Origin: Podarcis filfolensis
Lineage: Eukaryota
Assembly: GCA_964270895.1 (NCBI GenBank)
Contig: OZ185444.1
Length of the DNA stretch: 64,000 nucleotides
Reading direction: 5' to 3' (one strand)
The translations under genes and the position numbers were made by a program. Position 1 is the first letter of the stretch. Every line of letters begins with the position of its first letter. This document shows positions 1-64,000 of the stretch, in pieces. The notes below the pieces were generated by a model that saw nothing but the letters and a program-made list of their open reading frames with translations, ran no database searches and had not been told where the DNA came from.

Positions 1-192
1 TTTTCTGAGATTGTTAATTTGGGGTTTTCATCAGCTGGACGCCATAAACATCACAATTATAACAAATAAAGGCTTAATATATCTTGCTTTGCATGACATG
101 AGTCTATCTCATATATTAGTTTTACCTTTTAAGTTGAATTACTGAAATAAATGAACTTTTCCACAATATTCTAATTTTTTGAGTTTCACCTG
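1..192. mobile_element. Terminal part of a Tc1/mariner-type DNA transposon, cut by the window edge
   Basis: Ends ...AATATTCTAATTTTTTGAGTTTCACCTG followed by TA (193-194). The reverse complement CAGGTGAAACTC..AAAATTAGAATATT resembles Tc1-type TIRs; TA is the Tc1/mariner target. Confidence 0.6.
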
Positions 193-271
193 TATCATTT
201 GATTTGTATGCCACCTTTTCATAGCCAAAACCATGCGCAAGGTGGCTTACAGCATGAAAACAATTACATAA

Positions 272-1108
272 TTGTCGCTGCTCACCCTAGTAATAGGGTT
301 GTCAAACTTGCAGATGACACAACCGTGATTGGGCTCATCCCTGAAAGGGAGGGTGAAACGGATTATAGAGATGAGGTGGAGCGGCTGACAGAGTGGTGCA
401 GAGCTAACAACTTGCTCATAAATACAAGGAAGACAAAGGAGCTTGTGGTGGACTTCAGGAGACAGAAGAGCAATATCCAGCCACTTTTGAGTGATGGGGT
501 CTGTGTGGAGAGGGTAACAACGTTCAGATTTTTGGGCATTGAATTACAAAAGGATCTGTCCTGGAGTGTCAACACAAGGGGGCTTGTGAAGAAGGCGCAG
601 CAGAGACTGTACTTTTTGAGAATTCTAAGGAAAAACCATCTTCCGCAGAAACTGCTGCTTGCCTTCTATAACTGTGCCATTGAGAGCGTGCTCACTTATG
701 GCTTATGTGTGTGGTACGGAAGCTGTACTACCCAGGACAGGATGGGGTTGTGCAGAGTTGTTAAGGCAGCAGAGAGCATTGTTGGCTGCCCACTCTCCAC
801 CTTAGAGCAGATTTATGCCACAAGGTTCCATAGGAAGGCACTGGACATAGTAAAAGATCCATCGCATCCTGGTCACTGTCTCTTCGAGCTCCTGCCGTCG
901 GGATGGAGATACAGGACGATGAAGACAAGAATGAGCCATCTTAAGAACAGCTTCTTCTCCAGAGCGATCTCGGCCCTGAATGGGAAGCCTGGACTTTGAA
1001 AGTCATCTAATCTTCCTTGCTGTACTATACTGTATTGTTTTAATTAGTGTTTTTATGGAGCAGTCAAGTAATTTCATTGTCCCTGAGAGGGGGCAATGAC
1101 AATAAAGA

Positions 1109-1154
<46 letters not shown>
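272..1154 (+). mobile_element. 5'-truncated Rex1/Babar-clade LINE (RT C-terminus, 3' UTR, (ATT)n tail)
   Basis: ORF 199-999 contains HPSNRVVKLADDTTVIGLI, LLINTRKTKELVVDFRR, FRFLGI, KKAQQRLYFLR and HPGHCLFELLPSG, typical Rex1/Babar RT motifs. 3' end reads CAATGACAATAAAG then (ATT)n at ~1110-1154. Confidence 0.85.
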
Positions 1155-2129
1155 GCAAATGTAACAAAAGTAGTTATCAACAATAAATTAAACATCAGAA
1201 AGTACGCAACCAAACTGAACGAAATACAGAGCAAAGATACAAAATATTAACAGCTATAACAACAACAACCCTGCCGACAAAATTCCTATTAGCAATACCC
1301 CAGCGCAAGTAATGAATACAACTGGCAAACCAGGACTGCAGTGACAAGCTGGATACTATAGCAATTCCCTGAAGCCACAGATCTGCTCTTCTGGGGAGTG
1401 CAACCGCGTCTGGAACAGGTGAACCCACTTTTTCAAGGAATTACACCCCTTGACACAGAAACTATCTACCAACAGTAAATCTGATTTGCCATGATCTATA
1501 GATGTCAGTGAGAATATTCTGGAATAAGTGTGCTGTGCACCAAATCCCAATTTAACTTTATTAATTTCCTTAGTGACGGCATGCATTTGTTATACCGTTC
1601 AAGCAATCTAACGACAAAGCACTTAGAAATAAACATGTCCTGCTAAGGACTGATTGTATTGCCTTTGGTGAAGCCTTTGAGATTGAAGGTTTTTCATAGC
1701 AGAATGTTTGTGCTTAAATAGATTTGCTAGTGATAGGGTGAGGTTAAGTTTATTTTTAGAATGCTGTTTGGTGTGTCTCCTCAGAATGATGTAGAATAGC
1801 ATTTCCAAAATCAATTGGAAATGGATTTCCACAGTTTCACATGTTGGAATGAGAGAGGCCACCTGGGTCATTTTTAGTTCAAATGTTTCCATGGAGAAGG
1901 GTTTACCTCTTTATTTAGAAGACTCACTTACAGAGCAATACTATTCTTGCATTACATTTGGGGTTAGGAGGTGGAGGATATATGCTGCCATTATGCTGAT
2001 ATCATAGCTACCCTATTCCATACATGCTCAGCCTGGGAAGGAAGGGGAAAACACCCAACACAGGGGGGGAAAGGGGGGATACAAATTATAGATGTGCCTT
2101 GGAAAAACTTCCAGTGCCCTCCAACTAGC

Positions 2130-2200
2130 TGTGGGATGTGATACATAAGAAGCAGTCAAGTACAACATTCCTTGTTTTCCCAGAGTGGACATGCGAGGGA
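2130..2200. mobile_element. Fragment homologous to the left end of the solo LTR at 51691
   Basis: TGTGGGATGTGATACATAAGAAGCAGTCAAGTACAACATTCCTTGT closely matches TGTGGGATGTGATCCATGAGAGGCAGTCAAGTACAACATTCCTTGT at 51691. Confidence 0.7.
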
Positions 2201-2489
2201 AAGGGCATCACGTGGATTTCCAGAGGCCCTTTCCCTCTATGTTGCCAGACTTCCAATAAAGGGAGGCCAATCACTGTAAAAAGACTGATCTTGGTCAATG
2301 GCAATCTAAACTCAAGAACCCAGGGATGGTGAGCTCTTCATCAGTTGCTGGACTATAAATGCCATCATCCCTGACCATTGGTCATGCTGGTTAGGATCAG
2401 TGGGGGCTGATTATCCACTCCAGCCTTACTGATGGGGCACAGATTGGGGTATGATAAACATAGCTTAATTTTTCAGCAACCTTTCTTAT

Positions 2490-2492
<3 letters not shown>

Positions 2493-2529
<37 letters not shown>
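2493..2529. repeat. (TC)n microsatellite
   Basis: Read directly from the sequence. Confidence 0.95.
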
Positions 2530-2532
<3 letters not shown>

Positions 2533-2596
2533 CACTGCTCAGGAAATTTTCCTAAGTTCAGGTTTAGTTTCCTTTGGATGAGAATTGGGAACTGCC

Positions 2597-2598
2597 AT

Positions 2599-2638
<40 letters not shown>

Positions 2639-3322
2639 ATGTATTTTTATTAAAGATTTTCTTGGTTTACAAAAGTATGTGCAATGTCTCTCTCTCGTTT
2701 TCAAGGAACATTTTTTTACAGATCAGTTTCATTTGTTGAGACATTAGAAGAAAGGGGGTAAAGAGGTGGAGGGAGGAAAGGTGAGTGGGGGTGGGGTCGG
2801 GTGGCGATGTTTCTATTTTATGTAATATATGTGGGGTTTTGTGTCAGTGTCGCTTGTGCAGGTTCTCTGCTGTTCACTTGTGTTCCTTTGGTGGTGAGAG
2901 AAGTTGGGGTTGGCCTAGGGTGTGGCTGTTCGTTTGTGATTGGCTGTGGGGATCTTTGCTTTCATGTGTGGGGTGGGTGTTTTGGGTAAGGTTAGCCATA
3001 GTGATTTGTATGCTGTTGGTGGATTTTTGTCATTGTCTTGTTGGGCTGTGTATGTGATAAAGGGGAGCCATACCGGGGTGAAGGCATCTTCTTCTATTTG
3101 TCCCCATGTCAGTTTAAGTTTATTGGTTAATTTTTCTAGTAAGGCTGTTTTCCATACTATTTGGTACCATTAGTCCATGCTTACTCCTGAAGGGTCTCTG
3201 CAGTGTCTGGCTATGGTGTTTCTGGCTGCTGAGAATAGGTGGGTTATGAGTTCTTTGTGGTGTAAACAGGCATTGTTGTCTTGGAAGATGTTTAGTAGGG
3301 CCAATTCTGGGGTGATTTCTAA
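2597..3322 (-). mobile_element. L1-clade LINE 3' fragment (ORF2 C-terminus, 3' UTR, (TAAA)n tail)
   Basis: Manual minus-strand translation from 3322: LEITPELALLNIF..ELITHLFSAARNTIARHC..*WYQIVWKTALLEKLT, resembling reptile/fish L1 ORF2 C-termini. (ATTT)n at ~2597-2636 is the tail. Confidence 0.65.
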
Positions 3323-4358
3323 TACTTAGTTATTTTACATATTTCTTGTATGGCTGTTGTCCAGAATACAGTAGTTGGATTTTGGGGCACTCCCACCACA
3401 TGTAAATGTTGTGTTTGGGGAGGGACACTGGTTTGCAACACTTGCCCAATGGCATTGCACCTAGTGCTTTTACATACAGATTCTCACCTTCCTAAATTCG
3501 AGGTTGTGGAATTAGTTTAAGGAGAGCTAGCCTTTCTTATTTTTTAGAACCAGGTTAGTTGGTATGTCACCACATCTTTGACTCCTACGGCTGGAATTCT
3601 CCTTCTTGGTTTCCAAATTCTAATACGTTTTTATGAAGGGTGTTCTATAAATGTCTCAAATAAAATAAATGTGCATCAGAAGTGCAGCATGAGAAGAATG
3701 TTGCATTTTTGTTTTGTGTGTGTTGTTTGTGTGCATGCACACATGCACACACAGCTTTCAGTGGACTAATGGTGCAGTAGAAACTGTCAACAGCCTCTTT
3801 CTCTTTTCACCTTCTCACTAAAGCTTCTGAAAGACTTCCTTGGTTACTTATGTTTTGAAATATAATGTGCAACATGATCTCAAAATACAGTAGCACCCCC
3901 TCCTCCATGATGGGCACAACTTTGTGCAGTTGTTCTGCTTTTAATTTGTAAGTTGTCTTTTGAATCCATTTTAGGTTGAAAAGTCTACTGGCCTCAATGC
4001 AGAAATGTTTCTTAACATTATTAATTTCAGTTATTTAGGACACTCTTAATTATGGTAATTATAGCTTGTTCTTCTGTTATGCCCGTGGATAGTTTCCAGG
4101 CACATAATCACAAGTCTATGGCCAACATCAGAATTCAGCTTAACTCTTGCTCCTTAAAAGCTTGGATATGTGTGGCAATTGTAAGTAGCACTTTAACAAA
4201 TAAGTTACAGAAATCAAGCTCTGTTGTCCTCCTGTGACGATCATGCCAGTCATTTTGCTAAGCAATTTTTAATCCACCTGCACCGTAAACAACTCCTCTA
4301 TTCCAAAGGGGGAAACAATGTGTGGAGGAAAGACTTTTGTAGTATGAATAAAACAAAA

Positions 4359-4380
4359 CACACACACACACACACACACA
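4359..4380. repeat. (CA)n microsatellite
   Basis: Read directly from the sequence. Confidence 0.95.
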
Positions 4381-5326
4381 AACATTCAATGGAAAAATGT
4401 ACCTTCTGGGATATCGCTTCTTATCTCCAAAGAAAGCTATTTAACATTTTAGGTCAGGCTCCTTGAATGTGCTATATTCATTCACATAGCTATAGATGGT
4501 AATATAAACAGAATATTAATGCATTTGAAAAAGCCATTTACAAAACTCGGCACACCTCTCCACAAAAACCCCCCTCAATGTTCTGTTAACCAGCCTATCG
4601 GGAAAGAAAACAGTCAGAAATGGATGCAAATAAAACCTGAATATTTTTAGTACAAATGTAAACTATTTGGGGGGGGGGAGGTTACTATCAGCCATAATTG
4701 CAGTTTGTACACACGCCTTTGTATTCTGAGATCATACCGCACATTATATTTGAAAGTATAAGTAACCATCAGATGCCTTAGTGAGAAGGTGAAAAGAGTT
4801 TCTTATTGCAAGGTAAATTGCTGTAATTTCTCATAGTCAGAGGGTCAGGAGCTCAGATACTGATCTCATCCACTTACTCAGATAGGACAACGTTATTGAT
4901 AAACACCTTGGTACTTGCGGTGTCTGCTGAGAATTGATGCCAGTCCTCCATGCTTACATCAACAGAACAGCCTCTTTCTTGCTAATCTCCTCGCTAACCT
5001 TTATACCTCAAGCAATACTCTTCAATATCGAATTAATCACAGTTTTGCCAATACCATCTGATACTTCAATTTACTACCTGACATTTTCTTTTATTCTAGA
5101 AAGGCAGACTCTGAACAAAATAAAAGTAAGTTTCCATTTAAGTGAGGCTTGCATAACTTCAATGGCAAATTAAAAATGAACAGTCATTGTTCTGACCTGC
5201 TAAGCATATTGTGAAACAAAAAAAGAACCCATATCTCCTAAACTAACAAAGTTCCACTTTGAGTTCTATGAAATTTCCTCCCGGGTTCATAATAATAATT
5301 ATAAGCAAGCAGGTCATAGGGTAGAT

Positions 5327-5578
5327 TAAAGGTAAAGGGACCCCTGACCATCAGGTCCAGTCGTGGCCGACTCTGGGGTTGCGGCGCTCATCTTGCTTTA
5401 TTGGCCGAGGGAGCTGGCGTACAGCTTCCAGGTCATGTGGCCAGCATGACTAAGCCTCTTCTGGCGAACCAGAGCAGCACACGGAAACGCCATTTACCTT
5501 CCCGCCAGAGCAGTACCTATTTATCTGCTTGCACTTTGACATGCTTTCGAACTGCTAGGTTGGCAGGAGCAGGGACCC
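5327..5578 (-). mobile_element. Sauria SINE, lacking its tRNA-derived head
   Basis: TAAAGGTAAAGGGACCCC tail (reverse complement of (ACCTTT)n) and a body matching the other seven copies. Confidence 0.9.
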
Positions 5579-8542
5579 TAAAAGAGAGAAATTCACCAAA
5601 TCCTTTTATGCAAACCACGATTCTCAGTATGAAGGCTACTGTCATTGCCTGGCTGCAATTAACTGAGATTGTGCAATGACAGCACTTGCCAGTTATAACT
5701 ATTTTTCTTTTTTTTTTAAAGACAGTGAGAATCAAATGTATGCATACTGTTCTGGTCCACTGCTGTATTTCTGTCTTAACCAGGAAGAGTGATAAACACT
5801 GACTCTGTGAAATGTTTCAATCCTGCATGTGTTGTTGCCCTGTGTCTTCTGATGTGTCAGACCCACAACAGGGCACTTGGTTCTGTTATGTTTTCATTTC
5901 CTTGTGCATTTTCAAGAGTGATTCTGATTGAATCATGTATTCAGGATATAATAGCAATTTTGAAATAGATAACTCCCAGTAGTTAGGCTGTGTTAGGTTG
6001 CCTGAGGTGTTTTTGGATGGGTTAAGAACTACACTGAGCCTTGACATATACTCACAATTTTGTGCTGTGAATTTAAATTTCACAAAACCTGTTCAAAATC
6101 TCCCAGCATTCCATTATTTCAGGATCATTAACACAACAGGTCAACTGGTGGTGTAAAATGAGTTTGTACTCAGGGGGTTTATCTTATGTACCAAATGCAG
6201 ACCTTGTGCCACAGGAAAATGGAATTATGGAACTAAATCAAAAAGGATTGTTGGTCTTTGTATAAAATTCAATAATAAAAGCCGTGGACTGTGATTTGAA
6301 TTGCCCTTAAGTATCAAAAAATAAAAATTGGTGAATTGAATCAAAACATGAATACAGAATACTGCTATGCGGAAGGAACCTACAGCGAGTATTTGGTTTA
6401 CTGAAATCTGATTTGAACTTCCCCTCAAAAATAAAGTGGGAGGGATTGGGGACACTAAGTCTTTGAGCCTCAGAAACAGATGCCCACACCTCCCATTTTA
6501 GCCATGCCATTAGTTTAAAAGGAATCCTTTTAGAAAACTAGAAACTTCATTGAAGCCCAAATTCTAGGGGTTATATAATTATGTATATATATATATATTA
6601 TTTATGTATACAAAGTGTCAAGTGTGAGTTGAGTTATCATAATATGAAGTCTTGGGGTGTGTGTTTTTTTTTTCCTTAAAAAAATCAGGGCTGACTAGTT
6701 ATTGGCAACTATGTGCACTTGCTTAGAAATTGATTGGTTTTGGGATAATTTTCACTAGTGCTTTAATTCAGGGATTACCGAGCAGTGGGTTCCTCCTTTG
6801 ACCTTCTCCAGTTATAGCAACTCTGAGACAAATCTTTGTTATTGTAACTGAAAAGTAGATAAGAATCAGGATGTCTTGCAATAAATTGACTTAAGTAAAA
6901 CTTACAGGATGGAGCTGAACTTAGTCTTGCTTAGAGAAGACCCGTTGAAATTATTGTGTCTGTTCTGTGCATGACTAAATCCTGATTCAACTCGCAGCAG
7001 CAAAAATAAGAACGGAAAAGCAAGTTCAAGATAGGGGACACACAGCTAGAAAAGGTTCTAGCTAACTTTATGAATGTGCTGTTGTAGAATATGTCATATG
7101 TCTCTATATCTACTATGCTATCTTTGCAAGTTGAAGCTTAATTGTATTATACCATCCTATTTGAACATGACTGGCATTTTGAAACATTCATTTCTTTTAA
7201 AATATTCTAACCATTTATTAAAAGAATATTCTAACCTGGCATATCAAAGGGATTTATTTCTAAGTAACATGGAGAGCTTAGATAATGTGTTTGCAGTTAT
7301 ATTTTTCTGAACTTCAAAATCTTAGATTTCAGGGAGATGAATGTATATATTAAGTCGTACTGTTAATACTATATTGTGAGAAATGAAAGGTGGCAAATTT
7401 AGCAAAGTGGTCTTATGTGACAATGTACTAACTGGGGCTTTTATTGCAAGTGATGTCTGCAATTACAGAATGCTGGTGCACATACAACATAGAGGGGGCA
7501 AAATATGTATTGGAGGGTCAGCAGAAGAGAGAAGGTAATGATTCCTAATCTTCATATTCCTCTACCAGAAGAGAGTTCTTAAGAGCATTAAAATAATTCC
7601 TTAGAGCACAGAGGACTGAAATGATCCCTAGATTATCTGCTGGTAATCCATTTCATCCTGTTGAACAGAAGAAGCTGTAATTCACCGTAATGCCTAGTCA
7701 ATGAAACTTTGGGTTTTATTCATAAAAAGAACAACCCAAAGCTTCTAAACTATATTCCATATAGCTTGCTTGTAAACTTTAGCACATTGCCATTCAGAAT
7801 TGCACATGCAGTTACTAAAGTAGTTGCTTGTGAGGATTCCCAGGTAAGATCCTCCCTCTATTGTGTGGGCAGGTAATCCCTCCCATACCTGGCCTGGTCT
7901 CCTTGGCAACGCTTCCCCCAGGTGGGATTGGACAACTGACTGAGGTAGGCGGAGACCTCCAGGTATCCCACCTGAGGGAAGGCAAAGCCAAGCCTATGCT
8001 GTTGGAGCCGCTCCAGATCTAGGGGCTGCACGCATCCACGCAAAGGGCGCCCCCCATTTTAAGTGGGGAGCGGTCATTGTGGGAAGGAAGATCTTTGCAT
8101 TACAATTCTGTTTCATCAGACTGATGGATTAGAACAGCATGCTTAGATTTAAAAAAAAAAATCAGTTCACATGGTCAGGATTTTATCTGTGTTATGCATC
8201 CTTTTTATCAAGCGATATCATCTCTGAAAGATGTGGGGTCTCCATCTATTCTGTTTACATAATGTGAATACATTTTTGGATATTTGGCTGGCAATGGCTT
8301 GTGTTTTTTCATAGAAGTACAAAGAGCTGCCTGTTCATTTCCTTCTGCATCACCCAGTGTGTCGATAATATTAGATCACTGTATGGCTGTAATGATGTCA
8401 CAAACTGCAGAACCTGGCCTCCATACATGCATTAGTTTCCTCCTACAATTTCTTGAAAATAGCAGGAAGAACTTTCTCATACTATTTCCTGCAAACCCTG
8501 ATCTGTTGCTATCCAATAGTCTCATCAGATAAGACTACTGCA

Positions 8543-8791
8543 CAGCATGGTGTAGTGGCTAAGAGCGGTGGACTCGTAATCTGGTGAACCGGGTTCGCTT
8601 CCCCATTCCTCCACAAGCAGCTGCTGGGTGACCTTGGGCTAGTCACACTTCTTTGAAGTCTCTCAGCCTCACTCACCTCACAGAGTGTTTGTTGTGGGGG
8701 AGGAAGGGAAAGGAGATTGTTAGCCGCTTTGAGACTCCTTAATGGGAGTGAAAGGCGGAATATCAAGTCCAAACTTCTCCTCTTCTTCTTC
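8543..8791 (+). mobile_element. tRNA-derived SINE with L2-like 3' end and (CTT)n tail
   Basis: A-box-like TGGTGTAGTGG, B-box-like GGTTCGCTTCC, 3' AGCCGCTTTGAGACTCC..GGCGG. Homologous to 48154-48410 and 51437-51680. Confidence 0.85.
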
Positions 8792-8853
8792 TAATTTATT
8801 ATTAAGGCAAAATATTTTGCCTAGTATGGACTTCCAAGCAAAATTTGCCTAAA

Positions 8854-8855
<2 letters not shown>

Positions 8856-8936
<81 letters not shown>
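8856..8936. repeat. Compound (AT)n(CA)n microsatellite
   Basis: Read directly from the sequence. Confidence 0.95.
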
Positions 8937-8938
<2 letters not shown>

Positions 8939-9661
8939 AGGCCAAATGATCACTGCCGGTCAGCAAATGTTTCTGAACAGAATCGGAATTTAGATGTTTG
9001 TTTTGGAATTTCACATTTACATTATTGCCTGAAACTACTATATACTTTGTAAATGATTTGGCTAGGCATTCCCCACCACCACCACACTTCTGACCTGCAG
9101 CCTCTCATCATAGCAGTGGTTTATTGCCACTTAGCAGAGCCTGAAACAAGAAGGCTTGAAATGTAGTTGGTATGAAGTACGGCTAATTTGGTGACAGGAC
9201 TGGGTGCACAGCTGTAGCTGACAATCTAGCATTCAGATGCATTGAACAGGCATTCTTAGTTGACCTAAATCCACATTAGTGCTGCACTGAAAACCTATGA
9301 TGGGTTCATGCACTACATCACCCAGCCATAAGGGAATGGTAGGTGTTACATTGGGGATAAAATACTTGTAATGGAGATAGTTAATGTAAATGCATATTGT
9401 CCCCCCATCCACCCTTTTTTCCTACATGGTTTTGGCTTTGTTATGCTGTCTTATAGGTCCTTGATACCACTAGACTTGGTTATTACAAAGAGCAAATGGC
9501 TTCAGTTTTGTTTATGCATGGCTGTTTCTAGGGTCTCCTGTCTTCAATTCTGACTTTTTTTTTAGAGGACGTGATTAATGATGAATGCTTCTGCACTCCT
9601 GCAATTATTACTTAACTCTATTTAAGGAGATGTCAGCATGTTAGACAGATATATTCCAGAT

Positions 9662-9751
9662 CATAGTTGTCAATGTTTCCCATTTTTAAAGGGAAATTCC
9701 CTTATTCCGAATAGGATTCCTCACAAGAAAAGGGAAAAGTTGACAGCTATG
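9662..9751. mobile_element. 90-bp hAT-type MITE
   Basis: TIRs CATAGTTGTCAA / TTGACAGCTATG; perfect 8-bp TSD TTCCAGAT (9654-9661, 9752-9759). Second copy at 36237. Confidence 0.9.
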
Positions 9752-10525
9752 TTCCAGATCGACAAGGAAGTGATGTTGGAAAGTATGTATGTGCATTGCA
9801 AATCTTTTATTGCTTGTAACATAGATCACACAACAGATTTATATATGGTTATGAATGAGTTAATTTTGCTCACAAAATAATGAAACTTAAATCACACGAC
9901 CAAAATTGGGCAGAAATGCATGTTCTTAATTTAGTATGTGACAGAGAATCATCCTACTAAAATGGTAGACAGCCATTCCCCCCCCCCCTTATTGTTACTT
10001 TTACAAATCTAGGTAAGTAAAAACAATGTATAGCTATACAAAAATCCAGATGGAGCACAGAGTACCAAACCCCCAAAGGGGGGTTGCCTATGTCTACTCA
10101 GAAGTTAGTTTTATTGAACTCTCTGGGGCTAACTCCCAGATTAAGCAGGGTTTGAATTGCAGCCTGAGTTCCCTGTTGATGACTTATGTTTCTGATAATA
10201 GGAATGGATATCCTACCTGCATGATAGCTGATTCATTTGTTACAACTGATGTAATTCTAGTGCTATTAAAGTCATGCAGAATAAAATATTCTGCTCTTAA
10301 TTTCCTTTTGTGTGTGGTTCCTCTGGTCAAGAGAAATTTCTCCCTGAGACCATCATGGCCATTACTGCATAATGGGGGGTTGCAATTGATCATATTGATT
10401 TTTCTAGTAAGAATAACAGAAATCTCTGAATAATTTTACCTATTTAAAAATAAATAAACTGTGTACAATGACAATATTAAGAAGGATATAGGCTAGATCT
10501 GACAGTTACGTGACTATATTAAATA

Positions 10526-10766
10526 CAGTGGTACCTCGGTTTACGAACTTAATCCGTTCTGGAAGTCTGTTCTTAAACCAAAACCATTCTTAAACCAAGG
10601 CACGCTTTCCCTAATGAGGCCTCACACCGCCAGTGCCCTTCCACCATTCGGATTCTGTTCTTAAACCGAGGTAAAGTTTGCAAACCAGGACACTACTTCC
10701 AGTTTTGTAGAGTTCGTAAACCGAATCGTTCATAAACAGGGCTGTTCTTAAACCGAGGTACCACGG
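10526..10766. mobile_element. Tc1/mariner-superfamily (pogo/Tigger-like) MITE
   Basis: TIRs CAGTGGTACCTCGG / CCGAGGTACCACGG, flanked by TA on both sides. Confidence 0.9.
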
Positions 10767-12899
10767 TATGTCATTTATGCAGTAATGTTAGAAGAGATCT
10801 AATGAGCAATCTAGGACAGCCCCTGTATCTAGACTGAACCAGTTCAGTTCAATTTTCTTCTTCTTTAATCTGTTTTTCGGTTAAGAAGCAATATTTGATA
10901 GCCAGGCTAAAGCTGTTTCTTTCAACTTTGGCAGTGTTCCTCAGGACAGAGAAGAGGAAGTTATGGTCATTTCTTTCATATGCTTAAAAATTGTCACTGC
11001 ACCTTTCCTTCATACCTGTCCTTCATCTAAGAAGGTTTCTGCTGCACTATTTTTATATTGCATGTTACAGATTTTTCTTACTATCGTTCTGATGTTTCCT
11101 CCAACAACCAACTGAGGTTGGAACTAGAAAAACAATATCTGACTTAAGTTCACCTCTGAGATAATATGTATGTACCAACTTATTCAGTTGTATAAGAACT
11201 ATGTTGTAATTTTGATTTTTCATCCTTTCATACTATACCTCAAATTGGCTTTGAATAAATAGTTAACTCTTTGTTTGATTTTGTCAGATTTCAAGGTTTC
11301 CAAGTATTCACGTTTTTCACTGTTTTCTGGGGTTTGTGCTTCATTCAGTGATTAGCAATGGGGCAGTTACAAAAATTCAATAAAAATATTGCAGTCTACT
11401 CTGCCCTCCTCTTCCCCCTTCACAGAACACCTGGTTTTTAAAATGATGGATTCTACCCTATTCCTTAGGTCAGCTAATACATTCTTAGGGTGTTTCTTCA
11501 CAATGTGGGGGTGGAAGCAAAGGCCATGAGATGAGCTTGATGTAGCAGTTCTATTCTTGGCTAACCTTGAGGAAACTGGAGCAGTTATTATGTTTTGGTT
11601 TTGGAGGAATTGCTTAGCTAAAACAACAACAACAAAAGTTGAACCATTCTGACCAGGAAAAATTCTGTGCCAACTAGAAATCTGTTCCATCAATACCAGA
11701 GCTACTGATTTATAGGGCCTGTACAAATTAGACAGAGATGGAGGTTGCTTGAGACACTATTTGAGTGCCCTGCATCAACTTCACACTTCAGCTACATGTC
11801 TATGCTACAAGCACATCGATTTTATGGGAGCATGGTTCACCTGCCATGGTTCACCTGTTGAATTCTGCTAGCGATCCCAATCTTGTTTCATTGCACCACA
11901 GCCAGAAACTTTAAAACTAGAGTAAATCTGTGGTGAAGATTTGTTCTGAGTATCATAAACAACCAGCCTTCCACTCAGATCCTACATATTCGGAAGGAAA
12001 TCCATTCTGTTAAGCAAAAATGGACTTTCAAATAAGTTGTATAGGGTTCCAGCCTTACAGCACTATGCATACCTACATAAGTTCAGTGGGGCTCTCTTTG
12101 TATGTTTTTGCAACACTGAAGAAACTATATACTCTTTTTCTAGTCTCGAAATGCAATTCACATTTTCTGACTCTTTCTGCACCAAAACGGTTCTGCAGTC
12201 TTGCTGGGCATAGCGGCACCCACTGAAATAAGATCTTAATTATATCTAAACAGACTGAATACTGACTGCGTGGATACCATTGAACCTTCATTTACTGTTT
12301 GTTGTAGGGATAGTACTAGTACTGGGCAGGCACTAAGTCTATTTTGGAAGATGGGTCAAGAGTACATAAAAAAAATGTGCATGTATGCATATAAAATAAC
12401 AGAGCACAATGATTTTTCGCAATATTTGCTTAGGCAATGGAATTGACGAAAATGGTTAGGCAAGTCCCATTAATTTCAATGAAGTAAGCCCTATTGATTT
12501 TAGTGACACTTGCTGCCAGGTAGATAGCTTGCAGTGTAAGAAATTATGATAAGGAGATGCAGTGCCAATAGTAACATCCCCGGGGAGCCGCTGGATGTCA
12601 ATAGGTAGTTATCAGAAACAGGTGGTATGCCTTGAGAGGGGAACTACCAGCAAGCTGCAGATGGCACAGTGACATTATCGGCGGAAAAGAAAAGTAATGG
12701 AAGTGTGATCTGCAGAGAAGTAAACGAAAGGGAGTGCTAAACAGCAAAAAGCAGCCTGCGCTTCGCATGCCTCTAAGCTGCTCTTCTGTATTTCCCGCAC
12801 CGTTCCATGTGGCCCATGTTGCTTCCGAAATGGTCCTTCTTCCCCGTGGCATCACTTACATCACACTTCTCAGCACACAGCAAGCGCACTGTCTGGGAT

Positions 12900-14640
12900 C
12901 TCTCGTCGGTCCCTCTGGTACTGTAAATCACACCGCCGCCTCCTCTCCCTACGCCCGTGCGCCCCTGCAGCTTACTTGCCTCTCTGTAAATCGCTACAAC
13001 CTACTGACATTCAAGCGGCTCCGCTGGCATTCTGCTGGGTGGCTGAGCAGAAGCCTCCAATCTGTCACTCTGATTTTAATAAATATCACCCATATCAAAG
13101 CCCGCATTTCCAGGCGGGGTGGGAAAGGTAGCTCTGGCATTCAGAAAGGCTCCTGCCCGGCTCTGGCCACCTTTCCTCCTCTGCTCCTGCCTTGCGCTTT
13201 GGTGTCTCCCTCTCCACCCCTTTCCTGCCGCCAAGCTTCCAGCGGCGCAGTTCCAGCTCGGCGCTGCCAGACTGCCTACCTCCCCGCTTCACTTGTTTGT
13301 CATAGGGAGCTGCCTGTCGGAGCCCGAGCAGCTTGCCGGAGGGGGTTCGCTTGCGCCCAGCGCGCACGCTCGCCTCTCGGGCATGCTCCTTAACAAGCGA
13401 GCCAGCCCAGCCTGCTGGGGACCGAGGCGCCGCGAAAGTTGCTCCATGGCGCTAGGAGTCTTGCATTAAGACGCTGCTGTGGGAGAGCGCGCCCAAGGCG
13501 CTGCTTTCGCCGCCATCCAACGAACGCGCGCAGCCGGCCAGCCTTCCTGCCTCTCCGCGCTGCGAAGGGGGGCGGGGGGGGGGGAGAGAAGCAGCAGCCC
13601 CGAGGGAGGCTGGGTCCCTGGAGTCCGTGCAGAATTGGCTCCGCCGCCTTGGCAGACGAGGAGGCACTTCGGAGCCCGAGCTGCCTTCGCCAGCTTGCAG
13701 CGCCGAGAAGGGAAGATTGCAGCCCCAGCGACACCCACCAGCACCCGCCAGAAGAGGAGAAGGGGAAAGCTCCGGGGGAAGCCGAGGCGGCCGTCCCCGC
13801 CCTGTGCCAGCGCACCTCGAGCAAAGCCTCACCAAAACCCCCCGCTGTCTGCAGCCAGCGAGCTTTCGCGAGCGGGGCTGGGGCTCCCTGCAGAAGCTAC
13901 CTTCCTCCCGCCACCAGGACCGAGGAGCAGCCGCGTCTCTCCGCCCGATCCCTCCCGCAGCAGCGGCGGCGGCGTCGCAGCCTGGGCACCGATTTCCGTG
14001 GAGAGGGGAGGGCAACGCTGCGATGGAGGTGTCAACCTGTGGGCTGCTGCTGCTGCGACCCCTCTCCTAAAACGCTTGCCCGTTTGCCCCAAGACGCTCT
14101 GCGGGTGCCGCGGCGGGGGGTGCTCGGGTGCGCGCGTGTGTGCGCGGTGGAGAAGGCGAGGCGAAGGCGCACGGGGCGCGCGAGGGAAGAAGAGCGAGCC
14201 AGCCTTTCCCCGGCCAGGTTGGGAGGCGACGGGAAGGTGGCGGCGAGCAGAGGGGAGGCGGGAAGTCCCCGCGCCCTTCCCGGCTTCGCGCAGCAGCAAG
14301 CGCGCAAGAGATGCCCCAGCCGCCGCCAGCTGGCACCTGCGCTGCCCTGCGATGAAAGGATTAATTGAGTTGCTTTGAACCGCGGAGGGGAAGCGGCCGC
14401 CTCTGGGGACCGAGCAAGGGAAGCCGTCGGAGGGAAGTTGGACAGCGAGGCAGCCTCCTTTGCACCCTCCCTCCTTCGCAGCCCAGCCTTCCCCTCTTCT
14501 TCTTTTTTTACAGGGTCGTGCCAAGCGAACCCAGCGAGCGGCATCTGCAGGAGCTTCGTGCCCACAGGGCAGCATCAGCGCTGAGAGGACCGGCTTGTCT
14601 CCCGCATTGCTCTCCCTGCTGAACCGAAGCCGTCGCTGCT

Positions 14641-14673
<33 letters not shown>

Positions 14674-14720
14674 AAAAACAAGCTCATCAGAGCAGGGGGA
14701 GCGATTGCGCAATTCTGCCC
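12900..14720 (+). promoter_or_regulatory. TAFA5: CpG island / probable promoter of this TAFA5 isoform
   Basis: Abrupt switch to very GC- and CpG-rich sequence in an AT-rich background, directly upstream of the first coding exon. Boundaries are estimated by eye and the TSS is unknown. Confidence 0.85.
14641..14670 (+). repeat. (CAG)10 trinucleotide repeat
   Basis: Ten perfect CAG units, 418 nt upstream of the TAFA5 ATG. Confidence 0.95.
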
Positions 14721-15087
14721 AGATTGTCTTCCCTCCCCTTCCTCTCAACTCCCCCCCCCCACTCCACCCCAACCCCCAATGCTGCTCAACTCCCGAGGAA
14801 ACAGAAAGCTGATTCATGGAGCCCAGACCCAGCTTCCTCTGTGCTGCTCTCCTTTTGAAGACCAGGATGCTTGCTCCTGCTGCTTGAGACTTTGTGTTAA
14901 CCCCCTTGCTCTCCCCTCCCCCAAGCCGAGGGGAGCGAGGGGGAGGAAAAAGGCTCCCTGCGATCTCTAGCCTTTTCTCTGTTTTGGAAGTGTGGTTACT
15001 GGCTGGCTCAAACCTGGGAAACATTGATGCATCGCTCTGGAAATTCATTGTGTGACTTTCTGGGTATTTGCTGAGTTCCAACCCGAG

Positions 15088-15178
15088 ATGCAGCTCTTGA
15101 AAGCTTTATGGGCAATAGCAGGAGCAGCTATCTGCTGTTTTCTTATATTTGTCATCCACTCCCAGTTCCTTAAAGAAG
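15088..15178 (+). CDS. TAFA5: TAFA5 (FAM19A5) first coding exon, isoform with the MQLLKALW.. N-terminus; partial CDS, phase-1 intron follows
   Basis: Encodes MQLLKALWAIAGAAICCFLIFVIHSQFLKE+G, matching the mammalian TAFA5 short-isoform N-terminus as I recall it (MQLLKALWALAGAALCCFLVLVIHAQFLKEG). Hydrophobic leader, GAG-ATG context, donor AAG|GTAATT at 15178/15179, adjacent CpG island. Confidence 0.92.
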
Positions 15179-15581
15179 GTAATTATATCTGCATGCCTGC
15201 ATACACTGGTGTTTCCCCCCCCTTCCTGATTCCGAATGCTGAGATATTCCTTATTTCTTTCCATTTATTTGCAGTGTGTCCTAGTTCCACAGATCTTTCT
15301 TATCTAGTACATTGGTACGTTCTTACCAAAACAGGGTTTTTTTCTTTTTTAACTTTATTTTATATGCAAGGAAGACACAGGGTTTATATTCCTGCTGAGT
15401 GCGTTCTATGTGGGCAGTGTTGAAATCTCTAGCCTTAGTTCATACATTTATAAGCTGAAAACTGTTGTTTTCTTCTTGATGAATGACCTGCTCTGCTGCT
15501 ATTTAGAACTTGAAATAACACTATGCCACTGGTAAGTGTATTAATACACTATAAATCCCAATAAGTAAAAATATGTATCAT

Positions 15582-15585
<4 letters not shown>

Positions 15586-15615
<30 letters not shown>
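15586..15615. repeat. (AT)n microsatellite
   Basis: Read directly from the sequence. Confidence 0.95.
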
Positions 15616-15619
<4 letters not shown>

Positions 15620-18188
15620 TCACCAGTCATCCTCTTCTTTTTCTTCTTTTTTTTAAAAAAGCAAATTCAATACATTTTCAATAGATGGCACTAAAGTTCT
15701 ATGATCAGGGCAAGGAAGAGTAGAGATTGGGCAGTAGGCTCATTCCTCCATCCTCCTTTCCTAAGAGTGGAAGAGGCCTTTCTGCCTGATTTTTAGGGGG
15801 TTTTTTCATTAAGTGTTCAAATAAATTTTGTCTCAGAACAAGCAAACAAATAAGCAATACAGCCAAAGCAAAGCAAATGTCATGATTAAATTTCAAGTGG
15901 GAAAAAAAGAAGAAGAATCTGATGCATTTCGTAGTTGAACATAAGATTGTTATTGTTGTTATTTTTTTCTTAAGCCTTTCAGGGTTTTTTTGCCACCTTA
16001 CTGAGAATATTAGCGGTTAGTCCTTCGAGAAGCTTGATTTAATTAATTGAATCCTTTACAAGCTACTGCCCATGGTGAAAGTTTAGCTTGTTGTTGATTG
16101 AATATGTGTGTGTTCAGGTGTGAGAAAAGGTGTAGCTGTTTATTTAAAAAAAGAAATGCAGCAAAGGTTTGTAGTAGGTTTTTTGCTACCAGTAGATTAA
16201 ATGCAGATGGCAAGTTAGTTGCACTAAGGTCCCGTTGAAATCAATGGAAAAAATGAGTCGTGGTTTAAGTCAGGTCGCATTGATTTCAGTGGGAATGAAG
16301 TGCAGCTAACTTCATCTGGACCTCACCTAATGCTAGCAACAACAGCAAAAAAGAATAAGTGTTCAGATGTCTCAGGATCCATATTTATTAAAAGAAATCA
16401 CTTAGTATTATATTGGCTCTTGGAAATATGGAAGAACTTTCAGTGCATCCTTGGCAAAGTGCTCTCCCCAATTGGCCACTGTAGTCTTTATATATGTCAG
16501 TTGCTCATGAACTTTAAATATGTAAGTCATCTAGCAAAAATATGGTTATGTATCTATAAGTATTTAGCATTTTTTTTAAAAAAAAATCCCCTTTGTACAC
16601 CAGATACATGGAATGCCTTGCTTGTGTTTCCTAGGAGCTCAGTGATTTTAAGATTGTTGTTAATGATAATACTGCTAACAACAACACAGTGTGGAAACAT
16701 TCTTGGTGCCTTTCCAGTTCTAAGTATTGTATATAAGTAGATATATTAACATCAGGAAAAAATATGGTTATCCCCTTAATAAGAATTTTCAAATTTATAG
16801 ACTTCCCTAATGCATCCAGGAAGTAGTCCTCTTAGAACACTATAGGGATTAGCAATCTGGTTTTACAAGAAGAATTAAATCTCAGCTGTTTACCTTTTTT
16901 TTTTTTTAGAACAAGAGAATAATGCCTATCCATTTATTATTTTATGTCTAGAGTATGGTTACTCTGGAAGTTGGTTGAGAGAATTTGTCCTAAGCTTCCT
17001 GTGTAGCTAGGCAACTTGAAGCTTAGTCTATTTTAGCATTTTGACTGATATTTTTTTAAGGCCATCATTCGCAGTGATTGTTGTACTTTAGCTTCTACAG
17101 AAACATCACACAATTAAATAGGTTTGGAAGGAATCCCATATTGTTTATTCCTCCATGTGCTTCAAAACACATTTTTCTCGCCTGCATGGCTGGATCTGTT
17201 TTTATATTTGAGTGTAGTGATTTTCATATACTGTTCTTAAGATTTTGTTGGGAGGTAAAATATATCTATGATGCACTCATTTTTAAACAGTGGGGAACTG
17301 AATTTTTCTTTTTCTTTAGTTCAGTATTAGATGATGGGGTTGCATGTGTTCCCACTTGTAAATCCCTGAATAAGTCCACTTGCTTGTATATTAGACTTAC
17401 ATCATCAGCATAAATGTGGCAAGCAGCCATTTCTTATTGTCATATGTTTGGACCTCATAATTTGTTAGCTTGAGGATGTTAGTTAGTTGGTTGGTGGATA
17501 AACTCAGTTGTTTCAGTGCACGGTTGAAGTTAGTACACCTTGCCTTCATTTTTGGTGGCCCCATTGTATAGCCTTATTTCATGATAAAAACCAGAAATCT
17601 CCATTTAATAATCGTTTTTTCAGGAAGATCTATTAGATGGACCCATAATATCAAGCAAGTACCTTACACTTTGTTTATCTTGATCAGACTTAATTGCCAG
17701 GACTAAGATATAGTAATGATCTGTTCAAATATCACCTGCTTCAACGTGCTTTAGCTAAGAACTGCTGGAAAATATTGTGCCCAATTGGGTGTAATCTTTG
17801 GCTAAGTTTTAAGGCACTTACTCTGAAATGGTCTTAGTCATGCTAAGAGGTAGCAAGGCCTTTGCTTAAATCCAGATTATCATGCATGTTGGTTTGCTAA
17901 CAAATGCTAGATCTATTTATTAACTAAATGTAGCAACTGTTCAGTTTGTTGTAGCAGTTAACCCCTCCCAGAGCTATCATTTCCACCACCAGAATTCCTG
18001 GTGTGTGGGTGTGCTTTAAATATATCGTGTGTACACTGCCTATATTAACTGCAGCATAAACATAATATTTGTGCAGTCTCAGATTTTTGTGATCCTAGAG
18101 AATAAAGCAGGTAAGACTGACTTTAATATTGAAAAAAAATCTAGCAAGGTCAGTTTCCTGTGTTGGCTCTCAAAGCTGTCCAGTTAAG

Positions 18189-18293
18189 TACAGAATAACT
18201 ATTTTGTTGCTGTGGCAATGGGCTACTCTTGAAAAACATACAGAATAACTATTTTGTTGTGGCAATGGGCTACTCTTGGAAAATGTACAGAAT
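18189..18293. repeat. ~50-bp tandem duplication (two units plus a partial)
   Basis: TACAGAATAACTATTTTGTTG(CT)GTGGCAATGGGCTACTCTTG at 18189 and 18239; a third TACAGAAT at 18286. Confidence 0.9.
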
Positions 18294-19879
18294 CAATTCA
18301 CATACTGCATTACTGTACGACTCATAAGTGGTAAGAAAACAGGCAACACTTGTTCTGAGATGAGTGAGAAAGAGCTGTTTAAATGGCTGTTTCCATTAAT
18401 ACTTTTTTTTCCACCCAAGAAGTGAAGAATGGCTGACACAAGAGTGCCATTTTTCCACACTTTGGCTTTTGTGTGGAAATACAGGTCGTCCTGTGGCTAA
18501 TCCATTCCCCTACGTCCAATCTGTCTTTCATTGTTTCAAAAAGATGAATAGAGCTGTGAACCAAGAAAAGGCTATTGTGATATATAATTGCTGTCCCATG
18601 CCTGTCTGATCTTCATACAAAGCAATTTAACATATTCTGGTAGGTTTCTGTCAGTTTGAAGAGCTGTTAAAAATTAAAACACTTAGCAATTGCTATAGAA
18701 GATTAGAAGTAGACATGGGATATTGATTAGCTCTTGCTCATTCAAAATGTTCTATCACCTTTTTAATATTATCTTCAATGGAAAGCAGAGCTGTATAAAT
18801 ATTATAGGGTGCTGCAACCCTTTCCCAGCAAAACAGAACATCAAATAGTTCCCCCATTGCAATCACTGAATAGTGTGTCGATGATGAAAGGGCATCTTGA
18901 ATAGGTGGCTGTGTAAAGACTTTAAAGCAGCTTAATTAGATGGAAAACTTCACCGCTGTATACAAGGAGCAATATATAACCACTCTTTTCTTTATCTCAA
19001 AGAATGTTGTACAGCTTTGGCATGTCTGTTTCATAATATGGATGTAGACGTTGTAGTACATCCTTATGAATCCTTGTTATGTAAATATGAAGCAAACTTT
19101 TTAATATATAATAATTAGGATTTTGAATGCAGTGTTGGGTCAGAATAGAATGATGTGTCTCTGTAAAAGTTAAACTGTGAAAAGAAAACACTTGCTTAGT
19201 TGATTGGAGCATACCCAAAACCAAATGAAGTTAAGAACTACCGCCAACTCTTATTGGCGTGCGGGTTTTAGAATGAAAGGAGTAAGGCGATGGATATTTT
19301 TCTTTATTGTTTTTGTTGTTTCGTATAGGTAGTGGTATAATGCAGCCCAGTTTCTGGGCAATGAATCTCCCACCACCAATTTCAATCTTATTTAATAGTT
19401 ATTTTTTATTCATCATAGATTTTGATCCATTAAGGTCCAAGAACCCAAAATTTACCTGTCTAAGTGTCTTAATCTTGAAACTATACTACAGATGGGTTAC
19501 ACCAAAGCTATTCCTGCAAAATTTCTCAAAGCATAGCATAGCTCAACATTGCAGTGATGTTTCAATGCAGTTATAAGCACCAGCGTTGGTTCAAAAAAGG
19601 ACACAAGGCTATGGATGAATTGTCATTGTCGACACAGGCTTGTTAGCGGCTTATGTTAGAACTTGTGTTAGAACTTGTTGAGAGGATTGGTTTTTATTTT
19701 GTGACTGAGTGCCATTTGACAAATATTTCAAAGTATATGAAAACCAGGCCTGAAACTTTCCCACTGTATCAGACGGTAGTTTGCTTCATCAAACCACTGT
19801 CTTTATGGAGACTCTCACAGGACCACAAAGATTAGAACTGCACATAGTCACAGGTAAAACAAGTGTTGTTTCCCTTGAG

Positions 19880-19980
19880 AATTTGTCCTGCTCTGGGCTT
19901 CCCATAGGCAAATGATTGGCCACTGTGAGAACAGATTGCGAGACCTGATGGATTTTTGATCTGTTACATTCTTGTGAGGA
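19880..19980 (+). mobile_element. Degenerate CR1-like LINE 3' fragment
   Basis: GGGCTTCCCATAGGCA..TTGGCCACTGTGAGAACAG resembles the squamate CR1 3' UTR; related to 38780-38935. Confidence 0.5.
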
Positions 19981-20514
19981 GGTTATCATAACTGTCCAAT
20001 ATGACAACATAGCAAAAGGTTTTATGCTAATATTACAGTATTTACATGACCTACTTCAGTTCCGACTCTACGCCGTGGTACTGTATTGCTGGAGCATGTG
20101 GAACTGGCAATAAGGACTCCCGAATCTAAGAGACAATACAGATAAGGAACATGGGTGTGGTCTTGGCACTGCACTGTTATAACCTTCACTTGTTTGCTGT
20201 TGCAGTGTTATGTGTGCAAGGTCACAAACGGCAAGGGATGGAGATGAGGGCTGCTGTTCCCTTGGGATGTTGAGCAGCCTTTTACTTGACAAGTCAAGCT
20301 CACAAAGACTGCTTTTGCTGCAGTACATCAAATCCTTAAAGCTGGTTTAAAGGATTCAACAACTCAGTTTTGGGCTAATTCCAGAGTTGGTCTTTTTCAG
20401 TTGCAACCTTAAAGTACATGATGATATATGTGTGTGTATATATTTCTCCCCACAAATTTAGCTAATGCTCATTTGAGACAGGGGTCATCCTTGTTGTTGT
20501 TGCTGTTGTTAATA

Positions 20515-20730
20515 TGATTATTATTATTAGTCTTACAATTTCCTCTATGGAGCTGAAGTTGGTATGCACTGTTTCATCACCTGTTTTATCTTCACAATAG
20601 CTTTGTAGGGTAAGTTCAGATTGACAGATAGTAACTGGCTCAAGGTCGCCCCGTGAGTTCCGTGGCTGAATGCAGATTTGAACCTTTTGCTTCCTCAGTT
20701 CTAGTCTGACACTTGAACCACTGTTCCTCG
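20515..20730 (-). mobile_element. Old SINE related to the L2-tailed / CORE-like SINEs
   Basis: AACTGGCTCAAGGTCGCCCCGTGAG..GATTTGAACC resembles the GACTAGCCCAAGGTCACCCAG..GAACC core at 48300-48360. Confidence 0.5.
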
Positions 20731-21273
20731 GACTGAGGCTTGTAAATGACGGATACACATTTAGGAACATGATATATGTGCCAGCTATTAACCAACTGTG
20801 AGTTATATGAGGCTTCAAAATCTGCTGGAGCAGATCCTTCCTGCTTCAAGTTTCGGGATGCTCGTATGAGGCTGCCCCTGTGGTTTTTAGAAGATAGATT
20901 GCATCGTGGAACTTCCTTAATGGAATAAAGAACAACATATCTTTATAGACTGATAGATATGTGTTATCTTTGGAGTGTAATGCATGTATTTCTGAGCAGA
21001 CTAACAAGTATCTTTCTTTATCCATAAGTTTCATAAGTCCAGAACATTTTGCTTTCTGGAAAGGGGTGGTTTTTGCTTCTGTTACTATTTCCAGTTTTTT
21101 AAAAAACCCATTTGTATTTTGGCCCTTACTGAATACCAATAGTATACCAGGTGCTGGATTGTGGCAAATGTTTGTAGCTACCATGACCTGTCTTGTGCCC
21201 TGAAAGACACTGCATTTGAGCTCCCGGTCCCCATATTTCACTGACTACTCATTGGCTTCCATCTTTTAATCAG

Positions 21274-21755
21274 CATAGAAATCGTAATAGAATTGTTGTG
21301 TTGGAAGGGACCTTGAGGATCATCCAGTCCAACCCCCTTCAATGCAGAAATATGCAGTTGTCCTGTACAGGGATTGAACCTGCGCCTTGGTGTTATCAGT
21401 AAAAAGGTAAAGGTACCCCTGACTGTTAGGTCCAGTCGTGGCCGACTCTAGGGTTGCGGCGCCGTACAGCTTCCAGGTCATGTGGCCAGCATGACTAAGC
21501 TGCTTCTGGCGAACCAGAGTAGTGCACGGAAATGCTGTTTACCTTCCCGCCGGAGTGGTGCCTATTTATCTACTTGCACTTTGACATGATTTTGAACTGC
21601 TAGGTGGGCAGGAGCAGGGACCGAGCCACGGGAGCTCACTCCGTCGCAGGAATTCGAACCGCCAACCTTCTGATCGGCAAGCCCTAGACTCTGTGGTTTA
21701 GACCACAGCGCCACACACATCCCTTTGTATTATCAGTACCATGCTCTAACCAACT
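21274..21755 (-). mobile_element. tRNA-Ile-like SINE with CR1-type tail, interrupted by a Sauria SINE
   Basis: Rejoined minus-strand head AGTTGGTTAGAGCATGGTACTGATAACACCAAGG.CGCAGGTTCAATCCCTGTAC resembles tRNA-Ile. Tail GTTGGACTGGATGATCCTCAAGGTCCCTTCCAAC..TTCTATG is CR1-like. Confidence 0.7.
21402..21723 (-). mobile_element. Sauria SINE nested in the tRNA-Ile-like SINE
   Basis: Near-full body; TSD T(G/A)TTATCAGTA at 21391-21401 and 21728-21738. Confidence 0.9.
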
Positions 21756-22904
21756 TTCTACCAGACTGTCGAGATCTTGAATATACTTAAAAATAAATAA
21801 ATAGAAAGTGTCTAACTACAAAGCAATAGTCCTGTGCTGTTTGTAATCCAGTGAGAGGATTTTCACAAAAAAGTGTGCTATTCTTTGTTATCATTTTTGG
21901 TAAAATATTTTGGAAAACTTTTTAAACTAAACAGTCTGCTTTTGCTAAATTTTCCCGGAAAGCATCACTGTTCTTTCAGGTGCAGTGGTGAAAACAACTC
22001 TTACTCAGGCTGGACTGAAGCATGAGAAATTTGAATGAAAATTTCAGTATGTCTCGATTATAACTTGGGAATGGGAAGAAGTATACTGCATAAAAACAAG
22101 AAGTACACTGCATAAAAACTCTTTCATTAAGAGAATGTTGTCTACTGTGTAGTTTATTAATTGTCATGCAGCAATTGTTGTTATGGTAACAACTAGTATG
22201 GATCCGTGCTAGAGGAATAGGAAAACACAGAAGCTGAAGCTGGAGAAAATTGTGCAGGAGAAAGCATGCAGTCTGATGTCTGAGATGAAGCCACATCAAA
22301 AGGCCATTTTTTAAATTCAGTCATAAGCCCTGATGTGCTGCCATCATCACTCCTTTCACCCAATTTAGCTATTAAGTTCAGACCACAGTCTTATTTGGAA
22401 GCAGAGAACTATTATGCACTGTGTCTGGACAGCTTTATTCTTGCACAACCTACTTTCTTGAACTTGGTTTCCCATAATTGCCCAATGGGTGTTAAATTTA
22501 CTAAGCAAAAGTGCATGTTCAGGGTCGCCAAATAGTTAAGGCATAACTTACCCATTTCAACAATCAGGAGTTTTATATCTCCATTCTTATCTGGAGAGAA
22601 ACATATTGCAGTAACTTTAGAGGTTCAAGGCATTAATACCAGGGACATCAGAAGTCTCTTTTGAACCACTTGGAAGTGGCAAGGTTCCCCCCTCACTTTA
22701 TTTAAGACATTTAAATATCATGAAATCATTAGTGTTTCTAAGTGGCATACTTAAAAGTAAACCATACAGAGAATAAAACGAAAAAAATCCATCATAAAAA
22801 TGAACACAACCTGGCATTTAATTTAACATGTATGTTCCCTAAACTTTTACTGTTATTTATGGTTATCAATCATGTGAAATCTTAACTGTTGACTGTTACA
22901 AAAC

Positions 22905-23075
22905 AGTGTGTTTTTACATGAATAGAATGTGCACTTTTATTTAAAATGCATCTCTGGGTTATTTGTGGGGCATAGGAATTCGTTAATTTATTTATTTTCA
23001 AAATATAGTCCGGCCCCCCACAAGGTCTGAGGGACAGTGGACCGGCCCCCTGCTGAAAAAGTTTGCTGATCCCTG
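22905..23075 (+). mobile_element. hAT-type non-autonomous element, 3' part
   Basis: Ends GCTGAAAAAGTTTGCTGATCCCTG; homologous to 56521-56809 and 60759-61072. Confidence 0.8.
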
Positions 23076-23915
23076 ACTTAAAATATGAACAAGAGTGTTT
23101 GACAACGCATGCCCAGTGTGAAGCATATTGTGCTATTTCTGTTACTCTTTGGAGAAGTCAAGTCAATTGTTGATACAGTATTTTGGATTTTGTTGCTTGG
23201 TCTGCATAGCATAGGGAAATGTGCATTGCATGCAGTTAATGACAGATGAATAAGTTTTTAGATTATGCACTGATACAAGTAACCATATTTTTCTCACCTA
23301 GGCTTTCTGTGGTACTGAACACAAGGACAGCACATTTATTTATTGCTGTAACAATCACAGTTATAAAACTAGACAAAAATAAAATCTAACTTGTATCTGC
23401 ATCATTATGCTAAACGTTTAACTAAAAATATCTGGTATTTAGCATTCCAAGTAGTAATTCCTTAATAATTCTTAGCTGATCAGTGAAACAACCAGTTAAA
23501 AATAACTTCAGATTACTGACCATGTCAATCTCAAAGCTGTCTCTTAATGCTTGTTAACATACCAATTTAGTTAGAATGGTTGCTTAAAATGCTTTTTGAA
23601 TGTTTTTAAAATTACCTACTTAACAAATTCAATGTTTTAAGGTAATTTGTTTCAATTACAAAAGACTGTAGAACATAAGCAAGAAGCTACATGCATGATT
23701 GCATCAGTTGGCAGAGCCAGAAGTTGAAAAGACAAGAGTGGATTAAAAACTGTTCTTCCATTGTTGAGATGTCTGCAAAAAGAAATTTCTTGTTTGTTAA
23801 TGTTTAATCACAGAGACTATCTAAGAGACAGAAGCAGAGAGGTTTGGATTTGAATAATAAGTAAAAATTGGCAGGAAAGAGGGTTGCATATGATGAAGGT
23901 TGCATACTATGAATA

Positions 23916-24302
23916 AAGGTAAAGGTAAAGGCCCCCTGACTGTTAAGTCCAGTTGCAGAAAACTCTGGGGTTGCAGCACTATCTCACTTTACAGGCCGAG
24001 GGAGCCGGCGTTTGTCCGCAGACAGTTTTTCCAGGTCATGTGGCCAGCATGACTAAGCCGCTTCTGGCACAACAGAACACCAAAACCAGAGCAGTGCACG
24101 GAAACGGCATTTACCTTCCCGCTGGAGCGGTACCTATTTATCTACTTGCACTTTTTGGCGTGCTTTCAAACTGCTGGGTGGGCAGGAGCTGGGACGGAGC
24201 AATGAGAGCTCACCCCGTCACGGGGATTCGAACCGCCGACCTTCTTATTGGCAAGCCGAAGAGGCTCAGTGGTTTAGGCCACAGCGCCACCCGCGTCCCA
24301 CC
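23916..24302 (-). mobile_element. Sauria SINE, second subfamily
   Basis: 13-bp TSD CATACTATGAATA (23903-23915, 24303-24315). Diagnostic GTTTGTCCGCAGACAG segment shared with the 27847 copy. Confidence 0.9.
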
Positions 24303-24624
24303 CATACTATGAATAGGTTGCAACTATTTCTAAGGTGCTACCTAAGAATCATTTAGGGACAGGGTATGGCTAAGCAGACTTCATCCTGAATATATACGTT
24401 CTGTTGGTTGGATATGTAGCAAATCTGGGAGGATGTGTCCAACAGGTTTGGGTGGAGTTAAACTTCCTTGTAGGAACAGGATTGTAGTTTTGAAGTACAG
24501 TACTTCTGGATCTGGTCTTGGTTGTTTTTTTAAAGACAACCAGATGGCAGTTGTGGCAGTGATTCTGACTGGTGCACCAACTGTGGTCTTTGCTGTAAAG
24601 GGTAGACCTTGCCACAAGCTATTT

Positions 24625-24960
24625 CCACTTTCATCAAGAGGTCCGGAGGGTGGCAACACGAGAACGGGGCCTTCTCTGCAGTGGCTCCCCATCTGTGGAA
24701 TGCTCTCCCCATAAGTGAAGTTCACCTGGCGCCTTCATTATACAACTTTAGGCACCAGGCAAAAACATTCCTTTTTACCCAGGCCTTTGGTGGATCTTAT
24801 TGACATCCAACACCCTTTTAGAAAGTGGTTCTTTTTTTGGGTTCTTTATTGGGCTATTGCTTTGGGTTTGATTTTATATGTTGTGGTCTTGTTGTGAACT
24901 GCCCTGAGACCACTGGGTATAGGGCGGTGTATAAGTTGAATAAATAATAAATAATAATAA
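24625..24960 (+). mobile_element. L2 LINE 3' fragment
   Basis: Encodes AFSAVAPHLWNALP..LAPSLYNFRHQAKTFLFTQAFG; A/T-rich tail. Confidence 0.8.
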
Positions 24961-25477
24961 TTAATTCATGTGCCGTGGATGGGCTTAAGTATGTTGGTGC
25001 AAAATGGAGCAGCTAGAGTGATGTCAGAAGTCCATCTTTGTTATTGTGTGACATATGGTTCATTCTTAGGCCATATTGGGTCGTTTTGACCCTTTTAAAG
25101 CTCTAAACAGTTAGGGACACTGGATGTCTGAAGGACTATCTTCCTCCCAAAAGGAATTTTCCTCCATACTTTTGTGTAGTGGGGAGACTCTACTGTATTG
25201 TCCACTTCCATCAGAGATATGGCCATTGGTCACAAGCAACAGGGGATTCTTAGCAATGGAAAGTTTTCATGAGAAGTTTGCTGACTCTCTCTATGTCTTC
25301 AGACTCCAGTCTTCCTTAGACATAGCTCCAGTAATAAATACCACAAAATGTATCTATGGCTGTGATGCTTATGGTTTGTTTATGTTTAATTTTTTGTAGA
25401 GGGGTGTTGTTGGTGCTCAGATTTTATACATTGGGTTTTTATTATTAAAAATAGTATAGTTTTCATTGAAACTGTTA

Positions 25478-25711
25478 CAGCGGTACCTCGGGTTAATTCG
25501 TTCCGGAGGCCCGTTCTTAACCTGAAACTGTTCTTAACCTGAGGTACCACTTTAGCTAATGGGGCCTCCTGTTGCTCCCGCACCGCCGTTGTGCGATTTC
25601 TGTTCTCATCCTGAAGCAAAGTTCTTAATCCGAGGTACTATTTCTGGGTTAGCAGAGTCTGTAACCTGAAGCGTCTGTAACCTGAAGCGTATGTAACCTG
25701 AGGTACCACTG
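25478..25711. mobile_element. pogo/Tigger-like MITE
   Basis: TIRs CAGCGGTACCTCGG / CTGAGGTACCACTG with TA flanks. Same subfamily as 56978, opposite orientation. Confidence 0.9.
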
Positions 25712-25713
25712 TA

Positions 25714-26075
25714 TATCTCAAGGAATGCTTTTCTCAATATGAACCTACCCCAACTGTGAGATCGTCTTCTGAGCCCCTCCCCCTTGTGTGTCCCCTCCTT
25801 GAGAGGTCCGGAGGGTGGCAACACGAGTATAGGCCTTTTCTGCAGTGCTCCCCATTTGTGGAATGCTCTCCCCACGGAGGTAAAGCTGGCACATTTAGGT
25901 GCCAGGCAAAAACGTTTTGACATCGAATTCCCTTTTAAATATGTCACTGGGGGGCGGTAATTAGTTTGTTGTTCTTATTTTTACTATGTATTTTGCGGTT
26001 TTTATATTGTGGGTTTTTTTTAATTGCCCTGAGATCTGTGGATGAAGATTGGCATACAAATTTAATAAATAATCA
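25714..26075 (+). mobile_element. L2 LINE 3' fragment
   Basis: GAGGTCCGGAGGGTGGCAACACGAG..GGCCTTTTCTGCAGTGCTCCCCATTTGTGGAATGCTCTCC matches the 24625 copy. Confidence 0.75.
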
Positions 26076-26679
26076 TATTAATTCTTGGCCAGCTATTGTG
26101 AAGTTGAAGGCGCAAGATAAAAAAAATGAATTAATAGAAGTTGCGGTTGCAATAAAATCTGAGTTAGAAATTTAACATTCCTGTCAGCAGCTTTGAGCAC
26201 TCAGGGTTTTGTGGGAATGGCATCCATGGAACAGATGCATAGTTTTATGTATTAATAAATAATAAATTTTTATTTATACCCCGCCCTTCCCGGTTCAGGA
26301 AACAAGGCTCAGGGCAGCTAACAACAAATTTAAAACACTTAACTGTTGCTAAAACAAAACAAAACAGTAGGACAATCCAGAAAGAAGAAACCACTTTTAT
26401 TTCTAGTTCCTCTTGCGTTCCGTCACATCAAAGCCCCTTCTTACATTGCGAAGCATGAGATATGTGTTGCAGCAGAACATCAGTTGGGGTTGCTGCTACC
26501 GTTGGAAATAATAGTCGTTTGGATTGATGTATGTTTGTTTAAAATGCCAGCGCTTTCTCCTGGTGCTCCTTAGTTCCTTCATATATCAGCATAGGAAGAG
26601 AAATTCTTACCCTTCCTCAAAATCTCTGCACATACCAGAGAAGTTGGGAGAGATTGGTAGCAAAAACAAATAGAAGCTT

Positions 26680-27300
26680 GCTAGTTGGAATCTGTCTGTC
26701 TCTGGAGACATTGGACGAATCCCCCTTTGGGGGTAAAGCAAAACTGTTGGAGAGTTGTAGCACCTGCTCTGGTTGTAGGGACTGATACGGGAGAGACATG
26801 TTTTGTTGCAGATGGGTCAGATGAAGGCGTCCGCTTTTTTGTTGCAGGTGCACCATGGTGCTTCTTCTCTCTGTGTTCCTCCCAGCAGTCGTTCCTCCTC
26901 TGGTCATTGCTGTATATCCACAACCTGTCTTGTCTGTCTCGAGGCACCACAATCATCTGCAAGAGATGCCTATGTGGTGGAGTTAATGTTGCCATTCTTC
27001 ATGTCTCATTTGCAGACATCTTTGGTCTGGCGTACAGGTCTAATGCCTGAAGCTAGTTCCTCATAGAGCAATGTCCTTGAGATCCTGCCGTCTCTATTCT
27101 GGATACATGACCAAGCCAGCATAGAAGTCATGTCTCAAGCCTGACACGGAAGTGTGAACGTACTGGGAATTTGGGCTTGGAAGAGCACATCTTTCTTTGA
27201 GACTCTGTCCTGCCATTTGATGCCCAAAATCTTCCTGACGCAGCACATATGGAAGGCATTGAAGCAGTGCTTCTGGTGGGTATAAACTGGTAAACCTAGC
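26680..27300 (-). mobile_element. RTE-clade LINE 3' fragment (not Bov-B), degenerate
   Basis: Manual minus-strand translation gives FNAFHMCCVRKILGIKWQDRV..DVLFQAQIPS, then WLGHVSR and RTLLYEELASGIRP in shifted frames; typical RTE post-RT motifs. Confidence 0.75.
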
Positions 27301-27330
27301 CAATATTTGTGGGCACCTACTGTATATTAG

Positions 27331-27678
27331 GGACGCGGGTGGTGCTGTGGGTTAAACCACAGAGCCTAGGACTTGCTGATCAGAAGGTCGGTGGTTCCAA
27401 TCCCCGCGACGGGGTGAGCTCCTGTTGCTCGGTCCCTGCTCCTGCCAACCTAGCAGTTTGAAAGCACGTCAAGTGCAAGTAGATAAATAGGTACCGCTCT
27501 GGCGGGAAGGTAAACAGCGTTTCCGTGTGCTGCTCCGGTTCGCCAGAAGCGGCTTAGTCATGCTGGCCACATGACCCGGAAGCTGTACGCCGGCTCCCTC
27601 GGCCAATAAAGCGAGATGAGCACCGCAACCCCAGAGTCGGTCACGACTGGACCTAATGGTCAGGGGTCCCTTTACCTT
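27331..27678 (+). mobile_element. Full-length Sauria SINE
   Basis: 13-bp TSD TACTGTATATTAG (27318-27330, 27679-27691); tRNA-like head and TTTACCTT tail. Confidence 0.95.
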
Positions 27679-27846
27679 TACTGTATATTAGTCAATATTC
27701 TAAAGCTGTATGCAAAATGCTTCGCTTTGCTAGTGGCATGTGGAAAGAGCATATTATACTGTTGCTCATCATGCTGGCATAGGGAGGAGCTGGAAAAGGC
27801 TACCTCTGTGTACTTTGATTTCTGTGTTCTCACTTTATCCTAGTGT

Positions 27847-28220
27847 AGGGAACAGGTGGCGCTGTGGTCTAAACCACAACCCTCTTGTGCTTGCCAGTCA
27901 GAAGGTTGGCGGTTCGAATCCGCGTAACAGGGTGAGCTCCCATTGCTCTGTCCCTGCTCCTGCCAACCTAGCAGATCGAAAGCACACCAACATGAGTCAA
28001 TAAATAAGTACAGCTGCAGCAGAAAGGTAAATGGCATTTATGTGTGCTCTGGTTTCCGTCATGGTGTCCCGTTGCGCCAGAAGCGGTTTAGTCACGCTGG
28101 CCACATGACCTGGAAAGCTGTCTGTGGACAAACGCCGGCTCCCTCGGAAGGTGAGATGAACACCGCACTCCATAGTCACCTTTGACTGGACTTCACCATC
28201 CAGGGGTCCTTTACCTTCTT
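27847..28220 (+). mobile_element. Sauria SINE, second subfamily
   Basis: Head GGTGGCGCTGTGGTCTAAACCAC, body with CTGTCTGTGGACAAAC, tail CCTTTACCTT. Confidence 0.88.
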
Positions 28221-29412
28221 ACTTAATCATAGTAATGTTGGAAGGAGCTTTTTGTCCTATAGTTTTTAATACCAACAACATAAACAGGATGGACCTGTTA
28301 AGGTGGTTTCATTGCATTTGACAGACTTGGATTTCACTGTGCAGAGAATCAAACTGTAATTTCCTCATTGAGAGTCAAATACTCTGTTCAGTTATACCAC
28401 ACCAACTTTACTGGTGTAACAGTGTTAAAAACACTTCCAGTAAGCTTTTTTAAAAGGAAATCAAAGTTTCTTGGGAAAGGGGGGGGGTTAGAACTTCAGA
28501 TAATTGAATACTTTCAATGCTTTTCAATAATATTTGTGGATCTATCCCCTCTTGGCTACGCCTATGTCTACTACTACAATTTGTTTGGCAATTTTCTAAA
28601 GCAGTACCTGGAACTTGTTTACAATAGTGCAATCAGAGCACCTCTGCATATGATGTTCTATACTCCCCAACCTGCTCCTTCAAGTATTTCCACTCCTCTT
28701 TCATCTGTAAATGGAGTTGAAGAGTGCTGCTATTTTGCATCTCAATTATCTCTTGTCCCCCTATTCCCTGGGCATTCTCTTGGCTATGTAGTTGACTGGT
28801 AGTTGGCTGGGTATCAATCGAAACTCACCTGAGGCAAAACCTTTACAAGTTGGACTGCAGCTCAGGGTATCCTTCAATTGACCACCTAGCCTGCTACACT
28901 TGAAGAAACCCAAAACCTGTTTATATGTAGCCAATGAACTTGAACTGAAACATTTGCTTTCTTTCTAAAGTACAATTTTGCTTTTGCTTTGTCTTCCTGA
29001 TTTGATTTTTTTAAACATCCTAATAAACTTTATAAAATTTGGCTGCTGTGGTCCTGGCTGTAATTGTGCCAAAATGCAAAGGGTTATATCAACCTTCCAT
29101 AGGCTTAAGCACTTGGTTCATGCTATGTGTGTGTGTGACTAGTGGTCAACAGATTAAAGCAAAATGTGTTGGGCTCAAGAAACAGCTCAGGATGCTATCT
29201 CTGCCTCCAGTCCTAAATACTTGCATTGGGTCTTCAGAAATCACTCCCATATGGGAAGTCAGTCCTCAAAGCACTTAAGTTGCATAGCACATTTGTGATA
29301 CATACAGGTGTTTACGGAGCTAAAATGCAAGAGAGCATAAGGGATGAGGGAAGGAGAAACTAGCTTGGCTTCTTTACAAGTTCTCTTTAAGACCAAGCTG
29401 GAGGTGAGGGCA

Positions 29413-29865
29413 GTTGTTTAGTTGTTTAGTCGTGTCCAACTCTTCGTGACCCCATGGACCAGAGCACGCCAGGCACTCCTGTCTTCCACTGCCTCCTGCA
29501 GTTTGGCCAAACTCATGCTGGTAGCTTCGAGAACACTATCCAACCATCTCGTCCTCTGTTGTCCCCTTCTCCTTTTGCCCTCCATCCTTCCCAGCATCAG
29601 GGTCTTTTCCAGGGAGTCTTCTCTTCTCATGAGGTGGCCAAAGTACTGGAGCCTCAGCTTCAGGATCTGTCCTTCCAGTGAGCACTCAGGGCTGATTTCC
29701 TTCAGAATGGATAGGTTTGATCTTCTTGCAGTCCATGGGACTCTCAAGAGTCTCCTCCAGCACCATAATTCAAAAGCATCAATTCTTCAGCGATCAGCCT
29801 TCTTTATGGTCCAGCTCTCACTTCCATACATCACTACTGGGAAAACCATTGCTTTAACTATATGG
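29413..29865 (-). mobile_element. Bov-B (RTE) LINE 3' fragment
   Basis: ORF 29418-29747: RVPWTARRSNLSILKEISPECSLEGQILKLRLQYFGHLMRREDSLEKTLMLG; (CAA)n tail. Confidence 0.95.
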
Positions 29866-30244
29866 TAGCCATGTTTATTCATGTGCTTGCCTGGCTGAAG
29901 TGTAAATGAGGGAATCATGGGATCTATGCTTAATACCAAAGAAATGTCTGTGGGAACCTTTCTCCCCCACTTGCCTTTCATATCCCAATATCCCCCCTCT
30001 AGCCCAACAACGTTTCTGTGATAAAGTGAGCTGAACTGAGAGAACAGTGCCTGGAATGACTGATCTTAGACATATGAAGATGGTTCACCCCCCACCCCAC
30101 TCTGCCTCACCCACATTTACCATTTGGAATTGAAATTAGACCCCACTCAGCTGCTTAATATGTTGACAGGGCAAGCGTAGAAACAGTAAACATCTACGGT
30201 AGTTTGGTCCTTCACTTGGTCAAAGAAGCCCGGTGTGTTTTGTG

Positions 30245-30380
30245 CAGGTATAGGCAAACTCAGCCCTTCAGATGTTTTGGGACTACAATTCCCAGCATCC
30301 CTAGCTAACAGGACCAGTGGTCAGGGATGATGGGAGTTGTAGTCCCAAAACTTCTGGAGGGCCGAGTTTGCCTATGCCTG
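30245..30380. mobile_element. Palindromic hAT-type MITE
   Basis: CAGGTATAGGCAAACTC / GAGTTTGCCTATGCCTG termini, internal GGGACTACAA..TTGTAGTCCC inversion, TSD GTTTTGTG / GTTTTGAG (7/8). Confidence 0.88.
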
Positions 30381-31172
30381 GTTTTGAGCTTTACTGTGGT
30401 CTTGGAGCAGTAGAATGCAAAGCAGCAATGATGAAGCCTAGAGGAAATTCCTCAAAATCACAACAAAACCCAATGAATTGCCTTAAAAATTGAGAAGCTT
30501 GTAGTGGGTCCAGTTTCTATTGGTATAGAATTGTTTAACCTTTTCCCTAAGCCAATAATGGCAATATATGCAGGAACAAGACCCTTTGTCTCAGAACCAG
30601 ACCAGACTCTTTCTAATTAAAACTAGGAAACTTATGGCACATGATCAACATATTTAATAGAGGGTGGTAGCAAAAATGAAGGCCTTTTTTGAGTGCCTTT
30701 GAGTGTGAAAATGTTGCATTTTTTTGTAAATATACGTTTTCCCACTTTTATATGTGAGTACTTATTATTGCACTAAATGTCCCTTGTTTTATAAAAGATA
30801 ATTATGAGTGTCTTAAGTTCTGAGATAATAGCAATCACTTTGCTCCTGATTTTATTTATTTATTCATATTCTCATGTTTTGCTGTGCTTGCCGGTTTTGG
30901 TTTGGCAACTAGATGATAAACTGCAAGAAGCTTTTGTTTCTACTCCTCCTACGCTTGGGGGGGGGGAGCACTTTACTAATCGGTGATATGAAGTGAAAAG
31001 CCCCCAGCCTGGTGTTTTTGTTTTTTGTTTTAAGATGTATTTCACAATGGTACCTTCCAATTCTATGTAAAAGCATTAGATTGTGTGAAGTATTGTTGTT
31101 TAATAAAGGGATGGTATCTCTTTCTGACATCTGTAATAACTTCTGCTCCCTCACAATCATTCCTGTGAGGTA

Positions 31173-31527
31173 AAGGTAAAGGTAAAGGGACCCCTGGCCA
31201 TTAGGGTCCAGTCGTGACCGACTCTGGGGTTGCGGTGCTCATCTCGCTTTATTGGCCGAGGGAGCCGGTGTATAGTTTCTGGGTCATGTGGGCAGCATGA
31301 CTAAGCCGCTTCTGGCGAACCAGAGCAGCGCACGGAAACGCTGTTTACCTTTCCGCCAGAGTGGTACCTATTTATCTACTTGCACTTTGACGTGCTTTCA
31401 AACTGCTAGGTTGGAAGGAGCAGGGACCGAGCAACGGGAGCTCACCCCGTCACGGGGATTCAAACCGCCGACCTTCTGAACAGCAAGTCCTAGGCTCTGT
31501 GGTTTAACCCACAGTGCCACCCGCGTC
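31173..31527 (-). mobile_element. Full-length Sauria SINE
   Basis: 11-bp TSD CCTGTGAGGTA (31162-31172, 31528-31538). Confidence 0.95.
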
Positions 31528-31822
31528 CCTGTGAGGTACTGCAGATCTAATGCTTCACTTGTACAATTCCCTGCCCTTCAGCCCCATGCAGATTAGAAGT
31601 ATGAATAAAAAGCAGTGTGGAATTACTAACATTCAGCTACTTAACCGCTGCATCGACACAGCGCATTAAAGTCACATTTTTCATGCTGTTGTGGGAAGCT
31701 AAGACATTCCACTTCCACACCTTGAATGTTTACTTCATGACTTCACTATGCATTTGTCTTTTTGCCTTGCTTGATGTTTATTTGATGAATAATCAAAGCT
31801 TGGCAATGGACTAAGAGATGAG

Positions 31823-31939
31823 CAGGGCTTTCTTTTCAGCCGGAAGTCACCGAAACTCAGTTCTGGCACCTCTCTGGTGGGTGCCATTGCCGAGGGAAGC
31901 ATTCATTGCTGAGGGAAGCATTTTCCTAGAAAAATGCTG
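31823..31939. mobile_element. Internally deleted non-autonomous DNA transposon (CAGGGCTT.. family)
   Basis: CAGGGCTTTCTTTTCAGCCGGAAGTCACCGAAACTCAGTTCTGGCACCTCT matches the reverse complement of 36350-36416; related sequence at 37124-37215. Confidence 0.6.
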
Positions 31940-34900
31940 GAGGTGCATTTGGAGCTATGTGGACCATTGCTTGTGCCATGCCTTGTTCGTACGATGCCAT
32001 GACTGCCTGTGACTCAAATGCTTAAAACAATATATGAAGCTAGTATTGTGTACTGTGGTTTAAAAGAAAGTTAAATTCTTATTAAGAAGCTGTAGCTCCC
32101 TCAAATTTCATTAATAACAGGGGTGGGTAGAAGACCAGAGCAGTGACTTTCAATAATTATGCATGGGCAGGTTTGTGGTGGACGTGGGGGGAAATACATT
32201 TTATTTATTGGGGTAACAACTAGTCTTGTCCCCCCTCTGCTATAAACCTAACTGGAAAAAAACCCATAATTTTGTTTTAGAAAAGCAAGGCACATGCTTG
32301 TTGTCTTTTCTGACCTTGTAGGAATGGTTCTTTTGCTCCTTTCATCTCCTTCCTTTTCTTTATTGATCTAAATGAAGTCCTGGTTCTTAATGCGTCTTAG
32401 TTTCCATTTAATTTCATTATGTTTTCTTTTTATTGTATAGCCTCCACCGGCTTTATTGAATTCTATTATTTGAGAGACACAAAAAGTCTTGACTGATCAT
32501 AATTCACAGTATTAATTATACCGCCCAAGCACTATGTACACTTAATAATTTGAATGTGATGTGTAGAATAATGAAGAAATCAGTACTCCGTACAGTTACA
32601 TTAACAAGTAATTTGAAAAATGAATTTTGCTTCACGAATGGATGAGGTTTGTAGGCTTCTCTTGTACTTATGGAGATGATGAAAGTCAAATTATAAATGC
32701 AGCATCTCTCTAAGATTAATTCCAATACTATTACTTACTAACAGTCTGCCTAAGGTGTCTGTTCTGTCACTCCCATGCCCACATAATGTCTATTAGCCGT
32801 AATGGGAGTTGCAGGCATGCATACATTTGTAAGAAGATAGCAATACTCATTTGGAAAATTAAGTTATCCAACATTAGACAGACTCCTAAAAGCATAGTTT
32901 GCTACTTGGGAAATGGCACCCATGGTTTTATCCTCTGGCATTAACACAAAAGGCCAAGCACTAAAACTTAACCACCCAGCAACCAGTGATATAGTTATTT
33001 ATTTTAATACAATTATGTAAACAGTAACCAGAAAATATTTCTAAGTCAGACATATTCTTATTCAGAATATCAAACCCAGCTTTAACTGCTTTTTGTGTTA
33101 GCTTGCCAGCAGACCATCAAGCTAATTCTACATAATGAAAAATAACACTCTGTAGTTGCATAAATTAGAAGTATTTTTTGCAGCAGTCAGTGAAAGAATT
33201 TGAATGAACTTCACACTATCTCATCTTCCTTTTTCTCTCTTGTCATTCACACATGCCACAAAGCATGATTATTGCGCATAAGGCAGCCACACCTGTTCAA
33301 CTCCTCCTATTAGTGCTGGGAAGCAACAAGCCAGGATCCCTGGTTTAGTGTTAACGCCAAACAATTGGTTGCTTTAGATTTCACTCCCACAAACCCACAA
33401 ACTCTGGTCCAGGTTCCCTACACACTGTAGTTCATTGGTGTGAAATAAATCACAGTCCTAACACTTAGCCAGGCATCATGGTTTGTTTCCTCGACACACT
33501 AGTCAGAAGGAGGAAATCAGCTCTGATAGACATGATCACAATAAATCATTATCCATGGTTTAATGAGATGCTCAAACTCACCCCATTTGCTAGCTTGGCT
33601 ATAATGGCCAGGTCCCACATTGTTTTTATAGTCCCAAGTGTATGAAAGATTCTCCAAGTTTATATATAAGCTTGAACCTTAACACTGCACATCAAAGACT
33701 TGAAGAGAGCCTGAATTTAGATATTGTCAAAACAAGCTGTCACCAGTAACAATTTTTGGGATATATTATAGAAGGGAAAGAGGCTTGCATGTCTTCTCAT
33801 TTACACCTCAGGACTTGGAATGGTATTTTGACTTTTGAAGCTGTATAATTGAGACTAAATTAAATGATAAATGATACATTCCTATTTTGCTGCTGAAATG
33901 TTTCCTGTTTTCTTTATGAGGAAAAAAATACCCAGTTAATATCGTATCCTTTGAAAATCAAGATTACACATTTGTCACCATTTTCGTCACGTACTGCAGT
34001 GCAAAATAGTTTGGATAACTAGATTCTCAACTCTGCTCATAGATCATATCAGTTCACATACTGAGAATCCCTAGTTGGTTTCCCAAAACAATAATAATGG
34101 AAAAACATTACACTTTAATATCTTGGGGGGCAGGGACCTATTTGGAGAATGCAAATTTATGCAAATGGTATTTTAGTAATATGTATCTTAGCACTGTTCT
34201 TAAATGCACAATAACTCCACCTTAATACTCAAACCAGGTCAGCATTAATTCACCTATAACATAATTTATATTTTGCTTTCTGCCTCTTCCTAAGGATATT
34301 TTAAACTGGCAAGATGTGAAGGAATGGGATGGTATAACTGTCAAGCAATATTACAACACAAAGGCAGATGGACCCTTTCTTGTGCCAGAGGAAAACTGTG
34401 TGTGTAGCGATGCAAGCATTTGCCAGTTATGGGCAGTTCAGCTAGGGACTGAACAGGAGCCTAGTTATAGACAAAAATGTCTGCCTCCATAAGCAGCAGA
34501 GATCACATTTTCCCTGTGCAAGTATTCCCTGCTTAAGTACTGCTACATTCATTTCGCAGCATCCTGTTGGGAACCTGATTTAACATCCGCCCCCCACTTG
34601 CTGAGGAATAAACTAATTTCCTAAACTGTTCTGAGATCAGAAATGATATGTAATGAAAAATCAAACATTTCCACAAAGATACTCACTAAATAGTTAATGA
34701 TTTATGCAAACTCTGCGTATGCCGTGTCTGATCTGCTGATTTCTTTAGAATCCTGCAGGATGCCCTTATACAGTGCAAAGGATAACCATTCGGGATGAAG
34801 GGTTCTGTGACTCCAGAGCCAAAGCGCCCCGAGAATTGGTCAGAGTTTTTCGCTTCTCTTGTAAAGAACACAGCGAGCCACATTCGTTGTTCAAACAATT

Positions 34901-35340
34901 TGTTTATAGAGGTTCAGGAAAGCAACCCTGTCATGGTTATAACCTTTTGATGTTTTAAAGCTTCTGGTTATGCCCACAGGGATGCTACTTTCTTTTGTCA
35001 AAGAAAGCATTGGTTCTTCGAAGTTCTTAGTATCTCTCCCCCCCCTCGAAAAAGCTTTGAGCTCACAATTGCCGAGTGGAATATTTTTAGCCCTATCTGC
35101 CATCTCCCGTGCACTTACTTGAATGTAAATCGCTTTGAGATGAATAATATCTTCTCCTGTGCAAGACTGAGCAGAATTGCTGGCCTTTCCCCATCTTATG
35201 AGGATAGTTTTGCTGAAAAGAACAAGATTGGAATGAAATAGGGTAAGGGAAGGGAGATGGGCGTGCCTCCTGTCTTTTATGGTCTTAATCCAGTAACACT
35301 TGCACACTGCTCTTTGCTCACACTGTATTGAATTACAAGG

Positions 35341-36146
35341 CGTTGCGTGTCGAGGTTCCCAGGGCCACCCCGATAACTCACACATCACACAGAATTTTTT
35401 GTTTAAGGTTTTTGGCATAATTCTGGCCACAACTTTATTAAAATACAAACATGTGAGTGGTTGCTTAGCCATTGGTTGCGACTATCTGCCCCCATCATGG
35501 GGGACAGACTGACATTCCGCACGATGCGAAAGTCACTTGGGGGTAGCGACGGAGCAGGGAACCTGCCCTCAGCCCTCCCCAAATGCAACCAGGAGCTCAT
35601 TGCTATGGCCCGAGCCCCCTTGACAGGGTGGACAAGCAATAGTTAGCCCCCGATTCCTTTAACGGCATCTCTTGCAGCAGCAGCATTAGAGGGGCAGGCA
35701 CAGCCAATCCATGCCCCTCAACCAACCAAACCATAAACCAATACCTAACCGCAACCTTACAAGTTGTGAAGATTTGCTATGCAGTAGGCAAAAACCAAAT
35801 GGCCCTAGCCAATCAGCCAGATGGACAAAATTCCTACTGGGCTCCTGCCCCAAGAGCAGACGACCCCATGACAGGCATAGCAAGGTCAAAGCGAACAACC
35901 CTAATTCTAGGGAGGGGGGGATGGGCAATCCAATGCACGGGCGAAAAGAGGAAGCCCTAGCCTCGTGCAAGGAGTTTTAGCATTTCTGGCTGTCAATCAA
36001 CAAATGGCAACATTAACTTCTTCCCAACAACAAGGGAAGCCCCAATCGCATCAGTGGCCAACAGTCAATTAGCCTGCCCCACAACTTTGGAGTGTCCTGG
36101 CGGCCCCCACTGCAACACGTGCTCTCCATGAAGGAGAACATGCTTT
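35341..36146 (-). mobile_element. LTR-like element, copy A (no TSD, terminal hairpin)
   Basis: Highly similar along its length to 45106-45922 and more distantly to 59395-60219. AATAAA on the minus strand near the left end; CCAAT motifs. Confidence 0.8.
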
Positions 36147-36236
36147 CTGAAATCTGAGGAAGTTTCCTCTTGCAGTATAACATATGCACTGCTAATTTTG
36201 GGGGGGGGGGAGAACTCAACATGAATGCTTCCCCCG

Positions 36237-36327
36237 CATAGCTGTCAACATTTTCCTTTTTTTAAGGGGAATTCCCTTATTCCGAATAGGATTTCCCCTT
36301 AAAAAAGGGGGAAAGTTTACAGCTATG
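36237..36327. mobile_element. hAT MITE (copy of the 9662 family) nested in a CAGGGCTT-family element ending at 36416
   Basis: TIRs CATAGCTGTCAAC / GTTTACAGCTATG; TSD TTCCCCCG / TTTCCCCG (7/8). Confidence 0.85.
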
Positions 36328-36591
36328 TTTCCCCGTTCTCTTAGAAGGCAATGGCACCCACCTGAGAGGTGCCGGAACTGAGTTCTGGTGAGTTCCACCT
36401 GGGGAAAAAAGCCCTGAATATATGGTGGTTAACGAAAGAAAAGACAGGAAACCTGCTTCTGAAGGTTATATATAAGGTCCAACATGTTTAGAATTAGGAA
36501 CCCCCCCTTTCGTTTGCAAGTATCTAGTGGTTCATGATCTGTATCATTTTAGCCCGGTTCCTTAGGTTGGGGTGCGGAACTTGTTTCAGGG

Positions 36592-37079
36592 CTGCACTGG
36601 CTCCTGGTGGAGTACAGGACCAGGTTTAAGGTGCTGGTTTTAACCTTTAAAGCCCTATACGGCCTAGGACCCTCATACCTACGGGACCGCCTCTCCTGGT
36701 ATCTCCCACAGAGGACCTTACGGTCTTCAGACAAAAACATCTTGGAGGTCCCAGGCCACAGGGAGGTTAGGCTGGCCTCAACCAGAGCCAGGGCTTTTCC
36801 GGCCGTGGCCCCGATCTGGTGGAACGCTCTGTCACAAGAGACTAGGGCCCTGCAGGACTTGACATCTTTCCACAGGGCCAGCAAGACAGAGCTGTTCCAC
36901 CAGGCCTTTGGCCAAGGCACAGCCTTTGGTAATCCTCACAGAACTCTAGCCCAACTGTTGCCGTTAATTTGATTTGAACTGATTTTAGAATGAATTGATT
37001 TTAGAATGCTGTATTATTTTACTGTTGTTAGCCGCTCTGAGCCCGGCTTCGGCTGGGGAGGGTGGGATATAAATATAAA

Positions 37080-37122
<43 letters not shown>
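36592..37122 (+). mobile_element. L2 LINE 3' fragment with (ATT)n tail
   Basis: ORF 36607-36972: RFKVLVLTFKALYGLGPSYLRDRL..RAFPAVAPIWWNAL..KTELFHQAFG. Confidence 0.9.
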
Positions 37123-37124
<2 letters not shown>

Positions 37125-37608
37125 GTGCTATTTTTTTAAAAAAAGAAGTGCCAGAACTCACCACAAACACCTCCATTGTTCTCTTAGAACGACAATGGTG
37201 CCCATTGCAAGTTTCCCCTGGTTCTATTACTTCATGGATAACTCTCTGGTGATAGGTGCAATGGGTATGATTTTTTTGAGCAATAGGATATGTTCCACCC
37301 AGAGGTTAGTTCTCTCTCCCCCACCTTGTCCTTCCTCATCCACTCATGTCCATTGAGGCAAACAAGAGGCATTAACAGTTAAAGGACACACCTCAGCCAT
37401 GCAAAAGCAGTTGAGATCACAGACCAGCAGGTGGGAGGCTGCTCTGGGGAGAGTTCCAAGTACCAGACTGAGAAACCCATTTGGCCCCTTAAACCTAAGC
37501 ATCCCAAGGTCTCACTTATGTGTAGTTAAATTTAACATTCCCACCCGCAACACACCATTAACGTTTAGTTTTGATCCATGCTGAGAGAGGAGCAGGATGG
37601 GATGGAAA

Positions 37609-37938
37609 TGTTGTTGTTGTTGTTTAGTCTTTTAGTCGTGTCAGACTCTTCGTGACCCCATGGACCAGAGCACGCCAGGCACTTCTGTCTTCCACTGCCT
37701 CCCGCAGTTTGGTCAAACTCATGTTGGCAGCTTCGAGAACACTATCCAACCATCTCGTCCTTTGTCGTCCCCTTCTCTTTGTGCCCTCAATATTTCCCAA
37801 CATCAGGGTCTTTTCCAGGGAGTCTTCTCTTCTCATGAGGTGGCCAAAGTATTGGAGCCTCAGCTTCATGATCTGTCCTTCCAGTGAGCACTCAGGGCTG
37901 ATTTCCTTAAGAATGGATAGGTTTGATCTTCTTGCAGT
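37609..37938 (-). mobile_element. Bov-B LINE 3' fragment
   Basis: ORF 37624-37869 has Bov-B C-terminal motifs; TSD GGGATGGAAA (37599-37608, 37939-37948). Confidence 0.95.
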
Positions 37939-38779
37939 GGGATGGAAAAAGCCTGGTCCTAAACTCTTAATTCATTTCAGAACAGCAAACCCTGTGAAAT
38001 GACATAAGGAAATGGACTTTGTGACTTACTTGTTGGGCAGATTATTATTTTATTTACTGTTGTACACTGGTCTATCTGGTAATGGCTAATATATTTATAT
38101 GAAAATAGCATCAGTAGAGGCTTCCCTTCTCTACTGGTGCCACAATTAATATACAGCAACGTACTCTGTGTGTAAAATATAGCACTCCTCCTGAAATTAA
38201 TATGTATTATAAAAGGAACAGTCTTAACACATGGGGTAGATCAAACTGTAAATACAATTTACAAGAAAATATACATTTCACTGCATATGTTTTTTGCACC
38301 CCACATCTTATAATCTTGTTCTCAGTTCAATGAAATTTTCAGACTGTGGGTAAACACTATTGTTTGATTTTTTTTAAGGGTTTGTGTTTGAGCTGAGACA
38401 CCTTTCTATCCTTTTATGTGTTTGCATTGATGTACAATAATAGGTGGTGAAAGGCTGCTGCTACACTGATGCTTTAATCATAATGTATACTTCACCAACA
38501 CAAGAGTAAGAATATGAGAGCTGCTGTTGCTTTTGTGCTTTCTAACTGCAGGTCACTGTTCTGTAGTTCTTTTATGGAGAGAAAAAAATGAATGTATTAA
38601 AACACTGAAAATATGATCCCTATACAAATATGCTACATTACATTAATTTCTTACTACCTTAAGAGGTTTGTATTTGGCTGAGGTCTGAATTCAGTTAAAC
38701 TACTGCTCCTGAAATGAGATTAGAGAAATTCATGTAGAATAAAGATATCATCGTTGGCTGCTAGTCTTGTCATCTATAT

Positions 38780-38935
38780 ACTGCCTTCGGGTTCAGAGGC
38801 AAACCAGTTGCTGGAGATCAACAGACACTATTTTCCACATGGCCAGGTTGTGGGCTGCTCATATGCATCTGTTTGGACACTGTGGTACTGGAATTCTGGA
38901 ACAGATAGCCCTATGATCTTATCCAGCAGGACTCA
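38780..38935 (+). mobile_element. Degenerate CR1-like LINE 3' fragment
   Basis: AGAGGC..CCAGTTGCTGG..GTGGGCTGCTCATATGCATCTGTTTGGACACTGTG..ATCCAGCAGG resembles the squamate CR1 3' end. Confidence 0.5.
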
Positions 38936-39012
38936 TATTCTCATTTTATTTCTTTTCTTGAAGAATTATGCACTTGAAATGGACATGCACATGCATGTCT
39001 AATTTACAGGTT

Positions 39013-39553
39013 GTTGTTGTTTAGTCATTTAGTCATGTCCGACTCTTCTTGACCCCATGGACCAGAGCACACCAGGCACTTCTGTCTTCTGCTGCCTCCA
39101 GCAGTTTGGTCAAACTCATGTTAGTGGCTTCGAGAACACTGTCCAACCATCTCGTCCTCTGTCGCCCCCTTCTCCTTGTGCCCTCAGTCTTTCCCAACAT
39201 CAGGGTCTTTTCCAGGGAGTCTTCTCTTCTCATGAGGTGGCCAAAGTATTGGAGCCTCAGCTTCAGGATCTGTCCTTCCAGTGAGCACTCAGGGCTGATT
39301 TCCTTCAGAATGGATAGGTTTGATCTTCTTGCAGTCCATGGGACTCTCAAGAGTCTCCTCCAGCACCATAATTCAAAAGCATCAATTCTTTGGCGACCAG
39401 CCTTCTTTATGGTCCAGCTCTCATTTCCATACATCACTACTGGGAAAACCATAGCTTTCACTATACGGACCTTTGTTGGCAAGGTGATGTCTCTGCTTTT
39501 TAAGATGCTGTCTAGGTTTGTCATTGCTTTTCTCCCAAGAAGCAGGTGTCTTT
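39013..39553 (-). mobile_element. Bov-B LINE 3' fragment
   Basis: ORF 39033-39524: TNLDSILKSRDITLPTKVRIVKAMVFPVVMYG..; 13-bp TSD TAATTTACAGGTT (39000-39012, 39554-39566). Confidence 0.95.
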
Positions 39554-41634
39554 TAATTTACAGGTTACTATGCTCTATTATTCCATTGCAGTATACCCAC
39601 TTGGCTGAAATTGCAAATATGTGTGCTGTAGCATCTATGTTAAATACTGTGTTATGGATATTTAATTGAAGTACAACTGTACACTACTCCTTCAAGAATT
39701 TTTGTCAGAGTATATTTAAATCATATATTGCATTAAATCAAAACGTTCTGGAATGTTTTCTTTTCTATTGCCTGATTAAACTAAAAACGAGTGTGAAAAA
39801 GAGTTTGCATAACTTCTTAAACATATCACTTTGCATTTTTATACATATAAAGTTGTGTTAGCAATGGTGATTTTACAATGCTTTATATGTAATGCTTTAT
39901 AGTAAAAGCATGTTTTGCAGCTTGTGTAGTACTTTGAAAATGTTTTGTGGATTAAGCAGTTTTAACTAGGGACAAAGCCAGAAACCTCATTATGTAGTCT
40001 TCAGAATTGACTTGAAATTGATAACTAAAGCAATAGCTAAAGAGCAGAAACACAGAACGTGATTTCATGTGCTGCCGCGGCAAATGTGCTGGACATCTAA
40101 TCTGTCCCCTGTTCTAAAACACAATATACAATACCTAAAAGCACCATGAGGAATGCTTAACCACCCATCACTTTGATCCACTGTTATCTGGACACTAGGG
40201 TTGGTGAAGTTCAACCAAAGGTCATTTATATAGAGAGCACCCCGTATTCCTTTTTGTGGGATGAATTTTACTTGTTTACAAATGCAAACAAATGTAAACA
40301 GCAAGCTTGGAGGAATGTGGCTACCACACTTCTGTTGAACCCATTCCCAATTTTGCTACTAACACCCAGCAGGAAAAGTTGCCTGTGTCCAGGAAGTGTT
40401 AAATACCTCGTTTTGTATGGTCCTAGACACCTTGATGGAGATGGTTCCACTGAAGAAATCCTCCATAGATCCTGAGGACTTTAATAATTATCAGCTGCTT
40501 GTGAATAACCTCTTTTTGAAGAAGATCCTTGAATATGTAGTTGCTATGAAACACCAGACTCTCTGAGATAAAATTGATCATCCAAATCAATTTGAGTCTC
40601 GCTTCCCTGTCCCACTTTTTAAACTTGTTTTATCTTCAACGTTTCTTCCCTTCCATTAAGTTATAAAATGGTAATTTTGATCCATCTTCATACTGCTTTC
40701 TGAATATCATACTTCCACTGAATAAAGCTTTATGTTAATATATTTGCTCACTTTTCATAATATAGAAGGAGGTCCCCGGTAAACAGGCAATATTTTTATT
40801 AGATAACTCTCAGTAAAACCATCGGAGAGGGCTAAATATTACTCAGCCATCACAAAATGGTGGTGGGTGGTGGTAGTGTTTATTTCAGTAATTCCCAGCT
40901 GAGTATGACAGTCCTCTATTGCTCTCTAAACCCTCTGTAAAATTTCCCAAAAGTTTTGCTGTAGTAATTTCCTTTGGGGTGGCAGAAGCAGGTGGTGGGG
41001 TATTATTAGGAGGGAGCAGGGCAATAGTGAGACTGGGGTGGTTTGGGCACACCAGAGAAGCCAATCTTGTCATTCCTGCTCATTGTCGCAGTACATGGCA
41101 GCAATGCCATTGCCAAAGGCTTGATTCATGATTCTACCCATCTGTGCCAGCTGCTACTGCAGCAAGGAGTTCCTGTTTCTTTAAGAACTCCTGAATGGAG
41201 AGAAAACATTGCTGACTCTCCGCCAGAAGCAAATAACATAAAAGTCAAGGTGGGGAAAGGCTGTAAATAAAGAATAAACTGTGTTTCGCCTTTAAAAAAT
41301 AAAGTCAGCCTAATGCCTGTTGCAATATTTATACAAGCATGTGATAACGAGGGAATCAGCTTATAATGAATCTAAATATTAAAAAGAAGGTTGCAAACAT
41401 CTGAAAGCTAGAAAGTACAGCTTTGCACAGAATCTATACAATTCAAAAACTTGTTAAGTTCAGATTCTATTCTGATGACATGCTTGTACGGCATACATAG
41501 CAAAAATGCATTTTGCCACTGTAGTTTTTAGGTTGGCTTTATAAACAGGAGGTAAATATTCTTTATTCACAACTTATTTACATTGACTCTTGCCTTGTTT
41601 TTTTTCCTTAAGAACCTCTTCCCTGTTCCTTGTA

Positions 41635-41842
41635 CAGTGGTACCTTGGTTTAAGAACAGCCCTGTTTCTGAACTATTCGGTTCACGAACTCCGCAAAACC
41701 GGATGTAGTGTCCTGGTTTGCGAACTTTACCTTGGTCTAAGAACGGAAGCCGAACAGTGGAAGGGCACTGGCAGCGGGAGAACTCATTAGGGAAAACACG
41801 CCTTGGTTTAAGAATGGTTTCAGTTTAAGAACGGACTTCTGG
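41635..41842. mobile_element. Truncated pogo/Tigger-like MITE (inverse of the 10526 copy)
   Basis: TA|CAGTGGTACCTTGG left TIR; body matches the reverse complement of 10560-10766; right TIR missing. Confidence 0.8.
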
Positions 41843-41991
41843 TGCTCTATGTTGTACAGTGGTGATCTGATCTGAAATAAATGTAAGTTGCAGGCGATGT
41901 GCCCCTTGAATGACTCTAAATTCTGCTAGCATCCATCTTTGAACAGTCAGTCTTGCAAGCAGTTACGGAGAACACTCTCTCACACACTTGG

Positions 41992-42048
<57 letters not shown>
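41992..42048. repeat. Compound (GT)n(GA)n microsatellite
   Basis: Read directly from the sequence. Confidence 0.95.
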
Positions 42049-42054
<6 letters not shown>

Positions 42055-43333
42055 GCTTTAAACACATCTCAGCAAGTCCCTTAAAGCTGGCTTTTAAGCC
42101 ACTCTGTCCGCACTCTGAGAAGCTATTTTTAAACCTTAATGGAAACTATTGAGCATGGTGATGAAAAACATGGAAAGCAATGTGGAAGTGATATTTAGAA
42201 CTCTGCTTCCAATGAGAAAACAACCATATTTCTTTCTTAGACTCCCCCCGCCCCCTGCACCTACCATTTTATATAGCCAATATATCAGGGTTATAGTTCA
42301 ACTGAGACCCAAACATTTTCTATGTTTCATTTCCTATGAGAGTTAGTGTAGCACAGCAAAAAAATACTGAGTTGGGAATCAACAAGTTCGGATTTTATCT
42401 GCCATGGAGTTGGTGAGTGGACTTAAAAAGTCTTTCTCCGTTTGCTTTAGCCCCACGTCAGTAATAAGGCGATAAAAATTCTGACCTGAATTATATGGTT
42501 GTAGTAAGGATTTCTTAACGTTTACATATGTGAAGCACTTTGATGTGTTCAAAGTGCTACATAACCACTATTCACTATTACTAATACTATGACATGCTTC
42601 TCTTGAGAAACTAAGATAGTGAATAAGAGCTTATTTCAGTCGCTCCTAACAGTCATGAATGCAACTCATCAGTTTGTTTTCTTGTCCCCTCTTCTCTGAG
42701 GTTGTTTGTTACATATTCATTGTGTATTACCCTGATTCCATTTCTTCTTGCAATATTTTTGAGGCAAGGAGCAGCTCTTCCAGTTGTATTGAATAATGCT
42801 AAATATAAAAGTGGATTGCATGGCTGGACACCAATAAAATAATGCAAATGTTTTGTGGTGATGAATAGAATACTCGTGATTGAAGCTTTCTAAACAGATA
42901 TATTAGTTATTAAAATTGTCCAATTTTCCTCTGCAGGAAAATGAAAATGTATCTTTATACAAGTACCGTATGGAAATCTAAGATTTGCATGATAGCATGT
43001 AGGATGAACATGGATTTGTGTTGTGTTTTTAGGCTGCAAATGCATTTCATTGGTTGGTGGTTCATGCCCTGTGCTCTCTGTCTTGTTTCCTATACCAGCT
43101 CTGAATGTTTCTGCCTTCTTTCTGGTATGCCATTTGTGATTCACTGTGGCTGGAAGGGACTAGCCCATTTTCACAGTGCTAAATGTGCATAAATAAGGTT
43201 CCGTTTACGCTTGAGAATTCTGTGCCATAGATTTGTCTTGGACATTTCCTCAGCATTTCCTATCTGTAATATGGGATGAATATTTTCTAGATTAGCTATG
43301 AGATGCCAAGTTCTCTAACAGTATGCTATATTT

Positions 43334-43371
<38 letters not shown>

Positions 43372-43377
43372 GAGAGA
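43334..43377. repeat. (GA)n/(GACA)n microsatellite
   Basis: Read directly from the sequence. Confidence 0.9.
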
Positions 43378-43443
43378 TTTCACCTGAGTTGAGTTCTGTG
43401 TTTGCTGTTTTGAATTATCAGCTCTTGAGGAATATGGGACAGG

Positions 43444-43882
43444 CAGGGCCGGATTTAAGTTTGATGAGGCCCTAAGCTACGTAAGGTAATGGGGCCCTTT
43501 GTATATCCAGCTGTCCTTTGTCAACAACAAACTGTTGCTGTTTTTGTTGTTGTTGTTGAATATATGCTATATGGTAATTTATGGACCTAATAGGTATCTA
43601 AAGCCATTTGCACATGCAGAATGTAGGCACCCTATATATAGAAATGAGCAAACCAGTGATATTTTAGGGAGCAGGCTAGCAGGCGGGGCCCATTACTTAC
43701 ATCATAGGAGCCTACACAACACAAAACACTGTTGCTGTATGTAGGTTTTATTTTATTTGGTTTTTATCTTATATTTTGGAAATGTACATCTAGGTTTTTC
43801 CCCCTCTAATTTTTTGGGGGGACCCCAAGAGAGTGGGGCCCAAAGCTATAGCTTGTTTAGCTTTTTTGTAAATCTGGCACTG
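43444..43882. mobile_element. Non-autonomous TIR DNA transposon
   Basis: Imperfect TIRs CAGGGCCGGATTTA / TAAATCTGGCACTG. No convincing TSD, so the superfamily is uncertain. Confidence 0.6.
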
Positions 43883-45105
43883 AGCAGTACTAATAGCCAC
43901 GAACTGCTGTTCACTGAGATGTTCTGCGTAAGCCCGCAACAGTGGCAGTGAAGCATCAGTTCAGTCTGCTCAAAATCAACAAAGTGTAGGGACAAAAGGT
44001 TTTGTGAAAGAGCCCTTTGACAAATGATAAATGATTCCAAACCGTGAGTGTGAGGGCATGGGCAGAAGTGACTCACCTGGTGGAGCAGAACCAAGCCAGT
44101 AGCTTCCAGGTAGATGTGCGGCTGCTTCTTACCAGGAGGGAGAAGGGAAAGGACATGGCAAGGCAGAAGATGCTCTGGTGGTACCAATCTGGTGCTTCTA
44201 CCAGTGCATCATCATCACCTCTCTTGCCCTCCCACATTTGCTGGTGAGCTGGCTTTGCCACCAGGCTGTATTGCCATTTCAAATCTCATGTTTAGTCGTC
44301 AAAGGGCCGTGTCCTAATTGATAAAAACCTGGAGCAACTTCTTAAGTTTTTGAGGTAATTAGGTAATTCACGGTGAATCAAATATGTCAATGTTTGCCGT
44401 TTACACAGTCTGTTGGTGAATCGTTTTCTACAAAATAAATCTGGAGGGAGAACTCCTGAAATGTCATGATGAGATATTTCTAAATAAAGACAACGCTTTC
44501 TCAATTTTGGAAATGGGAGTATGATGTTAATTCATAGATTTGTTTGCTTCTCTTTACTTTTTGAATATGAGGCATTACCAAAATAGTGCTTTGCTGTGAT
44601 ATGGACATTCGTATATAAAACTATTTAGCTGGCACCAATTCTCACAGTTTAATTCCTACAGATCTAATGCACCCAAGTCAAAGAACGTTGCATCATGTGT
44701 ACGTAAAGCTGGTAAAGCCTCCCTATTTTTCAGTTGCATGTTTTGAGGAAATATGCATTTAATTCATATTGTCTGGAAATGATCAGAAGAAACTTGATCA
44801 TCTATCATCTCCTGGCTGATGGGGAATCATATTGGTATTTTAGTGATCTCTGTCAAAACTTTGGTTAACTACTCCCAACACATATGACATTTACATTTAA
44901 AGATAGAAAATAGTGTACAGTATAAATAGTTTGTACATGGTAGATGTCTATGTTTCCATAGGTTTTCAAATCCGTTAGAACTCTTCATCATTGATTGCCT
45001 CTAATATTATTGCACAAATTAATGATCTGATTGGAAAATGTTCAACTCAGTGGGGATCTTAATCTTTCAGTCCTTCTTTTGCCTCTTACTTAAAAGTGCA
45101 AACAT

Positions 45106-45922
45106 TGTTGTGTGTCGAGGTCCCCAGGGCCACCCCAATAACTCACACATCACACCAAATTTTTGTTTAAGGTTTTTGGCATTATTTTGGCCACAACTTT
45201 ATTAAAATACAAACATGTGAGTGGTTGCTTAGGCATTGGTTGCGACTAGCTGCCCCCACCATGGGGGACAGTCTGACATTCTGCACACCTGTGAAAGTCA
45301 GAAAAGGGGAATACACTTGGGGATAGCGACGGAGCAGGGAACCTGCCCTCAGCCCACCCCAAATGCAGCCAGGAGCTCTTGCAGTGGCCTGAGCCCCTTG
45401 ACAGGGTGGACAAGCAATAGTTAGCCCCTGATTCCTTTAACGGAATCCCTTGCAGCAGCAGCATTAGAGGGGCAGGCACAGCCAATCCATGCCCCTCAAC
45501 CAACCAAACCACAAACCAATGCCTAACCGCAACCTTACAAGTTGTGACGATTTGCTACGCAGTAGGCAAAAACCAACTGGCCCAGCCAATCAGCCAGATG
45601 GACAAAATTCCTACCGGGCCCCTGCCCCAAGAGCAGATGATCCCATGACAGGCATAGCAAGGTCAAGCGAACAACCCTAATTCTAAGTGGGGGGGAGATG
45701 GGCAATCCAATGCACGGGCGAAAAGAGGAAGCCCTAGCCTCGTGCAAGGAGTTTTAGCATTTCTGGCTGTCAATCAACAAATGGCAACATTAACTTCCTC
45801 CCAACGACAAGGGAAGCTCAATCGCATCAGTGGCCAACAGTCAGTTAGCCTGCCCCACAACTTTGGAGTGTCCTGGCGGCCCCCACCGCAACACGTGCTC
45901 TCCATGAAGGAGAACACGCTTT
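45106..45922 (-). mobile_element. LTR-like element, copy B
   Basis: Highly similar to copy A; homology stops at the same two ends. Confidence 0.8.
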
Positions 45923-48153
45923 ACCATTTCAGATCATAGAAACCTTATTCTCCCATTGCTTCTTTAATTCTGCCCCCCCCCCCGATTCAGTCTCATATAG
46001 TATACATGCTTTTCTTCTCCTGCTCCCCTTCCACTCCACCCTAAATATATATCCTGTCTTCTTTGTTCAGCGACTTTTTTCTGGTGTAGGACTCTGTTGT
46101 GGGGGGGGGGGGAAATGGTGTGAAGATAAAATGCAGGCAAAATAAAATGAAGCGCAAGGAAGTGATTCAAATGACGTGCTTGCCTGAAGCTCTTCAAAGG
46201 CTAGGTGGAATTTTAGGAGGTAAATTGTAACGAACATTGTCAGGCCGGCAGCCTGCAGGTTCCATCTTTTTCTCCTGGTGAAAAGGAAGACACCTGCATC
46301 TCAAGCTGTGCCCTAGTAATAATCAAATATGTTGCCACTGCCACTCACAATAATGCTTTGGGAAGAAAAGCAGAATGAGGTACTAAGGCTTTAATGTGCT
46401 AAAGGTAATTAGCACCTTATTGGGAGGCATGTTGGCCCTTGGATAGGAAATTACCTTTAATTCAACGTTCAGATGTAGGATAAATGTATACACAATTCCT
46501 GCTTGCTTAAAACGAGAGTTTGCAAAGGAACAGGAATACAGTTCCTTACTGTTTGCTAGTGGAAGATTACCGGCAAAGGTTTCAGTGCATTGAGATTGCT
46601 AATGCTGATATTACAAACAATGATGTGTGGTTAGTGGGATTTCCTGGCTTAGCGCAGGGAAGTTCTGTTTTATTTCCTTTTCTTTCTTTTTTTGCAATTC
46701 TTTTTTTAAATTTTTTTTTAAAGTTTGTGTGACAGAAAAAGAAGTAAAAACTAGAAAAAAACTTACAACCACAATCATTCAAAATAATTCAAATTACAAA
46801 TACAATTACTTTACTTTTATATCACATTCTCAATAATTTTCCAAATACCACCCTCTACTGTTTTATTTCCTTTTCTTACTGGATGAGCTGTACTTCAGGT
46901 CCTTCTTGCTTTTCTCCTTCACTTCTGTTTTCTACGTTGTGTTATTAATTAGAAGAAGATTTATAAACAAGAGGAAGGCAAGTGTAAGTAATTGATTGTG
47001 GCCAATTAATGTAATCAATGCAAGTGTCTCTTTCTTTGCTAACTATTAAAGGGCATCATAAGGGACAATGAATCACTGCGCTAAGTTTCTTCTATTGTTT
47101 CTATGTTAACACTGCATATGAACTGCATTACAACTAGCCCATAATCGTAAGGTTACGGGATACACTATGTTTCTACACAATGGGCAAAACAATAGCAGAA
47201 AAATCCAATCTCTCTTAGCTATAACACACAGCGGCAATGTATGTGAAGTTTCAAGAATGGCATTTGGTGAAGTAAAATTCCATGTGGCATGCAGAAGGAG
47301 ATACAGAGAAGGGCGCTAGCACTGAATCTTTAAATAAGCAAAGCAGTCTGCTAAAGTTGAGCATGTCATATGAGGCTACAGTAAGTGTAGAGAACAACCC
47401 TTAAGGTAATCTCTAAGTAAGTCCCCTGACTATACTCCTCACCTGTAGCAGCACGTCCATCTGCCTGTTTCTTCTGAAGAAGAGAGTGTGAGTCTTTTTA
47501 GAAGCTACCTACAACCCCTGTTGATTTATTCCTGTTCTCAGTATCAAAGGGAACTGCATACTCTGATCCATCCTAGCTCTGTCAGTTCCTTCTGCTTCTC
47601 ACATTTCATAAGAAAGCTGCTTGTCCTGTATGCCACATTCTCATTCCTCATACGCTTGATGTCGTGTGTACAAGCTGGCTTGCAAATTCTTGGAGTAAAT
47701 TGGTTTTAGGAGTTGCTGGATCACTCTGTCTCTCCTCTCAAAGGCTGTATCTTTTCAAATCGACCTTCTGATGTTGAGGATCAAAAACCCAGAATTTATC
47801 AATCGGACTTGGACAGGACACCTACTATTTCATTGCACCTCATTAATATGCTTTGCTGTGAGAAAGATGTTAAAACATGTCAATGGAGACCTGTATATAG
47901 TTGTCTTTTGGCTGTCTCCCAATTCACCATGCCTGACTGATGCAGCAAGAGTACAGACTTGAAAAGCAAGGTCCTGGTTTAAACTGAAAATGTCACAAGT
48001 TGCTCCACCATGCACTTGCAGTTCTTCACCACAAAATCAGGTTGGAGACGGATCTCTAATTGGCCTAACTCAGCAAAGTTTAGTGAAGATGACAATAATT
48101 AAGGATCAAAGTTGCAAAAACATGAATCAGCATGATAATATCTCTGCCCTCCA

Positions 48154-48410
48154 AGAAGGAAGAAGAAGAAGAGTTTGGATTTGGTATCCCACTTTATCAC
48201 TATCTGAAGGAGTTTCAAAGCAGCTAACATTCTCCTTTCCCTTCCTCCCCCACAACAAACACTCTGTGAGGTGAGTGGGGCTGAGAGACTTCAAAGAAGT
48301 ATGACTAGCCCAAGGTCACCCAGCAGCTGCATGTGGAGGAGCGGGGACACGAACCCGGTTCACCAGATTATGAGTCTACCGCTCTTAACCACTACACCAC
48401 ACTGGCTCTC
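48154..48410 (-). mobile_element. tRNA-derived SINE with L2-like 3' end
   Basis: Reverse complement of the 8543/51437 family; (GAA)n on the + strand is the tail. Confidence 0.88.
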
Positions 48411-48469
48411 TAAATTTACATAACATAAAAGGAATTTACATAACAGAGGTAATTGAGAGAAAGCTGATC

Positions 48470-48770
48470 TCGAAACCACAGCAACGTGCATATTAAAAAC
48501 ATATAAGATTCAGAATGATACCCAAGACTGTGAACCTGTATTGATGTGGTGACAAGCACCCCACTGATAATTAGCAAAGTTAACTGATCCAGGGTACACA
48601 GATTTCTCAGCGACACTGCCTCCATTTTTTTTAAAAATGGATTTTGTTTTAGTCTGTTCAACCTCATCTGTTCAACCACAGATTACAAACTCTAGTTAAG
48701 GGCAGAGATTATAGCTGTGCCGACTAGAAATCCAAACCTGAACATCCTGATTGATTTCCAAGAATTTCAG
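48470..48770 (-). mobile_element. Ancient L2-like RT fragment
   Basis: ORF 48416-48679: MRLNRLKQNP..KME..SGVLVTTSIQVHSLG loosely resembles L2 RT (WMRANKLKLNPDKTE..DGVALPL..QVRSLGV). Confidence 0.45.
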
Positions 48771-50118
48771 ATGGTGGCTGATCCCTCTCTAGTTTGTGCT
48801 GTACCAAGTGGCACATCTAAAAGCCTCTGCAAAAATCTGGAATGCTCAGTAGTGCTTAGGACCTGTTCCTCCTAGCAGAAACTCCTTTTAAGTAGTGAAT
48901 CACTGGAGGTGCTTGCTGTCAGCTCATTTTCAAGTGTAGTAGTTGAAAGAAACCAACACTGAACATGAAGTGAAACAGTCTATCAACATATCAATCAAAA
49001 TAATAATCAGTGGTGACTGCAAATAGCTGGTTTGTAGACCCCTGACAATTGAAAGGGGAGGTCCACAACTTGCACAGATAACGTTCAAACTGTCAGGTGG
49101 TATCCCCAGTGGAATGCAGATTCCATTGCAATAATAAAAAAGGCAACATCATTCATGTTAGGTAAAATTTAGTATGTGATAAGGCACATTTAACACAAGC
49201 AAAGGCAGTAACATTTGATTATAGGATTACCGCCACAACTAACAATTACAGGTTATCATCATTCAATTGCTAGGTCTGTACCCTGTGAAAATAGATAGAT
49301 CTTAGAGTATCAAACCACTTAGCCAACAAAATCCCTCTCTCATTTGTAGGCCCCTTGACAGCATTGCATGTTAAAGGGCAGCAGTTGATGATTAAACCAG
49401 AATCTGAAATAATTTTCTTTTTATCTTCCATAGAGCATTTGAACCCTACAGCGCAAAATAACCTAGATATTTAAAAGCATACATTTTTAACAGTTAGGTG
49501 TTTTTTTGATCTCTAACAGAATTATCAGCACACTTACCAAACTTCAGTTTCTTAGATTGTTTGTGAGGAGGACAGAACTACACTAAAATAATACTAGTAT
49601 AGTGCATGTAATGGTATGTACTTAGGGCATACCTTGTTGAAGGTCTGTCTGGATTGGAGATCATTTAGTAATTCAATGCTTGCTGCTTCAAGTTTCATGA
49701 TTGAAGAAAGGTGGGATGTAATAAATACATAAGTGGAAGCTCTCTCTTGCTAGAGAGTATATTTAGCCCTGTGCTTTGGCTCTGGAGATCCAGCCAATTC
49801 TTTTATTGATCACCCCACATGGGTGATCTATACAATCTAATTCCCTCCCTCCCCCACTTTTAAAGAAGATTTCTCCTCTTCTGGGCTACCAGCTGCTCAT
49901 TTCCCCATCAGGAGACCAAGAGTAACACTTCGAGAAAATTGGCTGTATGGTAATATAAGAAAAAGAGACACCTCTCTTTTTTAGAATGAAGGATACTGTT
50001 AATGGCCATGACTATTAAGTATACATTGTGGCCACACCTGTATATCTGTAATTTGGACAAGAGGGCCAAAGCAGCATGTACGTAAGGTTATTGCCATTTG
50101 CCCTACCATTTGCCCATC

Positions 50119-50765
50119 TTCTTCTTCTTTGGCGATCACTCGTAGCCGAGTAAGATTGTCTTTCATAAACACAGCTTTAACAGTGAGTCCGTAAGTGACT
50201 GTGGAGGCCAATTCTGGATCCACATGTCCTCCTACAGTGGGGACGTTGGTTTCCGGGTGGGAGTTGATCACAGTGTGGATTTGCCAAGCTTGCCTTCCTC
50301 TTAGCTCATTTCTCGCTTTCACCCTGTGTTCGAGTGTCTTCAAAGCCCATGACACCTTTGGTAAAGGCTGTTCTCCAATTGGAGCGCTCGCAGGCCAATG
50401 TTTCCCAGTTGTTGGTGTTTATACTACATTTTTTTAGATTTGCCTTGAGAGAGTCTTTAAACCTCTTTTGTTGACCACCAGCATTACACTTTCCATTTTT
50501 AAGTTCGGAATAGAGTAGTTGCTTTGGAAGACGATAATCAGGCATCCATACAACATGACCAGTCCAACGAAGTTGATGTTGAAGAATCATTGCTTCAACA
50601 CTGGTGATCTTTGCTTCTTCCAGTACACTGATATTAGTTTGCCTGTCTTCCCAAGTGATGTGTAAAATTTTTCGGAGACACTTTTGATGGAATCTTTCGA
50701 GGAGTTGGAGATGGTGTTTATAAGTGGTCTGTGTTTCACAAGCATACAGTAAGGTTGGTAGTACA
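50119..50765 (-). mobile_element. RTE-clade LINE 3' fragment (non-Bov-B) with (GAA)n tail
   Basis: ORF 50306-50590: ILQHQLRWTGHVVWMPDYRLPKQLLYSELKNG..GGQQKRFKDSLK; TSD ATTTG(C/T)CCATC (50108-50118, 50766-50776). Confidence 0.9.
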
Positions 50766-51436
50766 ATTTGTCCATCAAGATGATTCTGAACATGCTGCAG
50801 TTTTTATTTCGGGGGAACCCCAGCCCAAATCACTGAGGAGATACTTACTCAAGGGGACTGTGTACACTAATCACACAACAATGACAGCCGGCATTATTCT
50901 TCTTTTGTGTGCACCCTTCCTCCTTTCTCTGTGTTACTGTAGGTCTTTCTGAATCTATTTGGTAACACTTCCTTCTTTTGCCTTTCAACTGATGGAATAG
51001 GGTGTGTGCTGTTTTCTCTGCTACCAAGAATACTGTCTCCATATCTGTCACTCCCCTTTTGGTGTTTTCCCACAGATCAGTACTCCTTGTGCCACAGTTT
51101 TTAGTAATCTGTTTCCTCACCCCATAGGTCTCACTGCACCCATCCAGTCTCAAAATCTGTCCCTCTTCTTCAGTTTCTGTGTTTGTTTTGTTAGTTGCCT
51201 CCTCACGGAAGCCTAGTCCCTGTATTTCAGTGTGTATCACTTGTCTGGGTATTCCTGCTGCCTGCAAGGTTGCAATCTCAAAGCAGTGATTCATGCAGAC
51301 CTGCTCCATTTGCCTCTTCTGGGGTGGCATGTTGTGCCCCTCTTTCCATCAGGTTTAAAGGATCCACTCACACCAATGTAGACACAGGCATAATTCGTGC
51401 AGTAGTGGAAAGGGCAGCTGCCTCTCTATGTGGTAT

Positions 51437-51680
51437 GGAACCAGTGTGGTGTAGTGGTTAAGAGCAGTAGACTCGTAATCTGGTGAACCGGGTTCGCGTC
51501 TCCACTCCTCCACATGCAGCTGCTGGGTGACCTTGGGCTAGTCACACTTCTCTGAAGTCTCTCAGCCCCACTCACCTCACAGAGTGTTTGTTATGGGGGA
51601 GGAAGGGAAAGGAGAATATTAGCCGCTTTGAGACTCCTTCAGGTAGTGATAACACGGGATATCAAATCCAAACTCTTCTT
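51437..51680 (+). mobile_element. tRNA-derived SINE with L2-like 3' end
   Basis: Homologous to 8543-8791 and 48154-48410. Confidence 0.88.
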
Positions 51681-51690
51681 ATGTTGATAC

Positions 51691-52323
51691 TGTGGGATGT
51701 GATCCATGAGAGGCAGTCAAGTACAACATTCCTTGTAATGCTAGAGAAGACATGTGAGGGAATGTTTGGTCCAGCGAGTCAAAACTTCCTGTTCCTCCTG
51801 GCTGGAGCATCCTTCCTTTTCCATGTGATAGAAGGTGGGTGTGACCTAACCTGTCCAGGTAACAAAAGGATGAGTCACGCAGCACACTTCCCTCTTTTTG
51901 ACTTCCTTCTTCATTTGACCAGCTTCTAAGAAGGACTGCTCTGCTAGCTCTCAGCTAGCAGAAGCACTGGGATTATTCCCCCATATGGGGTAGATCCACA
52001 TGTACATATTTGTAACTAAGCCTGCCTTCAGGAATCCAGCTCTGAACTGATGTGAGTAAACTTCTTTTATTGACTTTGAATAAGATTGCCGTGTCTTTGT
52101 TCTTTTAAGAGGGATTCAAGGGAACTTACCAGGAACGTACAATTCAATCTGAGACAGACTGAATTGTATAATAGTGAGAGGCTCACACGAGCCTGCAACC
52201 AGCTGTTTGCTGTGCATATAAAAGGGGAGGAATGTAATTCTGCTACATAAAGGAACTTGCTAGCGCAAGGTAGGAATGATATTAATAAACAATATATCCC
52301 CTGCCACCCTGAACATCCCCACA
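51691..52323. mobile_element. Solo LTR, 633 bp
   Basis: TG...CA ends with short inverted termini TGTGGGAT / ATCCCCACA; perfect 5-bp TSD GATAC (51686-51690, 52324-52328); left end repeated at 2130. Confidence 0.72.
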
Positions 52324-54373
52324 GATACTTGATTTTACAGGAGTCTTTCTTTAATTTATTTCCCATGCCGTACCTGCAATTCTCTTGTGATACAATTTTA
52401 GAATGACTTATCTGACTCTGAATTATCCTCTCAGCTACAAACCATCAACATGTCCATGCCAGAACTTTGCCACTCGGTCACAAATGTACAGGAAGCTGAA
52501 ATATACAGGCAGCAAACATTATTTGAATGCTGACATAGCTTCATTATATCCTCTGTTTTCTCAAAGGATTGTGGGTCCTTAGTTGGCAGAAAATATGTTG
52601 TTTGATTCGTTTAGTCTGGCAAGTATTTTCTTCCTCTCCTAGCAAAGTGGATATACAGTTTCCTGGCTGCTAGAATTTTCCTGTGTCCTCTACAATAAAG
52701 TAAAATGCAAAGATCTGGTTTCCTCACTGGCAAAACATTATTTGCCTTCAAGCTTATATTGAAGATCAGATTTTGTACCCAGCGCTGGGTTTTTAGTGTT
52801 CTTTTTGCTGAAAGTGGGAGTTTTATTTTGGTAGCTGGCAAGGAAACATTGTGTCCTTTAGCTGATAGTGGAGATTGGATTCTCATTGACTTTGAAAGAA
52901 ATGTTTTAGTGTTCAGACTTGCCCTGAAGTGCTTAATTTGAAAACAGGCACTCAGGCGAGGAAAAGTTACCACAGTGCATAAAATAATGCAACATGCTAA
53001 TAAAAACTTATTATTAATTTCAGTTCAAGCCCTGCCTTAATAAACTTTATTCCACATAATATATTCTGTTCCTTATCTGCAGTGTACAGAAGATGCTTGG
53101 GGTGTGATTTTTCTTGAAATAAATTACTTTTATTGTACATTATGCATTCTGTTTGTTAAAGAGATTGTTTTAGGTACAGAGAAGAGAATTAAATTTGGTT
53201 TTAAAAACTACTTAACAACTGTTTTGAAAATTACAGATCACCTATGATAACCATACTTTATAACTGGCAAATCATAGCTGTGAATTGGCTTGAAAAGCAA
53301 TCGTGTATGGCATTCAAACATCATTTAACATTCTTACACTTCATTAAATGTACATGTGTTTATCTTTATAATTTGCAAGTTGCCTTATCATATTGCCATA
53401 ATTGGAAATAATGACTATTTTCCTGAACATAGGGAATTTCAATGTACATAATCAAGCCATGACTGTTGAAATAGCAGCATCAACAAGTCAACAGACATTT
53501 TCTTGAATTTCATAAACTCATTTTTCCGTTTCATCAAAATGAATCAATAATAATACTTAACAGGAATAGGATGAATGTACCAAAGAGACAGCTTTTACAA
53601 TCTTTTCAGTCATTTTATTAGTCTTTATGAACTATAAATTGTGAAATTCCCTAAAGCGCTTAGTGATCTGAATGTTTATGTTGCTTATTGCATATTGATT
53701 TCTAACTACTTGATTGTTAAAATTCGTGTGCATTGTTCATGTATACTATTCATTCCTTGATAGTCCCATGCATTCAACTTCGAATAATTGCATCTAGAAG
53801 CAATGTTTCACCTTTTCTGATTATCAATTTTTACCTTTCTTCCAAGTCATATAGAACTGCAGGATTTGAGGAGAGAGTAACTTCTATCAGGAAATGATAA
53901 TGTGATATTCTATTCTTGGAGGGAGGAAGCACATGCTTTGTGTCTTGGAAATATTTTCTCAATTTGATACTATTATACACATAGCTCAAGGTTTAAACAC
54001 CATCTTTATCACTAAGCATTAGATTATCTCCAGCTAATATAGCTGGATAAAAATATTATTCAATTATTCCACAGTACAGAATGCAACATTATTTCTGTGT
54101 CCGCTGAAAATTATTCATGTTAAACTAAGCTAGGAGATATACCTGCTGATTATCTCTTTGGCTGTTGAAAACAGAGAATGTTTCTCTCTTTAGACACTTG
54201 AGGGTTTGCTTTCTATTTTGAGCAAATATCATTTTGAGTCTTAATTAATAACCAAGTCTTAAAAGGGCAGTGCCATCCTTGATTTCATCCCTGTCAAGCA
54301 TAAACTGTGTGTGTGACTAAAAGATTCGGAAATCAAAGATGGATAAGAAGTTGGCCACGAATCATTCTTACTA

Positions 54374-54409
54374 AAACAAACAAACAAACAAACAAACAAA
54401 CAAACAAAC
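54374..54409. repeat. (AAAC)n microsatellite
   Basis: Read directly from the sequence. Confidence 0.95.
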
Positions 54410-54531
54410 CAGAACAAACAACATTTTCAATGTAAATGTTTACTGTAGTTATTTTTTTGCAGAAAAAGAAACCAAATGTTGTGTCCATGGCAAGCTTCTT
54501 CAAGAGCTGCCATATTACTGTTTGTTTAAGG

Positions 54532-54666
54532 CAGGCGTGGCCAAACTTGGCGCTCCAGATATTTTGGGACTACAATTCCCATCACCCCGACCGCTGGTTC
54601 TGTTAGCTAGGGATGATGGGAGTTGTAGTCCCAAAACATCTGGAGGGGCAAATTTGGCCATGCCTG
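54532..54666. mobile_element. Palindromic hAT-type MITE (related to the 30245 copy)
   Basis: CAGGCGTGGCCAAA / TTTGGCCATGCCTG; perfect 8-bp TSD GTTTAAGG (54524-54531, 54667-54674). Confidence 0.92.
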
Positions 54667-55799
54667 GTTTAAGGGCTGCAGACACCACTCCACCATGTAG
54701 AGACCACACCTGAACCCATCTGTCAGGTCCCCTGAGAAGCTTTCACCGGCAAGGATGGGCAGGGGTCAAGAGAACATGAAACTGTACTAAATAAGCTTTT
54801 GGACATTTGAGTCTGAAATTTACTGGGGGTACTCAATTACTCTTGGCTAAACCATCTAGGGTACCTTAGTTATAAAAGCATTGATAAATCTTGCTCCATT
54901 TGGAATAAAGACAGCTTCTTCCATGCCTTGAGATCTGCGTGGAAGAAAATACATGTGAAAAAAACCTTAATTGTTCAGGTCCCCCCCCCCCATCTTGCCC
55001 TGTCTTTTGAATCACCCTGATGATGGTTTGACCAGTCAGAGCATTTAAAGGATTTAAATACAGATATTAGAGGAGGCTAAATTTTTTAAAGATGTACCGG
55101 AAGCCAGGATTTTCTCTCTGATGAGCTAGTGAAGTATTTCTACTTCATGATTGTTCTGTTCAGATTCTTTGGAGAGACATTATCCTTTCTATTTTTAAAC
55201 TAAACGAAATGCACATGCAAATCAGCAGCAGATTTGCCTAATGCACACTTAACACATTTGATCATTAGGTAGAACAGTCAGTCTCAAATATTCACAGGAT
55301 CAGATTTCTTGTGCCTTTACATTTTGGTGTGTGCTGAGCGAGAGCACGCTAATGAAGCATTATCTTAATTGTGCTAATGCAATAGATTCTCATGCCGTCT
55401 CACAGTATATTTTTCAAGCTTTGCAATAATTATCAAATAGCTTTTCATATTTGACCTATTTTTTAAAAGATCTTAAAAGCTATGCTTTAAGAACAATGTC
55501 TTAGTGTTCTCTAGGCATTGAGACCAAAGTTGATTCCAATTTCCATTCACATCATACATTTTTTTCTAACATCAAAAGCAGATAATTCACATTAGCATCA
55601 GATACTTACTGGTACAATATCATTTAAAAAAATAAAATGGAATAATTACTCTTTAGAATAAAGCTTGGAGGAGAGGCTCATAATTTGCACATTTTTCATG
55701 TTTTAATTTAAGGAAAGAGAGGAACAAGCTCTTGCTCGATGGTCCAGTCAAGGGGTTGCATCCAGTGGTGGCCTTGCCTTTGTGGGACACTTGGTTTTG

Positions 55800-55946
55800 A
55801 GATGGCTCAGTCTGTAGAGCATGAGACTCTTAATCGCAGAGTTGTGGGTTCAAGTCCCACATTGGGCAAAAGATTCCTGCACTGCAGGCGGTTGGACTAG
55901 ATGACCTTCATGTTCCCTTCTAACTCTACAGTTCTATGATTCGATT
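55800..55946 (+). mobile_element. tRNA-Lys(CTT)-derived SINE with CR1-type tail
   Basis: GCTCAGTCTGTAGAGCATGAGACTCTTAATC..GTGGGTTCAAGTCCCACATTGGGC closely follows tRNA-Lys(CTT) with CpG-type decay; the 5' acceptor strand is missing. Followed by GTTGGACTAGATGA..CCCTTCTAACTCTACAGTTCTATGATT. Confidence 0.8.
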
Positions 55947-56087
55947 ATTTTCTTCTACTCACGTAAGCCTTCTGTCCTCCTCCAAAGCTGCTCTTGAAGC
56001 CTGTGTGTGTGTGTTTGTGCGCATGCATACATACATGCCCATCTGGAACAGAATGAGATATAGCATGGAGGGCTGCAGTATTTAGTA

Positions 56088-56411
56088 AAGGTAAAGGTAA
56101 ACGGACCCCTGACCATTAGGTCCAGTCGTGTCCGACTCTGGGGTTGCGGCGCTCATCTCGCTTTATTGGCCGAGGGAGCCGGCATGCAGCTTCCGGGTCA
56201 TGTGGCCAGCATGACTAAGCCGCTTCTGGAGAACCAGAGCAGTGCACGGAAACACCATTTACCTCCCTGCCGGACGTGCTTTCAGACTTCTAGGTTGGCA
56301 GGAGCAGGGACCGAGCAACGGGAGCTCACCCTGTCACTGGGATTCGAACCGCCGACCTTCTGATCGGCAAGTCCTAGGCTCTGTGGTTTAACCCACCGCA
56401 CCACCGGCGCC
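56088..56411 (-). mobile_element. Sauria SINE with an internal deletion
   Basis: 15-bp TSD CTGCAGTATTTAGTA (56073-56087, 56412-56426). Confidence 0.95.
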
Positions 56412-56520
56412 CTGCAGTATTTAGTAGGGATCAGCAAAAACTGGTGCTTCTTTCTATGTAGAGAGATAACAGTTACGCCTCTCATGTATTTCACCTTTTA
56501 GGGATGGAATATTGATTTAG

Positions 56521-56809
56521 ACCCAATCGCCTTCTCAATCCGGCCCGCGGACGGTTCGGGAATCAGCGTGTTTTTACATGAGTAGAATATGTCCTTTTAT
56601 TTAAAATGCATCTCTGGGTTATTTGTGGGGCCTGCCTTGTTTTTTTTACATGAGTAGAATGTGCGCTTTTATTTAAAATGCATCTCTGGGTTATTTGTGG
56701 GGCATAGATATTCGTTCATTATTATTTTTTCAAAATATAGTCCACCCCCCGCCACAAGGTCTGAGGGACAGTGGACTGGCCCCCTGCTGAAAAAGTTTGC
56801 TGACCGCTG
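56521..56809 (+). mobile_element. hAT-type non-autonomous element, 5'-truncated
   Basis: Homologous to 60759-61072, with the same internal ~60-bp tandem unit. Confidence 0.8.
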
Positions 56810-56977
56810 CTGTACACTAAGACTATCACAGGCCAAGTAAAAGTTTTGCTAACTCTCTGTTAGTTTTCCAGCAAGGGCCCCTCTCATATACATTAGTGGC
56901 TGCCAGGCACTCCTATAGGGAAAAGTAAAAGGCTGAAGTTGAATATCCAGACCCTATGCGGAAAAGCTTTCCCAATA

Positions 56978-57238
56978 CAGTGGTACCTCGGGTTACATAC
57001 ACTTCAGGTTACATATGCTTCAGGTTACATATGCTTCAGGTTACAGACTCCGCTAACCCAGAAATAGTGCTTCAGGTTAAGAACTTTGCTTCAGGATGAG
57101 AACAGAAATCGTGCTCTGGCGGCGCGGCAGCAGCAGCAGGAGGCCCCATTAGCTAAAGTGGTGCTTCAGGTTAAGAACAGTTTCAGGTTAAGAACAGACC
57201 TCCAGAACAAATTAAGTACTTAACCTGAGGTACCACTG
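56978..57238. mobile_element. pogo/Tigger-like MITE
   Basis: TA|CAGTGGTACCTCGG ... CTGAGGTACCACTG|TA. Confidence 0.92.
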
Positions 57239-58566
57239 TAGTGGCAACATGTAATCACATGGGAAAATGCCCTAGGCTTCATTGCATTGTCCATCATAAG
57301 AAGTGGCATTTTGCTAGTTTATGCATACATCTGTGTATACGGCAGACTTCTAAATAGCTACTTATTGGCAACAAACATTCTTTCTTTCTTTCTTTATTAT
57401 TATTATTAATTAAATTGTATCCTGCCTCAAAAGAGCTGAGGGCAACAAATACCAAAGTAGTGAAACATTACAATTTATAAAAAGTGAGCAAATGGGAGAG
57501 GGGTATTTTTCCCAGTGGTTGCCATACCAAAAAATGTTCCCTTGCATTGGTATGCATCAACAAACGATCTTGGAAAAAGTTTTGTGGGCTGTTACTATTA
57601 AATGGAAGTATTTCCAGAGAGAGAGGAGTTTAATTGATTGTGGTAATGTTAAGACTATGGAGTTTTTGAGCGGTGTTCAGAGGGACCCTGAGGTTCATTG
57701 AAAGCTTATAAGGGTGTTTTTCAAATACGTTTATGTTTGGGTTTGTCAAGAAAATGTAAGTCGTCTATTTTACGGAAGTCATCTCGAATAGCGCTGAGTG
57801 CCAATAGAATGACAAAGTGTTTACTATATTATTCCAGCAAAGTACTAATCATGTGCTAAAGAGTGACATTGAAGCCTGCAGTTTGTGATTTCTAATGCAT
57901 GTCAAGATCTTCATTAATATGCACATTAATGGAGCATAATTGACTGTAAGCCAGATGGACAGTGGTAAAATACTTAATAACGAACCTCTTCAATGCAGTA
58001 TTTGCTGCCTCAAGGAGAACAATAAAAGCATCCACATTTCCTTTAATGTCATTCAATAAAATGCTGGCATATTAGCAAGCAAAATGATCGTGTTGTGCAA
58101 GGTCTTTAAAGATTTGGCGAAGTGAAATCCATTAAGCCATAAATTGCTGGAGTGCAAGAGTTTACCAAGAGAGAGCAGAGGAACGTATCTATACCTTATG
58201 ACTGTTGCATATATTTATTTATTTATTTAAAAAAGAGAAACAATTAGTACTGCAGATGGCAATGTGAGAGGATAAGGAAATAATTTCTTCAGCTAGGAAA
58301 ATAACAAGTCATTATGAGCTGAGCCCAACGGTCTCCAGGTTTGGGCCTAGCTCATAACCAGCATGTCAGGAATCAGCTAATCTTAGTACTCAATCCATTA
58401 TCTCGGGTGTGTTGGGGTGTGTGTGAATATATTAGAACAATATTCACTCTAATGCCAATCCTGTTAGTATCGGGATAAAGCTTTTTTACACTTTGAGAAG
58501 TCTATAATTGTTTTCAGCTTTCAATTTATGACCTTTACTGCTAGAGTGCATAGTAGATGTTAGCAT

Positions 58567-58568
<2 letters not shown>

Positions 58569-58617
<49 letters not shown>

Positions 58618-59100
58618 ATACCGCTCATCTGACTGGGCAGCTCCCAACAAAATATTAAAAACACAGTGAAACACCAACCGTTAAAAACTCCCCTGCCTTC
58701 AGATGTCTTCTAAAGGTTATGTAGTTACTCATCTTCCTGACATCTAATAGGAGGGGATTCCATAAGGAGGGCGCCACTACCGAGAAGGCCCTTTGCCTGG
58801 TTCCCTGTAGTTTCACATCTCACAGTGAGGGAAACACCTAAAGGCCATCAGAGCTGGATCTCTGTGTCTGGGCTGGATGATGGAGTGGAGATGTTCCTTC
58901 AGGTATACAGGGCCGAGGCCTTTTAGGGCTTTCAAAGTCAACAGAAACACTTTGAATTGGGCCCGTAAACGTACTGGGAGCCAGTGTAGATACCTTAGGA
59001 CCAGTGTTATATGGTCCCAGCAGATGCTCCCAGTCACCAGTCTAGCTACTGCATTCTGGATTAGCTGTAGTATCTGAGTCACCTCCAAAGGTAGCTCCAC
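58569..59100 (-). mobile_element. L2 LINE 3' fragment with simple-repeat tail
   Basis: ORF 58813-59100: LQLIQNAVARLVTG..HITLVLRYLHWLPVRLRAQFKVFLLTLKALKGLGPVYLKEHL. Confidence 0.88.
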
Positions 59101-59394
59101 ATAGGGTGCATTGCATTAAGTAGTATGCCAACAAGTTATGTGGGGACTGCATTCTAGAATCGCACCTAAAGCCAAAATCATGTTTAGTCAAAGCCCATTG
59201 GGTTCTATGGTACACGGAATTGCCAAAGTCATTTTCCCCAGAATCCCACCCCTTCCTACCCTCTTTTGAATTTATTTTATTTTTTTGCCACATGTATAAA
59301 GCTGAATGAGCACAAATTGAATGCACATAATTTGTGGGCATACTGCCGTAACTATGGAGTAACCTGATAGGAAGCCCGTGCTGGTATTCCTGAT

Positions 59395-60219
59395 AAATCG
59401 TGTACTCCATCATGGAGAGCACGCATTGCAGTGAGATCATCAGAACTGCCTCCATGTTGTGGGGCGGGACCATTCGAATAGCCACATCACCCCATTGGAT
59501 ACCCCTTGGTTGCTGGGGCAGAAATTTGGCCGGTTGGGTTGTTTATTGGCTGCCAAGGGGCTATTTAAGCTGCTGCACGTCGCTGGGAACTTTCTCTTTC
59601 TTGCAATGTACACCGGATTACCCTCCCTCCTTATATTTAGGGCTTTTCTTTTGGCCTTGCTATGCCTATCTAGGGGTCGTCAGTTTTGAAGCAGGGGCCC
59701 ATTAGGAATTTTGCCATTTGGCTGATTAGCTGTTGTCATTTGGTTTTTGCCCACCATGTAGCAAATCATCACAACTTTGTAAAGTTGGCGGTTAGGCATT
59801 GGTTCAATGTTTTTCGGGGGGGGGGGGGAGTCGTTGGCTGTGCCTGCCCCTCCATTGCTGCTGCTAGGGAATTCCGTTAAAGGAATCCAGGGGCTCGCCT
59901 TGCTTTTGTCCGAACCCTGTCATGGGGCTATGTCCACGCTAGAGTCCCTGGGAGCATCTGGGGTGAGCTGTGAGAGTGAAGCCAACTTTGTGTTCCCCCA
60001 GAATGCTTTCCCTTACTGACCTCTGGTGATGCCCAGTTATCAGTCCTGTTCCTGCCACTGTACAGGTTCAGGTAGTCTGGAACCATGCCTAAGCAACCAC
60101 TCTCATGCCATAACCAATAAAGTTGGGGCCAAACATTATTACTCAAAACCTTAAACTAAAATTCTTTGTCTATTGTGTATTTATTTGGGGGATGATTTTG
60201 GGGGTCTTCACACACAACG
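59395..60219 (+). mobile_element. LTR-like element, copy C (diverged subfamily, same strand as TAFA5)
   Basis: Homologous to the reverse complements of copies A/B at both ends and internally (GCCTTGCTATGCCT..GGGGTCGTC..AGGAATTTTG); AATAAA at 60116-60121. Confidence 0.75.
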
Positions 60220-60758
60220 GAGTCTTTATTCCTTCATGCTGCATATTTATTTATTTGAAATATTATATTCTGTTGTTCATTATCAAATTAAAACAGAATG
60301 TATTACAACAACAGTAACTCAAAGCAGAAATAAAGCAGCCATAGTAGAAAAATACAAAAAAGAAACATATTACTGAAAGCTAGGTATTAAAATCAGCAGC
60401 TGTTTGACAAAAATGAAATTAACAGATGGCAAAACAATTAAGGTTGGCACCGGGTCCTGCCCACCCATGAGGCGTGAGGTGAGGCAGCTGCCTTGGATGA
60501 CAGACTCTGGAAAGTTGGGAGGCGTCTTTGAACCCATCAGCTGCCACTGTCATCACTGCGTCTCACGCTTCCCTAAGAGAGGGAAATGCAGAGACTGTGA
60601 GCCAACCCCCTTGGGTAAGAACTGCCCTGGCGATAAGGGGAGAGTGAAGATGGGCATGGGGAGGGGGGAAGACTAAAGATTTCTCCCCCCGTTGCTTGTT
60701 TCCCATACTTATCTTCACCCCCCTTTGTTTTCCGTGCTAATGTGAACATAGCCCAAGT

Positions 60759-61072
60759 CATGGGTAGGCAAACTAAGGCCTGGGGGCTGGATCCAGCCCA
60801 GTGGCTTCTAAATCCAGCCCGCGGACAGTCCAGGAATCAGCGTGTTTTTACATGAGTATAATTTTTCCTTTTACTTAAAATGCATCTCTGGGTTATTTGT
60901 GGGGCCTGCCTGGTGTTTTTACATGAGTAGATTGTGTCCTTTTATTTAAAATGCATCTCTGGGTTATTTGTGGGGCACAGGAATTCGTTCTTTTTCAAAA
61001 TATAGTCTGGCCCCCCACAAGGTCTGAGGGACAGTGAACCGGCCCCCTGCTGAAAAAGTTTGCTGACCCCTG
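60759..61072 (+). mobile_element. Full-length hAT-type non-autonomous element
   Basis: Termini CATGGGTAGGCAAACT / AGTTTGCTGACCCCTG; TSD GCCCAAGT / GCCTAAGT (7/8). Confidence 0.88.
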
Positions 61073-61528
61073 GCCTAAGTCATACCCAGACTAGTTCCAC
61101 TGAAACCAGTGGACTTAAGACAGTAATGTCCAATGATTCTCAGCGGGTCCATTCAGAATATCACTTAGCCACATACAACCTACTGAGATTTATTTTGAAA
61201 CTTTATCAATGGGCACCTGCTTTTTTCCTTGGCGGTCTGTTACTACTGGCAGTGGTTGCTATATCAATGTAGTGAGTTTGTACCACCTTGTGCCATTGAA
61301 GAAGGCAGGACCTTGTCTTGATAACTTTATCTGGATTAGGAGGACTCATGCCAGATAACTGAGGGCATAATCAAGTTGCATTCCTGGGTTGATGTAAACC
61401 AATTCAGTGTGCTTTTGTGTGGTGCTGGGGATCTATTGTTGTGGTGACTAACTACAAAGTGTATAAAATTGTGCACTATCCCCCATGGGCAAAATTTTCA
61501 ACTCCTGTGATTAAGTCTTGTGAGACTG

Positions 61529-61674
61529 CAGTGGCGTAGCGTGGGGGGTGCAGGGGGGCCCGGCCGCACCGGGCGCAACATCTGGGGGTTAGGGTTAGGG
61601 GGCGCAAATCCACGGGTTAGGGGTGCAAATTACTTGTCTTGCCCCGGGTTCTGACAACCCACGCTACGCCATTG
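61529..61674. mobile_element. GC-rich hAT-type MITE carrying TTAGGG units
   Basis: TIRs CAGTGGCGTAGCGTGGG / CCCACGCTACGCCATTG; perfect 8-bp TSD TGAGACTG (61521-61528, 61675-61682). Confidence 0.92.
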
Positions 61675-61840
61675 TGAGACTGATTCATTCCCACTTAATT
61701 TAAGTGTGTATTAAGGGCTTACATGCCCAACTGGGATTGTACCCTTGTGAGAACTAACATTCTGATATGGCAGGATTTTCATTGCCCTACCACCGTATCT
61801 GCATAAAAGGGCTAGGTTAGAAGCAATACATTGGGGCTTC

Positions 61841-62831
61841 TGTCACAGTGCAGTGACTACATCAAGTGTGTGATAAATAAAGTCAGTTGATCAACGATCT
61901 GGGATAAAATAGGCCGCAACTTTATTGATTCCAGATGCAGGTGAATTTTGCCTCAGGAATTGGGTATATATCCGTTTTACCCTTCTGCTGGAGGGCAGAG
62001 ACATTTCAGGGTTGTACCAGCGATTATGGGGATGCGGGTGGCGCTCTGGGTTAAACCACAGAGTCTAGGACTTGCCGATCTGAAGGTTGGCGGTTCGAAT
62101 CCCCGCAACGGGGTGAGCTCCCGTTGCTCAGTCCCTGCTCCTGCCAACCTAGCAGTTCAAAAGCACATCAAAGTGCAAGTAGATAAATAGGTACCGCTCC
62201 GGCAGGAAGGTAAATGGCGTTTCTGTGCGCTGCTCTGGTTCGCCAGAAGTGGCTTAGTCATGCTGGCCACATGACCTGGAAGCTGTACGCCGGCTCCCTC
62301 GGCCAAATCGCGAGATGAGCGCGCAACCCCAGAGTCGCCCACGACCTAATGGTCAAGGGTCCTTTTACCTTTACCTTTTAGCAGCGATTATGGCCTCTGC
62401 AAGATGCCTGACTACCATGAAGGCTACCCACAGACCATCGCTGCAAATTCTCAGACCCATCTGGGCAAAGACTTCCACTATGACCCCTTTAATAGGGTGT
62501 GCTGAATATGCCACAGGTTTAGTTCAGCACCAATTCACCCAACTTCTGATGACTAGGATTATAAAAGGTCATTGATAGGGGAGGGAAGGAAGATTTGCTC
62601 TTCCGCAAGGGAGGGAGTCAGGCGTGACTGGCTTTTATGTATCGCTAGCTGGCCAAGCGTGGAAACAGCCAATACCTGCCAACCAGCAAGGCACTGTCCA
62701 TTAGGATGGGGCTTCTGATTGGCATATTTAAATTTGCATTTTTGGTGGCCCAGCCAGCCAGGAAAATTCTCCAATGGCCACCTGAACACATGTGTTCTGG
62801 TTGCTGCCGCCCGCTCAGGAAAAGGGTAACA
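61841..62831 (-). mobile_element. Possible solo LTR interrupted by a Sauria SINE
   Basis: TGTCAC...GTAACA ends; minus-strand AATAAAG ~80 nt from the left end; CCAAT/ATTGG and octamer motifs. No TSD found. Confidence 0.4.
62030..62381 (+). mobile_element. Full-length Sauria SINE
   Basis: 12-bp TSD CAGCGATTATGG (62018-62029, 62382-62393). Confidence 0.95.
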
Positions 62832-64000
62832 GTCCATTCTAGGCGTAAAAAATTAACAGCTATTGTTTAAGCGGAGCATTGCTCTCAAATGCTGGAGACA
62901 CTCATTGAATTGTTTTGATATATATTAAGGCACACACTGAGTTATCTTTTTTTTTTAACACGAACCATGCAGATAGCATTGCATTTTTGTGTGTAACCCT
63001 CCTACTCCATGATATTTAGAAGATCACAAATTAGTCATTGGATTTAAGAGAGTGTCATCAGATATAGTCAATCTATTCACTTACAGTCCATTAATCATCT
63101 CATCTGCACGTCTATATTATTTTTTGTCAGTTCAGTGAGAAACATCTATTTCTGTTTTGCTTATAAATGGAGTCAGTGGCCATTTACTTGTTCAGAATTC
63201 CTTGGTACATTCCCCCCCCCCTTTCCTTTGGAAACTTGGCAGAAGAAACTTTGAAAAACATGTTTACACACAAGTATTTGACTGTGTCTAAATAAGCTGC
63301 CATTTAAAACCCTCAATTAAAATTCGGTTACCAGCTTGTAAGATATTGTCCCTGCCAGGTTTATGCATTAACCTTTGGTTTCTTGGGAGATAGTAACAAA
63401 TTTTCATTTCCAAGTTAGTCTATATCTCCAATAATAAGTACACTATCAGGACCCAAACTTGCATCAAAATCCCCCAGAAGAACAGTATTAGTACTAGGCT
63501 TTATCTCCAAGCTATTATAGCAGATGTCTTGAATCCTGCCAAACGTGAAGGGGAAAAAAAGAATGAAGAGTTTTGGAAGGACAATACTTTTTTTTAAAAA
63601 AAAGTCCCACAAACACAAAATCTGAAATAGTAGTGTCAAATTTCCTACAAGGATTTACCGTATTTTTCTGTGTATAACCGCCCCCCCCACTTTGATGTTC
63701 CTAACACAGTGGTTTCCCTTCACCCCCAGAAGTGCACTCTGTTGTCTCTCAAGACAGATGGATGCCAACAAAATATGCTTGTGAATTGGTTGGCACCTTT
63801 TCTCTGTGCTTTTAGGAACAGTAAACACATTTCTGATTAGATGTGCATTTCAACGATTGTCTTTGTAATTTACTGACCTTATGACTTGGCTTTTTACTAC
63901 TGCTGTTGTTATGATTGTCTTTATTCCATTGATTTACTACTGTTTTTGAGTGTCTTGAGAGACAGATGGGCATAAGTATTTTAATAATTAACTAAACAGA

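What the first reader, a model, noticed from the sequence alone, without database searches (positions are those of the whole stretch)
35341..60219. TSD-less ~0.8-kb LTR-like family with a conserved terminal hairpin (three copies)
Seen: copies A (35341-36146, -), B (45106-45922, -) and C (59395-60219, +) end at the same positions, yet no TSD exists under any boundary I tried. A and B have an LTR-like core, TGTTGC...CAAC(A/G), with AATAAA and CCAAT. All three also share ~29 nt outside that core: AAAG-CGTGTTCTCC-TTCAT-GGAGAGCACG, a 10-bp stem with a 5-nt loop (C: AAAT-CGTGTACTCC-ATCAT-GGAGAGCACG). This is not a polypurine tract. Known: integrase-made solo LTRs leave 4-6-bp TSDs, as the 51691 LTR does, while tyrosine-recombinase retroelements (DIRS/Ngaro) and Helitron/Helentron-type elements do not. 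Inference: these are solo repeats or non-autonomous derivatives of such an element, and the hairpin is the recombinase or nicking site.
Basis: partly seen in the sequence, partly recalled or inferred. Interest (0 to 1): 0.7.

Follow-up and report, generated by a model that had tools for sequence, protein, structure and literature searches.

The report
Ngaro solo repeats, folded docking site
These three 0.8-kb repeats are leftover end-pieces of a lizard jumping gene (a Ngaro retrotransposon) whose two ends, when joined, form a conserved folded stem around the exact insertion point, which suggests that such elements likely paste in from a folded single DNA strand, as bacterial integron cassettes do.

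Summary
The three copies are real but end 2 bp earlier than stated (35343-36146, 45108-45922, 59395-60217). They are solo A-X-B remnants of a Ngaro tyrosine-recombinase retrotransposon: the same genome holds full elements A1-gag-RT/RNaseH-YR-SGNH-B1-A2-X-B2 with the same ends, 66-72% identical to the window copies; at least 1,287 X|B sites exist. There is no TSD, only a shared AA. The hairpin is the inner half of a larger fold that forms only where B's end meets A's start: 4 bp, a bulged A, 5-6 bp, the crossover in a 2x2 loop, 4 bp, an invariant T.G (22 of 22 distinct junctions), 3-5 bp. Pairs covary across seven families (P 4/5040; 0.0016). Left AA varies (12-15 of 113), right AA hardly (1 of 119), and no permuted element was seen (0 of 13), which the textbook double-stranded circle with a staggered core does not predict. 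Best reading: an attC-like folded single-strand site with one strand exchange (inferred; an RNA role remains possible). Helitron2 and LTR readings fail. The scan noted such solos and this fold before in other genomes; my paper searches did not find it.

The parts
35343..36146 (-). Copy A: solo A-X-B of a Ngaro retrotransposon, both AA dinucleotides included
   Evidence: layout from full elements
36107..36144 (-). Copy A start: 2-nt loop side, inner hairpin (one G>A decay) and 3' arm of the outer stem
45108..45922 (-). Copy B: solo A-X-B; its flank-element junction is also present in contigs of four other organisms
45708..45922 (-). Repeat A part of copy B (approximate 3' border; A1=A2 is 209-224 bp in full elements), with a TATA-like position near base 165
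   Evidence: border by homology
45894..45918 (-). Inner hairpin of copy B: 10-bp stem with T.G at position 5, 5-nt loop
45883..45893 (-). 3' side of the 2x2 loop (TG) and 3' arm of the outer stem (TTGCG+4), complementary to the element's own far end
45532..45707 (-). Unique spacer X between A2 and B2 (approximate), single-copy in full elements
45562..45614 (-). ENE-like U-rich internal loop in X (GTAGG..UUUU..CC / GG..UUUUU..CCTAC), kept in all families looked at; function inferred
   Evidence: lead from e1-9066372
45108..45531 (-). Repeat B part of copy B (B1=B2 is 423-438 bp in this family), with AATAAA at 45203-45198
45108..45118 (-). Terminal arm of B: 4 nt, bulged A, 5 nt ending in AA; 5' arm of the outer stem in a B|A junction; crossover after this AA
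59395..60217 (+). Copy C: solo A-X-B of an older sister subfamily (members 89% alike on average)
59397..59434 (+). Copy C start: inner hairpin and outer 3' arm; its subfamily swaps T-A for C-G at inner pair 6 and pairs TCAC/GTGA beyond the bulge (19 of 19)

Best explanation
The three repeats are solo A-X-B end-pieces of a Ngaro retrotransposon, and their terminal hairpin is half of a fold spanning the B|A junction that likely serves, as a folded single DNA strand, as the docking site where the element's Cre-like tyrosine recombinase would exchange one strand with a double-stranded target just after an AA. Shown: parent layout, ends, target bias (T.TGRBAA^MW), one AA in empty sites, covarying fold with the crossover at its 2x2 loop. 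Inferred: single-strand substrate, one exchange resolved by replication or repair as for integron attC, the T.G and the bulge (each about 6 nt from the cut, on either side) halting a second cut; which strand is used is not settled. Solos arise by loss of A1-ORFs-B1, likely helped by recombinase use of the internal junction; they lack the repeats to copy themselves through RNA.
For: Parent: 14 of the 24 best YR loci carry A1..B1-A2-X-B2 with 99-100% identical repeats homologous to the window copies; RT E 1e-12, YR over cut-off, SGNH E 2e-5, CCCH gag E 2e-4, RNase H-like E 0.02; YR model pLDDT 94.8, best match Cre TM 0.78. Fold: T.G at inner pair 5 in 22 of 22 distinct junctions while pairs 1-4, 6, 8 change on both sides; 44 of 56 Watson-Crick cells in 7 family representatives, 4 of 5040 permutations as good, slid registers 22-34; beyond a 1-nt bulge (A in 18 of 19) 60 of 76 cells pair against 15-21 in three other registers, permutation P 0.0016; junction z -5.1. 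Single cut: left dinucleotide not AA in 15 of 113 (12 after removing 3 misalignments), right in 1 of 119, Fisher P 1e-4 on the raw counts; joined flanks align gap-free to paralogous repeats in 8 of 82 sites, 7 with one AA; at L118 (left AT) flank contigs of three other organisms match through the AT and stop at the element edge (indirect). Base +1 is A (71) or C (64) of 180, the two bases that could pair after an exchange with the fold. No permuted element in 13 of 13 junctions found by pattern alone. Solos outnumber the B1xB2 deletion product roughly tenfold, the reverse of what repeat length and distance predict for plain homologous recombination.
Against: No biochemical or intermediate evidence. 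The prediction made beforehand (note) that base +2 follows the loop base held between families (C 10 of 25 and 10 of 19 against 13 of 110) but failed in the same-family control (3 of 26, P 1). G.U, a bulged A and a purine-rich 2x2 loop are also typical of RNA motifs, and the junction is transcribed. The plus strand folds better (21 of 22, mean 1.8 kcal/mol), but the single-stranded cDNA seen for DIRS-1 is antisense (PMC7192593). The YR is closer to Cre than to IntI (TM 0.78 against 0.57), and the arms are short for a Cre-like dimer. The seven families are related (50-88% identical), so permutation values are not strict probabilities; outer pairs 1, 2, 3, 5 were used as anchors. No full element of the window's own subfamilies was found (2 hits, both chance). 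The solo ratio rests on two exact patterns of unequal recall, and selection against long inserts could also produce it.
Confidence: 0.55

Rival explanations
1. Same identity (Ngaro solos), but the fold works in the RNA: a Gag or RT binding signal for packaging, priming or strand transfer at the transcribed B1|A2 junction; integration then uses a double-stranded junction cut at AA.
For: Plus strand more stable in 21 of 22; invariant G.U, bulged A and purine-rich loop are RNA-like (recalled); these elements have no known primer (PMC7192593 passages); X holds another RNA-type motif; the +2 test failed within the family.
Against: The crossover falls exactly at the stem-loop border in every family; left/right asymmetry of the AA is not explained by an RNA role; both distortions lie about one Cre-type stagger (6 nt, recalled) from the cut.
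Confidence: 0.3
2. Same identity, textbook mechanism: a double-stranded two-junction circle recombines over a 2-3-bp core; the inverted repeats are just protein-binding arms, and solos come from ordinary A1xA2 homologous recombination.
For: Standing model for DIRS-order elements (PMC7192593 passages); solo AB repeats read this way in Cafeteria (PMC8547959 passages); elements ending at B1 are common (10 of 24; 20 of 30).
Against: Complementary arms lie about 35 nt apart, with a one-sided bulge and a never-corrected T.G; the short ACACGC-AAA-GCGTGT palindrome is confined to one family; mismatches fall on the left end only; 0 of 13 permuted elements.
Confidence: 0.12
3. Non-autonomous Helitron2/Helentron: read on the other strand, 5'-T start, short asymmetric inverted repeats, 3' hairpin, insertion at TT.
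For: The anatomy matches the published description closely (PMC3627910 passages): inverted repeat at one end, its partner about 30 nt from the other end beside a hairpin, no TSD.
Against: The same unit is the 3' block of RT+YR elements, with 99-100% identity between young solos and full elements; the Rep domain search gave 0 matches, though without a positive control.
Confidence: 0.02
4. Solo LTR of an integrase-using ERV/Gypsy element with TG...CA ends.
For: TATA-like and AATAAA signals in LTR order.
Against: No TSD in about 110 copies; the CA after CAA is target DNA; parents encode a YR and no integrase domain was hit.
Confidence: 0.01

Closest known systems
Ngaro retrotransposons with SGNH hydrolase ORF (Xenopus DIRS-53_XT type; PMC9210276, passages)
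   Same: A1-gag-RT/RH-YR-SGNH-B1-A2-B2 order, identical repeat pairs, overlapping ORFs; YR relatives in lizards and frogs.
   Different: A unique 170-190-bp spacer X sits between A2 and B2; repeats are longer (A 209-224, B 423-438 against 236 and 152); the passages read describe no folded junction.
Solo AB repeats of Cafeteria Ngaro (PMC8547959, passages) and SIRE = VIPER A2+B2 (PMC6681497, passages)
   Same: Isolated A..B units scattered through the genome, with an element-specific middle piece in SIRE.
   Different: Here over a thousand copies in several age classes; ends, target bias and reciprocal A-ORFs-B product are resolved.
Integron attC site (PMC2727003, PMC4792948, passages)
   Same: Structure conserved without sequence conservation: stem, unpaired spacer at the crossover, unpaired bases, variable loop; crossover next to AA with GTT on the partner arm; one-sided exchange inferred.
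   Different: Eukaryotic retroelement; Cre-like enzyme, not an IntI relative; loop is 2x2; the bulge lies in the outer stem; substrate use untested.
Helitron2/Helentron ends (PMC3627910, passages)
   Same: Short asymmetric inverted repeats plus subterminal hairpin, no TSD, T-rich target on one strand.
   Different: Parent encodes RT and YR; resemblance is convergent, and could mislead annotation.
ENE poly(A)-protecting element of the Evade retrotransposon (PMC12501189, abstract)
   Same: U-rich internal loop between two stems upstream of the poly(A) signal.
   Different: Here in spacer X, so only beside B2; triple helix not tested.

Membership tests
Ngaro (DIRS order) | Split direct repeats A1-ORFs-B1-A2-B2 | tested here: met
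   14 of 24 best YR loci, repeats 99-100% identical, with a spacer X before B2; window copies 66-72% identical to the nearest A2-X-B2
Ngaro (DIRS order) | Tyrosine recombinase instead of DDE integrase | tested here: met
   PF00589 over cut-off, R-K-HxxR-W-Y intact, Cre-like model; no integrase family hit in the 11 ORFs scanned
Ngaro (DIRS order) | RT and RNase H, gag-like ORF1 | tested here: met
   RVT_1 E 1e-12; RVT_3 E 0.022 with D-E-D-D motifs by eye; zf-CCCH E 2e-4, both under cut-off
Ngaro (DIRS order) | No methyltransferase; SGNH hydrolase after YR in some vertebrate members | tested here: met
   No Dam hit in ORF2; Lipase_GDSL_2 E 2e-5 and 5e-4, under the curated cut-off
Ngaro (DIRS order) | RT/YR phylogeny inside the Ngaro clade | not tested
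   No reference Ngaro sequences held; Dfam/Repbase not available
Ngaro (DIRS order) | No TSD, only a short shared core | tested here: met
   AA core; empty-site alignments with one AA
DIRS1-like | Inverted terminal repeats and internal complementary region | tested here: not met
   Repeats are direct
Helitron2/Helentron | Asymmetric inverted repeats plus subterminal hairpin, no TSD | tested here: met
   (9-10 bp with a bulge)
Helitron2/Helentron | Autonomous partner with Rep-helicase | tested here: not met
   Partners encode RT+YR; PF14214 search 0 matches, no positive control
Integrase LTR element (ERV/Gypsy) | 4-6-bp TSD and TG...CA ends | tested here: not met
attC-type folded single-strand site | Structure conserved by covariation around the crossover, with unpaired bases | tested here: met
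attC-type folded single-strand site | One strand exchange only | tested here: inconclusive
   End asymmetry supports; +2 pairing test mixed
attC-type folded single-strand site | Recombinase acts on the folded strand | not testable with these tools
   Needs biochemistry
attC-type folded single-strand site | IntI-family enzyme | tested here: not met
   Model nearer Cre (TM 0.78) than IntI 2a3v (0.57)

The most novel reading that the evidence does not exclude
Ngaro retrotransposons integrate like integron cassettes: a Cre-like recombinase takes a folded single-stranded B|A junction, exchanges one strand at AA, and the retained internal junction lets the A-X-B unit loop out and reinsert as a cassette, which is why solos swamp full elements. 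This would be a structure-specific single-strand recombinase in vertebrate genomes, evolved apart from IntI.
Probability: 0.4. Interest if true: 0.82.

Novelty: new variant of a known kind. Interest (0 to 1): 0.58.

Why it matters
How DIRS-order retrotransposons integrate is untested: YR specificity had not been studied experimentally as of PMC7192593 (passages). This family gives an exact crossover, a target consensus and a 50-nt covarying structure with named invariant positions, so the question becomes directly testable with short oligonucleotides and one protein. It also warns that such solos mimic both solo LTRs and Helentrons. The repeat copies themselves are ordinary dead remnants.

Tried and rejected
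Head-to-tail pattern for the A/B subfamily: 2 hits, both chance flanks. Helitron Rep search: none, control silent. Rfam: only a weak tRNA hit elsewhere. ACACGC-AAA-GCGTGT as a double-stranded two-arm site: dropped, absent in six other families. +2 base prediction: failed in the within-family control. Orthologous empty site for copy B: none, the insertion is shared by the four organisms laid; contigs break inside the repeat, so solo versus full element there cannot be told. PDB sequence searches: nothing useful. Rows dropped: 3 of 25 loci with a B1/B2 repeat among the F1-F7 set gave no scorable junction (L174 damaged arm; L176, L195 duplicated B) before the 22 distinct junctions were counted; L262, L298 and loci without a poly(A) signal in range left out of the +1/+2 counts; copy A fell out of the paired-end count through an off-by-one cut. 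One paper search returned only lizard ecology. Complex prediction not used.
Full report
Observation. The three copies align over their length and belong to a large family in a 1.5-Gb genome: 3,379 and 4,265 first-look candidates for B and C (40 scored each) and 1,287 exact matches to a pattern at the X|B border. The nearest named relatives of the family's recombinase come from Podarcis and Lacerta, so the host is probably a lacertid lizard. Flanks of 60 copies fix the ends: AA, then AG/AT/GT and the hairpin, and at the far end CACGC-AA. The stated 3' ends include two target bases. No TSD is present.

The parent. A recombinase search led to loci with gag (CCCH finger), RT, RNase H motifs, YR and an SGNH-like ORF, followed by B1-A2-X-B2, with A1 about 4.6 kb upstream of YR. 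Of the 24 best YR loci (at least 62% identity, of 122 scored and 1,230 candidates), 14 have this full layout with 99-100% identical repeats and 10 stop at B1. The window unit is A (209-224 bp) + X (about 170-190) + B (423-438). Nearest full elements are 72%, 72% and 66% identical to A, B and C; 24 young solos are 98.7-100% identical to full elements. This is the Ngaro layout with hydrolase ORF (PMC9210276, PMC3783388, passages), and solo AB units are known (PMC8547959, PMC6681497, passages). Identity is therefore near certain (about 0.97), although no full element of the window's own subfamilies turned up. Read backwards the unit fits Helitron2 anatomy (PMC3627910, passages), but its partners are RT-YR elements.

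The fold. In full elements B1 abuts A2, restoring the head-to-tail junction. Across 22 distinct junctions from seven families that are 50-88% identical the sequence after AA differs wholly, yet one structure holds: 5-6 bp between B's end and a stretch about 31 nt into A, a 2x2 loop (RG / mostly KG) starting at the crossover, four pairs, T.G in 22 of 22, then 3-5 pairs and a variable loop. One representative per family gives 44 of 56 Watson-Crick cells; 4 of 5040 permutations reach this; slid registers give 22-34. The outer stem continues past one bulged base (A in 18 of 19) with 60 of 76 cells paired against 15-21 for other registers (P 0.0016 over seven families). The solos keep both halves at their two ends: T.G in 24 of 24 A/B-type, 17 of 19 C-type and 24 of 24 young copies. 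Limits: families are related, and four outer pairs served as anchors.

The crossover. The left dinucleotide is not AA in 15 of 113 ends (three are misalignments), the right in 1 of 119; two further unbiased sets add 2 of 27 and 2 of 28 on the left. So the left AA is target DNA and the right AA element DNA: one cut point, not a staggered core that would scatter mismatches to both ends. Target bias lies mostly 5' of the cut (T-8, T-6, G-5, R-4, not-A-3, AA), with A or C at +1 (135 of 180). Joined flanks match paralogous repeats without a gap in 8 of 82 sites, 7 with one AA. For young solo L118 (left AT), contigs of three other organisms match through the AT and end in 7 unmatched letters at the element edge, as an empty site would; those letters were not shown. 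A prediction written down first, that +2 follows the loop base, held between families but not within. All 13 junctions found by pattern alone are B1|A2-X-B2, and none of 48 distinct held junctions is permuted (that wider set is biased), so the two junctions of the proposed circle are not used equally.

Mechanism. The YR model is Cre-like. Integron attC sites are the precedent for structure-defined sites with one exchange and replicative resolution (PMC2727003, PMC4792948, passages). I infer the same here (0.55): YR binds the folded junction, swaps one strand at AA, and the T.G or the bulge, each about 6 nt from the cut, blocks a second cut. The plus strand is favoured by stability and by where the target bias lies; the minus strand by the antisense single-stranded cDNA of DIRS-1 and by TT homology at the swapped ends. 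An RNA role is the main rival (0.3). For solo origin, a rough estimate for this family is about 1,200 solos, 120 A-ORFs-B and 80 full elements (1,287 X|B matches; 599 B1-context matches, of which 10 of 30 inspected are this family and 4 of those 10 full). Homologous recombination should favour B1xB2 (longer, closer), so a recombinase-driven route is suggested, but pattern recall and selection are not controlled.

Other signals. Copy B's junctions occur in four other organisms, so it is old and shared.

Novelty. Ten paper searches (listings only, plus the passages named) showed no description of a folded Ngaro junction; the library lacks most subscription papers, including Goodwin and Poulter 2004 and Poulter and Butler 2015, and no supplements were read. 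The scan's own note e1-9809039 reports the same idea in another genome; I saw it after reaching the result, and it is not independent support. Verdict: known kind of element and remnant, with an apparently undescribed, well-supported junction structure that makes the integration mechanism testable. Interest 0.58.

Noticed in passing
L156-L164 (G000 C2, C4, C9, C12, C13, C19, C20): Elements with decayed RT and YR (31-49% identity, fragmented) but 99-100% identical A and B repeats: non-autonomous lineages that were still being copied recently.
   Followed up: partly
L185; L298-L299; L287, L289: Miniature forms with little or no coding region (A1-short-B1-A2-X-B2, and short A-B units), including a perfect internal junction in L298-L299.
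   Followed up: no
G000 contig C19 (43 Mb): 42 of the 122 scored YR matches lie on this one contig, about 3% of the genome; possibly a W-like chromosome (guess).
   Followed up: no
G000:C133:36690-43499 (L067, L076): A 52-kb contig with a bacterial-type phage integrase (E 9e-25) and dense phage-like ORFs; probably contamination of the assembly.
   Followed up: no
L074:5921-5933 and 6245-6256; same in L075: The unique sequence just before B1 is complementary to a stretch inside B that in B2 pairs with X instead: B1 and B2 may fold differently, which could decide which poly(A) signal is used.
   Followed up: no
L176, L190, L195: A subfamily with a 311-bp internal duplication in B that is carried in both B1 and B2.
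   Followed up: no
window 12000-15400: GC-rich island with a probable first coding exon near 15088; the three solos may lie in introns of or beside this gene.
   Followed up: no
window 55803-55860: Weak Rfam tRNA match (38 bits), probably a SINE head; several SINE and LINE fragments fill the window.
   Followed up: no
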